A stretch of 64,000 nucleotides of DNA, taken from an uncultured Eubacterium sp. GTDB lineage: Bacteria > Bacillota > Clostridia > Lachnospirales > Lachnospiraceae. Positions 1 to 64,000 of the stretch are shown here, piece by piece. How positions within the stretch are numbered: position 1 is the stretch's first letter; each line of letters begins with the position of its first letter. The notes below the pieces were generated by a model. The model searched no databases. It had not been told where the DNA came from and saw nothing but the letters and a program-made list of their open reading frames with translations. The stretch is from positions 9,579 through 73,578 of the forward strand of contig CAZAEM010000006.1 in NCBI GenBank assembly GCA_964484225.1, read 5' to 3'. The position numbers were made by a program, and so were the translations under genes.

Positions 1-1401
1 AATCTTGATATCCATTCCGATTGTCCACTCCGTGATGTATTGCCGGTCAAGGGCAACGACCTCCTCGAAATCCTGGATGTCGCTTCGCCCGCTGATCTGC
101 CACAGCCCGGTGAGACCCGGCTTGACGGAGAGTCTGCCGCGGTGATGGGGATTGTACCGCTCCCACTCATCCAGCGTCGGCGGTCTGGTACCTACCAGGC
201 TCATATCGCCTTTCAGCACGTTGAGAAACTGGGGGAACTCATCCAGGGAAAACCTGCGGATGAAATTCCCGATGCCTTTGCCCGGTCCCTTCTCACTCCC
301 GATCACGCGGGGATCGTTCTCAATCTTAAACATCATTCCATTTTGCACTTCATTTCGATCGGCAAGCTCGCTCTTTCTCTCCTCGGCGTCCAGGTACATG
401 CTGCGGAATTTCCACATCCGGAAGATCTTTCCATTGCGCCCCACCCGCATCTGCGAGAAAAACACGGGTCCCGGGGACTGCCGGTAAATGACCGGAGCCA
501 GGACAAGGAATAAAATGCCGGTGAACAGACAGCCGACGATCCCCCCGGCAAGGTCCAGGGCTCTCTTGATAAACGAATCCCAGAACCGCAAAATACGGGG
601 GCTCATGGTGATGACCGTGTAATCACCGATCTTTTGTAATTCCTTTCCGGTGATCGGAAGTTCTTCCTTCGTGCCGACGCGCAAATGCAGCGTCATGCTC
701 ATATCCGCAATCAGATACATAAGCTCTCGGGATTGGTCGTCCATGCGGTCGATGTCAAGAAACACCTCGTCTACCCAGTCCCGGCAGAGATACTTTTCTG
801 CCCCTGCCCTGCCGGACACCACCGGCACGCCGTCCACATCCGTATCGGACTGCCCTTCTTCGTCCAGAAGAATCAGCCCGGTGACCTTGAACTCGTCTAC
901 ATTCCTGCTCTGGATATGGGAGATCACCTGTCTGGCCCGCCGCTTTTCCGTGATAATGACAAGGGATTTACCCCCTGCGTTCTCCGCCAAGTGCGCGCGC
1001 AGAAAATATTTCCGCAGACTCCGGAAGGTATAACAGAAAACCCAGTAATACACCGAAGTCGAGATCAAAACCATCCGCGAGAATGTCGTGCCCTGCCGGA
1101 TCAAAAAGAGATAGAGTACCAGCAGCAGCATGACGACACACACTGTTTTGACGGAGTTGACAAACTCCCTGTAATATCCCCGTCTCAATATATTTTTAAA
1201 GACATTGAAACTGATGATCACAAATATTTGAATCAGCGCTGCCACAATAGCTGTATTCCGATACAATACACTGCTGTATGGATTGACCCAGCCATGCCGC
1301 ATGACACAGGAAATAATAAATGCCAGCTGAAAACATATTAACTCTCCCAAAAGAAAATCTCCATGCTTCATCCAGCCCTGGACCCTCCTGTGGTACATCA
1401 T
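1..1401 (-). CDS. Polyprenyl-phosphate sugar phosphotransferase (bacterial sugar transferase, WbaP/CpsE-type priming enzyme). The 3' end runs off the left window edge.
   Basis: Missing from the ORF track because there is no stop in the window. My own reverse-strand translation starts at ATG 1401 (or 1398) after GGAGGA at 1405-1410. It reads MMYHRRVQGW... through TM-like segments to ...SLVGTRPPTLDEWERYNPHHRGRLSVKPGLTGLWQISGRSD..., the classic C-terminal catalytic motif. The frame is continuous to nt 1. Confidence 0.85.
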   Translation of the reverse strand, partial: MMYHRRVQGWMKHGDFLLGELICFQLAFIISCVMRHGWVNPYSSVLYRNTAIVAALIQIFVIISFNVFKNILRRGYYREFVNSVKTVCVVMLLLVLYLFLIRQGTTFSRMVLISTSVYYWVFCYTFRSLRKYFLRAHLAENAGGKSLVIITEKRRARQVISHIQSRNVDEFKVTGLILLDEEGQSDTDVDGVPVVSGRAGAEKYLCRDWVDEVFLDIDRMDDQSRELMYLIADMSMTLHLRVGTKEELPITGKELQKIGDYTVITMSPRILRFWDSFIKRALDLAGGIVGCLFTGILFLVLAPVIYRQSPGPVFFSQMRVGRNGKIFRMWKFRSMYLDAEERKSELADRNEVQNGMMFKIENDPRVIGSEKGPGKGIGNFIRRFSLDEFPQFLNVLKGDMSLVGTRPPTLDEWERYNPHHRGRLSVKPGLTGLWQISGRSDIQDFEEVVALDRQYITEWTIGMDIKI

Positions 1402-1501
1402 CAGTCCTCCTGTCCCGTCTCTTTCATGCCTTATGAGAGGAAGATAGGATATCCTCCCATAAGACGGTTTACGCCTGTGTGCTTTTTCATTCTGACTGAC
1501 A

Positions 1502-2059
1502 TCAGCCCTGTTTTACTTTACCCTTAAAACCGGCCTTCTTCAGAGCCTTCACAAATTTCTTGTACTGCTTTTTGGACATCTTCTTGCTGACTTTGATCGT
1601 CATTTTTTTCGTATTGAGACCATTAAATGCACCTTTTTTCACAGTAACCGGCTTTTTCCCTTTGAAAACAAGCGTTTTTAACTTTTTCGCTCCTGTGAAA
1701 GCACCCTTCTTGATCGTTTTGATCGTAGACGGAAGCGTAATCTTGGTGGCCTTTTTACAGCCGGAAAATGCCTTTGCCTCGATGGTAGTGACCGTATATT
1801 TTACACCGTTGACCGTCACCTTCGATGATACCGACACACTTTTCTTTGAGCTTTTCTTCACCTTCTTAAGGGAAGCCGTACCGTCAGACTTGGTATCTAC
1901 CACACCGGCAGAGACAGTGACATTCTTCTTTGTGACCGGTTTCACTGATTCTACCGGACTCGCTGTGGCCGCAGATACTGTGGTGGCTGTACCGACTGCA
2001 GTAAATGCAACTGCTGCTGCCAAAGCACAGGCAAGGGCCTTTTTCATTACCTTAACCAC
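1502..2059 (-). CDS. Secreted, very lysine-rich BspA-type leucine-rich-repeat protein
   Basis: It has an N-terminal signal peptide (MKKALACALAAAVAFTAVGTATTVSA). Repeats of the form I..IE..AFSGCKKATKITLPSTIKTIKKGAFTG..KLKTLVF are typical of BspA-like LRRs. A GTG start at 2059 sits 8 nt after AAGGAGGA. Confidence 0.65.
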   Translation of the reverse strand: MVKVMKKALACALAAAVAFTAVGTATTVSAATASPVESVKPVTKKNVTVSAGVVDTKSDGTASLKKVKKSSKKSVSVSSKVTVNGVKYTVTTIEAKAFSGCKKATKITLPSTIKTIKKGAFTGAKKLKTLVFKGKKPVTVKKGAFNGLNTKKMTIKVSKKMSKKQYKKFVKALKKAGFKGKVKQG

Positions 2060-2139
2060 TTTTCTTTCCTCCTTTCCTTCAGAATATATATAGAGTAAAC
2101 CAAAGCCGCCATAAAGGCTCGCTCCGGTGGACTCACACG

Positions 2140-2898
2140 TTATTTTTGATAGTAGGCGTCACTGTAATACTTTCCACCATAGCCATAATATTTTCTGCCA
2201 TAGTACCCCTTTCCGTAATACCTGCCGCCATAGCGTTTATAATAGTATCCGGCCTTGGCCCCCTCCACGCGGTTGAGGACGATACCCAGCATGGGGCAGC
2301 CTGCCCGCTCCAGCTGCCGGATGGAATTTTTCACCATATTTTTTGACGTGACGCCGCCGCGCACCACAAGGATGGCCCCATCGCATAAATTGCCTATCCT
2401 CTCACCGTCGGATACCAGATTGAGCGGCGGAGAATCCACAAAGACATAGCGGTATTTTTTCTCCATAAAATCCAGCATTTCCTTAAACCGTCCGCTCTCA
2501 AGCAGCATAGAGGGATTGATCACATTGTCCGTATTCAGCAGAACGTCACCGTTCTCCCACTGGGTGTGGAGAATGGCATCTTCGATAGGATAGTCGTTGG
2601 CCAGATAGTGGGATGTACCCTGGATCTTTTTCCCACCCTCCAACACAATCTCATATTTATCCTTCATGATCGATTTTCTCATGTCCGCATCCAGCAGGAT
2701 AACGGGGATCCCTGCCTGGGCCGCCTGATGCCACAATTGCATGGCCACAAAACTCTTTCCCTCATCCGGCATGGTAGAGACTACCATGATCTTCCGGATA
2801 TCCTTTCCGAGAAAGCTGATGTTGATGCGGAGGCGGTTGATGGCCTCCTCCATGGAATAGGGGAGCTCCGGCATATTTTGGATCGTCGCTGTTTTCAT
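2140..2898 (-). CDS. cpsD: Capsular tyrosine autokinase (BY-kinase, CpsD/CapB/YwqD type)
   Basis: Walker A (PDEGKS) is present, along with VILLDADMRK and YVFVDSPP motifs. There is a C-terminal tyrosine cluster, GYYYKRYGGRYYGKGYYGRKYYGYGGKYYSDAYY. Confidence 0.9.
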   Translation of the reverse strand: MKTATIQNMPELPYSMEEAINRLRINISFLGKDIRKIMVVSTMPDEGKSFVAMQLWHQAAQAGIPVILLDADMRKSIMKDKYEIVLEGGKKIQGTSHYLANDYPIEDAILHTQWENGDVLLNTDNVINPSMLLESGRFKEMLDFMEKKYRYVFVDSPPLNLVSDGERIGNLCDGAILVVRGGVTSKNMVKNSIRQLERAGCPMLGIVLNRVEGAKAGYYYKRYGGRYYGKGYYGRKYYGYGGKYYSDAYYQK

Positions 2899-3701
2899 GT
2901 TTTCACCTCTTTTTTGGCAGCCTTCTTCTTCTTTTTTCTTTTCTTTTTCTTTGCCTTCCTTATTTTCTTTTCCTTTTCATCGGATATCTCTTCTATATCA
3001 CCCTCGGGGATCACCGTCAGCGGCATTACACCAAAGGCTTTTTCCACATCCTCCGCGGATTGCAGTGTATCGTCTGTCATAAAGCGGAATGTCAGCAGCG
3101 CGATCACCAGAAGCATTCCTACAGCCGCCCCTATCAACGTATTTTTCGTCAGGCTCGGCGAACTTTTCTTTTGGGGCAGAACAGCCTCTTCCGCAATGTT
3201 CGGCTCTGATGTATCCATCAGTCTCGGCAGCTCTGAGACGGCAATATCCGCCAGACAGTTGGCGATCCTTTTCGCCTCGTCCGGCACCGTGCTCTCCGCC
3301 GTAATCACAAGGATCCGGGTATCATCAATGGTGGAGATCGTCAGCATCTCCAGAAGTTCTTCGTAAGTATAGGACAGCTTTTCCTCTTTGATCACATCCT
3401 CTATGATAGGCCTGACTCTGAGCAGTTCCTCATAATCACTGGAGAGGGATGTGCCGATGTCCAGGTCACTCAGATCCACCACGGAATCACTGGAGGATGA
3501 AACCATGTACAATTTTGACGATGCTGTGTATTTCGGGGTGATCAGGAAAAATGTGACCAGCCCCATAATGACTGCCCCGGTCAAAAAACCGGCTATGATA
3601 AACCAGAGCCTGACTCTGTAATAATAGAGCAGCTCCAGCAGATCAATCTCAATTTCTTCCTCCTGTGTATCCATTTGCAAGAGCTCTTTGTGCTCTTTCA
3701 T
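2895..3701 (-). CDS. cpsC: Wzz/CpsC-type chain-length determinant and BY-kinase transmembrane modulator, with a poly-lysine C-terminal tail
   Basis: It has two TM segments flanking a periplasmic-type domain (YTASSKLYMVSSS...). The stop overlaps the cpsD start (ATGA-type overlap at 2895-2898). The tail reads KEKKIRKAKKKKRKKKKKAAKKEVKT. Confidence 0.8.
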   Translation of the reverse strand: MKEHKELLQMDTQEEEIEIDLLELLYYYRVRLWFIIAGFLTGAVIMGLVTFFLITPKYTASSKLYMVSSSSDSVVDLSDLDIGTSLSSDYEELLRVRPIIEDVIKEEKLSYTYEELLEMLTISTIDDTRILVITAESTVPDEAKRIANCLADIAVSELPRLMDTSEPNIAEEAVLPQKKSSPSLTKNTLIGAAVGMLLVIALLTFRFMTDDTLQSAEDVEKAFGVMPLTVIPEGDIEEISDEKEKKIRKAKKKKRKKKKKAAKKEVKT

Positions 3702-3705
3702 CTCT

Positions 3706-4743
3706 CTAGTCCCTCTCTTCTAATCTATATATTTCTGTCAGGGTCGCCTTCAGCGAGGATTTGTCCAGATAAAATTCCACATGATCGATCCCGTCGCCCA
3801 GAGCTCTGCCGAGATCGCTTTTTCCTTCCAGTTCAAAAAATCCTGCATTGGCTCCCTCGGTCAGATGCTTCGTGATCCGTGACATGTCTTTCCCGGTTAT
3901 ATTCGTCACAGCACTCTCCCCCAACTCCTGATTCAGGGTCTGGATCAAGTTCGGATCCTCTTTCAGCCTGTCTTTCATCTGCCGGAGCAGCGCCTGCATG
4001 TACTGCTTCTGTCTCTGCATCCGGGAAGTGTTCTCCTCGTCCCCGACGCCGTACCGGTCGTGGAGATAGTGATACGCCTGCTCATCTGTCAGAACCATCT
4101 TTTTCCCTTTTTCCATCTGGGGATCCATCTCTGTGAAATCCTCCATAAGGGTGAGTTCCACACCGCCTGCTGCGTGATTCAGGGCAGGGATACTGCTCAT
4201 GGGAAGCGCATAATACCCGTCAATGGAGATACCTCCCAGCAGTTTCGACACCGCCTGCACCGTATTCTGACAGCTCTGCTCCGGATTCTTGCCGTACCAG
4301 TGGGCAGTACACAGCTGGATATCCGCCGTGGCCATCCCTGTACCGTCCTCCTGCAGCAGCGTAACCTCGGTCATGGTGTCCCGGTTCAGAGGAAGAAAAC
4401 AGTACCGGTCCTCTGTCCTGTCTACAATGAGCAGGACCAGAAAATCCGCCATGCCTCCCCGGTAGGTGCCGTCCTCCCCGTTTGTGCCGCTCTCATCAAT
4501 ACCCAAGAGCAAATAGGTCTCAAATTCATGGAAGTACTCATACTGCGTTCCATCCAGCTTTATACTTCCGCTCGCTTTCTTTTCCTCCTCCTGCTCCTCC
4601 CTCAAAAATCCCTTATCCACAGCACTCACATCCTCTGCGGGAAAACGGGTTTCAAAAAAGTACAGGGCGCCCCCGAAAGCAACCATGAAAGCAGCCATCC
4701 CGGCGAGGAGAAAAAAAAGCTTTCTTTTTTCCTTTTTCATCAT
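3706..4743 (-). CDS. LytR-CpsA-Psr (LCP) family glycopolymer ligase/attenuator
   Basis: An N-terminal TM anchor is followed by the LCP core YLLLGIDESG...RGGMADFLVLLIVDR...LPLNRDT. Confidence 0.85.
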   Translation of the reverse strand: MMKKEKRKLFFLLAGMAAFMVAFGGALYFFETRFPAEDVSAVDKGFLREEQEEEKKASGSIKLDGTQYEYFHEFETYLLLGIDESGTNGEDGTYRGGMADFLVLLIVDRTEDRYCFLPLNRDTMTEVTLLQEDGTGMATADIQLCTAHWYGKNPEQSCQNTVQAVSKLLGGISIDGYYALPMSSIPALNHAAGGVELTLMEDFTEMDPQMEKGKKMVLTDEQAYHYLHDRYGVGDEENTSRMQRQKQYMQALLRQMKDRLKEDPNLIQTLNQELGESAVTNITGKDMSRITKHLTEGANAGFFELEGKSDLGRALGDGIDHVEFYLDKSSLKATLTEIYRLEERD

Positions 4744-5453
4744 CCCAACAGCCTCTTTCCCGCGGCGTCGATGCTCTGCAGAATATCAACGCCAAAACGC
4801 CCGCACAGCCAATCCCTGCCCTGCTGCATATTGGGCGGCCTACGGTCATCGTTGTGACAATCACTCCCCAGAACGACAGGGACATCCATATCAAGGAACA
4901 TGGAGACAAACCTTCTTTTCCTTCTTTTGTCCATACCCCCTGTATTGATCTGGGCATATAAGGGCAGACTAAAGATACGATTCCATATTTCCTTCTTTTT
5001 TTGGAACTCGTAGTACCGCTCCACATGGGCCAATACTACGGTGAGCTTCTGTTTCTCCCATATTGTCCGAATATCTTTATATATCTGCTCTGTCCACTGG
5101 GCAAATGGCAGTTCCACCAGAAGAAAAGATGAGCCCTCCACACAGAGCTGCGGCAGCTGTTCTGCCTGCCCCATCCCGGAGAAGTAGTAAACCTCCGCCC
5201 CCAGCGCAAACATCTGGCTCTCCACCGGCTCCAGCTCAGCAGATAACCTGTCCCAGGACTCTCCCCGGCGTTTGAGAAAACGGGATACAGAATCCTGATG
5301 GGCATAAAAATGAGGCGTCGCTACAATCCTGTGTACCCCCTGGCACGACTCCATCTGAAACATATGAAGCGATTGCTCTATATTCCGGCTTCCATCGTCC
5401 AGTCCCGGCAATATATGAGTATGAAAGTCAATCACAGCTGTCACCTCTGTCAT
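4740..5453 (-). CDS. cpsB: PHP-family protein-tyrosine phosphatase (CpsB/YwqE type)
   Basis: The N-terminus IDFHTHILPGLDDGS is the CpsB metal-binding signature. The gene overlaps the downstream LCP gene by 4 nt. Confidence 0.9.
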   Translation of the reverse strand: MTEVTAVIDFHTHILPGLDDGSRNIEQSLHMFQMESCQGVHRIVATPHFYAHQDSVSRFLKRRGESWDRLSAELEPVESQMFALGAEVYYFSGMGQAEQLPQLCVEGSSFLLVELPFAQWTEQIYKDIRTIWEKQKLTVVLAHVERYYEFQKKKEIWNRIFSLPLYAQINTGGMDKRRKRRFVSMFLDMDVPVVLGSDCHNDDRRPPNMQQGRDWLCGRFGVDILQSIDAAGKRLLG

Positions 5454-5611
5454 ATTTATGTACCGGTCACTATTATATTACAACTAATGATTGTTGTCAA
5501 TAACAACTTTTAAGTTTTAGTTATCACTGTATCAGGTTGATACAATGAAAAATGAGGAGTATATGATATCCAAATAAACCGGTTTGATCAATTTATACGG
5601 GAGGTGAAATC

Positions 5612-5938
5612 GTGGAAAACTTAAAAAAGCTGCGAACCAATCGCAAGCTCAGTCAGCAGAAACTTGCCGATGAATTCCGGCTCAGCCAGCAGTCCATTTA
5701 CAAATATGAGAACGGCCTGGCACAGCCGGATATACAGACGCTGAAAAATTTTGCTTCATTCTTTCATACCACTATTGATTATCTGGTTGGATATACGGCA
5801 GTCAACGATACATGCGAAAACAATATGATACAATCTATGACAGCGGAAGAAATACAATTTCTGAATCTTTTTCGAGAATTATCGCCTGCTATGCGCGGCC
5901 ATATAACCGCACTGTTGGAACAGCTCAGCAAGGTTTAA
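5612..5938 (+). CDS. XRE-family helix-turn-helix transcriptional regulator
   Basis: The HTH region reads LKKLRTNRKLSQQKLADEFRLSQQSIYKYENGLAQPDIQTLKNFASFFHTTIDYLVGY. The start is GTG, 7 nt after GGAGG. Confidence 0.85.
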   Translation: MENLKKLRTNRKLSQQKLADEFRLSQQSIYKYENGLAQPDIQTLKNFASFFHTTIDYLVGYTAVNDTCENNMIQSMTAEEIQFLNLFRELSPAMRGHITALLEQLSKV

Positions 5939-5942
5939 GCAT

Positions 5943-5971
5943 TTGACTGTTTTTTTCTTAAATGGTACAAT
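5943..5971 (+). promoter_or_regulatory. Sigma-A-type promoter candidate for the DUF4317-like gene
   Basis: TTGACT (5943-5948), a 17-nt spacer, then TACAAT (5966-5971), with a TG two nt upstream of the -10 element. Confidence 0.5.
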
Positions 5972-6024
5972 CTCAACAGTTATCTTTCACATATAAATAG
6001 GAAAGGAAAAGGAAAAACGAGATT

Positions 6025-7176
6025 ATGAACAAAAAAGAGATATCGGAGATCAAGAAACGTTTTACCAAGACGAAATGCAGCATCACACGCCTGTGCGGCT
6101 GCTATGTGGACGCCGAAAAAAACAAGCGCCTGGAGCTGCGGGAGGCTTTCTTAAGTCTGCCGGAGGAGGAGATGTTCAAGTACATAGACATTTTCCGCAA
6201 GACCCTGTCCGGCTCCCTGGGGCGGACTCTTATGAACATGGAATTTCCCACGGAGGAGGAGACCCGGGAGGATGGCACCCAGAGATTTCTCATGGAACTT
6301 CTGGCTTCCAAACTGCAGGATCAGGAACTGTTGGACCGGTTCTACGACAGGATCATCGAAAACTATGCCAACCCGGAGAATTATTTCATCATCCTGGTAC
6401 ACGACGCCTACGATATCCCCGGGATCACTTCCGACGGGGTAGAAAACTTTGACGCTTCCGAGTACGTATATGATTACATTTTATGCAGCATTTGCCCTGT
6501 GAAATTGACAAAGCCAGGATTATGTTATAATTCTGAAACAAATCACATCGAGGACCGGGTTCGGGACTGGGTTGTGGACATGCCGCAGCACGGTTTTCTC
6601 TTCCCGGCTTTCAACGACCGGAACACGGATATACACAGCCTTCTGTACTTTTCCAAAAAGTCCGATGAGCTGGACTTCTCTCTCACCGAGCAGGTCCTGG
6701 GCTGCCGGATGCCCATGCCTGCAAAGAGCCAGAAGGAAGCCTTCAATACCCTTCTGGAGGAGTCCCTGGGGCTGGACTGCGACTATGAGGCGGTGAAAAC
6801 GATCCATGAAAACCTGAATCAGATGGTGGAGGAAAACAGAGATAATCCGGAGCCCCTCTCCCTGGATAAGGCGGATATGCACCGTCTCCTGGAGAAGGCC
6901 GGGGTGGAGGGCGAAAGGATTAATACCTTCGAGACCCGTTATGACGAGACAGTAGGGGAGAAGGAATCCCTGATGGCAGACAATATCTCCAACACAAGAA
7001 AGTTTGAGGTCCGGACTCCGGACGTCACCGTGAATGTCAGCCCGGAGCGCACCGACCTGGTGGAGACCCGCATCATCGACGGGGTGCCCTATCTGCTGAT
7101 CGAAATCAACGACCTGGTAGAGGTCAATGGCGTACAGATCGTCTCGGAAAGGGCAAAAGAAAAAGGGGACGGCTGA
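6025..7176 (+). CDS. Conserved hypothetical protein that I recall as DUF4317-like (clostridial family of about 380 aa)
   Basis: The ORF is long with unbiased composition, and its N-terminus MNKKEISEIKKRFTKTKCSITRLCGCYVD resembles the family as I remember it. The family assignment is from memory and unverified. Confidence 0.55.
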   Translation: MNKKEISEIKKRFTKTKCSITRLCGCYVDAEKNKRLELREAFLSLPEEEMFKYIDIFRKTLSGSLGRTLMNMEFPTEEETREDGTQRFLMELLASKLQDQELLDRFYDRIIENYANPENYFIILVHDAYDIPGITSDGVENFDASEYVYDYILCSICPVKLTKPGLCYNSETNHIEDRVRDWVVDMPQHGFLFPAFNDRNTDIHSLLYFSKKSDELDFSLTEQVLGCRMPMPAKSQKEAFNTLLEESLGLDCDYEAVKTIHENLNQMVEENRDNPEPLSLDKADMHRLLEKAGVEGERINTFETRYDETVGEKESLMADNISNTRKFEVRTPDVTVNVSPERTDLVETRIIDGVPYLLIEINDLVEVNGVQIVSERAKEKGDG

Positions 7177-7185
7177 TCCCCTTTT
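7161..7185. terminator. Bidirectional intrinsic terminator between convergent genes
   Basis: AAAAGGGGA (7161-7169), loop CGGCTGA, then TCCCCTTTT (7177-7185). T-rich runs follow the hairpin on both strands. Confidence 0.6.
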
Positions 7186-7223
7186 CTTTCCGCCCGAAAT
7201 TCAAATATCTCTCTGACGGTTTC

Positions 7224-8390
7224 CTACTTTTTTAATATCTCTTCCGCCAGCGCCTCCATCTGTGCGATATCTGACTTCTTCATGGCGGATCTGATGCTCA
7301 CTCTGTTCTCACAGACTGTCATATTTTTCATCTTCTCGAAGCGCTCCGCCATCTTTTTATTGGCCATGGGCGCCCAGCTTCCATTCTCCATGAAAGCCAC
7401 CTTTTTCTTCTGAAAGTTTTTCATCTCCAGGTGATAGATAAAATCCTCCACAATGGGGAAGAGACCGCCATCGTATGTAGCAGACGCCACCACAAGCTTG
7501 TCATAGCGGAAAGCATCCTCCACTGACTCCGCTAAGTCCTCTCTGGCCAGATCGGTGACAACCACCTTTTTTGCGCCCTTCCTCTCCAGAATCTCGCCAA
7601 GCTTTTTGGCCGCCTTGCCGGTATTCCCATGGATGGAACCATAGGCAATAAACACACCGTCATCCTCCGGCTCATAGCTGGACCATGTGGTATATTTCCC
7701 AATATAATAATCCAGATCTTCCTTCAAGATCGGTCCGTGCAGCGGGCAGATCACCTGAATGTCCAGCCCGGCAGTCTTTTTCAGCAGTGCTGCCGCCTGG
7801 GCGCCGTATTTCCCCACAATGTTGAAATAATACCGTCTCGCCTCACAAGCCCAGTCCTCGTCAGTGTCGAGAGCTCCGAACTTCCCAAACGCATCTGCGG
7901 AAAAGAGAACCTTCTCGCTGGACTCATACTCCACCATCACCTCCGGCCAGTGTACCATGGGGGCCATCATGAAGGTCAGCACGTGGCTGCCCAGCTCCAG
8001 CGTATCTCCCTCGGCCACCTGAACCTTGCGGTCTTCTATATCCAGCTCAAAAAACTGCGGCAGCATCTGGAAAGCTTTGGCATTGCTCACCACTTTCATC
8101 TCCGGATATTTTTCAAGAACCGCCTTAATGCTGCCGCTGTGGTCCGGCTCCAGATGGGAAATTACCAGATAGTCCGGCGCTCTGCCGGAGAGCTCTGTCT
8201 CCAGATTGGACAGCCACTCCTTCGTCTTTCTTGCATCCACCGCATCCATCACGGCTGCCTTGTCATCTAAAATCACATAGGAATTGTATGAGACACCATT
8301 TGGCACGATATACTGGCTCTCAAACAAATCAATGTCCCTGTCATCCACGCCGACATAGCGAATGGCATCGGAAATCGTAGCTTTACTCAT
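7224..8390 (-). CDS. fprA: FprA-type flavodiiron protein (metallo-beta-lactamase-like domain plus flavodoxin domain)
   Basis: The di-iron motif HLEPDHSG is present, with a C-terminal flavodoxin-like IAYGSIHGNTGKAAKKL. I moved the start to ATG 8390 (MSKATISD...), 8 nt after AAGGAGGA. The upstream 26 codons of the track ORF have no RBS. Confidence 0.85.
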   Translation of the reverse strand: MSKATISDAIRYVGVDDRDIDLFESQYIVPNGVSYNSYVILDDKAAVMDAVDARKTKEWLSNLETELSGRAPDYLVISHLEPDHSGSIKAVLEKYPEMKVVSNAKAFQMLPQFFELDIEDRKVQVAEGDTLELGSHVLTFMMAPMVHWPEVMVEYESSEKVLFSADAFGKFGALDTDEDWACEARRYYFNIVGKYGAQAAALLKKTAGLDIQVICPLHGPILKEDLDYYIGKYTTWSSYEPEDDGVFIAYGSIHGNTGKAAKKLGEILERKGAKKVVVTDLAREDLAESVEDAFRYDKLVVASATYDGGLFPIVEDFIYHLEMKNFQKKKVAFMENGSWAPMANKKMAERFEKMKNMTVCENRVSIRSAMKKSDIAQMEALAEEILKK

Positions 8391-8481
8391 CTCAAGAATC
8401 CTCCTTATCCATATGTTTCCTGTTTTTTCAGACAAGTTAAGGATACCATTATCCAACGCATAAAGCAATAGGGTTTTTCAT

Positions 8482-9789
8482 CTATTTTACCGCCTTGAAG
8501 GCTTCCTCCAGATCCTCTATGATATCCTCCACATGCTCCGTGCCGATAGACAGGCGGATGGTATTTGGCTTGATCCCTGCTGCCAGCAGCTCCTCCCCGC
8601 TCATCTGGGAGTGGGTGGTGCTGGCCGGGTGGATCACCAGGGACTTCACATCCGCCACGTTGGCAAGCAGGGAGAAGAGTTCCAGGTTGTCGATGAAGTC
8701 TTTGGCCTTCCTGTCGTCTCCCTTGATCTCAAAGGTGAAAATAGAGCCGCCGCCCCGTGGGAAATATTTCTTGTACAATTCCTGCTGCCTGCTGTCCTCC
8801 GACACAGAGGGATGGTGTACGGCCTCCACCTGGGGATGATTTTTCAGATACCTGACTATTTTCAACGCATTCTCCACATGCCGCTCCACACGCAGGGAGA
8901 GAGTCTCCAGACCCTGCAGGAACAGAAAGGCGTGGAAGGGCGACAGGGTCGCCCCCGTGTCCCGGAGGAGGATGGCCCTGATCTTTGTGACAAAGGCAGC
9001 CGGCCCCACGGCCTCCGTGAAACGGATGCCATGATAGCTTGGATTGGGCTCTGTCAGACTGGCAAATTTGCCCGATCCCTCCCAGTCAAACTTCCCGCCG
9101 TCCACGATCACACCGCCGATGGCCGTGCCGTGGCCGCCGATGAACTTGGTAGCGGAGTGGACTACGATATCTGCTCCATACTCGATGGGACGGACCAGAT
9201 AGGGTGTGGCAAAGGTGTTGTCGATGACCAGGGGTATCTTATTCTCATGGGCGATGTCCGCGATGGCCTCGATGTCCACCACGTCAGAATTGGGGTTCCC
9301 CAGGGTCTCAATGAAAACCGCTCTCGTGTTTTCCTGTATCGCGCTCCGAAAGCCCTCCAGATCCTCCGCATCTACAAAGGTGGTTGTAATCCCGTACTGC
9401 GGCAGAGTGTGGTGCAAAAGATTGTATGTACCTCCGTAGATATTGCTCGCCGATACAATATGGCCGCCGGCCTGGGCCAGGTTCCGGAACGTATAGTCCA
9501 GAGCCGCCGCCCCGCTGGCCACCGCCAGGGCCGCCACACCGCCCTCCAGGCTGGCAATCCTCTGCTCAAATACATCCTCCGTGGGATTGGTCAGACGCCC
9601 GTAGATATTGCCGGCATCCGACAGGCCAAATCGTGCCGCGGCGTGGTCGCTGTTGTGGAACACATAGGATGACGTCTGGTAGATGGGCACCGCTCTGGCG
9701 TCCGTCACCGGATCGGCCTGCTCCTGCCCCACATGTAACTGCAATGTCTCAAAGTGCAGATCCCTGTCTTTATATTCTTTTTTGCTCAT
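8482..9789 (-). CDS. metY: O-acetylhomoserine sulfhydrylase / aminocarboxypropyltransferase (PLP-dependent)
   Basis: LHFETLQLHVGQE...PIYQTSSYVF is present, along with the PLP-lysine motif HSATKFIGGHG. I set the start at ATG 9789, 7 nt after GGAGG (9797-9801). Confidence 0.9.
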   Translation of the reverse strand: MSKKEYKDRDLHFETLQLHVGQEQADPVTDARAVPIYQTSSYVFHNSDHAAARFGLSDAGNIYGRLTNPTEDVFEQRIASLEGGVAALAVASGAAALDYTFRNLAQAGGHIVSASNIYGGTYNLLHHTLPQYGITTTFVDAEDLEGFRSAIQENTRAVFIETLGNPNSDVVDIEAIADIAHENKIPLVIDNTFATPYLVRPIEYGADIVVHSATKFIGGHGTAIGGVIVDGGKFDWEGSGKFASLTEPNPSYHGIRFTEAVGPAAFVTKIRAILLRDTGATLSPFHAFLFLQGLETLSLRVERHVENALKIVRYLKNHPQVEAVHHPSVSEDSRQQELYKKYFPRGGGSIFTFEIKGDDRKAKDFIDNLELFSLLANVADVKSLVIHPASTTHSQMSGEELLAAGIKPNTIRLSIGTEHVEDIIEDLEEAFKAVK

Positions 9790-9848
9790 ATTCATACCTC
9801 CATTCTCTACTTTTCCTACTGAATTACTATGTTTTAATTCCTGTCAGC

Positions 9849-9877
9849 ATATTACCATAGTATTCCTAGCGTGTCAA
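9849..9877 (-). promoter_or_regulatory. Sigma-A-type promoter candidate for metY
   Basis: On the minus strand: TTGACA (9877-9872), a 17-nt spacer, then TAATAT (9854-9849). AGGAATA lies in the spacer and AGGAATTA lies just downstream (9842-9835). Confidence 0.5.
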
Positions 9878-9918
9878 TAGGGAAATGGAACAAAAAAAAT
9901 AACAGAGTATGCCCCATT

Positions 9919-10359
9919 TTATATATAGTACTCCCCGTTCCTCCCGATCTGCCAGTCCACCAGGTCAGCCAACGTGATATTGTCCACCACTCCGTTGATG
10001 GCGTCATTCAGCTTGTGCCAGACGATGGATGTGACACACTGTTGCACCTTGGGGCAGTGCGTGATCTCCTCGTCTACACAGTCCACCGGGGCCAGACTCC
10101 CCTCCGTCAGGCGCAGGATCATCCCCACCGTGTACTCCTCCGGCTTCCTTGTCAGGAGATAACCCCCCTGGGGGCCGCGTATGCTCCGGACAAAACGGGC
10201 CTTGTTCAGAACCGAGATGATCTGCTCCAGATACTTGTCCGAAATGCCCTGGCGGGCTGCGATCTCCTTGATCCTCACCGGTTTCTCCGCATCGTTCAAC
10301 GCCAGATCCAGCATCATTCGCAGAGCATACCTTCCCTTTGTTGAAATCTTCACTCTCAT
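9919..10359 (-). CDS. Rrf2-family transcriptional regulator (CymR/IscR-like)
   Basis: MRVKISTKGRYALRMMLDLAL is the Rrf2 wHTH N-terminus. I favour a start at 10359 because a TTGACG-N17-TAAAAT promoter (10409-10381) would place the transcription start downstream of the track start at 10377. Confidence 0.8.
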   Translation of the reverse strand: MRVKISTKGRYALRMMLDLALNDAEKPVRIKEIAARQGISDKYLEQIISVLNKARFVRSIRGPQGGYLLTRKPEEYTVGMILRLTEGSLAPVDCVDEEITHCPKVQQCVTSIVWHKLNDAINGVVDNITLADLVDWQIGRNGEYYI

Positions 10360-10473
10360 CACCTCCATTTCCTGCAAGCTATTTTACATGATAAACGTTC
10401 TCCCGTCAACTGCCGGAGTCAGGACAGATCCTTAGCCGGCTGGACACACGCACTGTCCACAGCCCTTTGCCAG

Positions 10474-10522
10474 AAAAAAAAAGGCCCCCGATCCCCACAT
10501 GACAGTGAAGATCGGGAAGCCC
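10474..10522 (-). terminator. Intrinsic terminator downstream of the Amt-PII gene
   Basis: The minus-strand RNA forms CCCGAUC...GAUCGGG (7 bp, extended by flanking G/C and G-U pairs). A run of 9 U follows (A-run at 10474-10482 on the plus strand). Confidence 0.75.
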
Positions 10523-10541
10523 TGTATCATAAACTGCTTTC

Positions 10542-12305
10542 TCAGTCGTCCTGCAGCGCTTCAAACCCGGTCTCTCCGGTTCTGACTTTGATGACGTCCT
10601 GAACACCGTACACAAATATCTTACCGTCTCCGATATGCCCGGTGTAGAGAGCCTGTTTCGCTGCCTCCACTACTTTCTCAACCGGCACCGCACTGACTAC
10701 AACCTCCACCTTCGTCTTAGGCAGCAGAGTGAAGTCCATGGGAACCCCGCGGTAATACTCGGCCTTTCCCTTCTGGGCACCACAGCCCAGCACGGTCGTC
10801 ACTGTGATACCGTTGACACCGATGGCGGACAATGCCTCTTTCAGATCCTCGAACTTGCTCTGCTTTGCAATGATGGAAATCTTGGTCAGACCGGCGCTGT
10901 CCTCCACCGCCTTCTTCGGTTTCGAGACAGGTACCGAAGCCACCTGAACCGCTTTCTCCATGGGAACCGCCCCCATAGCCTCTCCATCCGGGATCATGCT
11001 TCCCGTAGAGTAGAACCGGCTGCCTGCCGGCATGAAATCGGCATAAGCACTGGGCAGGCCATGCTCCGTGGCATCCAGTCCCTCGATCTCCTCCTCAGGC
11101 GTGACACGCAGTCCGAAAATAGCCTTTATGGCGAAGAACACGATGGTCATGGTAAGAGCCGCCCAGGCAGCCACAGAGATAAAGCCCAGGAACTGAAGTC
11201 CCAGAAGTTCGAAACCTCCGCCGTAGAACAAACCGGAGATCGTCTCCCCCGCCGCATTCTGCAGTCCATATCCCGGAGCGGACTCCGTGGCAAAGAGACC
11301 TACTGCCAGCGTACCCCAGATACCATTCATACAGTGGACAGCCACGGCGCCCACCGGGTCATCGATATGTAATTTGTAATCCAGAAGCCATACGCCGAAT
11401 ACCACCAGAAGTCCCGCTACCACACCGATGATGACAGCGCCCAGGGCATCCGTCACATCACAGGGGGCGGTGATAGCCACCAGACCGGCCAGGGACGCGT
11501 TCAGACACATAGACACATCCGGCTTGCCGTATTTCAGCCAGGTGAATATCATACAGGTGACCGTGGCCAGGGCCGGCGCGATGGTTGTGGTCACAAAGAT
11601 GGACGCCAGCTGGTCTACGCTGGTGGCCGCCGCCCCATTGAACCCGTACCAGCCAAGCCAGAGGATGAACACACCCAGAGCGCCGATCGCCACATTGTGG
11701 CCGGGGAAGGCGTTGACCTTCTTCACCTTGCCGTTGTCGTCATAGTTGAATTTCCCGATGCGGGGCCCGAGGATCTTGGCACCTACCAGCGCGGCTATAC
11801 CGCCCACCATATGGATGGCACAGGAACCGGCGAAGTCGTGGAATCCCAACTGGGACAGCCATCCTCCTCCCCAGATCCAGTGTGCCTCGATGGGGTAGAT
11901 CAAAGCCGAGATAACCGCCGAATACACACAGTAGGAAAGGAATTTGGTCCGCTCTGCCATGGCGCCGGACACGATGGTCGCCGTGGTGGCACAGAATACC
12001 AGGTTGAACACGAACCCGGACCAGTCAAAATCCTGATAGCTGGTCAGAATATCAAATCCCGGCTTTCCGATGAATCCCAACAGGTCCTCACCCATCAGCA
12101 GACTGAAACCGATCAAAATGAACGTGACCGTTCCGATACAGAAGTCCATCAGGTTCTTCATAATGATATTGCCGGTGTTCTTGGCCCTGGTAAAACCGGC
12201 CTCCACCATGGCAAATCCGGCCTGCATCCAGAACACCAGCGCAGCGCCGATCAGGAACCAGATGGCAAACATCTGATCGTTTACAGTAGATAAAAGTTCT
12301 TCCAT
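10542..12305 (-). CDS. Ammonium transporter (Amt family) fused to a C-terminal PII (GlnK/GlnB-like) signalling domain
   Basis: The Amt core reads FAIWFLIGAALVFWMQAGFAMVEAG...AGSCAIHMVGG...AVHCMNGIWG. After a linker of about 60 aa comes a full PII fold, KISIIAKQSKFEDLKEALSAIGVNGITVTTVLGCGAQKGKAEYYRGVPMDFTLLPKTKVEVVV...GDGKIFVYGVQDVIKVRTGE. I set the start at ATG 12305 (MEELLSTV), 7 nt after GGAGG. Confidence 0.9.
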   Translation of the reverse strand: MEELLSTVNDQMFAIWFLIGAALVFWMQAGFAMVEAGFTRAKNTGNIIMKNLMDFCIGTVTFILIGFSLLMGEDLLGFIGKPGFDILTSYQDFDWSGFVFNLVFCATTATIVSGAMAERTKFLSYCVYSAVISALIYPIEAHWIWGGGWLSQLGFHDFAGSCAIHMVGGIAALVGAKILGPRIGKFNYDDNGKVKKVNAFPGHNVAIGALGVFILWLGWYGFNGAAATSVDQLASIFVTTTIAPALATVTCMIFTWLKYGKPDVSMCLNASLAGLVAITAPCDVTDALGAVIIGVVAGLLVVFGVWLLDYKLHIDDPVGAVAVHCMNGIWGTLAVGLFATESAPGYGLQNAAGETISGLFYGGGFELLGLQFLGFISVAAWAALTMTIVFFAIKAIFGLRVTPEEEIEGLDATEHGLPSAYADFMPAGSRFYSTGSMIPDGEAMGAVPMEKAVQVASVPVSKPKKAVEDSAGLTKISIIAKQSKFEDLKEALSAIGVNGITVTTVLGCGAQKGKAEYYRGVPMDFTLLPKTKVEVVVSAVPVEKVVEAAKQALYTGHIGDGKIFVYGVQDVIKVRTGETGFEALQDD

Positions 12306-12341
12306 AATAACACCTCCAGATATATTTGGAAACATTGACAA

Positions 12342-12376
12342 TAAAAAAAGTGCCAGAGAACTCTCGTTCCTGACAC
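12342..12376 (-). promoter_or_regulatory. Terminator-like hairpin plus U-tract inside the 5' leader of the Amt-PII gene (candidate transcription attenuator)
   Basis: The minus-strand RNA is GUGUCAGGAAC-GAGA-GUUCuCUGGCAC followed by UUUUUUUAUU. That is 7+4 bp with a 1-nt bulge and a GAGA tetraloop, ending about 35 nt upstream of the start codon. Confidence 0.55.
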
Positions 12377-12430
12377 CTTTGTCGTCTACGAGTGCCATTA
12401 TAGTTTGGAATAAAAAAAAAGTCAATCCCC

Positions 12431-12458
12431 ATTTTACAATTTTGTGAATATTCTTCAA
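12431..12458 (-). promoter_or_regulatory. Sigma-A-type promoter candidate for the Amt-PII leader
   Basis: On the minus strand: TTGAAG (12458-12453), a 16-nt spacer, then TAAAAT (12436-12431). Confidence 0.4.
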
Positions 12459-12511
12459 ATTTTCATAAAAATATGATACAATATTCAGCATAATGCAAAC
12501 AGGAGGCAGTT

Positions 12512-13303
12512 ATGGCGATCAATCTGAACGGAAAAAAGACTTCTCTGGACGAGAAAGCGTCCATATATGAAAAAAGACAGGAAAATCTCACAGAAAAAGA
12601 AAAGTGGAAAAACATGGACGGGAAACAGAGACGGGCCTATTTCACCACATACTACCTGCCAAAACTGGCCGTTATCTGTGTGATACTGGCCGTCGCCGGA
12701 TATATTATATGGATGGACTTTATCCGCAGATCCGACATATATTTCCACTGCGCCGTGCTGAACGACAGCATCATGGACGAGAGCTTCGAGGAGCTGAGCG
12801 ACACCATGACGGAATCCTTCGGCATGGATCCCGACAAAAATAAAGCGTCCTTCTACGTATACTACACACAGAATATGCGGACCGGACAGACCGGCGTAAA
12901 GTCCGCCGGGGATCTGAGTGAACTGTCCAGCCGGATCGCCACCGGGGTCATGGACGCAGTCATCGCCGACAGCGAGACAGCCGGAAGCTATCTGGACAGC
13001 GGCGTTTGCATGAAACTGACCGACTTTCTCACCGGAGAGGAACAGGAAAAGCTGAAGGACGTCCTCTATGAGACCTCCACGGCAAAGGACGGCAGCCCGG
13101 CCGCCTACGGCATCTCGCTGGAGAAAAGCTCCGTCTATCAGTCACTTTACAAGGGAAATGCCCCCTTCGTAGAGAAGCCCATCCTGTTTGTCATCACAAA
13201 CTCTGAGGAAGAACACCGGGAGTATGTTCACCGGGTGATACACTACCTCTTTCCGGACCGTTTCCCCCGGGACAGCGAACAGGAGGGGGAATCCGTCAAA
13301 TGA
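12512..13303 (+). CDS. Single-pass membrane protein of unknown function
   Basis: A Lys/Glu-rich cytoplasmic N-terminus is followed by one TM helix (YYLPKLAVICVILAVAGYIIW) and an extracytoplasmic domain of about 190 aa. I recognise no motif. Confidence 0.6.
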   Translation: MAINLNGKKTSLDEKASIYEKRQENLTEKEKWKNMDGKQRRAYFTTYYLPKLAVICVILAVAGYIIWMDFIRRSDIYFHCAVLNDSIMDESFEELSDTMTESFGMDPDKNKASFYVYYTQNMRTGQTGVKSAGDLSELSSRIATGVMDAVIADSETAGSYLDSGVCMKLTDFLTGEEQEKLKDVLYETSTAKDGSPAAYGISLEKSSVYQSLYKGNAPFVEKPILFVITNSEEEHREYVHRVIHYLFPDRFPRDSEQEGESVK

Positions 13304-13322
13304 CAGGCCCGGGGGATCCCGG

Positions 13323-14090
13323 TCAGGATTTCCGCCTGGATACCACCACAAAACGGCCATCCTCCACATGGTAGGCGCAGGTCACCATGGTCAGCAGCTG
13401 CTCACCGTACACCGGCGTGATCCCGGTGTCATACTGGGACCGCTTTTTCACATTTTCCACATAATAATTGAACTGTTTTTCCGACATGTGGCCGGGATAC
13501 TGATAATATTTGAACACATCGTCATCGCTGTCATAGATCTGGGAATAAAACGCGGCCACCACCTCATACTCCCTCTCCTCATACAGCGTATCAAAGGAAA
13601 TCATCTTGTGTTTCTTATAGAAATCCTCGGAATCATAGTCCACCAGATGTCCGAACATCATGCCGCTCTTCATATGATGGCCGTACAGCATCAGATTGCC
13701 CTCCGCGTCATCCACGTCGCTCTTGGCGTCGAGAAACAGAAGACCGTTCACATCCTCCTCCTTCTTGAAATTCCTGTGAAGATAATATTCGGGATCGTCC
13801 TTCGTCTGCATCACCGGGTAGTCAATGGGCGTATCCTTCACCTTCACCCAGCCGATGAGATCATTATTTTTCTTGTAGAGCTTGCGGTATTTTTTCAGGA
13901 TCGTCCCCCGGTCCGTTTTGACTTCCTCCGTCTCCTCTTCCTCGCTCTCCACCTTCATCTTCTGGAGCTCCCCCAGCTCTTCCTCCGCATTTTTATTCCC
14001 CAGATAATAGCGGAGCAGATACAATCCGCACCCCAGGAAGATCAGGATAAACACAGCGATAAGGATGTTCGTGATCCACTTCTTTTTCAT
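13323..14090 (-). CDS. srtB: Class B sortase
   Basis: It has an N-terminal TM anchor, NNDLIGWVKVKDTPIDYPVMQ, a catalytic His region LMLYGHHMKSG, a TLxTC-type motif LLTMVTCAY, and a C-terminal Arg (VVVSRR). Confidence 0.85.
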   Translation of the reverse strand: MKKKWITNILIAVFILIFLGCGLYLLRYYLGNKNAEEELGELQKMKVESEEEETEEVKTDRGTILKKYRKLYKKNNDLIGWVKVKDTPIDYPVMQTKDDPEYYLHRNFKKEEDVNGLLFLDAKSDVDDAEGNLMLYGHHMKSGMMFGHLVDYDSEDFYKKHKMISFDTLYEEREYEVVAAFYSQIYDSDDDVFKYYQYPGHMSEKQFNYYVENVKKRSQYDTGITPVYGEQLLTMVTCAYHVEDGRFVVVSRRKS

Positions 14091-14122
14091 AATCTTACCC
14101 CCCTCTTTGCAAAGAAACTATA

Positions 14123-14584
14123 CTAAAAATCCAGCCGCATAGGCGTAAACCGGATCCCGTCCCTTTTCTGCTCCCCTCCCAGCGCCCTGAAACCCATCCT
14201 CCGGTAGGCCTCCACCGCATAGGGGGAGGCGTTCACCGTCACCGCCGGGATCTTCGGTTTGCTGTCTCTGACGAAATCCACCGCCACATTTACCAGTCTC
14301 CCGGCGATCCCCAGCCGGTGAAACTTTTCCCGCACAAAAAGCAGACTGATATGCTGGCCGTACCGGACTGCGATCACCCCCACCAGATAGTTGTTCTGAT
14401 AACACCCCCAGAAATTCATTTCACCCTGATCGACCTTTTCCACCATGCTGCTGTAAGTAATAAAATGACGAAAAACCTGTACCCCCATCTCCTCATAGTC
14501 CGGCACCTCATATTTCTGAAACACTTCCCAGACCAGATCCAGCGCCTCGTGCAGCCGGTCCGGGCCTATTTTGCATATCTGCAT
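14123..14584 (-). CDS. GNAT-family N-acetyltransferase
   Basis: The acetyl-CoA binding region is LFVREKFHRLGIAGRLVN (R/Q-x-x-G-x-G/A type). The start is uncertain: ATG 14584, or TTG 14602 as in the ORF track. Confidence 0.75.
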   Translation of the reverse strand: MQICKIGPDRLHEALDLVWEVFQKYEVPDYEEMGVQVFRHFITYSSMVEKVDQGEMNFWGCYQNNYLVGVIAVRYGQHISLLFVREKFHRLGIAGRLVNVAVDFVRDSKPKIPAVTVNASPYAVEAYRRMGFRALGGEQKRDGIRFTPMRLDF

Positions 14585-14697
14585 GTCATCACCCTGCTTC
14601 AATCCAATCCTTCTTACAAGTATAAAGAAAATTATTTACACTGTCAAATTTTTTTGCTATTCTTGTAAGTAATCACAAATGGATCAAGGAGGAAGAT

Positions 14698-17600
14698 ATG
14701 AGACAGTTATTCAATGACAATTGGTATTTCCACAAAGCTCCCTTAGACACCCCCATAGAGCATTTCTACCGGGCAGAGGACTGGCAGCCGGTGGATGTGC
14801 CCCACGACTGGATGATCTACAACAGCGAAGACCTGTATGAGCAGGCCGTCAGCTGTTACAAAAAGACATTTACCGTAGAAGACCTGGGCACTGACCGGCT
14901 GGCAATCCTCTTTGAGGGCGTCTATATGGACAACAGGATTTATCTGAACGGAGAGGAAATCTTTGTCTGGAAGTACGGATACTCCCAGTTTGAGATCGAC
15001 CTGACCGACCTGGTCCGTCCCGGCGAGAACACCATATGGGTGACAAATGTATACCGGCTTCCCAACAGCCGCTGGTATCCCGGTTCCGGGATCTACCGCA
15101 GCGTATGGCTGATCCGCCGCCCCGCTGTCTTCCTCCCCACGGACAGCTCCTATCTCTCCACGGAAAACAGCGGGGGAGACTGGACCCTGTACGCGGATTT
15201 CGAGATCCAAAACTCCACAGACACTCCGGTGGACGTGACGCTGCGCCACCGCATCCTGGATGAGACGGACACGGAAGTTCTCGTGCAGGAGGAGACGATC
15301 CGGGCCGGTGAGGGACTCACCGTCAGCAGACAGACCATGTCCTTTTGCCAGCCGGCTCTCTGGGATATCGAATCCCCGAATCTGTACCGCATCCGGACGG
15401 AGCTGATACAGGACGGCTGCCCCACCCAGACAGAGGAACAGCATTTCGGGTTCCGGGAAATCCGGTTTGATCCAAATAAAGGCTTCTTCCTGAACGGAAG
15501 ACATGTAAAAATAAACGGCTCCTGTGAACACCACACCCTGGGCGCCCTGGGCGCCGCCATAAACCGGGAAGCTCTGCGGCGCCAGCTGACCACCCTGCAG
15601 AAAATGGGGGTGAACTCCGTGCGCAGCGCGCACAACATGCCCTCTGTAGAGCTGATGGAGTTGTGCGATGAGATGGGGCTGCTTCTCTACAGTGAGAGCT
15701 TCGACATGTGGGAGAGCTGCAAGACCGACTATGACTACGGCAATTATTTTAATGACTGGTGGGAGCGGGATCTGACCAGCTGGGTGCGCCAGGGCAGAAA
15801 TCACCCCAGCCTTATCATCTGGGGCATCGGAAATGAGATTCACGATACCAACCGGGAGCGGGGACCGGAGCTCACCCGCATGCTGAGGGATGCGGTGAAA
15901 AGGCTGGATCCCCGGGGAAATGCCGTCGTCGGCATGGGCTCCAATGTGATGGACGGGGAGGGGGCTCAGAAATGTGCCGCCGAGGTGGACATCGCCGGGT
16001 ACAACTACATGGACCGCCTCTACGACGAACACCACAGGAAATACCCCGGATGGTGCATCTTCGGAAGCGAGACCGCCTCCACCCTGCAGAGCCGCGGGAT
16101 CTACCACTTTCCCCTCCGGAATCGTCTCCTGACCTGTGACGACGGCCAGTGCTCCTCCCTGGGGAACTGCACCACCAACTGGGGAGCGAAAGACACCGCC
16201 GCCGCGATCACCGCCCACAGGGACCGGGATTTCATCTTCGGCCAGTACATATGGTCCGGCTGGGATTACATAGGGGAGCCCACGCCCTACTTCACCAAAA
16301 ATTCCTTTTTCGGGCAGGTCGACACCGCCGGTTTCCCGAAAGACAGCTACTATCACTATCAGGCGGAGTGGACGGATTACCGCAAAAATCCCATGGTCCA
16401 TCTCCTGCCCTACTGGGATTTCAACGAAGGGCAGCTCATTGATGTGAGGGTGTATTCCAACGCACCGAAGGTGGAACTCTTCTTCAACGACAGATCCATG
16501 GGAGCACAGTTCATAGACCATGCCCGGGATACCGAACTGGCAGGTGACTGGCAGCTTCCCTATCAAAAGGGCGTGTTGAAAGCCCTGGCCTACGATGAGA
16601 ACGACAATGTGATCGCCACAGACGTCCAGTCCTCTTTCGGCGATCCGTTCTCCGTATCCCTAAAGACAGACCGGGATTCCCTGCGGGCCGACGGCGAGGA
16701 TCTGCTCTTTGTGGAGATCAACACCCTGGACAGGGATGGGATTTTCGTGGCCAACAGCCGCAGCCGTATGCAGGTGAAGGTCTCCGGCGCCGGCCGCCTC
16801 GTCGGGCTGGACAACGGCGACAGCACGGACTACGAGCCATACAAGGGCACCAGCCGCAAACTGTTCAGCGGGCGCCTCCTGGCTATCGTGGCCGCCAGAA
16901 CAGAGCCCGGAGACGTGGTGATCGAGGTCTCCTCCCCCGGTCTCACCCCCGCCCGTCTCACAGTCCCCGCTGTGAAGTCCCCTGTGCGGCAGCATATTTC
17001 CTGCCACGAAGAGAATCCGGTAACCGGTCTGGACAGAGCGGATGAGATCCCTGTGCGCAAGATCGAACTGGTCAACAGCGGCGTAAGCCATCTGGACGAA
17101 ACCCATCCGGAAACCACGGTCACCGCAAAGATACTGCCGGAGAATGCCACCTACCGGGATCTGCATTTCAAGGCTGTGACGAAGGACGGAGTGGAGAGCA
17201 ACAGCGTCAAAATCGAAACCGACGGCGACACGGCCCGCATCCGGGCTGTGGGGGACGGCAGCTTCCGCCTGTGCTGCTCCTGCGGGAACGGCCAGACCGA
17301 GCTGTCCGAGATCCTGTCCGAGCTGGAATTTGAGGTGAACGGAATGGGGCCTGCCAGCCTGGATCCCTACAAAATGGTGAACGGGATCAACCACAGCGGC
17401 TGCACCAGCGAAGCCAAGCTGAGTTTCTTAGGCGGCATTTACATCACCTCAGGTGATCGCACAAGATTCCTCTTTGACAATGTGGATTTCGGCGAATTTG
17501 GTTCCGATGAGATCCACATCCCCATCTTCTCCTTCGAAGATGAGTTCCCCATCGAAATCTGGCTGGGCGACTCGGAAGACGGCGGCAGAATGCTGATAAA

Positions 17601-18117
17601 GGATAAATACAGCGCGAAGAGCTGGTACAATCACTACCAGGAGAATGTGTACACCCTGCCCCAGCGGATCCGGGGACTTCAAGCCATCTCCATCGTGGTA
17701 TATCCCACCGTCAAGATGAGCCTGCAGGGGTTCTATTTCACAGAGAGAGAAAAAGCTTTCGGACAGCTGACGGCCCTGGAGAACAACCGCATCTCCGGCG
17801 ATATGTTCACCATAGCAGAGGACGCCATCAAAGACATCGGCAACAATGTCACACTGGAATATGAGAATATGAACTTCGGGGAGGCAGGCATCCGGCAGAT
17901 CACGATCTGCGGCCACTCTCCCATCGAAGTCAACACCATCCACGTCCGCTTCTACGGAGAGGACGGCAGCGAGGTAAACCAGATGGTGGAATTTCCGTTC
18001 AGCGAAGATTATCAGGAACTCACATTTCCCATCCGGGGATTTGCAGGCAGCGGCAAGGTGAATTTTATCTTTATGCCGGGCAGCAAATTCGATTTCCGGT
18101 GGTTCCGGTTTGAGTAA
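14698..18117 (+). CDS. Large GH2-family beta-galactosidase/glycosidase with C-terminal carbohydrate-binding-like modules
   Basis: The GH2 N-terminal sugar-binding region is NDNWYFHK...VPHDWMIY. The TIM-barrel motifs are NGSCEHHTLGALGAA and IIWGIGNE (acid/base Glu). AAGGAGGA lies 5 nt before the ATG. No signal peptide is visible. Confidence 0.85.
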   Translation: MRQLFNDNWYFHKAPLDTPIEHFYRAEDWQPVDVPHDWMIYNSEDLYEQAVSCYKKTFTVEDLGTDRLAILFEGVYMDNRIYLNGEEIFVWKYGYSQFEIDLTDLVRPGENTIWVTNVYRLPNSRWYPGSGIYRSVWLIRRPAVFLPTDSSYLSTENSGGDWTLYADFEIQNSTDTPVDVTLRHRILDETDTEVLVQEETIRAGEGLTVSRQTMSFCQPALWDIESPNLYRIRTELIQDGCPTQTEEQHFGFREIRFDPNKGFFLNGRHVKINGSCEHHTLGALGAAINREALRRQLTTLQKMGVNSVRSAHNMPSVELMELCDEMGLLLYSESFDMWESCKTDYDYGNYFNDWWERDLTSWVRQGRNHPSLIIWGIGNEIHDTNRERGPELTRMLRDAVKRLDPRGNAVVGMGSNVMDGEGAQKCAAEVDIAGYNYMDRLYDEHHRKYPGWCIFGSETASTLQSRGIYHFPLRNRLLTCDDGQCSSLGNCTTNWGAKDTAAAITAHRDRDFIFGQYIWSGWDYIGEPTPYFTKNSFFGQVDTAGFPKDSYYHYQAEWTDYRKNPMVHLLPYWDFNEGQLIDVRVYSNAPKVELFFNDRSMGAQFIDHARDTELAGDWQLPYQKGVLKALAYDENDNVIATDVQSSFGDPFSVSLKTDRDSLRADGEDLLFVEINTLDRDGIFVANSRSRMQVKVSGAGRLVGLDNGDSTDYEPYKGTSRKLFSGRLLAIVAARTEPGDVVIEVSSPGLTPARLTVPAVKSPVRQHISCHEENPVTGLDRADEIPVRKIELVNSGVSHLDETHPETTVTAKILPENATYRDLHFKAVTKDGVESNSVKIETDGDTARIRAVGDGSFRLCCSCGNGQTELSEILSELEFEVNGMGPASLDPYKMVNGINHSGCTSEAKLSFLGGIYITSGDRTRFLFDNVDFGEFGSDEIHIPIFSFEDEFPIEIWLGDSEDGGRMLIKDKYSAKSWYNHYQENVYTLPQRIRGLQAISIVVYPTVKMSLQGFYFTEREKAFGQLTALENNRISGDMFTIAEDAIKDIGNNVTLEYENMNFGEAGIRQITICGHSPIEVNTIHVRFYGEDGSEVNQMVEFPFSEDYQELTFPIRGFAGSGKVNFIFMPGSKFDFRWFRFE

Positions 18118-18129
18118 AAAGGACGACCA

Positions 18130-18150
18130 GGACAGTCTCACAGACTGTCC
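18130..18150. terminator. Hairpin between convergent GH2 and icd genes (possible terminator)
   Basis: GGACAGTCT-cac-AGACTGTCC is a perfect 9-bp stem. It overlaps the last icd codons. Only the minus-strand side has a nearby T-run. Confidence 0.35.
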
Positions 18151-19343
18151 ATGGTCTCCCGGATCGCCCGGATAAACTCCTGACTGTTCAGGATCACGGG
18201 ATTCTCGCAGGTGGAGATCAGTGAGAGGCTCTTTGTCATCTTCCCGTCCTCCACCGTCTTAACACAGGCCCTCTCCAGCTTATCCGCAAACTCCGTCAGC
18301 TCCGTGATACCATCCAGTTCTCCCCGCTTGCGCAGGGCCCCTGTCCAGGCATAGATGGTGGCGATGGAGTTGGTGGAAGTCTCCTCCCCTTTCAGATGCT
18401 TGTAATAATGGCGCTGCACCGTGCCGTGGGCCGCCTCGTACTCGTACACGCCGCTTGGGGAGACAAGGACAGAGGTCATCATGGAGAGATCGCCGTAGGC
18501 TGTGGCCACCATATCAGACATCACATCGCCGTCATAATTTTTGCAGGCCCAGATAAATCCGCCCTCCGAGCGTACCACCCGCGCCACGGCGTCGTCGATG
18601 AGTGTATAGAAATACTCAATGCCCCGGGCTTCAAACCGGCTCTTGTACTCCTCATCGTATATCTCCTGAAAAATATCTTTGAAATTGTGGTCGTATTTTT
18701 TGGAAATGGTATCCTTTGTGGCAAACCACAGATCCTGTCTGGTATCCAGCGCATAGTTAAAACATGCCCGGGCGAAACTCTGGATGGATTGGTCTGTATT
18801 GTGGATCCCCTGGAGGATACCCGGTCCGTCAAACTCGTGTATCGTCTCCCGGATCTCCGTCCCGTCCTCCCCGGTAAACACAAGCTCCGCCTTTCCCCTG
18901 CCGGGTACTTTGATCTCTGTATTTTTATACACATCCCCGTAGGCGTGGCGGGCTATGGTGATGGGTTTCGTCCAGTTCTTCACATAGGGGATGATCCCTT
19001 TTATCAGGATCGGCGCGCGGAACACCGTGCCGTCCAATATGGCGCGGATCGTCCCGTTGGGAGACTTCCACATCTCCTTCAGATCATACTCCGTCATTCT
19101 GGCCGCATTGGGCGTGATCGTCGCGCATTTCACCGCCACACCGTATTTCTTTGTGGCCTCCGCAGAATCCACCGTCACCTGGTCGTTGGTACTGTTCCGG
19201 TGCTCCAGGCCAAGATCATAATATTCCGTCTTCAGGTCAATATATGGCAGCAGTAATTCGTCTTTGATCATCTGCCACAGGATACGCGTCATCTCGTCCC
19301 CATCCATCTCTACCAGGGGAGTTTTCATCTGGATTTTTGCCAT
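18138..19343 (-). CDS. icd: NADP-dependent isocitrate dehydrogenase (about 400 aa, eukaryote-like subtype)
   Basis: The N-terminus reads [37 protein letters not shown]...[17 protein letters not shown]. Confidence 0.9.
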
Positions 19344-19380
19344 TTTCGTCTGCCTCCTTATGTTTGTTGTTGTTTTTCTG

Positions 19381-20334
19381 TCAACTGAAATAGACTACTT
19401 CATCCTTCGGCGGTCCCGCCTTCTCCACCTTGTCCGCCCACAACACCGGGTACAGGCCCTGATTTCTCCTGTCAAACTCCGGCTTCACTTTCACCGACAC
19501 CGTCACCCAGTCACCGGCGGTAAGGTTCGACGCATCCGCATAGTGACAGATAAAACCTATCTTTGTAATGTCGTCGGCGCAGCAGGTCATAGCCGCCCTG
19601 GCCGGGACAAAAGCATCCTTGGGGAATGTGTGGTTCCGGTACACCTGTCCCTTGAAGATGATCGTCTTACCCTCGTACTTGCCCGGGTGCTCACTGACAT
19701 CCAGATACCAGAGACCGAAATCATCGTCCTCCAGCGTGATCTCACTGGCTGTGACATCGTAGGGCAGCTCCTCCTCAATATTGCTCTCCACCGTGCCGTC
19801 CTCCGACTCGAAGAGGACCTGGGCCTGGCGGTTTATCCCCTTGACGTTCCGGCGCATGGCCGCCTTGTCCATATCCGGTGTACACCGGTTGAAGATCACA
19901 AGGTCCGACTGCTGGAAGTGGGCCATCAAAAGAGATTTCATATTGTTGATATACATCTGAAACGTCCCGGCGTTGACTGTGGTAAATGTCTGGACTACCA
20001 CCCAGTTCTCCGGTATCGTCACATTTAAGAGTTTTGTGAGATCCCACATGCCGTTGACTTCTATCATTATGCGGGCCGGTTTGTGCTGCTTTACCAGTTC
20101 GTTGCACCTGTCCTCTGTCAGGTCTTCCTCCTCGTCAATGACGACGGCTGTCACTTTGTAGTGCCGGAGGAGATTTTCGTCCACTTCCTTCTCCCCCTCC
20201 TCCGTAATGAGAAAGAGAGTCTTCATGCCATCGGCAAAATTACCTTCCTCCAGGATTTCCTGAATACAGGTGGATTTTCCACTCTCCAGAAAACCGGTAA
20301 AGAGATACACGGGAATGTCACGATTTCCGAACAT
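19381..20334 (-). CDS. CobW/COG0523-like GTPase that lacks the CxCC motif and is fused to a DUF1980/TIGR03943-like C-terminal domain
   Basis: Walker A is [11 protein letters not shown]. The C-terminal half reads KGQVYRN...[25 protein letters not shown] set the start at ATG 20334, 8 nt after AAGGAGG and 18 nt after the upstream stop. Confidence 0.7.
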
Positions 20335-20351
20335 GTCATACCTCCTTTGTT

Positions 20352-21386
20352 CTATATCAGAAACATATCTTTGATTTCCTGCTCTTTCAACTCCGCCCCG
20401 ATCACACAAATCCTCCCGGTGTAATCGGCACTGCCACGGCGGATCTCATACTCGCCCGGAACCAGATCAAAATGATACCACTGGCCCTCCGTGGGCGCCA
20501 CGATCCCCTTCGCCCGCAAAATGGTTCCCAGTCCGCTGTCCTCCGCAGATAATTTTTTCAGAATATCCGTCAGTTCTTCCTCGGTGTACTTGTGCGCCGT
20601 CTCCATACCCATACTGGTAAACACATCATCTGCATGGTGATGGTGATGATGTCCGTGATCGTGGTCATGCTCATGGTCGTGGTGATGTTCGTGATCGTGG
20701 TCATGCTCATGGTCGTGGTGATGACCGCAGACAGGACACACATCCTCTTCCTCCAGAAGTTCCAGTTCCAGGGAGTTGCTCTCCTCGATAGCTCCGAGGA
20801 TCTGTTTTCCGCTGATTTCCTCCCAGGGCGTAGTGATCACGACCGCCTTCTCATTTTTCTCCCGGATCAGTTTCAGAGCGGCATCCAGTTTTTCATCCGA
20901 TATACTGCCGGTGCGGCTGAGCACGATGGTCTTGGCGCTCTCAATCTGATTATTGTAAAACTCTCCGAAGTTCTTCATATACATCTTGCATTTTGTGGCG
21001 TCCGCCACCGTCACATATCCATTCATCTCCACATCCGGATTTTTCTCCTGTATGGAGGAAACCGCTTTGATCACATCCGACAATTTCCCAACGCCGGAGG
21101 GCTCGATCATAATGCGGTCCGGCGAATACTTGTCTAAAACCTCCTGCAGAGCCGTCCCGAAATCTCCCACCAGCGAACAGCATATGCAGCCGGAATTCAT
21201 CTCCGTGATATTGATGCCGGCGTCCTTCAAAAAACCGCCGTCAATGCCGATCTCGCCAAACTCATTCTCAATCAGTACCAGTTTTTCTCCCTGAAAGGCC
21301 TCCTCGATCAGTTTTTTGATCAGCGTCGTCTTTCCCGCACCGAGAAAACCGGAAAAAATATCAATCTTTGTCATGTCAGTCCTCAC
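20352..21386 (-). CDS. COG0523-family (CobW/ZigA/YeiR-like) metallochaperone GTPase with a histidine-rich insert
   Basis: Walker A is SGFLGAGKTT and the canonical metal motif is GCICCS. The His-rich tract is CGHHHDHEHDHDHEHHHDHEHDHDHGHHHHHH. A CobW_C-like C-terminus follows. Confidence 0.85.
   Translation of the reverse strand: MRTDMTKIDIFSGFLGAGKTTLIKKLIEEAFQGEKLVLIENEFGEIGIDGGFLKDAGINITEMNSGCICCSLVGDFGTALQEVLDKYSPDRIMIEPSGVGKLSDVIKAVSSIQEKNPDVEMNGYVTVADATKCKMYMKNFGEFYNNQIESAKTIVLSRTGSISDEKLDAALKLIREKNEKAVVITTPWEEISGKQILGAIEESNSLELELLEEEDVCPVCGHHHDHEHDHDHEHHHDHEHDHDHGHHHHHHADDVFTSMGMETAHKYTEEELTDILKKLSAEDSGLGTILRAKGIVAPTEGQWYHFDLVPGEYEIRRGSADYTGRICVIGAELKEQEIKDMFLI
20654..20723 (-). repeat. 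Tandem 36-bp direct duplication inside the His-rich coding tract
   Basis: The 34-nt string cgtgatcgtggtcatgctcatggtcgtggtgatg occurs at 20654-20687 and again at 20690-20723. It encodes a repeated HD/HE dodecapeptide. Confidence 0.9.
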
Positions 21387-21403
21387 TTCTCTTTCTTTCT
21401 ATT

Positions 21404-21664
21404 TTACTGAAACATTTGCCTCTGCTGTCTCTCCAGCCAGTCGCTGGCGGTGGCGATCCCCTGGTCGCTGAACTCAAAATATTCCACTGTCTTTTCCTCT
21501 TTTGTCTTGTCGAAGATCAGGGGCCCCCTCCAGGCGATGGCCTGCAAAACCGGCCGCCCATCCTCCTCCGCTTTTTGCAGGCGGAAATTCATGCCGCGAT
21601 AACTGCCCATGAATACATTCTTCTCATAATAGGGCGTAGAATATAATGTGATATTTTCCAGCAT
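21404..21664 (-). CDS. Small hypothetical protein (86 aa), first gene of the COG0523 operon
   Basis: The ORF has GGGAGGG 6 nt upstream of ATG 21664 (MLENITLY...). It ends 18 nt before the next start. I recognise no motif. Confidence 0.5.
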   Translation of the reverse strand: MLENITLYSTPYYEKNVFMGSYRGMNFRLQKAEEDGRPVLQAIAWRGPLIFDKTKEEKTVEYFEFSDQGIATASDWLERQQRQMFQ

Positions 21665-21688
21665 CGGATCCCTCCCTTGTCCAGAGAA

Positions 21689-21717
21689 AGTATAGCACAA
21701 ATAAAAAAAACATGCAA
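21689..21717 (-). promoter_or_regulatory. Sigma-A-type promoter candidate for the small-ORF/COG0523 operon
   Basis: On the minus strand: TTGCAT (21717-21712), a 17-nt spacer, then TATACT (21694-21689). Confidence 0.45.
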
Positions 21718-21815
21718 AAAATATTTATTGCCCTTGAAAAAACGGGCAAAACATGGTTTAATCAGATGAGGCATGCTTTCATGCGCAATTAAGATATATT
21801 GAGGAGAGATGAATC

Positions 21816-23135
21816 ATGATAAAAGTGTTAAAATTCGGCGGCAGTTCCCTGGCCAGCGCAGAGCAGTTCAAGAAAGTGGGAGACATCATCCGCGCCGATG
21901 AAACCCGGCGCTACGTCATTCCCTCGGCCCCCGGCAAGCGGTATCCCGACGATGTAAAAGTCACGGATATGCTGTACCAGTGCTGCGAGCTGGCAGAGTC
22001 CGGCCAGGCGTTCACAAAACAGCTGGGTAAAATAAAGGACCGATACAATGAGATCATCCGCGGCCTGAAACTGGATTTTTCACTGGAAGATGATTTTAAC
22101 ACGATACGAAAACATCTGCTGGCAGGGGCCGGCCCCATGTACGCCGCCTCCCGCGGTGAGTACCTGAACGGAAAGATCATGGCGAAATATCTGGAATACG
22201 ATTTCATTGATGCCGCCAATGTCATCCGCTTTGACAAAGACGGGAATTTTGACTCCGAAACCACCAACGATCTGCTGGCCCGACGGCTGCAGGCCTCTGA
22301 GAGAGCAGTCATCCCCGGTTTTTACGGGGCCCGGGCAAACGGCACGATCGTCACATTTTCCCGGGGAGGGTCGGACATCACCGGCTCCATCGCAGCCCGG
22401 GCTGTCAACGCCAATCTGTACGAAAACTGGACCGATGTGTCGGGATTTCTGGTGGCGGATCCCCGCATCGTCCGGCATCCCCAGGTCATTCATACGATCA
22501 CGTACTCCGAATTGCGGGAGCTTGCCTACATGGGGGCCTCCGTGCTCCACGAGGATGCTATTTTCCCGGTACGGCGGGCCGGTATCCCCATCAACATACG
22601 AAACACCAACGCTCCCTCAGACGACGGAACGATGATCGTGCGGAGCACCTGTCGGATCCCCGCCTACACGATCACCGGGATCGCCGGAAAAAAGGGATTT
22701 GTAGCGGTGAATATTGAGAAGGACATGATGAACACCGAAATCGGCTTCGGCCGCAAGGTTCTCTGCGCCTTCGAGGACAACGGCATCTCCTTTGAACATA
22801 TGCCCTCCGGCATCGACACCATGACCGTTTTTGTCCATCAGGACGCCTTCGAAGAGAAGGAGCAGAAGGTGATCGCGGATATCCAGCGGACCGCCCACCC
22901 CGACTCCATCGAACTGGAATCCGACCTGGCTCTGATCGCCGTGGTAGGCCGGGGCATGAAGAGCACCAGAGGTACGGCGGGCAGACTTTTTTCCGCCCTG
23001 GCCCACGCCCATATCAATGTGAAAATGATCGACCAGGGCTCCAGCGAGCTGAACATCATCATCGGCGTCCGAAACGATGATTTCGAGGATGCGATACGGG
23101 CCATCTATGACATGTTTGTGGTCACGCAGCTCTGA
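21816..23135 (+). CDS. lysC: Aspartate kinase
   Basis: MIKVLKFGGSSLAS is present, with FSRGGSDITGS and C-terminal ACT-type repeats (ALIAVVGRGM...). Confidence 0.9.
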   Translation: MIKVLKFGGSSLASAEQFKKVGDIIRADETRRYVIPSAPGKRYPDDVKVTDMLYQCCELAESGQAFTKQLGKIKDRYNEIIRGLKLDFSLEDDFNTIRKHLLAGAGPMYAASRGEYLNGKIMAKYLEYDFIDAANVIRFDKDGNFDSETTNDLLARRLQASERAVIPGFYGARANGTIVTFSRGGSDITGSIAARAVNANLYENWTDVSGFLVADPRIVRHPQVIHTITYSELRELAYMGASVLHEDAIFPVRRAGIPINIRNTNAPSDDGTMIVRSTCRIPAYTITGIAGKKGFVAVNIEKDMMNTEIGFGRKVLCAFEDNGISFEHMPSGIDTMTVFVHQDAFEEKEQKVIADIQRTAHPDSIELESDLALIAVVGRGMKSTRGTAGRLFSALAHAHINVKMIDQGSSELNIIIGVRNDDFEDAIRAIYDMFVVTQL

Positions 23136-25748
23136 TCACCTTATGCGGCTCCCGAAGGGAGTCTTCTCGATCACGATCTTTCTGTCGATCCGGTTTTTCA
23201 GCTCCTCCACATGGGAGATGATGCCGATCATCCGGTTCCCGTCCGCCAGGCGGTCCAAAAGCTGCAGCGCCTGGCGCAGGGCCTGTTCGTCCAGTGTACC
23301 GAACCCCTCATCAATAAACATGGAATCCAGGCGGATCCCTCCGCTTCTCTCCTGCACCACATCCGACAGCCCGAGAGCCAGAGCCAGAGAAGCCATGAAG
23401 GACTCTCCCCCTGACAGAGTACTGACATCCCTCCATTTCGCCGTATTCCGGTCGAACACATCCAGATCCAGTCCGGCCTGGGCTCTCCGGTCTCTCGCCT
23501 GCTCCTTGCACCGCAGGACAAAAGTTCCCTCTGTCATCACCGCCAGCCGCTTGTTCGCCGCGGCGATGACCTGTCTGAAATAATACTGCTGTACATAGGC
23601 CTCCAGACTGATCTTGGCCTGTCCCTTTTTCCTGCCGTTAAACGTATCGCTCAGATCCTGCACAATGGTCCAGTGTTTCACCAGTTCCTCCCGCTCCCGC
23701 CATTTTCTCTCCAGCGCAGTGAGGCATTTTTCATCGGAATCACACAGAATGCATATTTCATCCCTCTCCTTCTTATCCTGTCTCTTCTTCTGTTCCACCT
23801 GTTTTATCTCCTGCTTCAGCGCCTCCATGTCAATGGGCGTCTTGTCCCCCTCCCGCTCCAGCGAACGGAGGGCGCCCTCCGCCTCCGCCCTTTCTCTCCG
23901 ATAGGCCTCCTGCTGCTTCCCCCTCTTTTTTCGCTCCCTCTCCGGCATCAGAGCCTGCAGAAACTCCTGGTCTGTCGAGAATCCCTGTTTTTTGCGGCCG
24001 CTCTCATATCTGCTCTTTGCCTGACTCAGCTGCGCCCCCAAATCCTTCATGCGCTGTTTTTTCTCCCGGATCAGAACCCGGCAGGCATCCCTTTTCTCCT
24101 TCTCTTCCTCCCTGCGCTCCGTCACTTCGGCCACTTTTCTGTCATACTCAGCCAGTTTCTGCTCCAGGGCCTCTCTCTGTTGACAAATATCCTCCATCCG
24201 GGCATCCTCCAAAAGATTTCTCTCCCGGATCTGCTTTTTCTTTTCCTGCCTCTCGGACTCCCGCACAGCCGTCTCCCTGGCCAGTCTCTGATACTCCTTT
24301 TCCGCCCGGGCCGCCTCCGCCTCTGCCCGCTCCACTTCCTCCCGGTCCGGCATCTCCTCCGTCCACCGGGCGGGGGCCGGGTGCTCTGTACTGCCGCACA
24401 CCGGACAGGGTTTCCCCTCCTCCAGTTCCGCGGCCAGTATCCCGGCGCCCCCGGCAAAGTGCCTGTCCCTGGTTTCCTCATATATTTTCCGCAGGTTTCC
24501 CGCCGTCTCCCTGGCCTCCAGCATTTTCTCCTTCTCATCCCTCCACAGAGTTTCCAGCTCCCTGTACTGCCCCAATATCTCTTCCGCATTTTTCAGATGT
24601 TCGATCTCCAGGGGGAGACGGTCCCTCTCCTCTCTCTTTTCCTGACAGCGGAGCAGTTCCTCCTCCAGCTTCTGAAACTGAGAGCTGATTTCCCTCTCCT
24701 CCTGTTCCACCTCCGCCAAAGCCTGGCTTTCACTCTCCAGCTGACCGCTGATCCGGTCATACTCCTTCTTCATAGGCTCCAGCCCGGCCGCCCTTTCCGC
24801 CAGGGACAGAAGTTCCTCCTCCCGCTCTATGTCCGCCCTCCGGCTCTCCAGTTTCTCCAGGGATTTTCTGGCCTTGTCCAGCGCCCGGATCCTCTTTTCG
24901 ATCTGTCGGCCCTCCTCCATGCGCCGCACCAGTTCCTTTATCTCCCTCTCCTGCTTTGCCAGATTCCGGTCCATATCCCGGATCCGGCTTTTCAGCCCCT
25001 TCACATAGCTCTCCAGCTCCTCCATCACAGCCGGGGCATTCTGTTCATTTTCCCTGTACCTTCGGATCCTCTCCTCCTGCTCCCCCTGCCCGAAGAGCCG
25101 GATCCCCGCCATGCCGGCCCGCAGTTCCACAGACAGGGCCTCGTACTGCCTCTTAAATTCGCTGTCCCTCCGCAGAACCTCCTCCTGGATCTGCCAGTAG
25201 ATCCCAGTGTCAAATATCTTCTGAAAGATTTCCTTCCTCTCTCTGCTCTCCGCGTTGAGTATCCGCAGAAAATCTCCCTGGGCGATCATCACTGTCTGGG
25301 CAAACTGGGAGCGGTCCAGACCGATGATATCCAGTATTTTCTCATTGACCTCATCCCGCCTGTCAAAGCTCTCCCCGGTATCCAGACACTCCAGATAGAC
25401 GGAAGCGCTCTCCGTGGTCATCTTCTCCCCCCGCCTGCTCTTCCTCTCATAGGCCGGATTTCTCAGAATACGGTATGATCTTCCCCTCTGTGAAAAACGA
25501 TACTCCACCATAGTCTTTCCATCTGCCGGTGCGTAATCCGACCGGAAACTCCGGCTCTCCCGGCGCTTGCGCCCACCGCTGGCCTCGCCGTACAGGGCAA
25601 AGGATATGGCATCAAAAATGGTGGTCTTTCCGGCGCCGGTATCTCCGGTCACAAGAAAAATCCCACCATCCCCCATGGCGGCGAAGTCGATCTCCTCCTC
25701 CCCGCCGTATGGCCCGAATCCACACATTTTCAAATACACAGGCTTCAT
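23136..25748 (-). CDS. sbcC: SbcC/Rad50-family DNA-repair ATPase (exonuclease subunit C)
   Basis: Walker A is VTGDTGAGKTT. A long coiled coil carries the zinc hook CPVCGSTEHP. The ABC signature is LSGGESF and Walker B is MFIDEGFGTLD. Confidence 0.9.
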   Translation of the reverse strand: MKPVYLKMCGFGPYGGEEEIDFAAMGDGGIFLVTGDTGAGKTTIFDAISFALYGEASGGRKRRESRSFRSDYAPADGKTMVEYRFSQRGRSYRILRNPAYERKSRRGEKMTTESASVYLECLDTGESFDRRDEVNEKILDIIGLDRSQFAQTVMIAQGDFLRILNAESRERKEIFQKIFDTGIYWQIQEEVLRRDSEFKRQYEALSVELRAGMAGIRLFGQGEQEERIRRYRENEQNAPAVMEELESYVKGLKSRIRDMDRNLAKQEREIKELVRRMEEGRQIEKRIRALDKARKSLEKLESRRADIEREEELLSLAERAAGLEPMKKEYDRISGQLESESQALAEVEQEEREISSQFQKLEEELLRCQEKREERDRLPLEIEHLKNAEEILGQYRELETLWRDEKEKMLEARETAGNLRKIYEETRDRHFAGGAGILAAELEEGKPCPVCGSTEHPAPARWTEEMPDREEVERAEAEAARAEKEYQRLARETAVRESERQEKKKQIRERNLLEDARMEDICQQREALEQKLAEYDRKVAEVTERREEEKEKRDACRVLIREKKQRMKDLGAQLSQAKSRYESGRKKQGFSTDQEFLQALMPERERKKRGKQQEAYRRERAEAEGALRSLEREGDKTPIDMEALKQEIKQVEQKKRQDKKERDEICILCDSDEKCLTALERKWREREELVKHWTIVQDLSDTFNGRKKGQAKISLEAYVQQYYFRQVIAAANKRLAVMTEGTFVLRCKEQARDRRAQAGLDLDVFDRNTAKWRDVSTLSGGESFMASLALALGLSDVVQERSGGIRLDSMFIDEGFGTLDEQALRQALQLLDRLADGNRMIGIISHVEELKNRIDRKIVIEKTPFGSRIR

Positions 25749-25777
25749 TTATTTTCTCCTTTCCCAGGGCAGACAGA

Positions 25778-26878
25778 TCATCCGTCGAGAATTTCCAGCA
25801 TGAGTTTCCGCTGTTCCTCACTCATCTCCACATCATGGTTCTGATACCGGTAAAAATCCTCGACCATCTCCAGTACCCCTTTGTTCTCGAAATTCCCCTG
25901 CTCCGGCTGTTCCCACTCTGTCACAGTCCTGGAATTTTCCACCCGGAATTTCAGCATGTTGGGGAACATGGCTGCCAGGGTGATACGGGCGTCCGGCGGC
26001 ACCTCCTCGTCGGTCACTGTCACCTCCAGATAATCCTCTGAGAAAGGCATGTCCATCAATGCTTCCATGCCTCCCTTCAACCGCCGCAGATCCCGGGCCG
26101 GATGGAGTTCCACCGGCCGCCACTCCACCTTGCCCCTCTCCCCCAGTTCCACGATGGTCACCGACTTTTTATGCGCTGCCTCGGAAAAAGAATATTTCAG
26201 GGGCGTGCCGCTGTAGCGGCATTTCCCCACATTCTGAGGGCCGTGGATATGTCCCAGCGCAGCGTAATCAAAATCACTGTACAGATCTGCCGGTATATTG
26301 TCCAGCCCGCCGATGGCAAACTCCTCGGAGTCACAGGTGGAGGCCCCTGTGACAAACTGGTGGCTTACGATCACATTGCGCTCCGCCGGATCGATCTCCT
26401 CCCTCTCCAGTATCTTTTGCACCGCATCCGCATATGTGACAATCTCCTCGTCCGGGAAAAATGACCTCACCGACACCGGCTTTACAAAGGGCAGGAGATA
26501 GAGATTCAGTTCCCCGAACTCATCGGTCAGCCGATGGCAGCATAGCTTCCCCTGGTAGGCCCCCTCAATATACACACCCCTCTCCTCGATCAGCCCGGAG
26601 AGATAGTTCACCCGGTCCCCGGAATCGTGGTTGCCGCTGATGGCATAGACCGAAATCCCCTGGGACACAAGAGCAGAGACAAAGGCGTCAAAGACACCCA
26701 TTGCCTCTGCAGAGGGATTGGCCCTGTCGTATATATCCCCGGCGATCAACACACTGTCACACCGCTCTCTCCCGGCGATCTCCCGGATCTCGTCCAACAC
26801 CAGTCTCTGCTCCTCCAAAAGGTTCACGTCAAAAATCCTCTTGCCTATGTGCAGATCCGCTGTGTGCAGAAAACGCAT
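25778..26878 (-). CDS. sbcD: SbcD/Mre11-family nuclease subunit
   Basis: MRFLHTADLHIGK, LIAGDIYD, and ISGNHD are the calcineurin-like phosphoesterase motifs. Confidence 0.9.
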   Translation of the reverse strand: MRFLHTADLHIGKRIFDVNLLEEQRLVLDEIREIAGRERCDSVLIAGDIYDRANPSAEAMGVFDAFVSALVSQGISVYAISGNHDSGDRVNYLSGLIEERGVYIEGAYQGKLCCHRLTDEFGELNLYLLPFVKPVSVRSFFPDEEIVTYADAVQKILEREEIDPAERNVIVSHQFVTGASTCDSEEFAIGGLDNIPADLYSDFDYAALGHIHGPQNVGKCRYSGTPLKYSFSEAAHKKSVTIVELGERGKVEWRPVELHPARDLRRLKGGMEALMDMPFSEDYLEVTVTDEEVPPDARITLAAMFPNMLKFRVENSRTVTEWEQPEQGNFENKGVLEMVEDFYRYQNHDVEMSEEQRKLMLEILDG

Positions 26879-26896
26879 ACGTACCTCCTATACTCA

Positions 26897-28051
26897 TTAT
26901 ATTTCCACATCCGCTCCGTAGTCCACATTGTCGTACCGGAAGCCGAACATATGGTAGAAATCCTCCCAGTATCCGTCGATATCTCCGTATTCCGCGATAT
27001 TCTCTGTGGTCACACGATCCCACACATCCGCGATCCGCTGCTGAACATCCTCTCTCATCTCCCGGTCATCCAGCCGGATCAGACCGTTTTCGTCCACCTC
27101 ACGGGCGGGAAGTTTTTCCGTAAACAAGCGGTACATCTGCTCTACACATCCCTCGTGAAGCCCCTTTTCCTTCATCACCCTGAAGAGAAGGGAGATATAC
27201 AACGGCACGATGGGGATGGCTGCGCTGCTCTGGGTCACCAATGCCTTGTTCACCGACACGTATGCCTTAAGCCCCAGATCCGTCATCTCCGACGTCATGC
27301 GGTCTGCCGTCTCGTAGAGGTGTTTCTTCGCCTGACCGATACTCCCCTCCTTGTAGATCGGATGGGTCACCTCCGGACCTATGTAGGAGTAAGCCAGGGT
27401 CACCGCCCCCCTGGCCAGCACGCCGGCCTCCGCCATGTCGTGGATCCACTCTTCCCAGTCCTCACCACCCATGACTTTCACGGTATTCCGGATTTCCTCC
27501 GGGGTTGCCACCGGCACCGTCACATCCACGATCTCATTGCTGCGAAGGTCGATGGTCTTGTTGGAGAACTCACTCCCCACCGTCTTCAACACAGAGGAGA
27601 CCGTAGTTCCGTCCTCCAGCGTGCGCCGGGGCGCCGCCATACTGTAGACCACCATATCCGCCGTACCCCAGTCCTTCTTTATCGTATCAATGACCTGCTG
27701 TTTCATCTCTTTGGAAAATCCGTCACCGTTAAAAGATTTCGCATAATATCCATCCTCCCCGGCAAACTCCTCAAAAGCCTTCGTGTTGTACCAGCCGGCC
27801 GTGGCCGTCCTCTTTCCCCTGGCCTCCTTCTCAAAGGAGACGCCGATGGTATCCGCCCCGTAACCGTATGTCACGGCGATGCGGCTGGCCAGTCCGTACC
27901 CGGTGGACGAACCGATCACCAGCACCTTCTTCGGCCCGGAAACCATCCCCCTGCCTCTGCAGTAGTCAATCTGTCTCCTAACACTCTCCCGGCATCCCAG
28001 CGGATGTGCGGTTGTGCAGATAAATCCTTTTACTTTTGGTTCTACAATCAT
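26897..28051 (-). CDS. fabV: trans-2-enoyl-CoA/ACP reductase (FabV/Ter family)
   Basis: MIVEPKVKGFICTTAHPLGC and VLVIGSSTGYGLASRI are FabV signatures. I set the start at ATG 28051, 10 nt after GGAGGA. Confidence 0.85.
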   Translation of the reverse strand: MIVEPKVKGFICTTAHPLGCRESVRRQIDYCRGRGMVSGPKKVLVIGSSTGYGLASRIAVTYGYGADTIGVSFEKEARGKRTATAGWYNTKAFEEFAGEDGYYAKSFNGDGFSKEMKQQVIDTIKKDWGTADMVVYSMAAPRRTLEDGTTVSSVLKTVGSEFSNKTIDLRSNEIVDVTVPVATPEEIRNTVKVMGGEDWEEWIHDMAEAGVLARGAVTLAYSYIGPEVTHPIYKEGSIGQAKKHLYETADRMTSEMTDLGLKAYVSVNKALVTQSSAAIPIVPLYISLLFRVMKEKGLHEGCVEQMYRLFTEKLPAREVDENGLIRLDDREMREDVQQRIADVWDRVTTENIAEYGDIDGYWEDFYHMFGFRYDNVDYGADVEI

Positions 28052-28081
28052 GATATGCTTGTCCTCCATTTTCTTGATTTT

Positions 28082-28762
28082 TCACAGTATTACATAGAAC
28101 AGGATCATAAAAAAATGTAAAATACTCCCCGCCAGCACAAAGAGGTGAAAGACGGAGTGAACGTACTTCTTTTTCTTCCCGACCCCGTACAGGACGGCGC
28201 CGATGGTATACGCCACGCCGCCGGTGATGAGAAACACTGTCCCTCCCGGCCCCAGGCATCGGATGGTAGGCCCTATGAAAAAGATAATGCACCACCCCAT
28301 GGCGAGGTAACAGATCATGGACATGATCCGGTACTTTTTCAGATCAACAGCCGTCAGGGTGGCCGCCACAAAGCAGCAGGCCCAGACAATCCCAAAAATC
28401 ACAAAGGCCTGCACCGGATAGATCGGCCGGAGGGCCGAGAGAGTCACCGGCGTATAGGTCCCTGCGATCAGAAAATATATTGTACAGTGATCGATCACCT
28501 GGAATACTTTTTTGGCCATCGACCGGTGAAGGCCGTGGTAGATACTGGACATCGTGTAGAGCACCACCATCGTCCCCCCGTATATAGCCGCTCCCACCAC
28601 ACCCCAGGCATCGGTGTAGAGGGCCGCAAAGATCACACAGAGGGACAGAGCCGCCGCCGCGAAGGCCCCTCCCACAATGTGGGACACCATATTAAAGACT
28701 TCCTCTCCCTTGGTATAAGAAGGAAGCACGCGGTCTTCCAGTCTGGTCCGCACCTGTTTCAA
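28082..28762 (-). CDS. Hemolysin-III / PAQR-family integral membrane protein
   Basis: It has seven predicted TM helices and an EEVFNMVSHIVGG-type N-terminus. I propose a TTG start at 28762, 8 nt after AGGAGG, overlapping the upstream TGA within TTGA. The ATG of MVSH (28693) is an alternative start. Confidence 0.7.
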   Translation of the reverse strand: MKQVRTRLEDRVLPSYTKGEEVFNMVSHIVGGAFAAAALSLCVIFAALYTDAWGVVGAAIYGGTMVVLYTMSSIYHGLHRSMAKKVFQVIDHCTIYFLIAGTYTPVTLSALRPIYPVQAFVIFGIVWACCFVAATLTAVDLKKYRIMSMICYLAMGWCIIFFIGPTIRCLGPGGTVFLITGGVAYTIGAVLYGVGKKKKYVHSVFHLFVLAGSILHFFMILFYVIL

Positions 28763-29520
28763 ATCCCATCCCTCCTGTCTATATCCTCCATCCGGGCGCC
28801 GAAATACCCCAGCACCCTCTCCAGCGTATTTTCCCGGATCATCCCCTGATGATAGTTGCTGAGTACCCACTCCATATATTTCTCCGGTATCTTCTTCTCC
28901 ATAGTACACCGGTTCAGGCTGTTGCCGTTTCCCAGGATGTTCAGGAGCCGGCCCGTCTCCTCCCGGCGTTTTTCGTTAAAGAGAACTGCCTCATTCTTTT
29001 TCAGCCATCCCAGCCCCTGCAGTCCTTCCGTCAACTGGTCAAAATCCATCTGAAACGCCGCCTGCATCCGGGCTATATCGAAACTGTTCCACACGGCCAG
29101 TTTCCTCCCCTCCATCACCAGATGAAGATAGCGGTATACCTCACTCTCCGGCATGAGAAGGCACTGGGCAAAAAAGCGGGCTTCCTGCCTCTTTTCCTGC
29201 CCCTCCCCATCCAAACTCCCGTCATCGTCCACCCACCGCTCCGTCTCCTCCATATGCATCAGAATATGACCCAATGCCATTGCCAGAGCAAACCTCTCCT
29301 GCGCAAAGGGCAGAGCAGAGTTGGAGTAGAGGATCCGATCCCCCTCCCGGATCTGCGCGAATCCCTTCACCGCCCGGGTGGCCAGGGGATACCTGACAAC
29401 GCAGTACCCCCTCCTCTCGCACTCCCCGAAAAGATCCGCAATATGATAACCCAGTCTATGGCAGCCCTGCCCGAACTCGTCCGCCAGCCGCCGGATTTTC
29501 TTTTTCCCCTCCTCCGTCAT
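28759..29520 (-). CDS. ImmA/IrrE-like (DUF955) domain protein with a degenerate zinc motif
   Basis: The domain landmarks are ERFALAMALGHILMH (canonical f.laHElgH..lh) and EARFFAQCLLMPESEV (canonical E.eAN.FA..lLmP). The His and Glu of HExxH are replaced by Met and Ala. Confidence 0.7.
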   Translation of the reverse strand: MTEEGKKKIRRLADEFGQGCHRLGYHIADLFGECERRGYCVVRYPLATRAVKGFAQIREGDRILYSNSALPFAQERFALAMALGHILMHMEETERWVDDDGSLDGEGQEKRQEARFFAQCLLMPESEVYRYLHLVMEGRKLAVWNSFDIARMQAAFQMDFDQLTEGLQGLGWLKKNEAVLFNEKRREETGRLLNILGNGNSLNRCTMEKKIPEKYMEWVLSNYHQGMIRENTLERVLGYFGARMEDIDRRDGI

Positions 29521-29846
29521 TGGCCCCTCCTCATAATATGGTAAATATGCCGATTGGCGTAAAACAAATCCAGCATCTCAAAAATCCGGTCCAGATCCGC
29601 CTCCTCACCCATCTCCCCTCCGGTGCGCTTCGTCTGCTCCGGATCCAGAACCTTCGTCATATCGTTCAATGTCACATCGAATAAAACAGCCAGCAGCGAC
29701 AACTGCTCCATTGTCACGTCATTGGAACCGTTCTCCATCCGGGCCAGTTTCTGCCGGCTCACTCCCAGCTCCTTTGCCACCTGGCTCTGAGTCATCTTAT
29801 TCATTTTGCGCAGTTCCCGGATTCTCGCTCCCAGTGCACGATCCAT
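29517..29846 (-). CDS. XRE-family HTH regulator, partner of the ImmA-like gene
   Basis: The HTH region is LGARIRELRKMNKMTQSQVAKELGVSRQKLARMENGS. The gene overlaps the downstream gene by 4 nt. Confidence 0.85.
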   Translation of the reverse strand: MDRALGARIRELRKMNKMTQSQVAKELGVSRQKLARMENGSNDVTMEQLSLLAVLFDVTLNDMTKVLDPEQTKRTGGEMGEEADLDRIFEMLDLFYANRHIYHIMRRGQ

Positions 29847-29960
29847 ATCCTCACGGCCTTTCTATCTGATTCTCTGCAGATTAACCTTTTGACCCTAACT
29901 TCATTATATAACAGTACAAAAAAAAAGCAAGAAAAAGTTATGTTTCTGTAACACACTCTC

Positions 29961-29989
29961 TTGACTTTGTCACAGGATTTTGCGATAAT
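29961..29989 (+). promoter_or_regulatory. Sigma-A-type promoter candidate for the plus-strand CgeB-like gene
   Basis: TTGACT (29961-29966), a 17-nt spacer, then GATAAT (29984-29989). Confidence 0.5.
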
Positions 29990-30039
29990 TTCTATAGCAG
30001 TAAATGTAGGAAAATCCGGAGATCGGGAGGAAAAGACGA

Positions 30040-31221
30040 ATGAAATTACTGTTTATGGACTGGCGCGCTTTCTGCCGTCAGGATGTACTGGACGCATTCC
30101 AGGCCCTGGGCCACGAATATATTCTATATCCATTATCGGATCAGGCGCAGAAACTGGGCATGGATCAGGAAGAGGTGGAGGGGATCCGGGCGGCCATCCA
30201 GAAAAACGGGTGTCAGTTTGTCTTCTCCATGAACTATTTTCCCATGGTCTCCGAGGCGTGTATGCGCGCAGGGATCCCCTACCTGTCCTGGATATATGAC
30301 AATCCCTACATGAAAGCCTATGCCGTGAACATAATCAACGACTGTAACTACATATTCACTTTTGACAGCGCCATGTACGAGCAGATCACTGCCCAGGGCG
30401 TCACCACCATGTACTACGCTCCCATGGCCGCCAACCCGGACCGCCTGACTTCTTATGTCCATATTCCACAGCGGTTCCGGCAGGACATCTCCTTTGTGGG
30501 AGCACTCTACAATGAAGATCACAATTTTTATGACGAATTCGTGAAAAATGCAAAAAAGAACGGAAAAGACCGCTGGATCGGCTACATCGACGCCCTGATC
30601 CAGGTGCAGCTGCAGCTGTACGGGACAAACATCCTCTCCCGATCCATCCAGCCGGATATCGCTGCCAGCGGTTACGCCAGCATCAACTCCTGGACAGAAC
30701 AAAACGCCTATTTCACCACACCGGAGGCACTGTTCTGCGACAATGTACTGTGTCGCCGTATCACCGCCATCGAACGTCAAACACTCCTGGAAAAACTGTC
30801 CCGAAACCACGAAGTGGCCCTCTACACCAGAAATCCGGAAGCAAAAGTCGGGAAATGCGACAACCGCGGTTACGTGGACTACAAAACAGAAATGCCCCAG
30901 GTGTTCCGGGGCAGCAAGATCAATCTCAACATCTCTCTGCGGAGCATCCAGAACGGCATCCCGCTCCGCGCCATGGAGATCATGGGCTGCGGAGGATTCC
31001 TGCTTACCAATTTCCAGAATGATTTTCTCCTTCATTTTGAGCCCGATGTGGATTTTGTCTACTATGAAAATATGGAGGATGCGCAGGAAAAGGCGGATTA
31101 CTACCTGGCGCACGAGAAGGAGCGGATGCAGATCGCAGAAAACGGTCTGGCAAAAATCCGGGAATATCACACCTATGAGAAAAGGCTGAAAGAGATGCTG
31201 GCATTGGCCGGCATGGCATGA
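30040..31221 (+). CDS. CgeB-like glycosyltransferase (DUF3880 N-domain plus Glyco_trans_1_2-type C-domain), paralogue 1
   Basis: It shares its architecture and motifs with 43776-44951 and 53710-54870: FVFSMNYFPMVS, ISFVGALY, and KINLNISLRSIQNGIPLRAMEIMGCGGFLLTN...AENG. Confidence 0.7.
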   Translation: MKLLFMDWRAFCRQDVLDAFQALGHEYILYPLSDQAQKLGMDQEEVEGIRAAIQKNGCQFVFSMNYFPMVSEACMRAGIPYLSWIYDNPYMKAYAVNIINDCNYIFTFDSAMYEQITAQGVTTMYYAPMAANPDRLTSYVHIPQRFRQDISFVGALYNEDHNFYDEFVKNAKKNGKDRWIGYIDALIQVQLQLYGTNILSRSIQPDIAASGYASINSWTEQNAYFTTPEALFCDNVLCRRITAIERQTLLEKLSRNHEVALYTRNPEAKVGKCDNRGYVDYKTEMPQVFRGSKINLNISLRSIQNGIPLRAMEIMGCGGFLLTNFQNDFLLHFEPDVDFVYYENMEDAQEKADYYLAHEKERMQIAENGLAKIREYHTYEKRLKEMLALAGMA

Positions 31222-31336
31222 AGGCCTTGGAGGGATTTTCTCAAATATACAAATCCTCCGGAGGATCATGGTCGGCACCGAGAAGCTGACTCTACAACCG
31301 GCACTACAGCCGCAAAATTCGATTCCTGTGCCAGGA

Positions 31337-31573
31337 CTACCCCTCCTGTATCCTCATCGCCATCTCGTGATAAAAAATATCGGCAGCCAGCACGTAATCC
31401 CTCTTCTCCACCGCGTCAAACAGTGGATTGATCAGCTCTGCAAACTCGGGAATGTTCGTTACCAGTCCCACCACATCCAGGAACATTCCCATTCCGTCCT
31501 CGATGCGTTCCTGATAAAAACAGGTAGAAATCTCAATCAATTTCTCCTTTACTACAGCAAGATCCATCTCCAT
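31337..31573 (-). CDS. Small helical protein (78 aa) homologous to the N-terminal extension of Maf paralogue 1
   Basis: LFDAVEKRDYVLAADIFYHEM aligns with Maf1 LLDAYEERDYILAADYMESGI, with 11 of 21 positions identical by eye. It is the last gene of the minus-strand island operon. Confidence 0.6.
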   Translation of the reverse strand: MEMDLAVVKEKLIEISTCFYQERIEDGMGMFLDVVGLVTNIPEFAELINPLFDAVEKRDYVLAADIFYHEMAMRIQEG

Positions 31574-31639
31574 CTTCTCCTATTCTTTTTTAATAAATTT
31601 TTTCATGACCTGTTTCACTGCACAATCAAACGTCTTTGT

Positions 31640-32659
31640 CTATAGCAATATAGAGCGCAGATACTCCACCAGTTCCGTGTTCTCCTCCTCCGTCCTGACC
31701 GCCAGGCGGATGTACTGTCCTTTTCCAATCTTACGGCTCAAATCTTTGATGAAAAAATCTTTCTCCAGCAGCCGGACCGCCAGCTCTCTGCCGGTCATAC
31801 CGCCGGACAGTCCGCACATGATATAGTTGGCCTGGGATCTGTATACTTTCAGGCAGGGAATCGCCTCCAGCTCCCTCTCCATCTTTTGCCTGGCCTGTCG
31901 CACCTTTTTCAGGGAAATATGGTAATCCCCCTTGTACTTCTCATATATCTGCATAAAAAACTCGCCGACAGAGTTGATATTCCAGATAGCCACGTCCTCT
32001 TTCAATGCCCGTATCATATCCTCGTCACTGCTGGCAAGAATGCCCAGGCGCAATCCCGGTATCCCGTATGATTTGGAAATAGACTTTACCACATACAATT
32101 TTTCGTATGAGATGAGGATCTCTTCCCTCAGGACAGAGTTTTCTTCCGGAGAGCCATCGCTGTCCACAAAATCTATGAAACTCTCATTCAGTATAAGGGC
32201 AAGATCCTGCTCCCTTGCCCAGGCGATCAGGCGCAGGACACCCTCCCTGTCCATATAGTTGCCGGAAGGATTATCCGGGTTGATGACCACGAGAGCGTCA
32301 ATCTCCCTGCCCTGAAAATTGTGGATGACCTCATCAGCACCGTAGCAGAAATCCGGCGCCGTATCATAAACCGCCGCCTCCCGGCAAAACCGGTTGGGAT
32401 ATTCCTCAAAGGTAGGTCGGATAAAGCCCATCCTCCGAAAATCTGTTCTCTCCATCAAAGCCTTAATCAGCTCGGCAGCACCGTTTCCCACCACAATGTG
32501 TTCACGGGACACGCCAAAATTTTTCGCCGCCAGAAGACTGTTCACCTCCATGCCGGATGGATACTGCGTGATCAGTGATGAGATGTTGGCATTGATCTCA
32601 TCCAGCATCTTCCGGGGAGGAAAATAGAGATTCTGCAATATCCAGATCCTGGATATCAT
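31640..32659 (-). CDS. Class I/II-fold PLP-dependent enzyme (HisC/CobD-like aminotransferase or decarboxylase)
   Basis: NLYFPP (NPxGPP-like), VVGNGAAELI, VINPDNPSG, and the PLP-lysine motif KSISKSYGIPGLRLG are present. The start is uncertain. ATG 32659 overlaps the upstream gene by 62 nt, and ATG 32608 would overlap by 11 nt but removes the NLYFPP strand. Confidence 0.75.
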   Translation of the reverse strand: MISRIWILQNLYFPPRKMLDEINANISSLITQYPSGMEVNSLLAAKNFGVSREHIVVGNGAAELIKALMERTDFRRMGFIRPTFEEYPNRFCREAAVYDTAPDFCYGADEVIHNFQGREIDALVVINPDNPSGNYMDREGVLRLIAWAREQDLALILNESFIDFVDSDGSPEENSVLREEILISYEKLYVVKSISKSYGIPGLRLGILASSDEDMIRALKEDVAIWNINSVGEFFMQIYEKYKGDYHISLKKVRQARQKMERELEAIPCLKVYRSQANYIMCGLSGGMTGRELAVRLLEKDFFIKDLSRKIGKGQYIRLAVRTEEENTELVEYLRSILL

Positions 32660-33350
32660 CAATCTCGTACCACAGTTTTCCCTCCAGCCGCCTGGCTTGG
32701 ATCTCCTTTGTCTCCAGCATGGCAATCAGTTTGATCACGGATTCGTAGTATTCGTTGTTCCCCATGGCCTTCGCATAGGCCCTCAGAAAAGGCAGGTAGG
32801 TGTTTTCTGAAAAATGCCGGCTGAATTTGTAGATATTTACTGTCTTATAGTACTTGTCCTTCTCCTCGAAATTCAGATATCTGCCGGGTATGAAATCTAT
32901 GATGCAGTCATTTTCATCCAGCACCGTACAGGTGCCGTCCATCCAGTTCTCAAATTTGTCCACCAGGGCCAGCGTATCCCTGGGATCCCGCAGCAGATCA
33001 TCGATGACAGACGCCTCAAACACCAGGTCGGATTCCAGAAGAAGGGTATCTTCCCTGCACAGATACTCCCCGGCCAGGGCGAGGGAGTATATATTGTTCG
33101 TCCTGTCATAAACATTGTTCTCGATAAAGACAATAGGTGTCCGGATATTCAGCGTCCCGATATAATCCCGCAGTTTCTGTCCACAATAACCGGTGATGAT
33201 AACAATCCTGGACAGATCCCTGTCATCCAGAATAAGTAACATCCTGTGAATGATCGTAACACCGTTCACCTCCACCATACACTTCGTGCGATCCGCTGTC
33301 AAGTTCTTCAATCTCTTACCCATTCCCGCTGCCAGAATCACTGCCTGCAT
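32598..33350 (-). CDS. LicC-like sugar/alcohol-phosphate nucleotidyl(cytidylyl)transferase
   Basis: MQAVILAAGMGKRL...RTKCMVEVNG is the NTP-transferase P-loop. The length of about 250 aa is LicC-like. I set the start at ATG 33350, 7 nt after GGAGGAAAAGG. Confidence 0.8.
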   Translation of the reverse strand: MQAVILAAGMGKRLKNLTADRTKCMVEVNGVTIIHRMLLILDDRDLSRIVIITGYCGQKLRDYIGTLNIRTPIVFIENNVYDRTNNIYSLALAGEYLCREDTLLLESDLVFEASVIDDLLRDPRDTLALVDKFENWMDGTCTVLDENDCIIDFIPGRYLNFEEKDKYYKTVNIYKFSRHFSENTYLPFLRAYAKAMGNNEYYESVIKLIAMLETKEIQARRLEGKLWYEIDDIQDLDIAESLFSSPEDAG

Positions 33351-33585
33351 ACCTTTTCCTCCGTCCGTTTTACAAAATAACAATCAAATTGTAAGCCTCG
33401 TCATAATCTTTGATCAGGGATCATCTGTGGGCGAGCAGCTTCTCCTTCTTTTCCAGATCGTGTATCTCGGTGACCACTGCCATTTTTTCTCAAACTCCCT
33501 GACTTGAGTTCTTCCTGTCCAATATACGGGTTGGTAATTGATATTTTACTCATAATCTATCTGTTCCCCCAATAGAAATAGGTTG

Positions 33586-34578
33586 TCACACATTATAAAT
33601 ATCCGTCTTATATCGGTCCATATTCTCCCGGATCCAGGCAATGGTCTCTCTGATCCCCTCCCTCAGGCTGTACCGGGGCGTCCAGTCCGTCAGGGATTTT
33701 ATCTTTGCATTGGCACCCAGCAGACGGTTCACTTCGCTTTTTTCCGGACGAAGCCTCTGCTCGTCACAGACGATCTCCGCTCCGGGATTGATCTGCGAAA
33801 TTATCTCCTCCGCCAACTCCCCGATGGAGATCTCCTGCTGGGTGGCGATATTGATCTCCTCCCCAAGAGTCCTCTCGGACTCTGCAATGGCGATGAAACC
33901 GGCCGCCGTGTCTTTCACATAATTGAAATCCCGGGTGGGGCTGAGGGCTCCCAGCTGTATCCTGTCCTTCCCCGCCAAAAGCTGGGATATGATCGTAGGT
34001 ATCACCGCCCTGGCGGACTGTCTCGGCCCATAGGTGTTGAAAGGACGGACGATGGACACCGGCAGATCAAAACTCCGATAAAAACTCTCCGCCAGACGAT
34101 CTGCCCCAATCTTGGTGGCTGAGTAGGGCGACTGCCCCTGGAACGGATGGTTTTCGTCAATCGGCACATACTTTGCCGTGCCGTACACCTCCGAGGTGGA
34201 GGTGACTAACACTCTCTCTGTGCCAAGTTCCCTGGCCGCCTGGAGCACATTCAATGTGCCCTTGATATTGGTATCCACATAGGAGTCCGGTGAATGGTAG
34301 CTGAAGGGGATAGCGATCAGCGCTGCCAGGTGAAACACATAGTCCATGCCCCGCATAGCTTCCCGGACTCCATTGGGATCCCGGATGTCCCCGGAAAATA
34401 TCTCAATCTCTCTCAACTTTCCCTCGGGAAAGGTATCCAGCCACCCCCAGGTGTTAAATGAATTGTAGCAGGTAAACGCCTTCACTTCATAACCGGCCTC
34501 CAAAAGGCTCTCCGTCAGATGGCTCCCGATGAATCCGTCCGCCCCCGTCACCAACACTTTCTTTCCCATATTCCTCAT
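33586..34578 (-). CDS. legB: NAD-dependent sugar-nucleotide 4,6-dehydratase, LegB-like
   Basis: The Rossmann motif is VLVTGADGFIGSHL. YNSFNTWGWLD is present, and the catalytic motif is SPYSATKIGAD (YxxxK). Confidence 0.75.
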   Translation of the reverse strand: MRNMGKKVLVTGADGFIGSHLTESLLEAGYEVKAFTCYNSFNTWGWLDTFPEGKLREIEIFSGDIRDPNGVREAMRGMDYVFHLAALIAIPFSYHSPDSYVDTNIKGTLNVLQAARELGTERVLVTSTSEVYGTAKYVPIDENHPFQGQSPYSATKIGADRLAESFYRSFDLPVSIVRPFNTYGPRQSARAVIPTIISQLLAGKDRIQLGALSPTRDFNYVKDTAAGFIAIAESERTLGEEINIATQQEISIGELAEEIISQINPGAEIVCDEQRLRPEKSEVNRLLGANAKIKSLTDWTPRYSLREGIRETIAWIRENMDRYKTDIYNV

Positions 34579-34689
34579 TTCCTTTCACTCTTCATCATTT
34601 TCTGTCCCCTCTTCATCTCATTGTATCATGAGAGGCTTACTAAAGATACCCTCTATATTAACCCAAAGAAATCCTGAGGATACCTTATG

Positions 34690-36267
34690 TTAGACGGAGA
34701 ACATCTGCATCACTTCTATAAGTTTCATTATCTGTGTCCCGGCAACCCGGGCTCCTCCCTCCGAGGCATCAATAAACTCAGTATGGCAATTATCCATTTT
34801 CGCTCTTTCAATCCGCCTTTCAATCCATCTTCTGTATGAATTTAGATTTTGGGAAGTTGACACCATATTTCCATAAATATCCGGCACCTGCCGTTCCGAT
34901 TTTCCAAATATATTCGCATCTGACAAGCCCTGATGGCTTCTCCCTCCGGTAAAAGCCAAATCCAATCCCAGGAAAACAACTCTCGCAGCCTTGAACTGAA
35001 TACAGATATCAAGTGCTGTTGTCGTCACCGAACTTCCTGTTTCAAAGGTCATCCATCCTTTTTCATCTGCATACTCTTCCGCAAGCGGGTATCCCTCCTG
35101 GCAAGCAATATATTTCATACCTTTATACTCATCCGCCAGACGCGCATAAGCAGTACTCAGGAGAATCAGTGGTACACCACAGGATTCATATCCCTTAATC
35201 TGACAGTAACATCCCTCCGTAGGATCTGTAATAATAGCAAGGTCCGGTTCTATCCCTTCTTTCATACACCGCCACAGAGACCTGCCTACCGTCAATATGA
35301 GGGAATCTTGATTCCGATCTTTCAACAAATGAATATTTTGATCCAATGACGGTCCACCGGCAATCAGATACACTGTTTTTCCACATACTCTGTCTCGTAA
35401 TTCCTCAACGCTATTATGAATGTGAGCTTTATTATAATTAAAATTTGCCAACATACGGCCAGCCCAGCGATCTGCATTATCCATCTGCAAAAAAAGCAGC
35501 TGCATTTTATCTCGCAAAAAGTCCTCATTTATCGTATATATAGATGGATCATAGATACAAATCTTACCATCCAATACGCCTTGATCAAACTGATATGCTC
35601 TTTCCGTAAATTGCCTGTATCCACAGTCCCAGATAATTTCGACATTGGTGCGTCTATCCAACATCTCCCATACATCGGAATAATGCTCCGCCAGCTCAAT
35701 CACATGCCTGTCCTCTTCATAGACATAAACCTTCACAAAAGAGTTCCTGCTCATCGCCTCAATATGATATCCAAACGCCAATCCGGCTACATAATACACC
35801 ATTTTTTCCTGACACTGCCAACGCCCGGCATAACTCTCCGCCTCTCGGGCTGGGCACAGATTAGTATGAAGATAGCGACGCCTTCCACCAATTGTCTTTG
35901 CCAGCGTACAGGCACCTGATGCGGTATACTCCACCTGATATGCCGACTCGGCAACCGGCTGTGGTAACTGTCGCACGAGATCCCCCACCACCAGCTCAAG
36001 ACAGGGAAGAATACCGGATTCCATGTAATCCGCTGCCAAAATATAATCTCTTTCTTCATATGCATCCAAAAGTTTGGAAAACAGCTCTGTCACTTCTGAC
36101 GCTCCCTGCATTTCCGGCAAAGCCATCACCTGCTCTATGGCAGGAATCACTTTCTGTATAAATAAAGTATCACAATAAGAAATCTGTTGTCTGCGTATGC
36201 TATCGCACCAGCGGTATAGCAGAGCGATACTGTTTTGTAAGGCTTTACGTGATAAATCTACTGACAT
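34690..36267 (-). CDS. maf: Motility-associated factor (Maf, DUF115/MptE-like) putative flagellin nonulosonate transferase, paralogue 1, with a helical N-terminal extension of about 90 aa
   Basis: The Maf core is VYLIAGGPSLDQNIHLL...DLAIITDP...VVFLGLDLAF. The gene overlaps legG by 10 nt. Confidence 0.8.
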   Translation of the reverse strand: MSVDLSRKALQNSIALLYRWCDSIRRQQISYCDTLFIQKVIPAIEQVMALPEMQGASEVTELFSKLLDAYEERDYILAADYMESGILPCLELVVGDLVRQLPQPVAESAYQVEYTASGACTLAKTIGGRRRYLHTNLCPAREAESYAGRWQCQEKMVYYVAGLAFGYHIEAMSRNSFVKVYVYEEDRHVIELAEHYSDVWEMLDRRTNVEIIWDCGYRQFTERAYQFDQGVLDGKICIYDPSIYTINEDFLRDKMQLLFLQMDNADRWAGRMLANFNYNKAHIHNSVEELRDRVCGKTVYLIAGGPSLDQNIHLLKDRNQDSLILTVGRSLWRCMKEGIEPDLAIITDPTEGCYCQIKGYESCGVPLILLSTAYARLADEYKGMKYIACQEGYPLAEEYADEKGWMTFETGSSVTTTALDICIQFKAARVVFLGLDLAFTGGRSHQGLSDANIFGKSERQVPDIYGNMVSTSQNLNSYRRWIERRIERAKMDNCHTEFIDASEGGARVAGTQIMKLIEVMQMFSV

Positions 36268-37445
36268 CTTTTTTCTTTGTCCCCTCCTTCCAGATCATAA
36301 AACTTTTTTTTCAAAGAAACCCCGCCCCGCAGCTGTTCCAGCAAAATCTCCACAATCTTCCCCGAGGTATTCCCTCCATCGTAGGGATTTTCCATATGTG
36401 CCAGCGAGCCCCGGAACTCCTCCGATGCCCCCTGTGCAAAAGCCGCCCGGATCTCTTCTTCCGTGTTCCCACAGTGGATCACCGAATCCGGTGCGATCCT
36501 GCCCTGCTGCCTGTCTCCGATGTCAATGGTCGGAATCCGAAAGGAGGGGACTTCTATAATGCCGCTGGAAGAATTCCCCATCACCATACAGCAATACTGC
36601 AACGCACTCAGATAACGCAACTGTCCCAGAGAGGTAAAAGCAATACTGTTCTCCGGATGGGAGGAGACAAACTCATCCATCATCTGATTGATGATCCGGC
36701 CCCCTGCATCAGCGTTCGCCTTGGTGAAGATAAACCGATACTCCGGTTCTCCCTCTATCACATGCAAAACGGCCCGGAACTGTTCCTCCGCCGTCCCCGG
36801 CTCCAACGTCACCGGGTGAAAGGTGACCATCACCGTCCTGTCCTCTATGGCAAAATCCATCTGCCGCTCCAGTTCCGGCTTATTTAACAGGGTCCTTTTC
36901 CGGATATTTTCCACTCCCAGGGCTCCCACGTAAAACACGCGGTCCGGGCTCTCCCCCAGTTGGATCACCCTGCGCCGATACTCCCTGGTGGCTGTGAAAT
37001 GCAGCTGACTCATCTTCGTGACTGCGTGCCGTATGGCCTCATCCGCCATCCCCTCCGTAGTCTCTCCTCCATGTATGTGGGCTATAGGTATGACGGCTGT
37101 CATCGCAGCTGTGGCCGCTGCCAGTATCTCATACCGGTCCCCCAGCAAAAGTACCAGATCCGGCCGGCTTCTCTCAAAGTAATCGGCAAATCCAAAAAGG
37201 GCCACTCCTATGGATTTCGTCACGCCGGCTCTGGTATCGGAGTCCAGCAGCATCTCTACCCTGGCGGTGATGGGAAATCCATCCGCCTCAATCTCTCTGT
37301 AGGTGAGACCGAACTCCGGGGACAGGTGCATTCCCGTGACCACCAGTTCCATCTCCACCGACTCCTCCCGGTGTAATCTCTCTATCACTGGCCGCAAAAG
37401 ACCGTATTCCGCCCTGGTTCCCGTAACGACACATATCTTCTTCAT
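36258..37445 (-). CDS. legG: Hydrolysing NDP-sugar 2-epimerase (NeuC/LegG type)
   Basis: MKKICVVTGTRAEYGLLRPV, VLLLGDRYE, and IAHIHGGE are present. Confidence 0.85.
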   Translation of the reverse strand: MKKICVVTGTRAEYGLLRPVIERLHREESVEMELVVTGMHLSPEFGLTYREIEADGFPITARVEMLLDSDTRAGVTKSIGVALFGFADYFERSRPDLVLLLGDRYEILAAATAAMTAVIPIAHIHGGETTEGMADEAIRHAVTKMSQLHFTATREYRRRVIQLGESPDRVFYVGALGVENIRKRTLLNKPELERQMDFAIEDRTVMVTFHPVTLEPGTAEEQFRAVLHVIEGEPEYRFIFTKANADAGGRIINQMMDEFVSSHPENSIAFTSLGQLRYLSALQYCCMVMGNSSSGIIEVPSFRIPTIDIGDRQQGRIAPDSVIHCGNTEEEIRAAFAQGASEEFRGSLAHMENPYDGGNTSGKIVEILLEQLRGGVSLKKKFYDLEGGDKEKRCQ

Positions 37446-38443
37446 AGCTCTATCCTCTCATCCCGTTTATAGTTCCGGCAAGCCTGCTTTCCCAGCACCT
37501 CTCTCCAGCGCATGGGAGAAAGGCCGGTGCCCGGACGCTTCGTCGTGATGTTTTCCTCTGTGAACACCTCTCCGGCAGAGATATCACAGGCAGCCACAAT
37601 ACTCTTTCTCACCACCTCCAGGTTGGCACGCTCAGAATCCGAAGGAGCTTTTTCCCCGTCTCCCAACGCAAGCTGGATGTTTCGGATGGCTGACACCATG
37701 GCTTTCAACTCCTCCGGCTCGAGACTGGCCCGGTGGTCCGGTCCCTCCATGGTCCGGTCCAGCGTGAAATGTTTCTCGATCACCGACGCCGACAATGCCG
37801 CCGCCGCGATGGCTGCTTCGATCCCACGGGTATGGTCAGAATATCCCACGGGACAGCGGAATCTCTCCCTCATGCTCTGCATGGCCAGAAGGTTCACATC
37901 CTCCATGGGAGTAGGATAGCCCGTATTGCAGTGGAGCAATGTATAAGCACCACATCCATTGTCCCGCAGCACTTCCAGTGCCTGGCCAATCTCCTCCATG
38001 GTACTCATGCCGGTGGAGAGAATGACCTCCTCCCCCAGGGAAGCAATTTTTCTCAGATAGGGATAATTGTTGATCTCCCCGGAGGGAATCTTCCAGTTTC
38101 TGACGCCCAGATCATGCAGCAGTTCGATACTCTCCAAATCAAAGGGTGTAGACAGAAACCGTATCCCCCTCTCCCCGCAATGGCGGATCAACTCCCTGTG
38201 GGCCTCCGGGGACAATTCCAGTTTTTTTAACATCTCGAACTGGGATTCCTCCCGGTCCGTGGATTCTCTCTGGTACTCCGCCTTGGCCGCATCACAAGTC
38301 ACCAGATTCTCTGTGCGGTAGGTCTGAAATTTCACAGCGTCCGCCCCCGCCTCGGCAGCAAGGTCTATCATCTTTTTCGCCAGAAGTATATCCCCGTTGT
38401 GGTTGACTCCCGCCTCGGCAATAATAAATACACTTTCTGACAT
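37442..38443 (-). CDS. legI: Nonulosonic acid synthase (NeuB/LegI type)
   Basis: FIIAEAGVNHNGD...AGADAVKFQT is present, with a C-terminal SAF domain (GEVFTEENITTKRPGTG). I set the start at ATG 38443. Confidence 0.85.
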   Translation of the reverse strand: MSESVFIIAEAGVNHNGDILLAKKMIDLAAEAGADAVKFQTYRTENLVTCDAAKAEYQRESTDREESQFEMLKKLELSPEAHRELIRHCGERGIRFLSTPFDLESIELLHDLGVRNWKIPSGEINNYPYLRKIASLGEEVILSTGMSTMEEIGQALEVLRDNGCGAYTLLHCNTGYPTPMEDVNLLAMQSMRERFRCPVGYSDHTRGIEAAIAAAALSASVIEKHFTLDRTMEGPDHRASLEPEELKAMVSAIRNIQLALGDGEKAPSDSERANLEVVRKSIVAACDISAGEVFTEENITTKRPGTGLSPMRWREVLGKQACRNYKRDERIEL

Positions 38444-38466
38444 GGCTGTTCCTCCCCTGCTCTGTA

Positions 38467-39078
38467 TCATCGGATGACCTCACCCTCTCCCACGTTCCGC
38501 CTCACCACATAGCCGGCTCCCACAATGGCTCCGCCTCCCACACTTCTCTCCTGCAGAACCGTAGCACCGGCGCCAATCAATGCCTCCTGTCCCACCGAGA
38601 CCTGACCGCACAGTATCGCCCCCACAGCTATGTGACTGAAATCCCCCACCCTGCATCCGTGCTCCACAATGGCTCCCGTATTGACAATACACATCTTTCC
38701 CAAACGTGCACCGGCGTTGACCACTGCATTCTTCCCCACAAAGACACCATCCTCCATCCAGACATCCCGGGCTATCACCGCACTGGGATCAATGACGGCC
38801 GGGATGTGAAAACCGATCTCCGCAAGGCGGGCATAAAGCCGCTGCCTTATGTCCGATCTCCCCAGATAGCCCACAGCCACAAAGGCATGCCGGATCCCCT
38901 CTGCATAGATTCGATCCAGGTCCTCATCGTCACCGATCAATGGATAATCGGAGAATACCCTGTCCTTGTTTTCCTCCGGTCCCACAAAGCCGGCAATCTT
39001 GTATTTTCCCTGTCTCTCCGCCACATCCACAACACTCTGCCCATGGCCTCCGGAACCCAGAATGATCATCTCCTCCAT
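38467..39078 (-). CDS. legH: NeuD/PglD-family hexapeptide N-acetyltransferase (LegH-like)
   Basis: The N-terminal domain is IILGSGGHGQSVVD. Left-handed beta-helix repeats follow (GKNAVVNAGARLGKMCIVNTGAIVEHGCRVGDFSHIAVGA). Confidence 0.8.
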   Translation of the reverse strand: MEEMIILGSGGHGQSVVDVAERQGKYKIAGFVGPEENKDRVFSDYPLIGDDEDLDRIYAEGIRHAFVAVGYLGRSDIRQRLYARLAEIGFHIPAVIDPSAVIARDVWMEDGVFVGKNAVVNAGARLGKMCIVNTGAIVEHGCRVGDFSHIAVGAILCGQVSVGQEALIGAGATVLQERSVGGGAIVGAGYVVRRNVGEGEVIR

Positions 39079-40643
39079 ATCTCAGCCTCCGTCATCCTTC
39101 TCTCAAACTCCTCCATAATTTCCACAAAAGCACGCTCTGTGTCCAGAAGGATTTTTGAACGCCGTCCTGCCGCCTCACTCTGTCTGTCATAGAAAGCCGG
39201 ATCCTCCATGTACTTCAAAACAAGTCTCTCCATCTCATTATAATCCGCCACAGCAAACTCCTCTGAAGCATTCACATACACATCCCCATACCGGGTAGTG
39301 ATGACAGGTACCCCCTTGTACATCGCCTCCACTGCAGAAGTGCCTCCTCCCTGCCTTATCGGGTTCAAATAAAGGTCACAGATTTCCATGTAGGCCAATA
39401 TATCATCCACCATCCCGGGGTAACTGCTGTTCCGGTACAGATTCGGACGGGTCCGGCGAATCTTATTATACCCCATGTCAAATCCTCCAAGAAATAGCAC
39501 AAATATTTCTTTCCTCTCTATGATTCTCTCCAACATGTCAAGAAACTCATCAGACACCTCCTGATCCAATCTCCCACCCACCACCACAGCCACAAAACGA
39601 TCCGATGGAATGGACAGTTCATCCCTGTTCCATTTCTTCTCCTGGGGTTTCAAATCGCTGGTAAACACAGCAGATATCACAGAATTTCGGTCTATCTCAT
39701 AGCGGGACATCACCCTCTCATCATCTTGTGAGAGCGGTCTTCCCAGTTGCTGAAAATCTGCCAATGTGTCCCGAAGCATGGAGGGAGCATAATTAATAAA
39801 TAGCGTATCCACAATCCTGCTGCACATCTCCTCCACTATACCTCCTCCACCCATGATGACAACCTGATAAGGTTTATTATCCACAATGAGATTCAACAGA
39901 TTTTGCACCCAATCCATCCTGGGCATGCCCAACTCCATCTGGATGTAGGAAATCGGGCATCCCTTATATTCCCAAATCTCCCTATCCGATAACTCAGGTA
40001 CATAATTCCCCACCACCATCCGGTACATAGGAACTTTCCCAACCGAACTACACACCTCCGCTGTATTGATCAGAAGTATGTCCTTTCCCATTTTCTCTAT
40101 CATAACTCTGCAACGGTCTAATGTACTTTTTGTAGGACCATGTACCAGTGAGAGCATCTGGCCCGTAATCACAATGATAAAATCTTTGTTTCTGGCAGAA
40201 ATGGGAATCTTATTTTCCGGAAGACACAGCTTCTCTGCATAGGTATCACGCACACCCGAGTACAACATATGAAGCTTATCCAGCGCCGTATCTGATGCGA
40301 TAGAGCCACAGCTAAAAATCCAGTTCGTCAACTGATTATATATAAACAGGCGTTCTTCCACCGACATCTCCGACTGCAAAACTGCATCCAATATCTTCTC
40401 TGTCCAGATCTTCTCTCCTGTCTTGTCCAACAGGGCACTCCAGATATAAATTCTGGCATAGACATTCAAGTCATCAGATATATGCCCTGCATACTCTTTC
40501 AGTTCCAGCCAAGCCTCCCCGGACATCCGGTGAAGGTACTCCTCTGCCCGAGCCCAGTGTGTCATTCTCTCTATATATCCGTGACCGTTTACGGTATCAA
40601 TTTTTTTGATCAATTCCAAACATTCATTCTTTTCATTCTTCAA
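39066..40643 (-). CDS. GT-B-fold glycosyltransferase whose C-terminal half resembles SPY/O-GlcNAc-transferase (GT41)-type enzymes
   Basis: CDLYLNPIRQGGGTSAVEAMYKGVPVITT resembles the GT41 D..LD....GGTTT.DALWMGVPVVT motif. The N-terminal half is helical. The family call is tentative. Confidence 0.5.
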   Translation of the reverse strand: MKNEKNECLELIKKIDTVNGHGYIERMTHWARAEEYLHRMSGEAWLELKEYAGHISDDLNVYARIYIWSALLDKTGEKIWTEKILDAVLQSEMSVEERLFIYNQLTNWIFSCGSIASDTALDKLHMLYSGVRDTYAEKLCLPENKIPISARNKDFIIVITGQMLSLVHGPTKSTLDRCRVMIEKMGKDILLINTAEVCSSVGKVPMYRMVVGNYVPELSDREIWEYKGCPISYIQMELGMPRMDWVQNLLNLIVDNKPYQVVIMGGGGIVEEMCSRIVDTLFINYAPSMLRDTLADFQQLGRPLSQDDERVMSRYEIDRNSVISAVFTSDLKPQEKKWNRDELSIPSDRFVAVVVGGRLDQEVSDEFLDMLERIIERKEIFVLFLGGFDMGYNKIRRTRPNLYRNSSYPGMVDDILAYMEICDLYLNPIRQGGGTSAVEAMYKGVPVITTRYGDVYVNASEEFAVADYNEMERLVLKYMEDPAFYDRQSEAAGRRSKILLDTERAFVEIMEEFERRMTEAEIWRR

Positions 40644-42582
40644 TGAGGTAGTCTCCTAACATTTTTTTTACAATCCCAACACATTTCTCCAAAAGAGCTT
40701 CATCATATATATCCTGTCCCTCTGCATCCCGCAGGGTATACATGCCGTCAAAGTCAATGCGGCAGTCATTGGAAACCAGATGATTGCTCTTAAAATAAAA
40801 CTGGTAATCTCTGGCCAGTATGCTCGCCTCATAGTTCCGGCCAGGAAACAATGTTTGGAAAAACAAATACTCCTTTTCCCCATCTCCGCCAAAACATCGT
40901 GGGAGTTTTCCGTCACCCAGTCCAAGACGATTGTCCTCAATCCCTGCCAGGTGGCACAGTATCTGCGGGTAGTCCACCGTCTCCATCCACTCGCCACAGA
41001 CCATGCTCTCGCAGCCACTACCGTATACCATCAATGGCACATTCATTCTCTGTGCGGAAAGAAAATTCTCTCCGTCCTCCACATTAAATCCATTCCCATG
41101 ATCAGAGAACAAGGTAACAACAATCTCCTTTTGATCATAATTTTCATCCAGATAGCGATAGAGACTGCCCAGAAAGAAATCAATTCTCCGCAATTGCTCG
41201 CCATACACAATTTCCCGGTTATCGCTATGGCTCTGATAGAGGCTGGAGCCACCCAGATTGTCAATCACGTTCGTATGGGGTCCGCACCTTGCCTGCACAC
41301 TGACCGGCATTTTCCAATACCCTGCCACCTCATGCAAATCCTGAATCTCAATCCACATAAAATTGTCGGCTTCGCCAAAAGCCCTCAGATGCTCCAGTGT
41401 CTCATTTACCACATCCTGAACATGAAAGTTCTGTTCTGACTCCTCGTATAACATTCGGTCCACTCCGCGGATATATCCCAAACTTGGCACAACCATGTAG
41501 TTTCCTCCGATCTTCCCAGTAAGATAGCCGTGCTCCCTAAAAATTTCCGGGAGAAGAAGAAAGTCGGAAGAAAGAGGAAAGAACACATTGGCATTCAACA
41601 GTCCATGACGAGTGGAGCGCTGTCCCGTCCAGTATGTAGCAACGCTGGGATAGGTAAATTCCGAACCGGAGAAGAACTCGTTGCAGATCATCCCCCTGCC
41701 AAAAAAAGCTGCCGTGTTTGGCATATATGCCTCCAGAGAATGTTTTTTAATAAAATACCAGTTAAAGCTGTCAAGAAAAATATTAAGAACCAATTTCTTA
41801 TTTTCCGACCTATGCTGCAATATCAACGGTTTTCCAAAATATATATCCTCTGAGGACGTGATCTTTGTCGGCTCCTCCAGGCGATAATACATAAAAGTCT
41901 TCCGTATGGCATCTTCCTTATACCGGAATTCCCCGCTTTTCGAAGAAAAAGCAACCTCTACCGGATTATTTATCCGACTCGAAGTCACCGGAACCAGACA
42001 CGGAAATCCCTCCGTCACATCCAGATGCTTTCCTTTTTTAATAATCTCAAATATCTCGCACTTGCTGCTCAGGCCATTTTGATTTTCATCGCACATCCTA
42101 TAACTGCAATACCAGTTGTCATAACGGCCCAGAAAAAAATCTTTTCCCTCCCAGCGGTGGGGGCCAAAATACTCCTTCATGGAAAAAGGATATGTGAACA
42201 TATTTAATTCCAGCGACTTGTCCAGCGCTGTCACGTCTTCTATCTGCTCCAAGTATCTCTGTCTCTCCTCTGGCAGCAGATTCACGGATTCCATGCTGGC
42301 GTTTTCCCGCGCCAGATTCATCTGCTGTTGAAGCACCTCTTCCTCCACCAGATATTCCTCGTATTTGTGCTGCAGGCTGAAAAGAATATGATAATACTGA
42401 TAACTGGTCAAATAATCCCCTATACCGAAACAGGATTCTGCCAGGAGCAGATTCGCCATCAGATTCAATCGATTTCTCTCCACCAAATCTTTCGCAAGCG
42501 AAAACGCCTCCTCATATCTCCCAGCTTCCACCAGAGAAAAAACATACCCAATCTGCTCATCATAACTCATATGACTTTTCAT
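40633..42582 (-). CDS. Soluble TPR-like N-domain plus alkaline-phosphatase-superfamily (sulfatase/LtaS/EptA-fold) domain protein
   Basis: Metal and nucleophile landmarks are NIFLDSFNW, GSEFTYPSVATYWTG (Thr at the nucleophile position, with no C/S-x-P-x-R formylglycine motif), and LFSDHGN. No TM segment is visible. I set the start at ATG 42582 after AAGGAG. The track start at 42663 has no RBS. Confidence 0.7.
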   Translation of the reverse strand: MKSHMSYDEQIGYVFSLVEAGRYEEAFSLAKDLVERNRLNLMANLLLAESCFGIGDYLTSYQYYHILFSLQHKYEEYLVEEEVLQQQMNLARENASMESVNLLPEERQRYLEQIEDVTALDKSLELNMFTYPFSMKEYFGPHRWEGKDFFLGRYDNWYCSYRMCDENQNGLSSKCEIFEIIKKGKHLDVTEGFPCLVPVTSSRINNPVEVAFSSKSGEFRYKEDAIRKTFMYYRLEEPTKITSSEDIYFGKPLILQHRSENKKLVLNIFLDSFNWYFIKKHSLEAYMPNTAAFFGRGMICNEFFSGSEFTYPSVATYWTGQRSTRHGLLNANVFFPLSSDFLLLPEIFREHGYLTGKIGGNYMVVPSLGYIRGVDRMLYEESEQNFHVQDVVNETLEHLRAFGEADNFMWIEIQDLHEVAGYWKMPVSVQARCGPHTNVIDNLGGSSLYQSHSDNREIVYGEQLRRIDFFLGSLYRYLDENYDQKEIVVTLFSDHGNGFNVEDGENFLSAQRMNVPLMVYGSGCESMVCGEWMETVDYPQILCHLAGIEDNRLGLGDGKLPRCFGGDGEKEYLFFQTLFPGRNYEASILARDYQFYFKSNHLVSNDCRIDFDGMYTLRDAEGQDIYDEALLEKCVGIVKKMLGDYLIEE

Positions 42583-42765
42583 TTCACTTCCATCTCCTTT
42601 TTGAATATGTACCTTTGACGACAAATATCCTTTGAATCCCTCTCTGCCATATATCCTCTCCATCTAATATTTCCAAAAATCTCTCTTTGCTCTCCCACAC
42701 CCCTGTATCTCCGGCAGGATCATTATCACCTTCTCTTCCGGCAAAGCACTTTTTTTTCCACCGAG

Positions 42766-43758
42766 TCATAGTCCTTTCCAAACCACTTTAATCCTCCCCG
42801 CCATGTAGTCCTCACAGAAATCCTCTACACTGCTGTTGATTCCCGCACTTTTCAACTCTGACACAAACTTTTCCTCCATCTCTCCGTAATATGGATAATC
42901 ATGAGCAGCCGTCCCGATCACAGGCTTCCGAAAATCTCCATACTTGGCACACAGTATTTCCTCATATCCCCTGGGCACAGCAATCTGCATGTTGTTGAAA
43001 GGCATGTATATCACCTCTTCCCAGCACTCCTTGCTTACAAATTTATTCTTCATCTCGCGCAGCCATATGATCTCCCCCATGCATCTCCCCTCGTCCTCAT
43101 GGAAGAGCGCAGAACAGGCATCCATCATTCGCAATACATGATACCTCTGATTTTCCGTCGGCATCGGTACATCGGTGAATTCCTCAAAATAAGCAAGCTT
43201 ATCCGCCAACTCCCCGGTCTCTTCCAATTCCTCCCAATTACTGACAATACCCACCCCAAGGCTCACAAGACTCTCCTGGGTTCTGTAAAGTTCGGGATCA
43301 TCAGGGATAACATCAAGCGGAAAGATGTCTATGCCCACAAACTCAAAAGGATACCCGTGAAAAGTCTGCAGGTATTCATCCATATCCCACTCATTTCTGA
43401 CGGCGCTTACCCTCAACTGACTACCTTTATGAAGAATCTGATATTTAGGATCTGGCGAATGGATTCCCAATACACGATAGCCTTTGGGGAGTTGTTTCGG
43501 CAGGATTTTCACCAGCTTATCAAACTCCTCTCTCTTTATGCAGATATCTATGTCATCGTCCCAGGGAATGAATCCCTGATGACGAACTGTCCCAAGAAGA
43601 GTGCCCCCGTCTGCATAATACTGAATACCATTCTTCTCACACAACTCTGTCACCAAATTTAAAACTTCCATCTGCGCCGCCCAAGCTCTCTTCATCATCC
43701 GGGAGACGGTAAATCCCTCTATCATCTCTTCCCTGAAAAACTCTTCTGAAAATTTCAT
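42766..43758 (-). CDS. licD: LicD-family phosphotransferase (CDP-alcohol-dependent phospho-substituent transferase)
   Basis: YYADGGTLLGTVRHQGFIPWDDDIDICIKREEFDKL is the LicD signature. Confidence 0.8.
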   Translation of the reverse strand: MKFSEEFFREEMIEGFTVSRMMKRAWAAQMEVLNLVTELCEKNGIQYYADGGTLLGTVRHQGFIPWDDDIDICIKREEFDKLVKILPKQLPKGYRVLGIHSPDPKYQILHKGSQLRVSAVRNEWDMDEYLQTFHGYPFEFVGIDIFPLDVIPDDPELYRTQESLVSLGVGIVSNWEELEETGELADKLAYFEEFTDVPMPTENQRYHVLRMMDACSALFHEDEGRCMGEIIWLREMKNKFVSKECWEEVIYMPFNNMQIAVPRGYEEILCAKYGDFRKPVIGTAAHDYPYYGEMEEKFVSELKSAGINSSVEDFCEDYMAGRIKVVWKGL

Positions 43759-43775
43759 CCTTAACCTCCTTTAAC

Positions 43776-44951
43776 TCAGCAACTCATAGCCAATTCCAGC
43801 ATCTGCAACAGCCGGATATCGTGGGTGTGGGCCATTGCCACTTTCCGATACCCGTTCTCCGCGATCTCCCGCCGCTCCTCCTCGTGTTCCAGATAGTAGG
43901 CGCACAATTCCTCCAGATTATCCATGCTGTCATAGACCACCAAGTCTCTCCCGATCTCAAAGAAATCCCCTATCTCCTGCTGATAGTTTGTAATCAGGAA
44001 ACCACCACAGGAGAGCACGTCAAAAACACGCTGGGACAGGCCGGAGCGTATGGATCTCGCCGTGATGTTCAGATTGATCCTGCTCTGACTAAAAATGAGG
44101 GGCATCTCCTCCATGGAATCTGCCAGCCCGCAGTTGTGTATCTTCGGCATTCCCGAGGTGTCACTTCCCGTGTAGAAATCCAGGGAAAATTTTTCTGACA
44201 ACCTCTTCAACGCCCGCAGTCTCTCCTGTTCCCCCACTTTCACACTGAGATAATGCTGTGCAATCAGAGCCCGGTAATTCATGTCATAATTTTCCGGAAA
44301 CCGTTTCAGATAGGGAACACTTTCCAGAAAGGCTTCCACAAATTCCTCCGGCAAAACGTCCTCGATAAAATTATATCCGTACACCTGCAGCTGGGCATTG
44401 ACCACTCCATCGGCATAACCCCGCCATCTGTCCGGCAGTTCGATGGAATTGTACGGACATTTCTCCTGGTAGGTAGAGCCCACAAAGGAGATATCGCAGA
44501 TATACCGTCTCTTTTTATCATTTGGGGCGTCCCGGATCACCCGCTCTGCTCTCTGCACATTAGCCGACAGAGGAAGATAGAAAATATGCCCCGGATTCAA
44601 AGAAGCAAATTCCTCATACTGGCAGCGGTCAAAGAGGAACACTCTGTTCCACTGGTTTTTCAGTTCCCGGGTATACAACTCCAGCACCGGGCTGTCCACT
44701 GTCAGTGCTACATACCGGACTTTGACAATCTCGCACACGTTAGAGAGCCAAGGGAAGAAATTTATGGAAAATACAATATCAAACTGCCCCTCCAGTATCC
44801 TCTCCGACACCGCATTTATCTTCTGGGAATCAGAGAAGTCTTTCTCTTCCCTCTCCATATTATCCTCGGTGACAGAAAACTCCAACCGGCGAAAGCAATC
44901 CAGGATATCCGGCTCACATATACTGCCACGATAAAAATATATCTTCACCAT
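43776..44951 (-). CDS. CgeB-like glycosyltransferase (DUF3880 plus Glyco_trans_1_2), paralogue 2
   Basis: DIVFSINFFPWLS, ISFVGSTY, and RINLNITARSIRSGLSQRVFDVLSCGGFLITN...AENG are present. I set the start at ATG 44951, overlapping the upstream stop. Confidence 0.7.
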   Translation of the reverse strand: MVKIYFYRGSICEPDILDCFRRLEFSVTEDNMEREEKDFSDSQKINAVSERILEGQFDIVFSINFFPWLSNVCEIVKVRYVALTVDSPVLELYTRELKNQWNRVFLFDRCQYEEFASLNPGHIFYLPLSANVQRAERVIRDAPNDKKRRYICDISFVGSTYQEKCPYNSIELPDRWRGYADGVVNAQLQVYGYNFIEDVLPEEFVEAFLESVPYLKRFPENYDMNYRALIAQHYLSVKVGEQERLRALKRLSEKFSLDFYTGSDTSGMPKIHNCGLADSMEEMPLIFSQSRINLNITARSIRSGLSQRVFDVLSCGGFLITNYQQEIGDFFEIGRDLVVYDSMDNLEELCAYYLEHEEERREIAENGYRKVAMAHTHDIRLLQMLELAMSC

Positions 44952-46051
44952 ATCTCTCCCTTCCTTTCCTGCCCCAGACACCCGTTGCCCGACAGTCTCT
45001 CCTCCATACGGCGCATCTCGTTGAATTCTCCCATATCCTGAAAACTCTCCTCACTCACTGGGTACATCCCCACCGGTTCTCCCCTCTCCAACAACGTCTC
45101 CATCAGATCCGTCATATGAAAAAAGGTATCCTTCGGTATACAGGAGAGAACCTCCGGCCTCAGCACATACATACCGGTATTGATCAGATAGGACAGGCGG
45201 GGTTTCTCCTCCAGGGAAGCCACGCTTCCCCTCTCATTGGTATGGAGTACTCCGTAGGGTATCTCTATATTCTTCACAGCCGTCACCACGGTGACGGCAT
45301 TTCCCAGTCTCTCATGAACCCGGTACATATCCCCGTAATCCGCCTGTATCATGATATCGCAGTTTGTGACAAAAAAAGAGCTTTTCATCCCGTCCCCCAG
45401 CAGGGTCAGACTCCCCGCCGTGCCCAGGGGTTTGGATTCCTCCAGATACTGTATGTCATGCTCCATCTCGGAAAAGTAAGACATGATCATATTCTTCCGG
45501 TAGTTGACTGAAACAAAAAATTTCTCTGTCCCCTGCCTCTCAAAATTTCCCATGATACGCTCTAAGATTGGTATGTCTCCCACAGGGATCAGCGGTTTTG
45601 GCAGGATCCTCGTGTAGGGATACAGCCGGGTCCCTTTTCCCCCCGCCATGATCACCACAGGCACATTCCCCGGAATGCCCACCGGCTTTTTCCCCTGTTC
45701 TGCCAATCTGTCCCCGGCGAAAAGAATATCGGTTATCTCACCCTTCCCGTCCACCAGAGGGATCGAGGTCACCTGATATCTCTCAAAAAGGCTCTTCGCA
45801 CTGGCCTGGGTTCCCACCGCCATTCTGATCGTGTTTCGGTTCATCACATCCCGGATCTCTCCATAGATATCCCCCGTACTGATGATTCTCCGCCGGATAT
45901 CCCCGTCAGTCACAGATCCCTCCAGTATCCTTGTTCCCTTCTTTACGATATACAGAATTCCCTTGGCGTTGGCGTCGATTTTCCTCATGGCATCTACAAT
46001 ACTCATGTCCCCGACGCCGAGATACTTATCTATCTTCTCAGACATAGACAA
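44945..46051 (-). CDS. ptmE: CBS-pair plus nucleotidyltransferase protein, PtmE-like (sugar-1-phosphate nucleotidylyltransferase of the legionaminic acid route)
   Basis: The N-terminal CBS repeats are SIVDAMRKIDANAKGILYIV...GSVTDGDIRR. The NTP-transferase P-loop is VVIMAGGKGTRLYPYT...PKPLIPV. Confidence 0.7.
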   Translation of the reverse strand: MSMSEKIDKYLGVGDMSIVDAMRKIDANAKGILYIVKKGTRILEGSVTDGDIRRRIISTGDIYGEIRDVMNRNTIRMAVGTQASAKSLFERYQVTSIPLVDGKGEITDILFAGDRLAEQGKKPVGIPGNVPVVIMAGGKGTRLYPYTRILPKPLIPVGDIPILERIMGNFERQGTEKFFVSVNYRKNMIMSYFSEMEHDIQYLEESKPLGTAGSLTLLGDGMKSSFFVTNCDIMIQADYGDMYRVHERLGNAVTVVTAVKNIEIPYGVLHTNERGSVASLEEKPRLSYLINTGMYVLRPEVLSCIPKDTFFHMTDLMETLLERGEPVGMYPVSEESFQDMGEFNEMRRMEERLSGNGCLGQERKGEIW

Positions 46052-46076
46052 TCCCTCAATCCTTTCCCTCGTTCAT

Positions 46077-46869
46077 CTATCTGACCCTGGCGGCTACCAG
46101 ATACTGATAGATTTCAAACTCCTGGTGGTTCTCCTGGATCCCCGGCAGGCTGTAAAGCTGCTCCACCCATGCAAGATCCTCCTCCGTCATGAATTCTCGA
46201 TTCAACAATCCCTGCAATTTGTCAATCTCATAGCCCTGCCGGCCAAACATCTGCTGGATCTCGTACCTGGTAAACAGGTGTATATGGGTCTTATCCAGCA
46301 GTCCTACATCCCGGTAGGTAAAGCGCCCTCTCATCCAGAAACAGGACGTCTCCCTCCGGATTCGCCTTTTTCAGACCCCGGTTGTACTTTTCCACCAGCG
46401 TATTCCCTTCCGCCGAGACTATCACATGGCAGATGCCCTCCGGAGCTGAATTTCTCAAGCAGTCTCTGCACTCACTGAGCCACTGTTCATTCTCTACCGC
46501 AAGCACCACTGATACCGGACGGACATGACAGTCCCCCAGCCTCTCCCTCCGGGCTCGGACAGATTCCTTTTCCTCCTCGTCCATACACAGGTACAGGGCC
46601 TGTTCATAACAGAGCAGGGCCTGATCGTCGTTGACCCCGCAATAATAATCCCCCAGAAGAGAATAGAACTGAGCATTGTATATATTCGCTTCCATTCCCA
46701 AGACCAGACAGGCGAACATGGTCTCTCTGTCTCCCTCTGCCTGGCAGATCCGCGCATTCATCGCCCAGAACATATCCGACTTTTCGCCCATTTTCTGAAG
46801 CTCATTGGCCTTATCTCTCGCCTCCTTCCATCTTTCCTCCCGCACTAGCCGGATCAATTCACTTAACAT
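46077..46869 (-). pseudogene. Disrupted TPR-GT2-methyltransferase gene. A TPR plus truncated GT2 N-fragment (46291-46869) is joined out of frame to a methyltransferase C-terminal fragment (46077-46334).
   Basis: Frame A reads ...VSVVLAVENEQW...YNRGLKKANPEGDVLFLDE and then terminates 12 codons later. That is a GT2 domain cut at its DxD motif. Frame B reads RFTYRDVGLLDKTHIHLFTRYEIQQMF..GYEI, a class I methyltransferase C-terminal pattern that has no N-terminal SAM-binding part. Confidence 0.55.
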
Positions 46870-46899
46870 TTTCCTTCCCTCCTCGAAAATTATGATGTT

Positions 46900-48060
46900 T
46901 TATCTAAAAATCCTATATATCTGTGTCAGAACATAATCCACATCATCCTCCGTCAACTGCGTCGTGGACGGGATATTCAGGACACGTCCGCTGTACCATT
47001 TCGCCCTCTCAATCTCATACGCCACTTCCTGCCGGTATGGTTTCTGCTCATGGATCAGCCCCCATATGGATCTTGTCTGTATTCCTGCCTCCTGAAACTG
47101 TTCGATCCGCTCTGTCATATCCACATCCCCGTCTTCCAGCAGCAGGGAATAGAACCACCGGTTGGAGCGGGTTCCCTCCCTGAACTCCAAAAGCCGCACC
47201 CCCTCCAGGCCGACGAGCCCTGCCCGGTATCTCTCATAATTTTTTATTTTTCTGGAGATAAACTCCTCCAGCATCTCAAACTGCGCCACACCCACTGCCG
47301 CCTGGAGATTGGTCATGCGATAGTTGTACCCCACCTCGTCGTGGATGTAAGCCATCGGATCATTTTTGGCCTGGGTGGACAGATAACGCATGTGGTCTGC
47401 GGCCTTTCGATCTTTTGCTGTGACCGCACCGCCGCCACCTGTGGTGATGATCTTGTTCCCGTTGAAGGAGTAGGCCCCGAAATCTCCGATGTTCCCCGCA
47501 TACTTTCCCCTGTATCTCCCCTCTGTATAACGGGAGCCCAGCGCCTCCGTGGCATCCTCGATCACCGTCAGACCATACTGACCGGCAATATCCATGATGG
47601 TTTCCATGTCTGCCAGGTTGCCGAATACATGGACAACAATAACCGCTTTTACCCTTCGGCCCGTAAGACGACAGATAAGCCCCTCCTCCCCAAACTCGCA
47701 CTGCTCCTCACAAAATCGGCGAAGTTTCACCGGATCCATGCACAGACTGTCGTCACAGTCCATAAAGATAGGACTGGCAAACTGATACCTCAGGGGATTC
47801 ACCGCCGCGATAAAGGTCAGCGTGGGTACGATCACCATATCCCCGGGCTTTACTCCCGCCTCCAAAAGAGACAAGTGCAAGGCCGCCGTACCACTCTGAC
47901 AGGCCGCCACAGAGTCCACCCTCAGATATTGCTGCAACATTTCCTCCAGCTTCTGTATGTAGGCTCCCCCTGTAGAGACCCAGCCCTGCTCCAGGGCATC
48001 CATGACATACTCTGCCTCCCTGCCCTCAAGATTAGGTATCGACAAAGGTACAAAATTCAT
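46900..48060 (-). CDS. legC: DegT/DnrJ/EryC1-family PLP aminotransferase (LegC-like)
   Basis: FVPLSIPNLEGREAEYVMDALEQGWVSTGG is present, with the PLP-lysine region AYSFNGNKIITTGGGG. I set the start at ATG 48060 after GGAGGGGAGAGAGA. Confidence 0.8.
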   Translation of the reverse strand: MNFVPLSIPNLEGREAEYVMDALEQGWVSTGGAYIQKLEEMLQQYLRVDSVAACQSGTAALHLSLLEAGVKPGDMVIVPTLTFIAAVNPLRYQFASPIFMDCDDSLCMDPVKLRRFCEEQCEFGEEGLICRLTGRRVKAVIVVHVFGNLADMETIMDIAGQYGLTVIEDATEALGSRYTEGRYRGKYAGNIGDFGAYSFNGNKIITTGGGGAVTAKDRKAADHMRYLSTQAKNDPMAYIHDEVGYNYRMTNLQAAVGVAQFEMLEEFISRKIKNYERYRAGLVGLEGVRLLEFREGTRSNRWFYSLLLEDGDVDMTERIEQFQEAGIQTRSIWGLIHEQKPYRQEVAYEIERAKWYSGRVLNIPSTTQLTEDDVDYVLTQIYRIFR

Positions 48061-48123
48061 TCTCTCTCCCCTCCATATGACCATTTTAGCATGCGTGACA
48101 ACCCCTGTCAAACACAGGGCATA

Positions 48124-48882
48124 TCACCGGATATTCTCCGGGATCTCCCCGTATTTCTTCTCCGTTTTGTACAGATACTCGGCCATCACCTGCATCAGCT
48201 CAAAGTCCCTCTCATGGTCCAGATCCAGTATCCCGGTATCCGGCATCTCGATGATCTCACAGTGCCCCTCAAAACATCCCTTCGTCCTGCGGAGATAATC
48301 CGGCGAGTAGGCATACAGAGAGCCGTTCATATCATACACATCCGGCGCCTCCTGCCTTGCGATATAGTCGGACTGTATCACCCGGGTGTAACCATTCACA
48401 TCCTGTTTCACCATACTGAAATACGGGCTCCGCCTGGCCGGTGCCACGGAGAAAACCACATCACAGACGACCTCACTCTTCCTCTGCAGAAGCCTCTCTA
48501 TGTCCTCCACCCGGCGCAGGGGTGATGTGATGTCCAGATCCACCACCACATCGTAGTTCGTTTCCTTCCTTCTCTCCATCTGCTCCAGACAATCCAGAAT
48601 GACGTCTGATTTTGCCACTCTGTCCCCAGACAAAGCCGCCTCTCTGCGAATGATATCCACCCTCCGCATCCTGTTCCCCTCCATGATGCGGATCAGTTCT
48701 TCACTGTCCGTACTCACCACGATGTCCGCCGACCTCTCCGGATTCCTCACCAGATACAGGTCAATAGCCGACAGGGTATACAGACACAACGGTCTGCCGA
48801 GAAACTCTCTGACATTCTTGTTCCGAATCCCCTTCGATCCTGCACGACCGCAGATCGTAAACAAAATATTCATAGAATCCAT
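48124..48882 (-). CDS. legF: CMP-nonulosonate synthetase (acylneuraminate cytidylyltransferase family, LegF/NeuA-like)
   Basis: NILFTICGRAGSKGIRNKN is present. I set the start at ATG 48882, 9 nt after GGAGG and 1 nt after the upstream stop. Confidence 0.8.
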   Translation of the reverse strand: MDSMNILFTICGRAGSKGIRNKNVREFLGRPLCLYTLSAIDLYLVRNPERSADIVVSTDSEELIRIMEGNRMRRVDIIRREAALSGDRVAKSDVILDCLEQMERRKETNYDVVVDLDITSPLRRVEDIERLLQRKSEVVCDVVFSVAPARRSPYFSMVKQDVNGYTRVIQSDYIARQEAPDVYDMNGSLYAYSPDYLRRTKGCFEGHCEIIEMPDTGILDLDHERDFELMQVMAEYLYKTEKKYGEIPENIR

Positions 48883-48883
48883 A

Positions 48884-50557
48884 TCACTTATCCTCCCATT
48901 CTCTCCGGCATTTCTGTACATACTCTGTCAATTTCTCTATTCCCACCCTCTGGCTGACCGCAAAGTCATCCGACATATCTGCCATTTCATACAACTCCAG
49001 CAACGGATATACAAGATATTCTTTTCTACTTCCATCCCTGGGATCTTCCGCCGTCATTTCCCGGATCTCCTGCAGTTCCCTCTCACACTGGTCATAAACG
49101 GAAACCGGGGAGAATGTCTCCCCCCCCGCAAAGGTTCTCTCCGCCATGGCTTCCAGGTCAGCAAAATCCGAGTGGGGCCTGCCGTACCGCTTCACCGCCT
49201 CAGAAAACGGCATGACCTCTGCCCCCCGGATTTTTGCTCCCCGGAGAGATGTGTTGACCACATGGTCAAACCGGCAGGCCTTTATGGCATTCTCATACCA
49301 GAGGATAAAGCGGTGCCAGTCCCACCGGGATTGGACCATCTCCCCCTGATTGTTCTCACAGAGGTAGCGCACATTCTCCTCGTACCCCTCATCCCTGCCT
49401 CCCACATGGGACTGCTTCTCCTCACCATACACCATGTCCTGTCCCACCAGGATCACCGTCTCTGCCCCCAGATCACGGCATACGGCAAAGAGGGATGTGG
49501 CAGCGTTGGCACCGTAGCGGTAACGGGACTGCGGCACACCGTGATCACGATATATCCGCTCGGCAAAACCGCTCTCGTATCCGAATATCTTCCGCCCGTG
49601 ATGGATATCTGTCAGCTTGTGAGTCCCATCCAGCTTTGTGAGCAATGGAATTTCCCTGGCTCTTCTGTCCGCAAAGAAATACATCTTCTGATTTGGCTCA
49701 ATATTGGCGTAAATGTCCGGTACAACATCCTGACTCAGCAGAAACGGCAGAGCCGCATTCACGGCGAAGAGAAAAAAACTGTCCCTTTTGTCTCTCAGCA
49801 CCGATATCTCCTCCGCCAAAGAAGGTCCTGCTCCACAGACAACAATGGGCACTTCCCTCTCCCAGACGGCAGCCAGCTTAGGCACTACCGTACTCTCCGG
49901 CAGAAACTGCAGGTTGTGGAGTTGATTGTAGGGAGAGATATCAATAACATATCTGGCAATATTCCGCATAGTCGTCACCCTGCCGATCCCATCGTCGGCG
50001 TATCTCTCCACCAGCCTCTTGCGGCTCTCCGGGAATATCCGCTCCATGCCGGGACAGAGAATGAAGGAGTAATTCTCATAATTTTCCAGAGTCAGCATCT
50101 CCTCCATCACATTGCTGAACATATCCTCGTTGATCCCCTCAACGATAAGGCGCACCCCCGGCGTCTGAAAGCAAAAGCGGAGATCAAAATGATCTATAGC
50201 ATACAGAAAGATCCGGGGAGAGGGTTCATATATGAGAATTTTGCAGGATCCTGTACATCGCTTCAGTATCTCCCTGGCAAACACGCCATTTCCCAGCCCG
50301 AAGATAAAAATATTCTCTGCCCCCACATCCTGCCCCTCTGCCCAGATCTCCGCCTCGTTCTCCGGATAATACATGCTGTTCATTCGTATTTCCTCACCGG
50401 AGTGTGTCCGGAGCACCAGGGCATCCGATCCGGCCGCCGTCGCCATACTCTCTGCCCTCTCCACCACCGGATCGGGAATCTCCTCTCCCCCTTCATGAAT
50501 CCGCTGGTATAATTCAGGAAATCCTCTCTGCAGTGCAATCATATTCTCTCTTTTCAT
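48884..50557 (-). CDS. maf: Maf (DUF115) family protein, paralogue 2
   Basis: IVVCGAGPSLAEEISVL...DIYANIEP...VILVGQDMVY is the Maf core. GGAGGA lies 10 nt upstream of the ATG. Confidence 0.8.
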   Translation of the reverse strand: MKRENMIALQRGFPELYQRIHEGGEEIPDPVVERAESMATAAGSDALVLRTHSGEEIRMNSMYYPENEAEIWAEGQDVGAENIFIFGLGNGVFAREILKRCTGSCKILIYEPSPRIFLYAIDHFDLRFCFQTPGVRLIVEGINEDMFSNVMEEMLTLENYENYSFILCPGMERIFPESRKRLVERYADDGIGRVTTMRNIARYVIDISPYNQLHNLQFLPESTVVPKLAAVWEREVPIVVCGAGPSLAEEISVLRDKRDSFFLFAVNAALPFLLSQDVVPDIYANIEPNQKMYFFADRRAREIPLLTKLDGTHKLTDIHHGRKIFGYESGFAERIYRDHGVPQSRYRYGANAATSLFAVCRDLGAETVILVGQDMVYGEEKQSHVGGRDEGYEENVRYLCENNQGEMVQSRWDWHRFILWYENAIKACRFDHVVNTSLRGAKIRGAEVMPFSEAVKRYGRPHSDFADLEAMAERTFAGGETFSPVSVYDQCERELQEIREMTAEDPRDGSRKEYLVYPLLELYEMADMSDDFAVSQRVGIEKLTEYVQKCRREWEDK

Positions 50558-50603
50558 CTCTCTACATCCTCCATCTCTGCCTTTCCTGCTGTCCTCTCCT
50601 GTT

Positions 50604-52166
50604 CTATAACTCCAGTTTTTCCCATTCCTTCAAAACATACTGCAGAGCTTTCCGAAAGCGCTCCCTGCGGCTCCCATCATCCAAAGATTTCATATAATCC
50701 AGCACCAGACACATCACCGGTTTCTTTTCGAGGTTTGACTGAAAAAAAGCTTTTTCATAACCGGCCTCCCTGATCTCCCTCAAATCCGCCCCGCAGACTC
50801 TGAGTCCACCCATCAGATCTTCATACTCTCTCTCTGTGATATGCGTGAGAGGATTTTCAAACACAGATCTCAACTCCCCTCCCCGGGCCGGAAGGCTCTC
50901 CACCACCCGGCGAAGCGGGATCTGCTCTGTACCTGCTATCCTCGCCCCGCCCTCTGTGGCATTGATGAACCGGCACTCCGGAAACACCGGTATCGAGCGT
51001 TCAAACCAGTCATGAAACACATACCAGTCCCCCCGGGACCAGACTTTTCCGCCATAATATCCGTCCAACATATAGGATTCATCCTGAATAAAGCCCTCAT
51101 CCCGGCCTGTCACATGACTCCTCCCGTCCTCCGAGTAAGACAGATCCTGCCCAATGAAGATGAGTTCCCGGACTCCCAGTTCCATCAGGCAGGCAAACAG
51201 AACAGTGGAGACTCCGGAATAAGCCCTGAGCCTGGGCTGCTCAATCCCGGCATTCTCACAGAGCAGGCGGACAAAAGGATGATCCACTCCCCATATTTTC
51301 ACCGCCTGACTCATGTTCGGGAGTTCCTCGGAGACATTGCTAGTCAAAAGAACCGGAATATCCCGACTTCTCTCATCGGCCATCCAGTCCATGCGGATCT
51401 TGGCATCCGAACAGACGATGATATCCGGTACAATATCCCTTTTGAGCAGAGTGGGAACGGCAATGTCCACACAACAGATCCAGGCCCGTCCTTTCACCTT
51501 TTTCAATTCTTCTGCATTCTTCTCAAGGGAAGGTCCTGCTGACACCAGAATAGCCGGAACCTCGGTATCCCAGTATTTTTTCAGCCTGGCCAGAGGTATC
51601 CCGTTTCTCATGTTAGGCACATTGTGCAGCTGGTTGTGTATCATCTCCACAATAAACCGCTTGATCGGTGCCTTCATAAAACCAATTTCGTCACAAATTT
51701 TCACACATATCCCATCCAGCTGCATAAACTGCTCCGGACAGAGTACACGATAGCCGGGATGGGCTGCCAAAACCGTGGTCTCCACCGCATCCGCTCCCAA
51801 AATACCGCGAATTTCCCTCTCCACCTCTCCCAGGCTCTCCTGTCCCACATAGAGGGAGAGCCTTTCTTCCCCCTGTATCTTTCTGTAGGAATGCGATCCT
51901 TTCATGCAAGAAAAGACCGCCGGTTCCGGTTCCCACACGAGAATCTTTCCCCGGAAAACATTCAGAGCCCGGTCTATGATCTGGCAGTCTCCCATCCCCA
52001 TGAGGAGCATATTCTCCGGACCGTCCGTGTCAAACTGCTCCATCCAGACGTCTGTCGCATGTGTCCCGGCATACAGACTTCCCAAAGCGTACTCTTCACC
52101 ATCCTTTGAGACAACCGGAACGTCCTGTCCGTCTTCTGTTTTTTCCTTTCTGCATTTCACAGGCAT
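50604..52166 (-). CDS. maf: Maf (DUF115) family protein, paralogue 3
   Basis: AILVSAGPSLEKNAEEL...DIIVCSDA...LIFIGQDLSY is the Maf core. I set the start at ATG 52166 (MPVKCRK), 3 nt after AGAGGAGGA. The track start at 52181 is TTG. Confidence 0.8.
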   Translation of the reverse strand: MPVKCRKEKTEDGQDVPVVSKDGEEYALGSLYAGTHATDVWMEQFDTDGPENMLLMGMGDCQIIDRALNVFRGKILVWEPEPAVFSCMKGSHSYRKIQGEERLSLYVGQESLGEVEREIRGILGADAVETTVLAAHPGYRVLCPEQFMQLDGICVKICDEIGFMKAPIKRFIVEMIHNQLHNVPNMRNGIPLARLKKYWDTEVPAILVSAGPSLEKNAEELKKVKGRAWICCVDIAVPTLLKRDIVPDIIVCSDAKIRMDWMADERSRDIPVLLTSNVSEELPNMSQAVKIWGVDHPFVRLLCENAGIEQPRLRAYSGVSTVLFACLMELGVRELIFIGQDLSYSEDGRSHVTGRDEGFIQDESYMLDGYYGGKVWSRGDWYVFHDWFERSIPVFPECRFINATEGGARIAGTEQIPLRRVVESLPARGGELRSVFENPLTHITEREYEDLMGGLRVCGADLREIREAGYEKAFFQSNLEKKPVMCLVLDYMKSLDDGSRRERFRKALQYVLKEWEKLEL

Positions 52167-52225
52167 TGTCCTCCTCTGCAAAATTTGTTATAATACATTT
52201 ATTCTAATGAAACGAGGTGAATCTC

Positions 52226-52708
52226 ATGAAAAAAATTGGCATCATATATGAAGAAATCCCCGAGGAGGGTCTGACGCCAGTTCAGTGCCGGGACATGCTC
52301 ACACAGGCCGGATATGCCATCACACTCTACCACATACAGGAGGATTCCAATTTCCGCGAATATTTCAGCCAATGGAACCAGCCGGAAACAGATCTCTTCC
52401 TCACATACAATCTGGCAGGCCTGTCCTGTCGGACCACCAGCGGCACCAGTTCATACAATCTCCTTCCCCAGAACATCCTGCATTACGTGCAGAATCTCTC
52501 TCAGACCAGGCATCAGCTTCTGGAAGGAGTCCATACTCTGACAACGACTCTACTTGTCACCAGCCAAAAAGATGCCCAGTACGCCAAGACCCACTATCCC
52601 GGTATATACCGCATAATTCATATTGAGTCTCTGGAAAGGGACCTCATTCCCCTTTTGTCTAATCTGGACTGGCGCGAAGTTACCAAGTCCTCCATCTATG
52701 CGTCGTAA
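52226..52708 (+). CDS. Hypothetical protein (160 aa), possibly a solo DUF3880-like N-domain
   Basis: ATG 52226 lies 6 nt after GAGGTG. It loosely resembles the CgeB-like N-domains: MKKIGIIYEE...QAGYAITLY...DLFLTYNLAGLS versus ..VFS.N.FP..S. There is no GT C-domain. Confidence 0.5.
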   Translation: MKKIGIIYEEIPEEGLTPVQCRDMLTQAGYAITLYHIQEDSNFREYFSQWNQPETDLFLTYNLAGLSCRTTSGTSSYNLLPQNILHYVQNLSQTRHQLLEGVHTLTTTLLVTSQKDAQYAKTHYPGIYRIIHIESLERDLIPLLSNLDWREVTKSSIYAS

Positions 52709-52722
52709 TCCTGGCAAGATTT

Positions 52723-52750
52723 AAAAAGAGCCAGCCGGATTGGCTGGCTC
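52723..52750 (-). terminator. Intrinsic terminator of fliC (it also sits at the end of the convergent plus-strand gene)
   Basis: GAGCCAGCC-ggatt-GGCTGGCTC is a perfect 9-bp stem (52728-52750). On the minus strand it is followed by UUUUU. Confidence 0.8.
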
Positions 52751-52788
52751 TAAACAAAACATATGATCTCCTGTCACTATGAACCCCA

Positions 52789-53592
52789 TCAACCAAGCAG
52801 TGAGAGAACACCCTGGTTCAGCTGATTTGCCTGAGCAAGCATAGATGTTGAAGCCTGCTGCAAAATGTTGTACTTGCTGAATGTGGTCATCTCATCTGCC
52901 ATGTCCACATCGCGGATGCGGGACTCGGCATTCTGAATATTCTCTGCGGCATTGTCATCGTTCTTCACTGTGTACTCCAGACGGTTCTGAATAGCACCCA
53001 AGTGAGAACGGTTCTTGGAAAGACTCTCGATATCATTATCAATTGTTTTGATTGCTGCTGTTGCGGAACTATAATCGGACACCTGAGTCGAAATATCCGT
53101 CATGCTGGTCGCTGCAATACTGATTTGAATGTTCTGACCACTGTTTGCCCCTACCTGCAGGTTCTTACCTGTGAAGTCACCATTACACAACGTCATTGTG
53201 TTGAACTCTGTCTGGCTGGTGATACGGTCGAACTCTTTCTTCAACTGATTCAGCTCAGCACTGATGGCATTACGATCGGTACTTACGTTCGTGTCATTAG
53301 CTGCCTGTACAGCCAACTCACGGGCACGCTGCAGAATCGCATGCTGCTGCTCCATGGCGCCCTCTGCGGTCTGAATCAGAGAGATGCCATCCTGTGCATT
53401 GTCGGATGCTCTCTGAAGGCCTCTTACCTGGCCTCTCATCTTCTCAGAAATGCTCAGGCCGGCTGCGTCGTCTGCCGCACGATTGATTCTGTATCCACTG
53501 GAAAGTTTCTCTGTGGATTTGCTAAGATAGTTACCGTTAATTCCCAACTGCCTGTTGGTGTTCATTGATGAAATGTTGTGTTGAATAATCAT
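52789..53592 (-). CDS. fliC: Flagellin (short, 267 aa)
   Basis: MIIQHNISSMNTNRQLGIN...SSGYRINRAADDAAGLSISEKMRGQVRGLQRASDNAQDGISLIQTAEGA is the N-terminal D0/D1 region. The C-terminus is ...ILQQASTSMLAQANQLNQGVLSLLG. Confidence 0.95.
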   Translation of the reverse strand: MIIQHNISSMNTNRQLGINGNYLSKSTEKLSSGYRINRAADDAAGLSISEKMRGQVRGLQRASDNAQDGISLIQTAEGAMEQQHAILQRARELAVQAANDTNVSTDRNAISAELNQLKKEFDRITSQTEFNTMTLCNGDFTGKNLQVGANSGQNIQISIAATSMTDISTQVSDYSSATAAIKTIDNDIESLSKNRSHLGAIQNRLEYTVKNDDNAAENIQNAESRIRDVDMADEMTTFSKYNILQQASTSMLAQANQLNQGVLSLLG

Positions 53593-53599
53593 AATCCAT

Positions 53600-53633
53600 T
53601 CCTCCTTGAATTCCTATTGGCTTCCCTGCCAAT
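53600..53633 (-). promoter_or_regulatory. Candidate CsrA binding sites in the fliC leader
   Basis: The RNA hairpin AUUGGC-AGGGAA-GCCAAU (53633-53616) presents GGA in its loop. A second GGA-containing element is the Shine-Dalgarno sequence AAGGAGGA (53607-53600). Confidence 0.55.
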
Positions 53634-53657
53634 ATGTTTTGTTTTTTTACACTATAT

Positions 53658-53684
53658 ATATCGGCATGTTTTATTTATTGTTTA
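53658..53684 (-). promoter_or_regulatory. Sigma-D (sigma-28) promoter of fliC
   Basis: On the minus strand: TAAA (53684-53681), a 15-nt spacer, then GCCGATAT (53665-53658). This is an exact match to the Bacillus sigma-D consensus TAAA-N15-GCCGATAT. Confidence 0.75.
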
Positions 53685-53709
53685 CCTCTTTTTTTTATTT
53701 TTTTATTTT

Positions 53710-54870
53710 TTATTCGAAAACCATACCAAATATTTTCCGCAGCTGTCTGTCGAAGGAGAATTTCTCCACCGCTTTTCTCCCATTGGCCGCTATCCCGGCC
53801 CGCTCATCTTCATGCCGGAGATAATACTCCGCCTTGCTGACCGCATCCTCCACGCTGTCATACATAACGAGATCCTGCCCATCCACAAAATTCTCTGCGA
53901 TCTCCGGCTGATAGTTGGTCAGGAGGAATCCCCCCGCCCCGAGAATGTCCAGCACCCGCAGAGGAATACCCGAAGTGATTGACTTCAGAGATATATTGAG
54001 ATTGATCCTGCTCAGCCGGTACACTTTGGGTGTCTCCGAATAACTGTCAGCTGTGCCGCAGTACTCCACCCGGGGCAGCAGTTCCTCCGGTTTCGTGGAG
54101 TACAACTTCACCCGATACCTCTTTGAGAGAAAAGAGAGGATCCAAAGACGCTCTCGCCGGGTGATCTCCGACGCCGTGATGTGGCGTATCCACTTGGCAA
54201 AAATCCATCCCGGTTCACGACAGATCGCCGGCACATCCCCATACCTCTTCTGCATTGGGAGGAGCATATCATCCGTCAACACCTCCTCCAAAAAATTGCT
54301 TCCGTATATACGGATCTGAGCATCAATCACCGCATCAAAAAAGCCCTGCTCATAGTCATCCAGTCTGGCATAAAAGGGAAGAAAGTCCGTCCCGTACATG
54401 CTCCCCACGAAGGCAATATCACAGCCATAACTCACCCGCTCACCTTCGCTGATCTCCATGCCGTCCAGGCGCTGTGTATTCACTGCCAGTTCCAGATGTC
54501 CCACCGTGTCAAAGCCCATATTGATGTACTTCATAGCTTCGTCTCGATCAAAGAAAAACACCCGGTTCGTCTTAAGCCCCAGCGTCTCCTCCGGGTTGCG
54601 CACATTGAAAGGGCTGTCGTACACCCATGCGATATACGGGACGTTTTTCACCGAACAAAGTTTTGCCAGCACAGGATAATAATTCAGCGTCATCACCCCG
54701 TCATAGCCGCCCTCATCCATCACAGTGCCAAAATTTCTGTCAAAGTACTCATCCTCGTATATATCGGTAAAACAGTATCCGATCTCCCGAATAGATATCC
54801 CCAGTCTGATCAGTGCATCACGAAGATCCTCCTGCATATAGGCCTCCCACACGCATATCAGCAGTCTCAT
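53710..54870 (-). CDS. CgeB-like glycosyltransferase (DUF3880 plus Glyco_trans_1_2), paralogue 3, immediately upstream of fliC
   Basis: DGVMTLNYYPVLA, IAFVGSMY, and RINLNISLKSITSGIPLRVLDILGAGGFLLTN...AANG are present. I set the start at ATG 54870 after GGGAGGACAAT. Confidence 0.7.
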   Translation of the reverse strand: MRLLICVWEAYMQEDLRDALIRLGISIREIGYCFTDIYEDEYFDRNFGTVMDEGGYDGVMTLNYYPVLAKLCSVKNVPYIAWVYDSPFNVRNPEETLGLKTNRVFFFDRDEAMKYINMGFDTVGHLELAVNTQRLDGMEISEGERVSYGCDIAFVGSMYGTDFLPFYARLDDYEQGFFDAVIDAQIRIYGSNFLEEVLTDDMLLPMQKRYGDVPAICREPGWIFAKWIRHITASEITRRERLWILSFLSKRYRVKLYSTKPEELLPRVEYCGTADSYSETPKVYRLSRINLNISLKSITSGIPLRVLDILGAGGFLLTNYQPEIAENFVDGQDLVMYDSVEDAVSKAEYYLRHEDERAGIAANGRKAVEKFSFDRQLRKIFGMVFE

Positions 54871-54887
54871 ATTGTCCTCCCTCTTCC

Positions 54888-54917
54888 AAAAAAGGGTCAG
54901 TCGGTATCGACTGACCC
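54888..54917 (-). terminator. Intrinsic terminator after the flgN-like gene
   Basis: The minus-strand RNA is GGGUCAGUCG-auac-CGACUGACCC, a 10-bp stem (54917-54894), followed by UUUUUU (54893-54888). Confidence 0.7.
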
Positions 54918-54963
54918 CAAACAAAACATAGTGTAAACACCAAACATCGTCTGCAGCAGGATT

Positions 54964-55458
54964 TTATTTTGTCTTATCAAAAAAATACGACTGATCTGCC
55001 TGGTAGGCATTCCGCTGATTCTGGTGGTAATGCGATACAGCCTTGTTGTTCACATGAAAATCCCGTATCACTTTCTTCCTGCCTGCCACATACTCCTTGA
55101 AGTGGGCATCATTCTGCTGTTCCAGAGCCTGGATCTGGACACTCAGGTCCGATATGTGGGGCAGAATCTCCTGCATTTCCCGGATCTCCTGCACATACCG
55201 CTCCCGATGAGCCTCCAGCTCGTCTTTCACCCGCCGGAACAGAGCATCGAACACCTCATCCATCTCATTCAGCCGATTAACCAGAAGGCCCTTCTGATCG
55301 ATCAGTGACTGGAAATCGTCCATGTCCATGTCTTCATTCTGCAAGAGCATCCCCTGCTTCCTGGTATACTCCAGCAGGGACTTGAGAATCCCCTCTTTTT
55401 GTGTGAGGGAATCAGACATCATATTCACATATACGGAATTATCTGATTTTTGTCCCAT
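54964..55458 (-). CDS. FlgN/FliT-like flagellar export chaperone (tentative)
   Basis: It is an all-helical, acidic protein of 164 aa directly downstream of fliS. LLEYTRKQGMLLQNEDMDMDDFQSLIDQKGLLVNRLNEMDE resembles FlgN-family sequences. Confidence 0.45.
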   Translation of the reverse strand: MGQKSDNSVYVNMMSDSLTQKEGILKSLLEYTRKQGMLLQNEDMDMDDFQSLIDQKGLLVNRLNEMDEVFDALFRRVKDELEAHRERYVQEIREMQEILPHISDLSVQIQALEQQNDAHFKEYVAGRKKVIRDFHVNNKAVSHYHQNQRNAYQADQSYFFDKTK

Positions 55459-55477
55459 ATTTCACATCCTGTCTGCA

Positions 55478-55873
55478 TTACTTGCTCTCCACATGGTTCA
55501 GACGCATGACTTCCCTCCATGTGTCCCGCATCTCCCGGGTATACTTCAGGGCGGTATTAAGTGCCTCCTTATCCTTCCGGATGTTGGCCTCCACCAGCTG
55601 GTTGTAGATGAACTCATACACCCGCTCAAAGTCCTCCCACACCGGGTACTTGTGATCCAGTGTGACGCGGAACTCTGTTATGATCGCCTGGGCCCGCTTG
55701 ATATTGTCATTCGCCTTCTCCATATTATGGTTTTCCAAAGCAATCAGCGCAATGTTGCAAAACTTGATCGCCCCATCGTACAGCATCAACGTCAGTTCCG
55801 CCGGTGAGGCCGTCATGACCGCATTGCGAAAGTAGGCGTCCGTCGCATTTTGTTCCATAGTTTCCTCCCCCAT
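55478..55873 (-). CDS. fliS: Flagellin-specific export chaperone FliS
   Basis: AYFRNAVMTASPAELTLMLYDGAIKFCNIA...KAQAIITEF...LYEFIYNQLVEANI...W is present. The ATG at 55873 overlaps the fliD stop (TGATG). An alternative ATG lies at 55858. Confidence 0.9.
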   Translation of the reverse strand: MGEETMEQNATDAYFRNAVMTASPAELTLMLYDGAIKFCNIALIALENHNMEKANDNIKRAQAIITEFRVTLDHKYPVWEDFERVYEFIYNQLVEANIRKDKEALNTALKYTREMRDTWREVMRLNHVESK

Positions 55874-58140
55874 CAGCTTCCGAACAGGGAAGACAGAGCA
55901 CTCTGCTGGGACTGAAGCTTCGCCAGGGCCGTCTCCATGGCGGTAAACTTGTCATAGTAAGCGTCTTCCATATCCTGCAGCTTCTCTTCCATTTTTTCAA
56001 TCTGATCTTCGTAGTCCTCCAGATCGCTCTTTATCTGCTTGTCGTTGTAGAATGTCAGTGCGCTGCTGACCGAGCTGTATGCCATCTTGTCACTCATGGT
56101 CTTTCTGAGATTCCCAAATATAGAGGAGAGGACATTCACCACGGCATCCGGGTCATCCTCCAGGGCAGACCTTAAACGATCCGTGTAGTCCGCATACGTA
56201 GAGTCGTCTGCATCCCCATAGATATGAAGCTGGCCGCCCTCGGTGTAATCGTAGCTTGTCATGATGCCAAAGCTCGACAGCGAATACTTCTTTCCATTGT
56301 ACTCCACCTGAGAGGACATGGCTGACCTCATGGCCGTGATGAGGCTGCCCAGTGTTGTGTCGCTGCGCAGCAGAGAGTCCTTGATCTTATCCTCCCACAG
56401 CTTCACATCCTCGTCCGTCATGGCCTCCTTCTCCTCGCTGGTCAGGGGGTCATAGCCCGTGGCCGAATCTGCCGTATAGAGGGTGTACATCTCCTTCATA
56501 ATCGAATTGTATTCTGTCAAAAAATCTTTTATCGAGTTATATACGCTGTCCACATCCGAAGACACGGAAAAAGTAATCGCCTCCCCGGGACTCGTGGTGC
56601 CCGTGAGCTCGATGCTCAGCCCGTTGGCACTGACAGTGGAGGATGAAGATGTCAGCCTCGCACCGTTCAGATAGATTACACTGTCTGACCCGGAGATAAA
56701 TGCTATATCAGAAGACGCACCGTCCCGCAGCGCATACCCGTCTTCTGTGGCCACGATGTCGTCCAGACCCAGGGCCGTCAGGGCAGACTTCTCCAGCACA
56801 TCATTGCGGCTCGACACATTGGCATAGGCAGTCACCGCTGGTTCTATGTCATTTTTCACTTTATCCAGGGTGTAGTTCGCTGTCCCCTCAAAGCCTGTGA
56901 TGGCAGGCACCTCTGCGTCATTGCCGCCGGCGTAATATTTTACCAGCGCCGCAGAACTCACATCACTCCGAACCGTATCCTCATCCAGTCCGGCAGCCGT
57001 CACTCTGTCGATCTCCAGTTTTGTCTCATCATCATTTGAAATCTTCTCGCTGACAAAAGCAGAGGTGTCACTGTCCGCCCTGGACGCCACCGCCTTATTA
57101 TACTCCTGCTCTGCCGCCCAGGCCACGTACTCATCCTCTGTCATGGACTCCACGCCCGCCTGTCCGTACACAATCTCCTTATCCTCGTCGGTGAAAGTGT
57201 TGAAATCATTTCGGTACTTTTCGTCAAGCTCCGTCTTTACTGCGCCGTCTTCCCCGTAGTACTCTGATCTCAGGGCCGTCTCAGCCTCTGCCTTATAGCT
57301 TTCATAGTTGTCTGTATATAATTTCGCAGAGACATATTTCGTGGCCTCTTCCTTTGCCACGGCGCAGCTATTTTCATAGACAACCTGGGCTATGGTATCC
57401 ACCGCAGCCTCAATTGCCGTGGAATCCGCCCCGGCATCCCGCAGAGTCGCAATGGCCGAGTCCACTTTAGTCTGACTCGCACTGGAGAGGTCCGCATACC
57501 CCACAGCGGTTTTGATATCCTCCCTGGCCTGCAGCTCCTCAGCCGACAAAGCCGTCGTAGTGAACGTAAACGACTGATCTGCCCCGCTCTCCTTGCTGCT
57601 TATGAAGAAACGCTGCTGATCCGTGTCATAGCTCGCATTCAACCCCATGCCTTTCAGGGCAGAAGTGAAGTCCGCTATGGTCATGTCTGACGTGATGGTC
57701 AGTTTCGACGTCCCACTGCCGGTAGTCACCTCAATTTCCTTGTTTACAATATCCGGATCCAGGTCAGACAGCTTTGTTTTAGTGCTTGTCACTCCGTTCA
57801 GCTTCGCTCCTGTCATATATTGTGACGTGGCGATGTTTTCTATTTCCATGGTGTAGCTGCCATTTACAGCCGAGGTCTTTGCCGTCACGCTTGCTTTGGC
57901 CGGATCTGACACGGTGGCCTTTTTCGTCATATAGGACGACTGCAGCTGCATCTTGGAAGCGTAGTCCGTGTACAGTTTATATAATTTTGTGTTTAATTCC
58001 TGCCATTTGGTCTGCTTCCACTCCAGCTTTGTCTTGGAGTTGGTTAGCTTTGTCTTTTTCAGGCTCTGGGCAGACATCAAGGCACCCACGATCGCTTCCG
58101 TATCCAGTCCGGACATCAGTCCGCTCATTCTAATACCCAT
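55873..58140 (-). CDS. fliD: Flagellar filament cap protein FliD (long form, 755 aa)
   Basis: The N-terminus is MSGLMSGLDTEAIVGALMSAQSLKKTKL. The C-terminus is FTAMETALAKLQSQQSALSSLF. Confidence 0.9.
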   Translation of the reverse strand: MGIRMSGLMSGLDTEAIVGALMSAQSLKKTKLTNSKTKLEWKQTKWQELNTKLYKLYTDYASKMQLQSSYMTKKATVSDPAKASVTAKTSAVNGSYTMEIENIATSQYMTGAKLNGVTSTKTKLSDLDPDIVNKEIEVTTGSGTSKLTITSDMTIADFTSALKGMGLNASYDTDQQRFFISSKESGADQSFTFTTTALSAEELQAREDIKTAVGYADLSSASQTKVDSAIATLRDAGADSTAIEAAVDTIAQVVYENSCAVAKEEATKYVSAKLYTDNYESYKAEAETALRSEYYGEDGAVKTELDEKYRNDFNTFTDEDKEIVYGQAGVESMTEDEYVAWAAEQEYNKAVASRADSDTSAFVSEKISNDDETKLEIDRVTAAGLDEDTVRSDVSSAALVKYYAGGNDAEVPAITGFEGTANYTLDKVKNDIEPAVTAYANVSSRNDVLEKSALTALGLDDIVATEDGYALRDGASSDIAFISGSDSVIYLNGARLTSSSSTVSANGLSIELTGTTSPGEAITFSVSSDVDSVYNSIKDFLTEYNSIMKEMYTLYTADSATGYDPLTSEEKEAMTDEDVKLWEDKIKDSLLRSDTTLGSLITAMRSAMSSQVEYNGKKYSLSSFGIMTSYDYTEGGQLHIYGDADDSTYADYTDRLRSALEDDPDAVVNVLSSIFGNLRKTMSDKMAYSSVSSALTFYNDKQIKSDLEDYEDQIEKMEEKLQDMEDAYYDKFTAMETALAKLQSQQSALSSLFGS

Positions 58141-58180
58141 ATCTTCCTCCTAACTACAGGCACCCACCTGTCAATCATCA

Positions 58181-58594
58181 TCATTTTTTTTCGTCCACGA
58201 GGATCCCTGCCATCTCCCACAGCTTCTCCAGCATATCCAGAGACTTCTCCGGCGGGATCTCCCGGATCACCTCATCCGTCTCTGCATCAAACACCTTGAT
58301 GGACACCCTGTTCGTCTCCTTGTGATAGGCATACTCACAGCGTGTCTTGGTCATCTTGTGATTGGCACTGCGGACAGCATCATCAATCGTTGTCTCGCTG
58401 ACTGCACGATCCTTCTGTTCTCCGTTTCTGCCTTCCCCGGCTTCACCTTTCCAGGCCTGCGCTTCTGCGGGCTCTTTCACCGGCGCTGTCTCTGCCACAA
58501 CCTCCGTGTGTGGCGTCTCCACCTTCTTAGGTGTGCTGGAGACTTCCGGCGCACTCTGGGCAGAACCTACTTTTACTATTGGTTCTAATTCCAT
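58181..58594 (-). CDS. flaG: FlaG-family flagellar protein
   Basis: The C-terminus is YHKETNRVSIKVFDAETDEVIREIPPEKSLDMLEKLWEMAGILVDEKK. I set the start at ATG 58594, 9 nt after GGAGG. Confidence 0.85.
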   Translation of the reverse strand: MELEPIVKVGSAQSAPEVSSTPKKVETPHTEVVAETAPVKEPAEAQAWKGEAGEGRNGEQKDRAVSETTIDDAVRSANHKMTKTRCEYAYHKETNRVSIKVFDAETDEVIREIPPEKSLDMLEKLWEMAGILVDEKK

Positions 58595-58646
58595 TAACAA
58601 ACACCTCCATGTGTACATAATAAGTTGATCAATACTCTTATGAGAT

Positions 58647-58674
58647 GTATCGACATATTTTCTCAGAAAGTTTA
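58647..58674 (-). promoter_or_regulatory. Sigma-D-like promoter candidate upstream of flaG-fliD-fliS
   Basis: On the minus strand: TAAA (58674-58671), a 16-nt spacer, then GTCGATAC (58654-58647). The -10 element matches GCCGATAT at 6 of 8 positions. Confidence 0.4.
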
Positions 58675-58696
58675 TACTTTCCCAAAAAGTTTTCCC

Positions 58697-58912
58697 CTAC
58701 AGCAGATCAGACAGATTCTCCGGAGCCGCCGTCTCCGCCGCTTCCCTGTTGGAATTCCGGATCTGAGCATAAATCTCCTTGCGGTATATGGGCACGGATT
58801 TCGGCGCCTCTATACCGATCTTGATCTGGTCGCCCTTCACATCCAGGATAGTGACTTCCACATTGTCGTTTATGATAATGGACTCATTTACTTTTCTCGC
58901 CAAAGCCAGCAT
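58697..58912 (-). CDS. csrA: Carbon storage regulator CsrA (flagellar type with a C-terminal extension)
   Basis: MLALARKVNESIIINDNVEVTILDVKGDQIKIGIEAPKSVPIYRKEIY is present. Confidence 0.95.
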   Translation of the reverse strand: MLALARKVNESIIINDNVEVTILDVKGDQIKIGIEAPKSVPIYRKEIYAQIRNSNREAAETAAPENLSDLL

Positions 58913-58916
58913 GACA

Positions 58917-59381
58917 TCAATCCCCTTTCCTGTTTTTGAGGATATCGTATACCTTATACTTTACCTCGTAGTCCTGATTCTCCACAATCAACTGAACTCC
59001 CTTGCGGGTGTCCGCATTGATGATAAGCGGCGCCTTCAGGTTCACTGACATCTCCTTCAGATCCCCGGGTACCGTCATCATAAGGAGGATCACCAGATTC
59101 TCCTCCGTGAGAGCACCCAGATCTTTCAGCAGTTCATCCTCCACAATGGGATTGTACTCCTCCATCACCACCGTGGGATTGATCACTGTGAATGCCAAAT
59201 CCGGCTCATCCAGGCTCTGCAGCCATGAGATACTGGTCTTCCCCTCCTTTTCACAGTCATAAAGGATCGTGTATCTCTTATACTCATCAAATCCGATCAT
59301 ACCTCTGTCAAAGGTCAGTATTTTTTCCTCCGGGAGATCCACCTCCCCGAAATATCTGGTCTTCACCAACATGGTATCCAT
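58917..59381 (-). CDS. fliW: Flagellar assembly factor FliW (CsrA antagonist)
   Basis: VKTRYFGEVDLPEEKILTFDRGMIGFDEYKRYTIL...VNLKAPLIIN is present. The gene lies immediately upstream of csrA. Confidence 0.9.
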   Translation of the reverse strand: MDTMLVKTRYFGEVDLPEEKILTFDRGMIGFDEYKRYTILYDCEKEGKTSISWLQSLDEPDLAFTVINPTVVMEEYNPIVEDELLKDLGALTEENLVILLMMTVPGDLKEMSVNLKAPLIINADTRKGVQLIVENQDYEVKYKVYDILKNRKGD

Positions 59382-59396
59382 CTCCTATTCTATATC

Positions 59397-60902
59397 TTAT
59401 ATAAAGTTCAGCAGTGACTGCCCCAGTATCTTCGATGTGGCGTTCAGCGTAGCCTGGTAGAGAAGGTCCGCCTCCGAAAAGTTGATGTAGGCCTCTCCGA
59501 GATCCGCATCCTCGTTCTCTGATTTTGCCTCATCGGTGTCAATCTTTTGGGTTTCCAGCTTGGACTGGGTCATCATCAGACGCTGGTAGCGCGCACCGTG
59601 ATCTGCTAAGGACACATTCAGCTGATTCAGCGCATCCTTACACACGGTGATCCCGGCGGAGATGGCATTGGTCAACACAGTCTTCTGCAGTGCCATCTCT
59701 GTCTCAATCTGTGATTTTAACTCGTTGAGGGCGGCCAGCTCATCGGTGTCATTTTCATCACAGTCCTCTATCCGCTTCTCCACAGCGGTAAGCTTCGCCT
59801 CCATGATATCCATCTCGTCACAGAGATTAGATATATCGTCCACTGTCCTGCCCACATAGAGGCTGACAGAAGTACAGGCCTCCGTGTTGACAGTCAGGTT
59901 CTGGCTGAAGTTCACCTGATAGTCAATATTCTGGGAACCGGCATTTCCATACTGATAATTCTGATTTGTATCCTTATTGTACACCAAACATTTAAAATAA
60001 TGCTCCGGCCGTACGTCGTTTTTGTCAAATTCCGATTTCTGGTAGGTGATGGACAGACCGGACCCGGCTCGAATCTCATTGTACACATTATCTCCAAATA
60101 CGAGTTCTCCGGTCTCGGCAATCAGATATATTTCATCCGCCCCCGGATTCAAATGTTCGTTGTAGGTCGTGTCATCTACAGTTCTTTTCAGCGTGACATT
60201 TACGGTCACTTCGCTCCCGTCTTTGTCGGTGTAAGTCAGCGTGGGAGCCTGGTAATAGCCCTGGGTACTGTCGCTGTCCAGATCGTGGTAGGAAACCAGA
60301 ATCCGGTGGGTGGTTCGGAACTCAGAGGCATCCCCCGCATAGTCATCCGCCGTTGCCCCGTCTGTATAGGCAGCCTCCCCGTACACATAGTCCCACTTCC
60401 GGATACTGTCAATATCCAGGTCCTCCGTGATGGTATACACCTCGTCGGACTGCGCTTTGTCAAACAGGAGCGGGACATCCGTGCGATAGCCGGTGAAAAT
60501 ATACCTTCCGGCGTAATCTGAGTTGGCATCCTGCTCATATATATACTGTGCATACTGCTTCAACTGAGCCAGAAGATCTGCCCGGTCCGCTTTCTCCAGC
60601 GTCCCAGTGGCTGCATAGGTACAGTATTCCTCCATGTCCCCCAGACGGCCCGCTATGTCGCTGATGGCGGCCTCCGTGGCGTCCATCCAGGAAATGGCAT
60701 CGTCAATATTCGACAAATACTGGTCAATCTCTGACAGTGTTGTGCGGTACTTCAGGGCCCGCACGGCAACGGTGGGATCCTCTGAAGGACGCTGTATCTT
60801 TTTCTGCGTATTATATTGGGAAAGATATTTGTTGTAAGCATACTTGTTCTTCTGCATATTCAGCAAAGAGTTGTTCCGCATCATTGTGTTGGTCACTCTC
60901 AT
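59397..60902 (-). CDS. flgL: Flagellar hook-associated protein 3 (FlgL), long form (501 aa)
   Basis: The flagellin-like N-terminus is MRVTNTMM...IQRPSEDPTVAVRALKYRT. The C-terminus is DLLYQATLNATSKILGQSLLNFI. Confidence 0.85.
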   Translation of the reverse strand: MRVTNTMMRNNSLLNMQKNKYAYNKYLSQYNTQKKIQRPSEDPTVAVRALKYRTTLSEIDQYLSNIDDAISWMDATEAAISDIAGRLGDMEEYCTYAATGTLEKADRADLLAQLKQYAQYIYEQDANSDYAGRYIFTGYRTDVPLLFDKAQSDEVYTITEDLDIDSIRKWDYVYGEAAYTDGATADDYAGDASEFRTTHRILVSYHDLDSDSTQGYYQAPTLTYTDKDGSEVTVNVTLKRTVDDTTYNEHLNPGADEIYLIAETGELVFGDNVYNEIRAGSGLSITYQKSEFDKNDVRPEHYFKCLVYNKDTNQNYQYGNAGSQNIDYQVNFSQNLTVNTEACTSVSLYVGRTVDDISNLCDEMDIMEAKLTAVEKRIEDCDENDTDELAALNELKSQIETEMALQKTVLTNAISAGITVCKDALNQLNVSLADHGARYQRLMMTQSKLETQKIDTDEAKSENEDADLGEAYINFSEADLLYQATLNATSKILGQSLLNFI

Positions 60903-60930
60903 GGCATTACCCTCCTATACAGCTATCCGA

Positions 60931-62772
60931 TCAGACAGCTGTCTCGTTGATCAGTTTGTCAAGCACTTCATTTAACACAGACAATACCTTGTACTGGTTA
61001 AAAAGCATATTCTGGAAAATAATCATATCTGCGCCCTCCTCATCCTCGTCCACGCCGGAGACGGACTGGCGGTTGGTATCAATGGCATACAAAAGGTCGC
61101 TCTGGGATTCTGCCATGGTGCTGGCTTTTCTGGCTGTCACACCGATGGTAGAATTCATGGCCTGCAGGAAAGAGTCCGGAGTGCCGTGGACAAACATGGT
61201 CTGGTCATCTTTCAGTCTGGACAGCTTTTCGATGTTGATGGCATCATCTGCGCCGTTCAGCGGGTCAGACTTGGCAGCGATCAGGCTGGGATCCGCATCC
61301 ATGGCCTTGCTGACAGAGAAGTTCAGTGCTGTCATATAGTAATATGTACCCTCGTACACCCCATCCGCATTGGGCTGGGGCAGGGAATTAAAACCCGCTT
61401 CCTCCTCAGACAAAATATAGTTATCCCCCGTAGTGGGCACAGTGGCATTGAAGAAATCCAGCCCCAGGTCCCCGTTTAAGTCATACCCGCTGTTTTGCAC
61501 CTCGTTGAACCGGGAGGCGTAGGTCCGGACAAATTCATTCAGCTGCGCCATGTAGTAGGGAATCCCTTTGTAGTCCACGCCTGACCCCACAGAAATCTCC
61601 GTGCCCTTCTCCATAGCAATATTAAAGCAATCCACATCAGACACATCGCTGATGTCCTTCATCTGGAATGTATAGGTAAATTTCCCATCCTCATCCACCT
61701 CCACCGAAAAGCTATCATAGCAGAACGTTAACCCGTTCACCACGATCTCTCCGTCGTAGGAGGGGATGTTCAGGGTCAGAGCACTGTCACAGTTGGTATT
61801 TGCGATGGTCAGCTTATTCCCCTCCAGGCTTGTGATCTGCCCCTGCAGTACCGTGCCGTTATTGCCGTCCCGGATCTCAAACAGGGACTGGAGTTTCCCG
61901 CCCAAGTCCCCTGCGTGAACGTTGAAGCTGTCCCCGTTGGACCAGGAAACGTCGTAGCATCCTGTGATGTCGTTTATGTTGGAATATGTGTCCTTCTGCG
62001 TCAACACCAGCTTGTTGATATTGTATGTGTCCACCAGCGTTCCGCCGTTGATATACACATAATACTGTGTGTCGCCAACGCCGTCCGCCGGCGCAATCTC
62101 CCTGGTCTCCACCTCACAGATCTGGGAGAGCTCATCAATCAGAAGATTCCTCTGATCCCGCAGGTCATTGGCCTCGGATCCATAGGCCTCAATGGTGTTG
62201 ATCTGCCTGGTCAGGGAGGCAATCTTCTCCGCATAGGCATTGACCTGCTCCACGCAGGTTTTGATCTCTGTGTTGGCCTCGTCCTGAAGGGTCTTCAGGT
62301 TGTCTGCCGCCTCCTGTATGGCGGCCGTGAAGGTCTGCGCTGTGGTTACAGCCGACCGGCGTATAGTGGCATTATCCGCATCCCCCACCATGCTGCTCAG
62401 AACGTTGGTAAACTCATCAAATATGGTGGTGAGCCTGGCATCATCATCGGTGGTCACGCCGTAGGCGATGGCATTTTCTATGCTCTGCATGTAATAGTCC
62501 TCTGTGTTATACTTGTAATACACAGAGGTGGCGTGCTGGTACTTTGTGTCATAGTACTCACTGCGCTGTCTGGATACACTGGTCACCGCCACGCCGGCAC
62601 CCAGCACCCGGTAGCCGCTGGGATTGCACGTCAGAGAGGTAGTATTCACCACCTGCCTGGAATACCCCTTGGTCTGGATATTCGCCACGTTGTGGGCCGT
62701 CGTCTGCAGCGCCGCATTGTACACCATCATACCGGACTTTGCTATCTCCAATGTTCCAAAAGTCGATGCCAT
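60931..62772 (-). CDS. flgK: Flagellar hook-associated protein 1 (FlgK)
   Basis: The N-terminus is MASTFGTLEIAKSGMMVYNAALQTTAHNVANIQTKGYSRQ. The C-terminus is a FlgK-type helix, EGADMIIFQNM...LNEVLDKLINE. Confidence 0.9.
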   Translation of the reverse strand: MASTFGTLEIAKSGMMVYNAALQTTAHNVANIQTKGYSRQVVNTTSLTCNPSGYRVLGAGVAVTSVSRQRSEYYDTKYQHATSVYYKYNTEDYYMQSIENAIAYGVTTDDDARLTTIFDEFTNVLSSMVGDADNATIRRSAVTTAQTFTAAIQEAADNLKTLQDEANTEIKTCVEQVNAYAEKIASLTRQINTIEAYGSEANDLRDQRNLLIDELSQICEVETREIAPADGVGDTQYYVYINGGTLVDTYNINKLVLTQKDTYSNINDITGCYDVSWSNGDSFNVHAGDLGGKLQSLFEIRDGNNGTVLQGQITSLEGNKLTIANTNCDSALTLNIPSYDGEIVVNGLTFCYDSFSVEVDEDGKFTYTFQMKDISDVSDVDCFNIAMEKGTEISVGSGVDYKGIPYYMAQLNEFVRTYASRFNEVQNSGYDLNGDLGLDFFNATVPTTGDNYILSEEEAGFNSLPQPNADGVYEGTYYYMTALNFSVSKAMDADPSLIAAKSDPLNGADDAINIEKLSRLKDDQTMFVHGTPDSFLQAMNSTIGVTARKASTMAESQSDLLYAIDTNRQSVSGVDEDEEGADMIIFQNMLFNQYKVLSVLNEVLDKLINETAV

Positions 62773-62830
62773 ATCGCCTGCCTCCTATCTGTCAAAAACA
62801 AAAGCAAGGGTCGCAATATCCACAGAGGTA

Positions 62831-64000
62831 TTACGCCAGTTTCTCTATCAAATGTTCTATCATTTCATCTATCACTGTGATGTAGCGGGAGGATGCATTA
62901 TAGCATTGCTGGAACTTGATCAGATCTGACAGCTCCTCCTCCGTGGACACTCCCATGACATTTTGTCTTTCCTCGTCCACCGTGGTCACAGTAATCTCCT
63001 GGTTATCCACGATCCCCTTCCACACATTCCCCTTCAGGCTCAACTCCGTGACAATGCCTGTATAATACTCCATGACAGTGTACTGTGTACTGGAGTTGGG
63101 GTCCAGTGCCCCGATCCTCTCATCAAAGGATTCTGCGATAGAGAGGAGATCCTGATGGGCATAGCCGTTCCTCGCATCGCTGTCCATATGGTATTTCACC
63201 GGGAGCGTGGAGGTGTCTTTCAGCACGGTCGGGTTGACCACCAGCTGATTGATGGTGTACATGCTGTACACATCATTTGGATCTTCCTCATTGTAGCGGA
63301 GCACCTTCGTGCCATCATCCAGAGTGACCTCTGTGTATCTCTCCTGGTACCTGCGTGAGAATAACTCTGTCCCCACGGCACTGGTGGCGTCATCGCCGAT
63401 CAGAGCTGACTCCTCATCCAGAATCTTTATGGTCTGAAGCTCTCCGCCGATGGACACCGTCACCTCTTTGTTAGGGCAGAGCACATCATTCACGGAGGTG
63501 ACCACCTCGTGCACCAGGGAATCCAGCTGCGTCTGCAGAGTCATCACGATGGATGCCCCGGTGTACTTGTTATATTCCTCCAAGTCCTCCTGGAACTGGT
63601 TAAGGGCTGCCTTATACTCTGTGTCGTTTTCATAATCTTCCTCCGAGGGCCTCACCGGCATATCTATGTAGGTGGCGGCGCTGTCCCCCCGGGCCACCAT
63701 AAGACCCCACAGAGAACCGACATCCGTATTGCTGCTGCTGGAGTACTGCAATCCATCCCGGTGAAAGTAGTCATCCCCGTTCGACCAGACCACCTTCAGC
63801 AGCTGAGATGCTTCCTCTGTATACACCGTAGAGAGAAAATACTGGTTGTCTTCGTCCAGGAGAAAGCCCCCCTCGCTGTAGATGGATATGGTGCCGTCTA
63901 CTTCCTCGTTGGCATCAAAACTGATATATTCGCTCAGCTGATCCAGGTAGTCGTTCCTCTTATCCCGGTAGTCATTGGCACTCTCGCCTGTGGCCTCATA
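62831..64000 (-). CDS. Second FlgK-like hook-associated protein. The 5' end lies beyond the right window edge.
   Basis: The reading frame stays open to nt 64000 (my translation reads YEATGESANDYRDKRNDYLDQLSEYISFD...). The C-terminus EEELSDLIKFQQCYNASSRYITVIDEMIEHLIEKL is FlgK-type. Confidence 0.8.
   Translation of the reverse strand, partial: YEATGESANDYRDKRNDYLDQLSEYISFDANEEVDGTISIYSEGGFLLDEDNQYFLSTVYTEEASQLLKVVWSNGDDYFHRDGLQYSSSSNTDVGSLWGLMVARGDSAATYIDMPVRPSEEDYENDTEYKAALNQFQEDLEEYNKYTGASIVMTLQTQLDSLVHEVVTSVNDVLCPNKEVTVSIGGELQTIKILDEESALIGDDATSAVGTELFSRRYQERYTEVTLDDGTKVLRYNEEDPNDVYSMYTINQLVVNPTVLKDTSTLPVKYHMDSDARNGYAHQDLLSIAESFDERIGALDPNSSTQYTVMEYYTGIVTELSLKGNVWKGIVDNQEITVTTVDEERQNVMGVSTEEELSDLIKFQQCYNASSRYITVIDEMIEHLIEKLA

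Follow-up and report, generated by a model that had tools for sequence, protein, structure and literature searches.

A probable two-module flagellin O-glycosylation island, partly decayed, beside fliC in a Lachnospiraceae-type gut bacterium

The window (the whole stretch of 64,000 nucleotides that was analysed), from a Lachnospiraceae-type gut bacterium, contains an enzyme gene cluster of ~25 kb that adjoins the flagellin gene (Table 1). The genes upstream are ordered flgK-flgL-fliW-csrA-flaG-fliD-fliS-flgN-like-fliC, and the island follows directly. A CgeB-like gene lies at each border, one of them between the chaperone genes and fliC, as had been described earlier. From the first maf (start at 52160 or 52166), a minus-strand run extends down to 31337 and encodes three Maf/MptE-like proteins, a CMP-synthetase, LegC, a CBS+NTP-transferase, a CgeB-like glycosyltransferase, LicD, an AP-superfamily protein, a GT-B protein, NeuD, NeuB, NeuC and LegB. 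Most junctions in the run are overlaps or gaps of at most 66 bp; the wider ones measure 111, 183 and 235 bp, and a 63-bp gap before legC holds a sigma-70-like site (11/12 match, 48111-48083). The only G/C run of at least 7 bases in the window (49120-49127) is inside Maf B.

Table 1. Features of the island and of the adjoining fliC unit, in order of position in the window.
Feature	Coordinates	Strand	Remarks
CgeB-like glycosyltransferase no. 1	30040..31221	+	convergent with minus-strand run; island border
78-aa ORF	31337..31573	-	resembles Maf C N-terminal helical segment (61% over 23 aa)
CobD-like PLP domain	31640..32608/32725	-	threonine/serine-phosphate decarboxylase-like
LicC/PntC-type cytidylyltransferase	32598..33350	-	domain intact; N-terminal half of broken fusion gene
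LegB, NAD-dependent 4,6-dehydratase	33586..34578	-	TIGR04180, 515 bits (cut-off 475)
Maf C, MptE-like domain	34690..36267	-	divergent, 21-24% identity to other Mafs
Hydrolysing 2-epimerase (NeuC homologue), LegG type	36258..37445	-	TIGR03568, 475 bits
NeuB-family nonulosonate synthase, LegI role	37442..38470	-	TIGR03569, 510 bits
NeuD/PglD-type N-acetyltransferase, LegH role	38467..39078	-	TIGR03570, 196 bits (cut-off 161)
525-aa protein with C-terminal GT-B domain	39066..40643	-	Glycos_transf_1 / Glyco_trans_1_4
TPR + beta-rich middle + AP-superfamily (sulfatase-fold) enzyme	40633..42582	-	
LicD-family phospho-headgroup transferase	42766..43758	-	
CgeB-like glycosyltransferase no. 2	43776..44948	-	
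CBS + NTP-transferase, PtmE-like	44945..46045	-	sugar-1-phosphate guanylyltransferase role
Pseudogene of TPR-Glyco_tranf_2_5-methyltransferase gene	46077..46869	-	two end fragments
LegC aminotransferase	46900..48060	-	TIGR04181, 445 bits (cut-off 420)
CMP-nonulosonate synthetase (CTP_transf_3), LegF role	48124..48882	-	
Maf B, MptE-like domain	48884..50557	-	
Maf A, MptE-like domain	50604..52166	-	PseD-like
160-aa ORF of no recognised family	52226..52708	+	between fliC and first maf, divergent from maf
Intrinsic terminator closing fliC unit	52727..52751	-	10-bp stem + T-run
fliC, minimal 267-aa flagellin	52789..53592	-	13 Ser/Thr within residues 136-185
Sigma-D (sigma-28) promoter of fliC	53659..53684	-	TAAA-N15-GCCGATAT, perfect match to consensus
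CgeB-like glycosyltransferase no. 3	53710..54870	-	DUF3880 + Glyco_trans_1_2; between FlgN-like chaperone gene and fliC
Intrinsic terminator 3' of FlgN-like gene	54893..54918	-	11-bp stem + T-run

fliC is in its own sigma-D transcription unit, with strong terminators on either side, the upstream one ending 22 nt from the ATG of the third CgeB-like gene. A good RBS and a sigma-70-like promoter (52166-52194) precede the divergent 160-aa ORF, which is kept at the same position in related islands. The preliminary description read the minus-strand genes as one very long operon, which is unproven because a strong promoter-like site precedes legC; a further such site lies upstream of the NTP-transferase, and the divergent gene precedes the maf run. 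Its count of 17 intact genes has to be revised, since the cytidylyltransferase and PLP genes, a pair absent from that description, are one broken fusion.

The first of two modules is a complete legionaminic-type set, as had been proposed (NeuC, NeuD, LegB, LegC, NeuB, CMP-synthetase and a PtmE-like enzyme). LegB, LegC, NeuC, NeuB and NeuD all exceed curated NCBIfam cut-offs, and the NeuC homologue scores 321 bits against the solved GDP/UDP-diNAcBac 2-epimerase (LegG type) versus 65 bits against the meningococcal sialic-acid enzyme; the solved LegG-type epimerases 5ZLR/5XVS match it with E = 1e-94. The LegB and LegC scores and the LegG-type NeuC homologue uphold the earlier assignment to a legionaminic-type nonulosonate, and the contrary idea, that NeuB and NeuC are of sialic-acid type, is answered in part, by NeuC. 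CMP-legionaminic acid would be made via the GDP-GlcNAc route by the CBS-NTP-transferase, LegB, LegC, NeuD/LegH, the LegG-type NeuC, NeuB/LegI and the CMP-synthetase, and up to three Mafs would then attach the sugar to Ser/Thr in the short central segment of the flagellin. Maf C has a low GC3 (0.43), and the 78-aa ORF that resembles it may be a remnant or else a small protein with an accessory role.

This module shares with the Campylobacter jejuni flagellar locus (PtmE/LegB/LegC/LegH/LegG/LegI/LegF and maf genes) all seven CMP-legionaminic roles, the GDP-GlcNAc route, and the presence of multiple, cytoplasmic Maf paralogues (PMC9298399, PMC13130089). It differs in that the Pse pathway is missing from our island and that its Gram-positive host has a minimal flagellin. 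To our knowledge, the C. jejuni locus has no CgeB-like, LicD, cytidylyltransferase or AP-superfamily genes. The flagellar hypervariable region of Clostridium (C. butyricum, C. botulinum) is likewise a variable block of mosaic composition in the late flagellar genes, near fliD/fliS/fliC, with up to 30 genes, Leg and/or Pse, about three Mafs, and TPR-bearing transferases (PMC13317340). That region sits between flgB and fliD, whereas the island in the window comes after fliC, and CgeB, LicD and sulfatase-like genes go unmentioned in the Clostridium survey.

The second module is the typical set of Lachnospiraceae flagellin loci, namely CgeB-like glycosyltransferases, a GT-B protein, LicD, a cytidylyltransferase and an AP-superfamily enzyme. 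The model of CgeB-like protein no. 3 (AF2, pLDDT 93) has a GT-B, GT4-like fold, and its best PDB neighbours are the retaining GT4 enzymes PimB', PimA, BshA, MshA and PglA (TM 0.55-0.67). Across 80 Lachnospiraceae loci, CgeB-like genes usually adjoin fliC directly and Maf/NeuB are mostly absent, a statement limited to the 10-kb flanks. Of the 48 loci whose 10-kb flanks are complete, flagellar genes occur in 27 and fliC in 26; among 26 loci with a canonical fliC, the CgeB-like gene is its direct neighbour (≤300 bp) in 16. The layout fliC-CgeBx3-LicD-(NTP-transferase-CobD fusion) recurs in L052, L079 and L081. In agreement with the preliminary description, the literature searched describes no flagellar role for CgeB/DUF3880.

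The CgeB family takes its name from a spore maturation protein, CgeB is a feature of the spore crust in Bacillus subtilis, and the Lachnospiraceae include spore formers. B. subtilis combines, in the surface glycosylation of one organism, a CgeB-family Glyco_trans_1_2 protein with a legionaminic pathway that spore crust assembly needs (PMC7439481), so another target is conceivable: the glycosylated structure might be the spore surface or a different layer of the envelope, in the manner of sps/cge, with the cluster next to fliC by chance. We consider this very improbable. All characterised Mafs are flagellin-specific transferases (PMC4065374, PMC9298399, PMC11339370), dozens of independent loci in Lachnospiraceae show the same adjacency to fliC, and the island lies within the late flagellar gene block, as does the clostridial hypervariable region (PMC13317340). 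The sps pathway, moreover, begins at UDP-GlcNAc (SpsM) and serves spores, whereas here LegB, a PtmE-like enzyme and Maf adjoin fliC.

The 525-aa GT-B protein had been called GT41-like, a label that lacks support because its sole Pfam matches, even at E ≤ 10, are Glycos_transf_1 families; its 330-aa N-terminal region has no match. Together with the three CgeB-like GT4-type enzymes, it would add ordinary nucleotide-sugar-derived residues. A comparable arrangement is Fgi-1 of the Aeromonas polar flagellum, where a Maf-dependent nonulosonate and further glycosyltransferases give a heterogeneous flagellin oligosaccharide (PMC7874193), although the glycosyltransferase families and host lineage differ and a phospho-headgroup module is missing there.

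The nearest solved relatives of the cytidylyltransferase are PntC-type 6PD1 and LicC 1JYK, and its homologues are named "phosphocholine cytidylyltransferase family" in databases. In relatives it is fused to the CobD-like PLP domain in a single ORF of about 605 aa, and PEP-mutase-cytidylyltransferase fusions also occur at the equivalent position. The AP-superfamily protein has a sulfatase fold, with D271, T310, D415, H417, D494 and H495 invariant; Thr310 occupies the site of the formylglycine Cys/Ser in sulfatases. Members of its rare family turned up here solely in flagellin islands (fliC/Maf/NeuB/LicD/CgeB; three of three contexts inspected). We propose that the cytidylyltransferase and LicD attach a CDP-activated phospho-amino-alcohol head group, and that the AP-superfamily enzyme, fused to TPR and using Thr as its nucleophile, would transfer a phospho(no)ester or trim it. 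The identity of that head group is an inference, as is any remaining activity of the split PLP enzyme.

The usual targets of LicD are teichoic acids or LPS, and the LicD, AP-superfamily and GT-B genes have a GC3 of 0.52-0.53 versus 0.59-0.69 elsewhere, which points to their separate acquisition. One locus (L008) has the same module with TagF-like glycerophosphotransferases and no flagellin in range. It is therefore conceivable, if improbable, that the legionaminic enzymes and Mafs alone act on flagellin, and that the CgeB-like, LicD, cytidylyltransferase and AP-superfamily proteins modify some different substrate, in the cytoplasm or at the surface, their genes sharing no more than a location in a hypervariable region. 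Against this, many relatives carry CgeB-like and LicD genes directly after fliC with no Maf/NeuB within 10 kb, and the AP-superfamily contexts are as described above. Hydrophobic segments of transmembrane grade are absent from every island protein, and the island contains no gene for a flippase (Wzx), a polymerase (Wzy), an ABC or other exporter, or a lipid-carrier priming transferase. Since all the proteins are soluble, the chemistry on flagellin would take place in the cytoplasm, ahead of type-III export. The position after the late flagellar genes, the soluble products and the lack of an exporter bear out the earlier reading as a flagellin glycosylation island.

Small amino compounds on clostridial flagellin have a precedent in Clostridioides difficile 630, whose type A glycan carries phosphodiester-linked N-methyl-threonine (GlcNAc-phospho-N-methyl-threonine; PMC4441256). 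The enzymes differ, being a glycosyltransferase, a glycerophosphotransferase-like enzyme and a methyltransferase there, and LicD, a LicC/PntC-type cytidylyltransferase, a CobD-like PLP enzyme and an AP-superfamily enzyme here. The pairing of a small-molecule cytidylyltransferase with a LicD transferase resembles Streptococcus pneumoniae lic (LicC + LicD) and Treponema PntC. Unlike those systems, the cytidylyltransferase in the window was ancestrally fused to a CobD-like PLP enzyme, and the acceptor would be a glycan made on protein in the cytoplasm; LicA kinase and LicB transporter are missing, and the island encodes neither a kinase nor a transporter for a precursor of the head group.

Two accessory genes of the island are decayed. 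The pseudogene noted earlier is confirmed and identified as a TPR-GT2-methyltransferase remnant, reduced to an N-terminal TPR/GT2 fragment (46291-46869, 192 aa) and a C-terminal methyltransferase fragment (46077-46334, 85 aa), with an internal loss of roughly 300 codons. In the cytidylyltransferase-PLP fusion, an out-of-frame deletion near 32600-32640 removes a linker of ~30 codons, and the PLP half, whose only in-frame ATG past the junction is at 32608, lacks both the linker and the N-terminal GGYWRYP segment conserved in relatives. Misassembly might in principle account for the split at about 32600; the sole further copy found is in a Logan contig that may not be independent of the window's source. 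With two genes decayed, part of the second module may be inactive, and the list of genes may overstate the complexity of the glycan. Taken further, with the 78-aa Maf-like fragment added, the decay could mean that most of the accessory part no longer works in this strain and that each flagellin site bears one legionaminic-acid-type residue. We regard this as unlikely, as the three CgeB-like proteins, LicD, the AP-superfamily enzyme, the GT-B protein and the cytidylyltransferase domain all keep their full length and conserved motifs, free-standing cytidylyltransferases of 248-251 aa occur in other genomes, and general metabolism or the environment could supply phosphoethanolamine or phosphocholine.

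Considered as a whole, the explanation that we favor with good confidence is a composite flagellin O-glycosylation island, in which a legionaminic module and a Lachnospiraceae-typical module stand together with decayed genes. The analysis shows which genes are present, their domain architectures, folds and synteny, and the motifs of promoters and terminators; flagellin would be the target, and the Maf and CgeB-like enzymes would divide the labour. The earlier proposal of a glycan larger than a single nonulosonate is likely, given the GT4-like CgeB proteins and the LicD/cytidylyltransferase pair, and is tempered by the two decayed genes. Islands of this kind are already known, but three enzyme families in this one are not known to have been tied to flagella. 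As judged from sequence, the sugar coat on the filament is probably more complex than legionaminic acid, and decorated with phosphate.

The three CgeB-like (DUF3880) paralogues of the island share 33-34% identity, and each has an N-terminal PF12996 domain (DUF3880, YkvP_N; E = 1e-13 to 3e-20) and a C-terminal PF13524 domain (Glyco_trans_1_2; E = 3e-20 to 2e-28). The family comprises 2947 matches at E <= 1e-10; those that carry a name in their sources are listed as "glycosyltransferase", "DUF3880 domain-containing protein" or "spore maturation protein CgeB". Fold predictions were made because PDB sequence searches with a CgeB-like protein, the 525-aa glycosyltransferase and Maf A returned nothing useful. 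The AF2 model of the CgeB-like protein (pLDDT 93.4) has a GT-B fold with a nucleotide-sugar-binding C-terminal Rossmann domain, and Foldseek matches it to GT4 enzymes (E = 3e-10, TM up to 0.67). Its best solved neighbors are retaining GT4 transferases that use UDP- or GDP-sugars (9-15% identity), and so, judging from the model, the CgeB-like enzymes should add ordinary sugars rather than nonulosonates.

A synteny scan of the three paralogues against one genome per species gave 80 loci, nearly all labelled as Lachnospiraceae genera or uncultured Clostridia. The counts that follow rest on the 48 loci with full 10-kb flanks, and cover 10 kb on each side. Flagellar genes are present in 27 of the 48 and fliC in 26; Maf and NeuB genes occur in only six loci each. 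Among 26 loci whose fliC is canonical, 16 have the CgeB-like gene as the direct neighbor of fliC. Three loci from other genomes (L052, L079 and L081) have a recurrent layout, flgK-flgL-fliW-flaG-fliS-flgN-fliC-CgeBx3-LicD-(cytidylyltransferase-CobD fusion). By our estimate, which assumes a handful of flagellin genes per ~3-Mb genome, chance would place a fliC neighbor within 20 kb in no more than a few per cent of cases. On the evidence of gene neighborhoods, the CgeB-like family is therefore tied to flagellin and, within the 10 kb covered per side, largely independently of Maf. The preliminary description knew of no characterised flagellar role for this family, and literature searches for DUF3880 or CgeB with flagellin found no relevant paper. 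A 2014 paper places a C. acetobutylicum gene with DUF3880 and glycosyltransferase domains beside Maf and NeuB genes, and the word "flagell" is absent from it.

The gene content and coordinates first assigned to the island are confirmed by the ORF layout and by Pfam and NCBIfam scans, and the main features are collected in the table below. Within the minus-strand run, most neighboring genes either overlap by 4-13 nt or are separated by <=66 bp, and the convergent junction (31221-31337) shows neither a hairpin nor a terminator. Run SRR10165008 yields a Logan contig with an identical stretch, perhaps from the same source as the window. Upstream of flgK, at 62831-63826, is a second hook-associated paralogue of the FlgK_D1 type, which is cut by the window end; on Logan contig L001 it occupies 289-2040 (583 aa). 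The fliC region has no megablast match to plasmids, and neither Rfam (E <= 0.1) over 29000-59500 nor a tRNA scan found anything.

Coordinates of island and flagellar features, in window positions except for the fusions in related loci
Feature	Position	Strand	Remarks
flgK	60931-62772	-	upstream of island
flgL	59397-60902	-	upstream of island
fliW	58917-59381	-	upstream of island
csrA	58697-58912	-	upstream of island
flaG, fliS		-	flagellar block upstream of island
fliD	55873-58140	-	flagellar block upstream of island
FlgN-like chaperone gene	54964-55458	-	followed by CgeB-like gene
Terminator	54918-54893	-	upstream of cgeB3
CgeB-like gene (cgeB3)	53710-54870	-	between FlgN-like gene and fliC
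fliC	52789-53592	-	after cgeB3
Terminator	52751-52727	-	closes fliC
160-aa ORF	52226-52708	+	between fliC terminator and first maf; good RBS, sigma-70-like promoter
Minus-strand run	52160/52166 to 31337	-	first maf to end of 78-aa ORF
LicC/PntC-type cytidylyltransferase	32598-33350	-	6PD1 E = 5e-17; LicC 1JYK E = 1e-12, full length
CobD-like PLP enzyme	31640-32725	-	6OUX E = 1e-38; CobD 1LC5
CgeB-like gene	30040-31221	+	converges on minus-strand run
Cytidylyltransferase-PEP-mutase fusion	L082 6720-8727; L085/L086 ~20988 onward		with LicD and CgeB-like genes

Directly at the island border (28759-29846, minus strand) are an XRE-family HTH gene and an ImmA/IrrE (peptidase M78) gene, a pairing characteristic of mobile elements. 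Since the listed HlyIII ORF shares 151 nt with the M78 gene, the true HlyIII start probably lies later. GC3 is 0.43 for Maf C, 0.52-0.53 for the LicD, AP-superfamily and GT-B genes, and 0.59-0.69 for the other island genes; this mosaic, at 34690-36267 and 39066-43758, suggests separate acquisitions.

The fliC promoter is a perfect match to the sigma-D/sigma-28 consensus (TAAA-N15-GCCGATAT, 53684-53659), and the cgeB3-fliC pair is bracketed by two strong terminators. The ATG of cgeB3 is only 22 nt past the upstream terminator, which leaves no room for a promoter between them (54870-54918), and cgeB3 is therefore reachable only by read-through from the fliD-fliS-flgN unit. Within the island, the strongest sigma-70-like match (11/12 plus extended TG) is immediately before legC, and a 10/12 site is located at the legB 3' end, upstream of the gap of 235 bp in front of the cytidylyltransferase gene. 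Given the separate fliC promoter, the terminators, the divergent plus-strand gene and these internal promoter-like sites, the single very long operon that had been proposed is not established. The plus-strand gene is the 160-aa ORF, which has no Pfam or NCBIfam match; homologues occupy the same position in L082 (161 aa) and L083/L084 (152 aa), and in L003 the homologue adjoins a CgeB-like gene.

The fliC 5'UTR (53593-53658, minus strand) contains a hairpin, TATTGGCAGGGAAGCCAATA, with GGA in its loop, and an AAGGAGG Shine-Dalgarno sequence. Flagellin mRNAs under CsrA control show this two-site layout, a hairpin-loop GGA combined with a Shine-Dalgarno site. The promoter, fliW and csrA (58697-59381) and the 5'UTR GGA sites of a sigma-D flagellin gene under a FliW-CsrA layout are all present, and these features are consistent with FliW-CsrA control of fliC.

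The proposal that the island makes legionaminic acid is well supported by profile scores. LegB (TIGR04180, 515.5 bits, cut-off 475) and LegC (TIGR04181, 445.4 bits, cut-off 420; PseC only 207 bits) both exceed their cut-offs, as do NeuD (TIGR03570, 196 bits, cut-off 161) and, at curated NCBIfam thresholds, NeuC (475 bits) and NeuB (TIGR03569, 510 bits). In addition, the NeuC homologue is nearer to the GDP/UDP-N,N'-diacetylbacillosamine 2-epimerase (5ZLR/5XVS, 321 bits) than to the meningococcal UDP-GlcNAc 2-epimerase (6VLB, 65 bits). The alternative raised at the outset, that the NeuB and NeuC homologues belong with sialic-acid capsule enzymes, is thus disfavored for NeuC, which sides with LegG-type epimerases; NeuB is not typable by PDB scores, as it matches PseI (212 bits) about as well as SiaC (195 bits) and a LegI structure is not available for comparison, and TIGR03569 takes in NeuB and LegI together. 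The CMP-synthetase matches PseF/CTP_transf_3 weakly (75 bits, cut-off 206). The CBS+NTP-transferase architecture has no specific model, and we take it to fit PtmE, the GlcN-1-P guanylyltransferase; together the two enzymes would complete a CMP-legionaminic acid route (GDP-GlcNAc).

All three Maf proteins contain the PF01973 MptE-like (DUF115) domain over 168-170 of its 171 profile positions, and all have the size (~520-650 aa) and domain of the Maf class tested. They are 21-30% identical in pairs, match NF050051 (PseD) only partially, and are encoded beside flagellin and nonulosonate biosynthesis genes. The maf genes of Campylobacter have phase-variable poly-G tracts. In Maf B, a stretch of eight C (49120-49127; G8 in the coding direction) is the sole G/C homopolymer of at least 7 in the 64-kb window; we do not read it as phase variation, since chance alone should give about one to two of these in 64 kb.

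The 525-aa protein (39066-40643) had been called GT41-like, an identity that we reject: even at E <= 10 its matches are confined to Glycos_transf_1 and Glyco_trans_1_4, there is no Glyco_transf_41 (OGT-like) match, and TPR repeats are found in the neighboring AP-superfamily protein instead. The pseudogene of the preliminary description consists of the two ends (46291-46869 and 46077-46334) of a TPR + Glyco_tranf_2_5 + SAM-methyltransferase gene, which is intact in four related loci (L023, L047, L050 and L059). The island proteins have no transmembrane-grade hydrophobic segment, and the island has no flippase, polymerase or exporter gene, which fits cytoplasmic protein modification rather than synthesis of a surface polysaccharide.

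The preliminary description did not include the cytidylyltransferase and PLP-enzyme ORFs. In four relatives these form a single ORF of 603-611 aa, and in the window a ~30-codon linker is gone, out of frame, including the conserved GGYWRYP...LVNPY(F/Y)PP segment. The cytidylyltransferase is still intact, and the PLP half has an internal ATG (32608) as its sole possible start. The PLP enzyme's match 6OUX has the deposited name "threonine phosphate decarboxylase-like", and a literature search on that code found no relevant paper. The many ~430-aa matches to the cytidylyltransferase were considered as a third architecture and rejected; they stop within a domain, so they are probably fragments. LicD matches the full PF04991 profile (123 bits), and neither a LicA kinase nor a LicB choline transporter is found among the island ORFs.

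The cytidylyltransferases of relatives are fused either to the CobD-like PLP enzyme or to PEP mutase. The PEP-mutase fusions are next to LicD in two related islands (L082; L085/L086, which share one gene layout), and this gene content implies a phosphonate, such as aminoethylphosphonate, on the flagellin glycans there. A further locus, from an Acetatifactor MAG (L008, 432-12356), has LicD, an intact cytidylyltransferase-CobD fusion (2043-3854) and three CgeB-like genes, together with a cytidylyltransferase-GFO/IDH oxidoreductase fusion, two TagF-like glycerophosphotransferases and a GT2; no flagellin is within its range. Literature searches for LicD with flagellin and for LicD with phosphate decarboxylase found no relevant paper.

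Counted from its ATG at 42582, the AP-superfamily protein has 649 aa, made up of N-terminal TPR repeats, a beta-rich middle region and a sulfatase-fold domain with D271, D494 and H495 as invariant metal ligands. We considered a type I (formylglycine) sulfatase at 40633-42582 and rejected it, as the C/S-x-P-x-R signature is absent: the formylglycine position is an invariant Thr (T310-Y-P-S-V..W-T-G) in place of Cys/Ser, and the signature Arg is missing, although the remainder of the signature (..W-T-G) is retained. Phosphoryl-transfer members of the superfamily, such as NPP, LtaS and EptA, are characterised by a Thr nucleophile. Only 34 homologues of this TPR-AP protein turned up among 5.8 billion proteins, and all three contexts seen are fliC/Maf/NeuB/LicD/CgeB islands.

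Taken together, these genes would act as follows. Flagellin, expressed from its own sigma-D unit, would be O-glycosylated before export on 13 Ser/Thr of residues 136-185. The Maf proteins would transfer CMP-legionaminic acid, and the CgeB-like enzymes and the 525-aa GT-B enzyme would add, or extend with, hexose-type sugars. The cytidylyltransferase would make a CDP-activated donor from which LicD would move a phospho-amino-alcohol, and the TPR-AP enzyme may transfer or trim a phospho(no)ester, perhaps docking on flagellin by its TPR repeats. The ancestral fusion partner is the sole basis for deducing the head group; phosphoethanolamine from phosphoserine, or aminopropanol phosphate from phosphothreonine, would be the product of a CobD-like enzyme. 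Since the PLP partner is damaged in this strain, the donor may have another source, or this branch may be inactive. We infer the order of action and the chain-initiating enzyme. As a tentative generalization, in which our confidence is somewhat below even, the CgeB-like GT-B enzymes may form a class of flagellin O-glycosyltransferases that does not depend on Maf, has so far gone unrecognised and is standard in Lachnospiraceae (Roseburia, Lachnospira, Eubacterium, Butyrivibrio and relatives), and that, with LicD, the cytidylyltransferase fused to a PLP enzyme or PEP mutase, and the TPR-Thr-nucleophile AP enzyme, would build zwitterionic phospho- or phosphono-amino-alcohol glycans on the flagellins of dominant gut commensals.

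Flagellar glycosylation islands that combine legionaminic acid genes with several Mafs are well known in Campylobacter, Clostridium, Geobacillus and Aeromonas (PMC9298399, PMC13317340, PMC5109656, PMC7874193), and there is a clostridial precedent for a flagellin glycan bearing a phospho-linked amino compound (PMC4441256), so that the kind of island is known. Our literature searches turned up no description of a link between CgeB/DUF3880 and flagellin, of the LicD + fused-cytidylyltransferase module in flagellin islands, or of the TPR-AP-superfamily family.

Lachnospiraceae flagellins rank among the chief antigens and TLR5 ligands that bacteria present to the mammalian gut, and the interest of the island is mainly through their role in gut immunity. 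According to a recent review, it is unclear whether the muted signalling of these flagellins stems from protein sequence or from glycosylation (PMC10876039). The island and its relatives supply candidate genes for this question, namely a conserved fliC-adjacent glycosyltransferase family, a rare enzyme of the AP superfamily and a module for a phospho(no) head group, so that the origin of the muted signalling becomes testable by mass spectrometry and knock-outs. The repertoire of flagellin glycosylation enzymes would be extended past Maf, FlmG, GT2 and OGT-like transferases and, if our reading of the CgeB-like enzymes is true, their glycans would sit on flagellins that are major TLR5 ligands and antigens.
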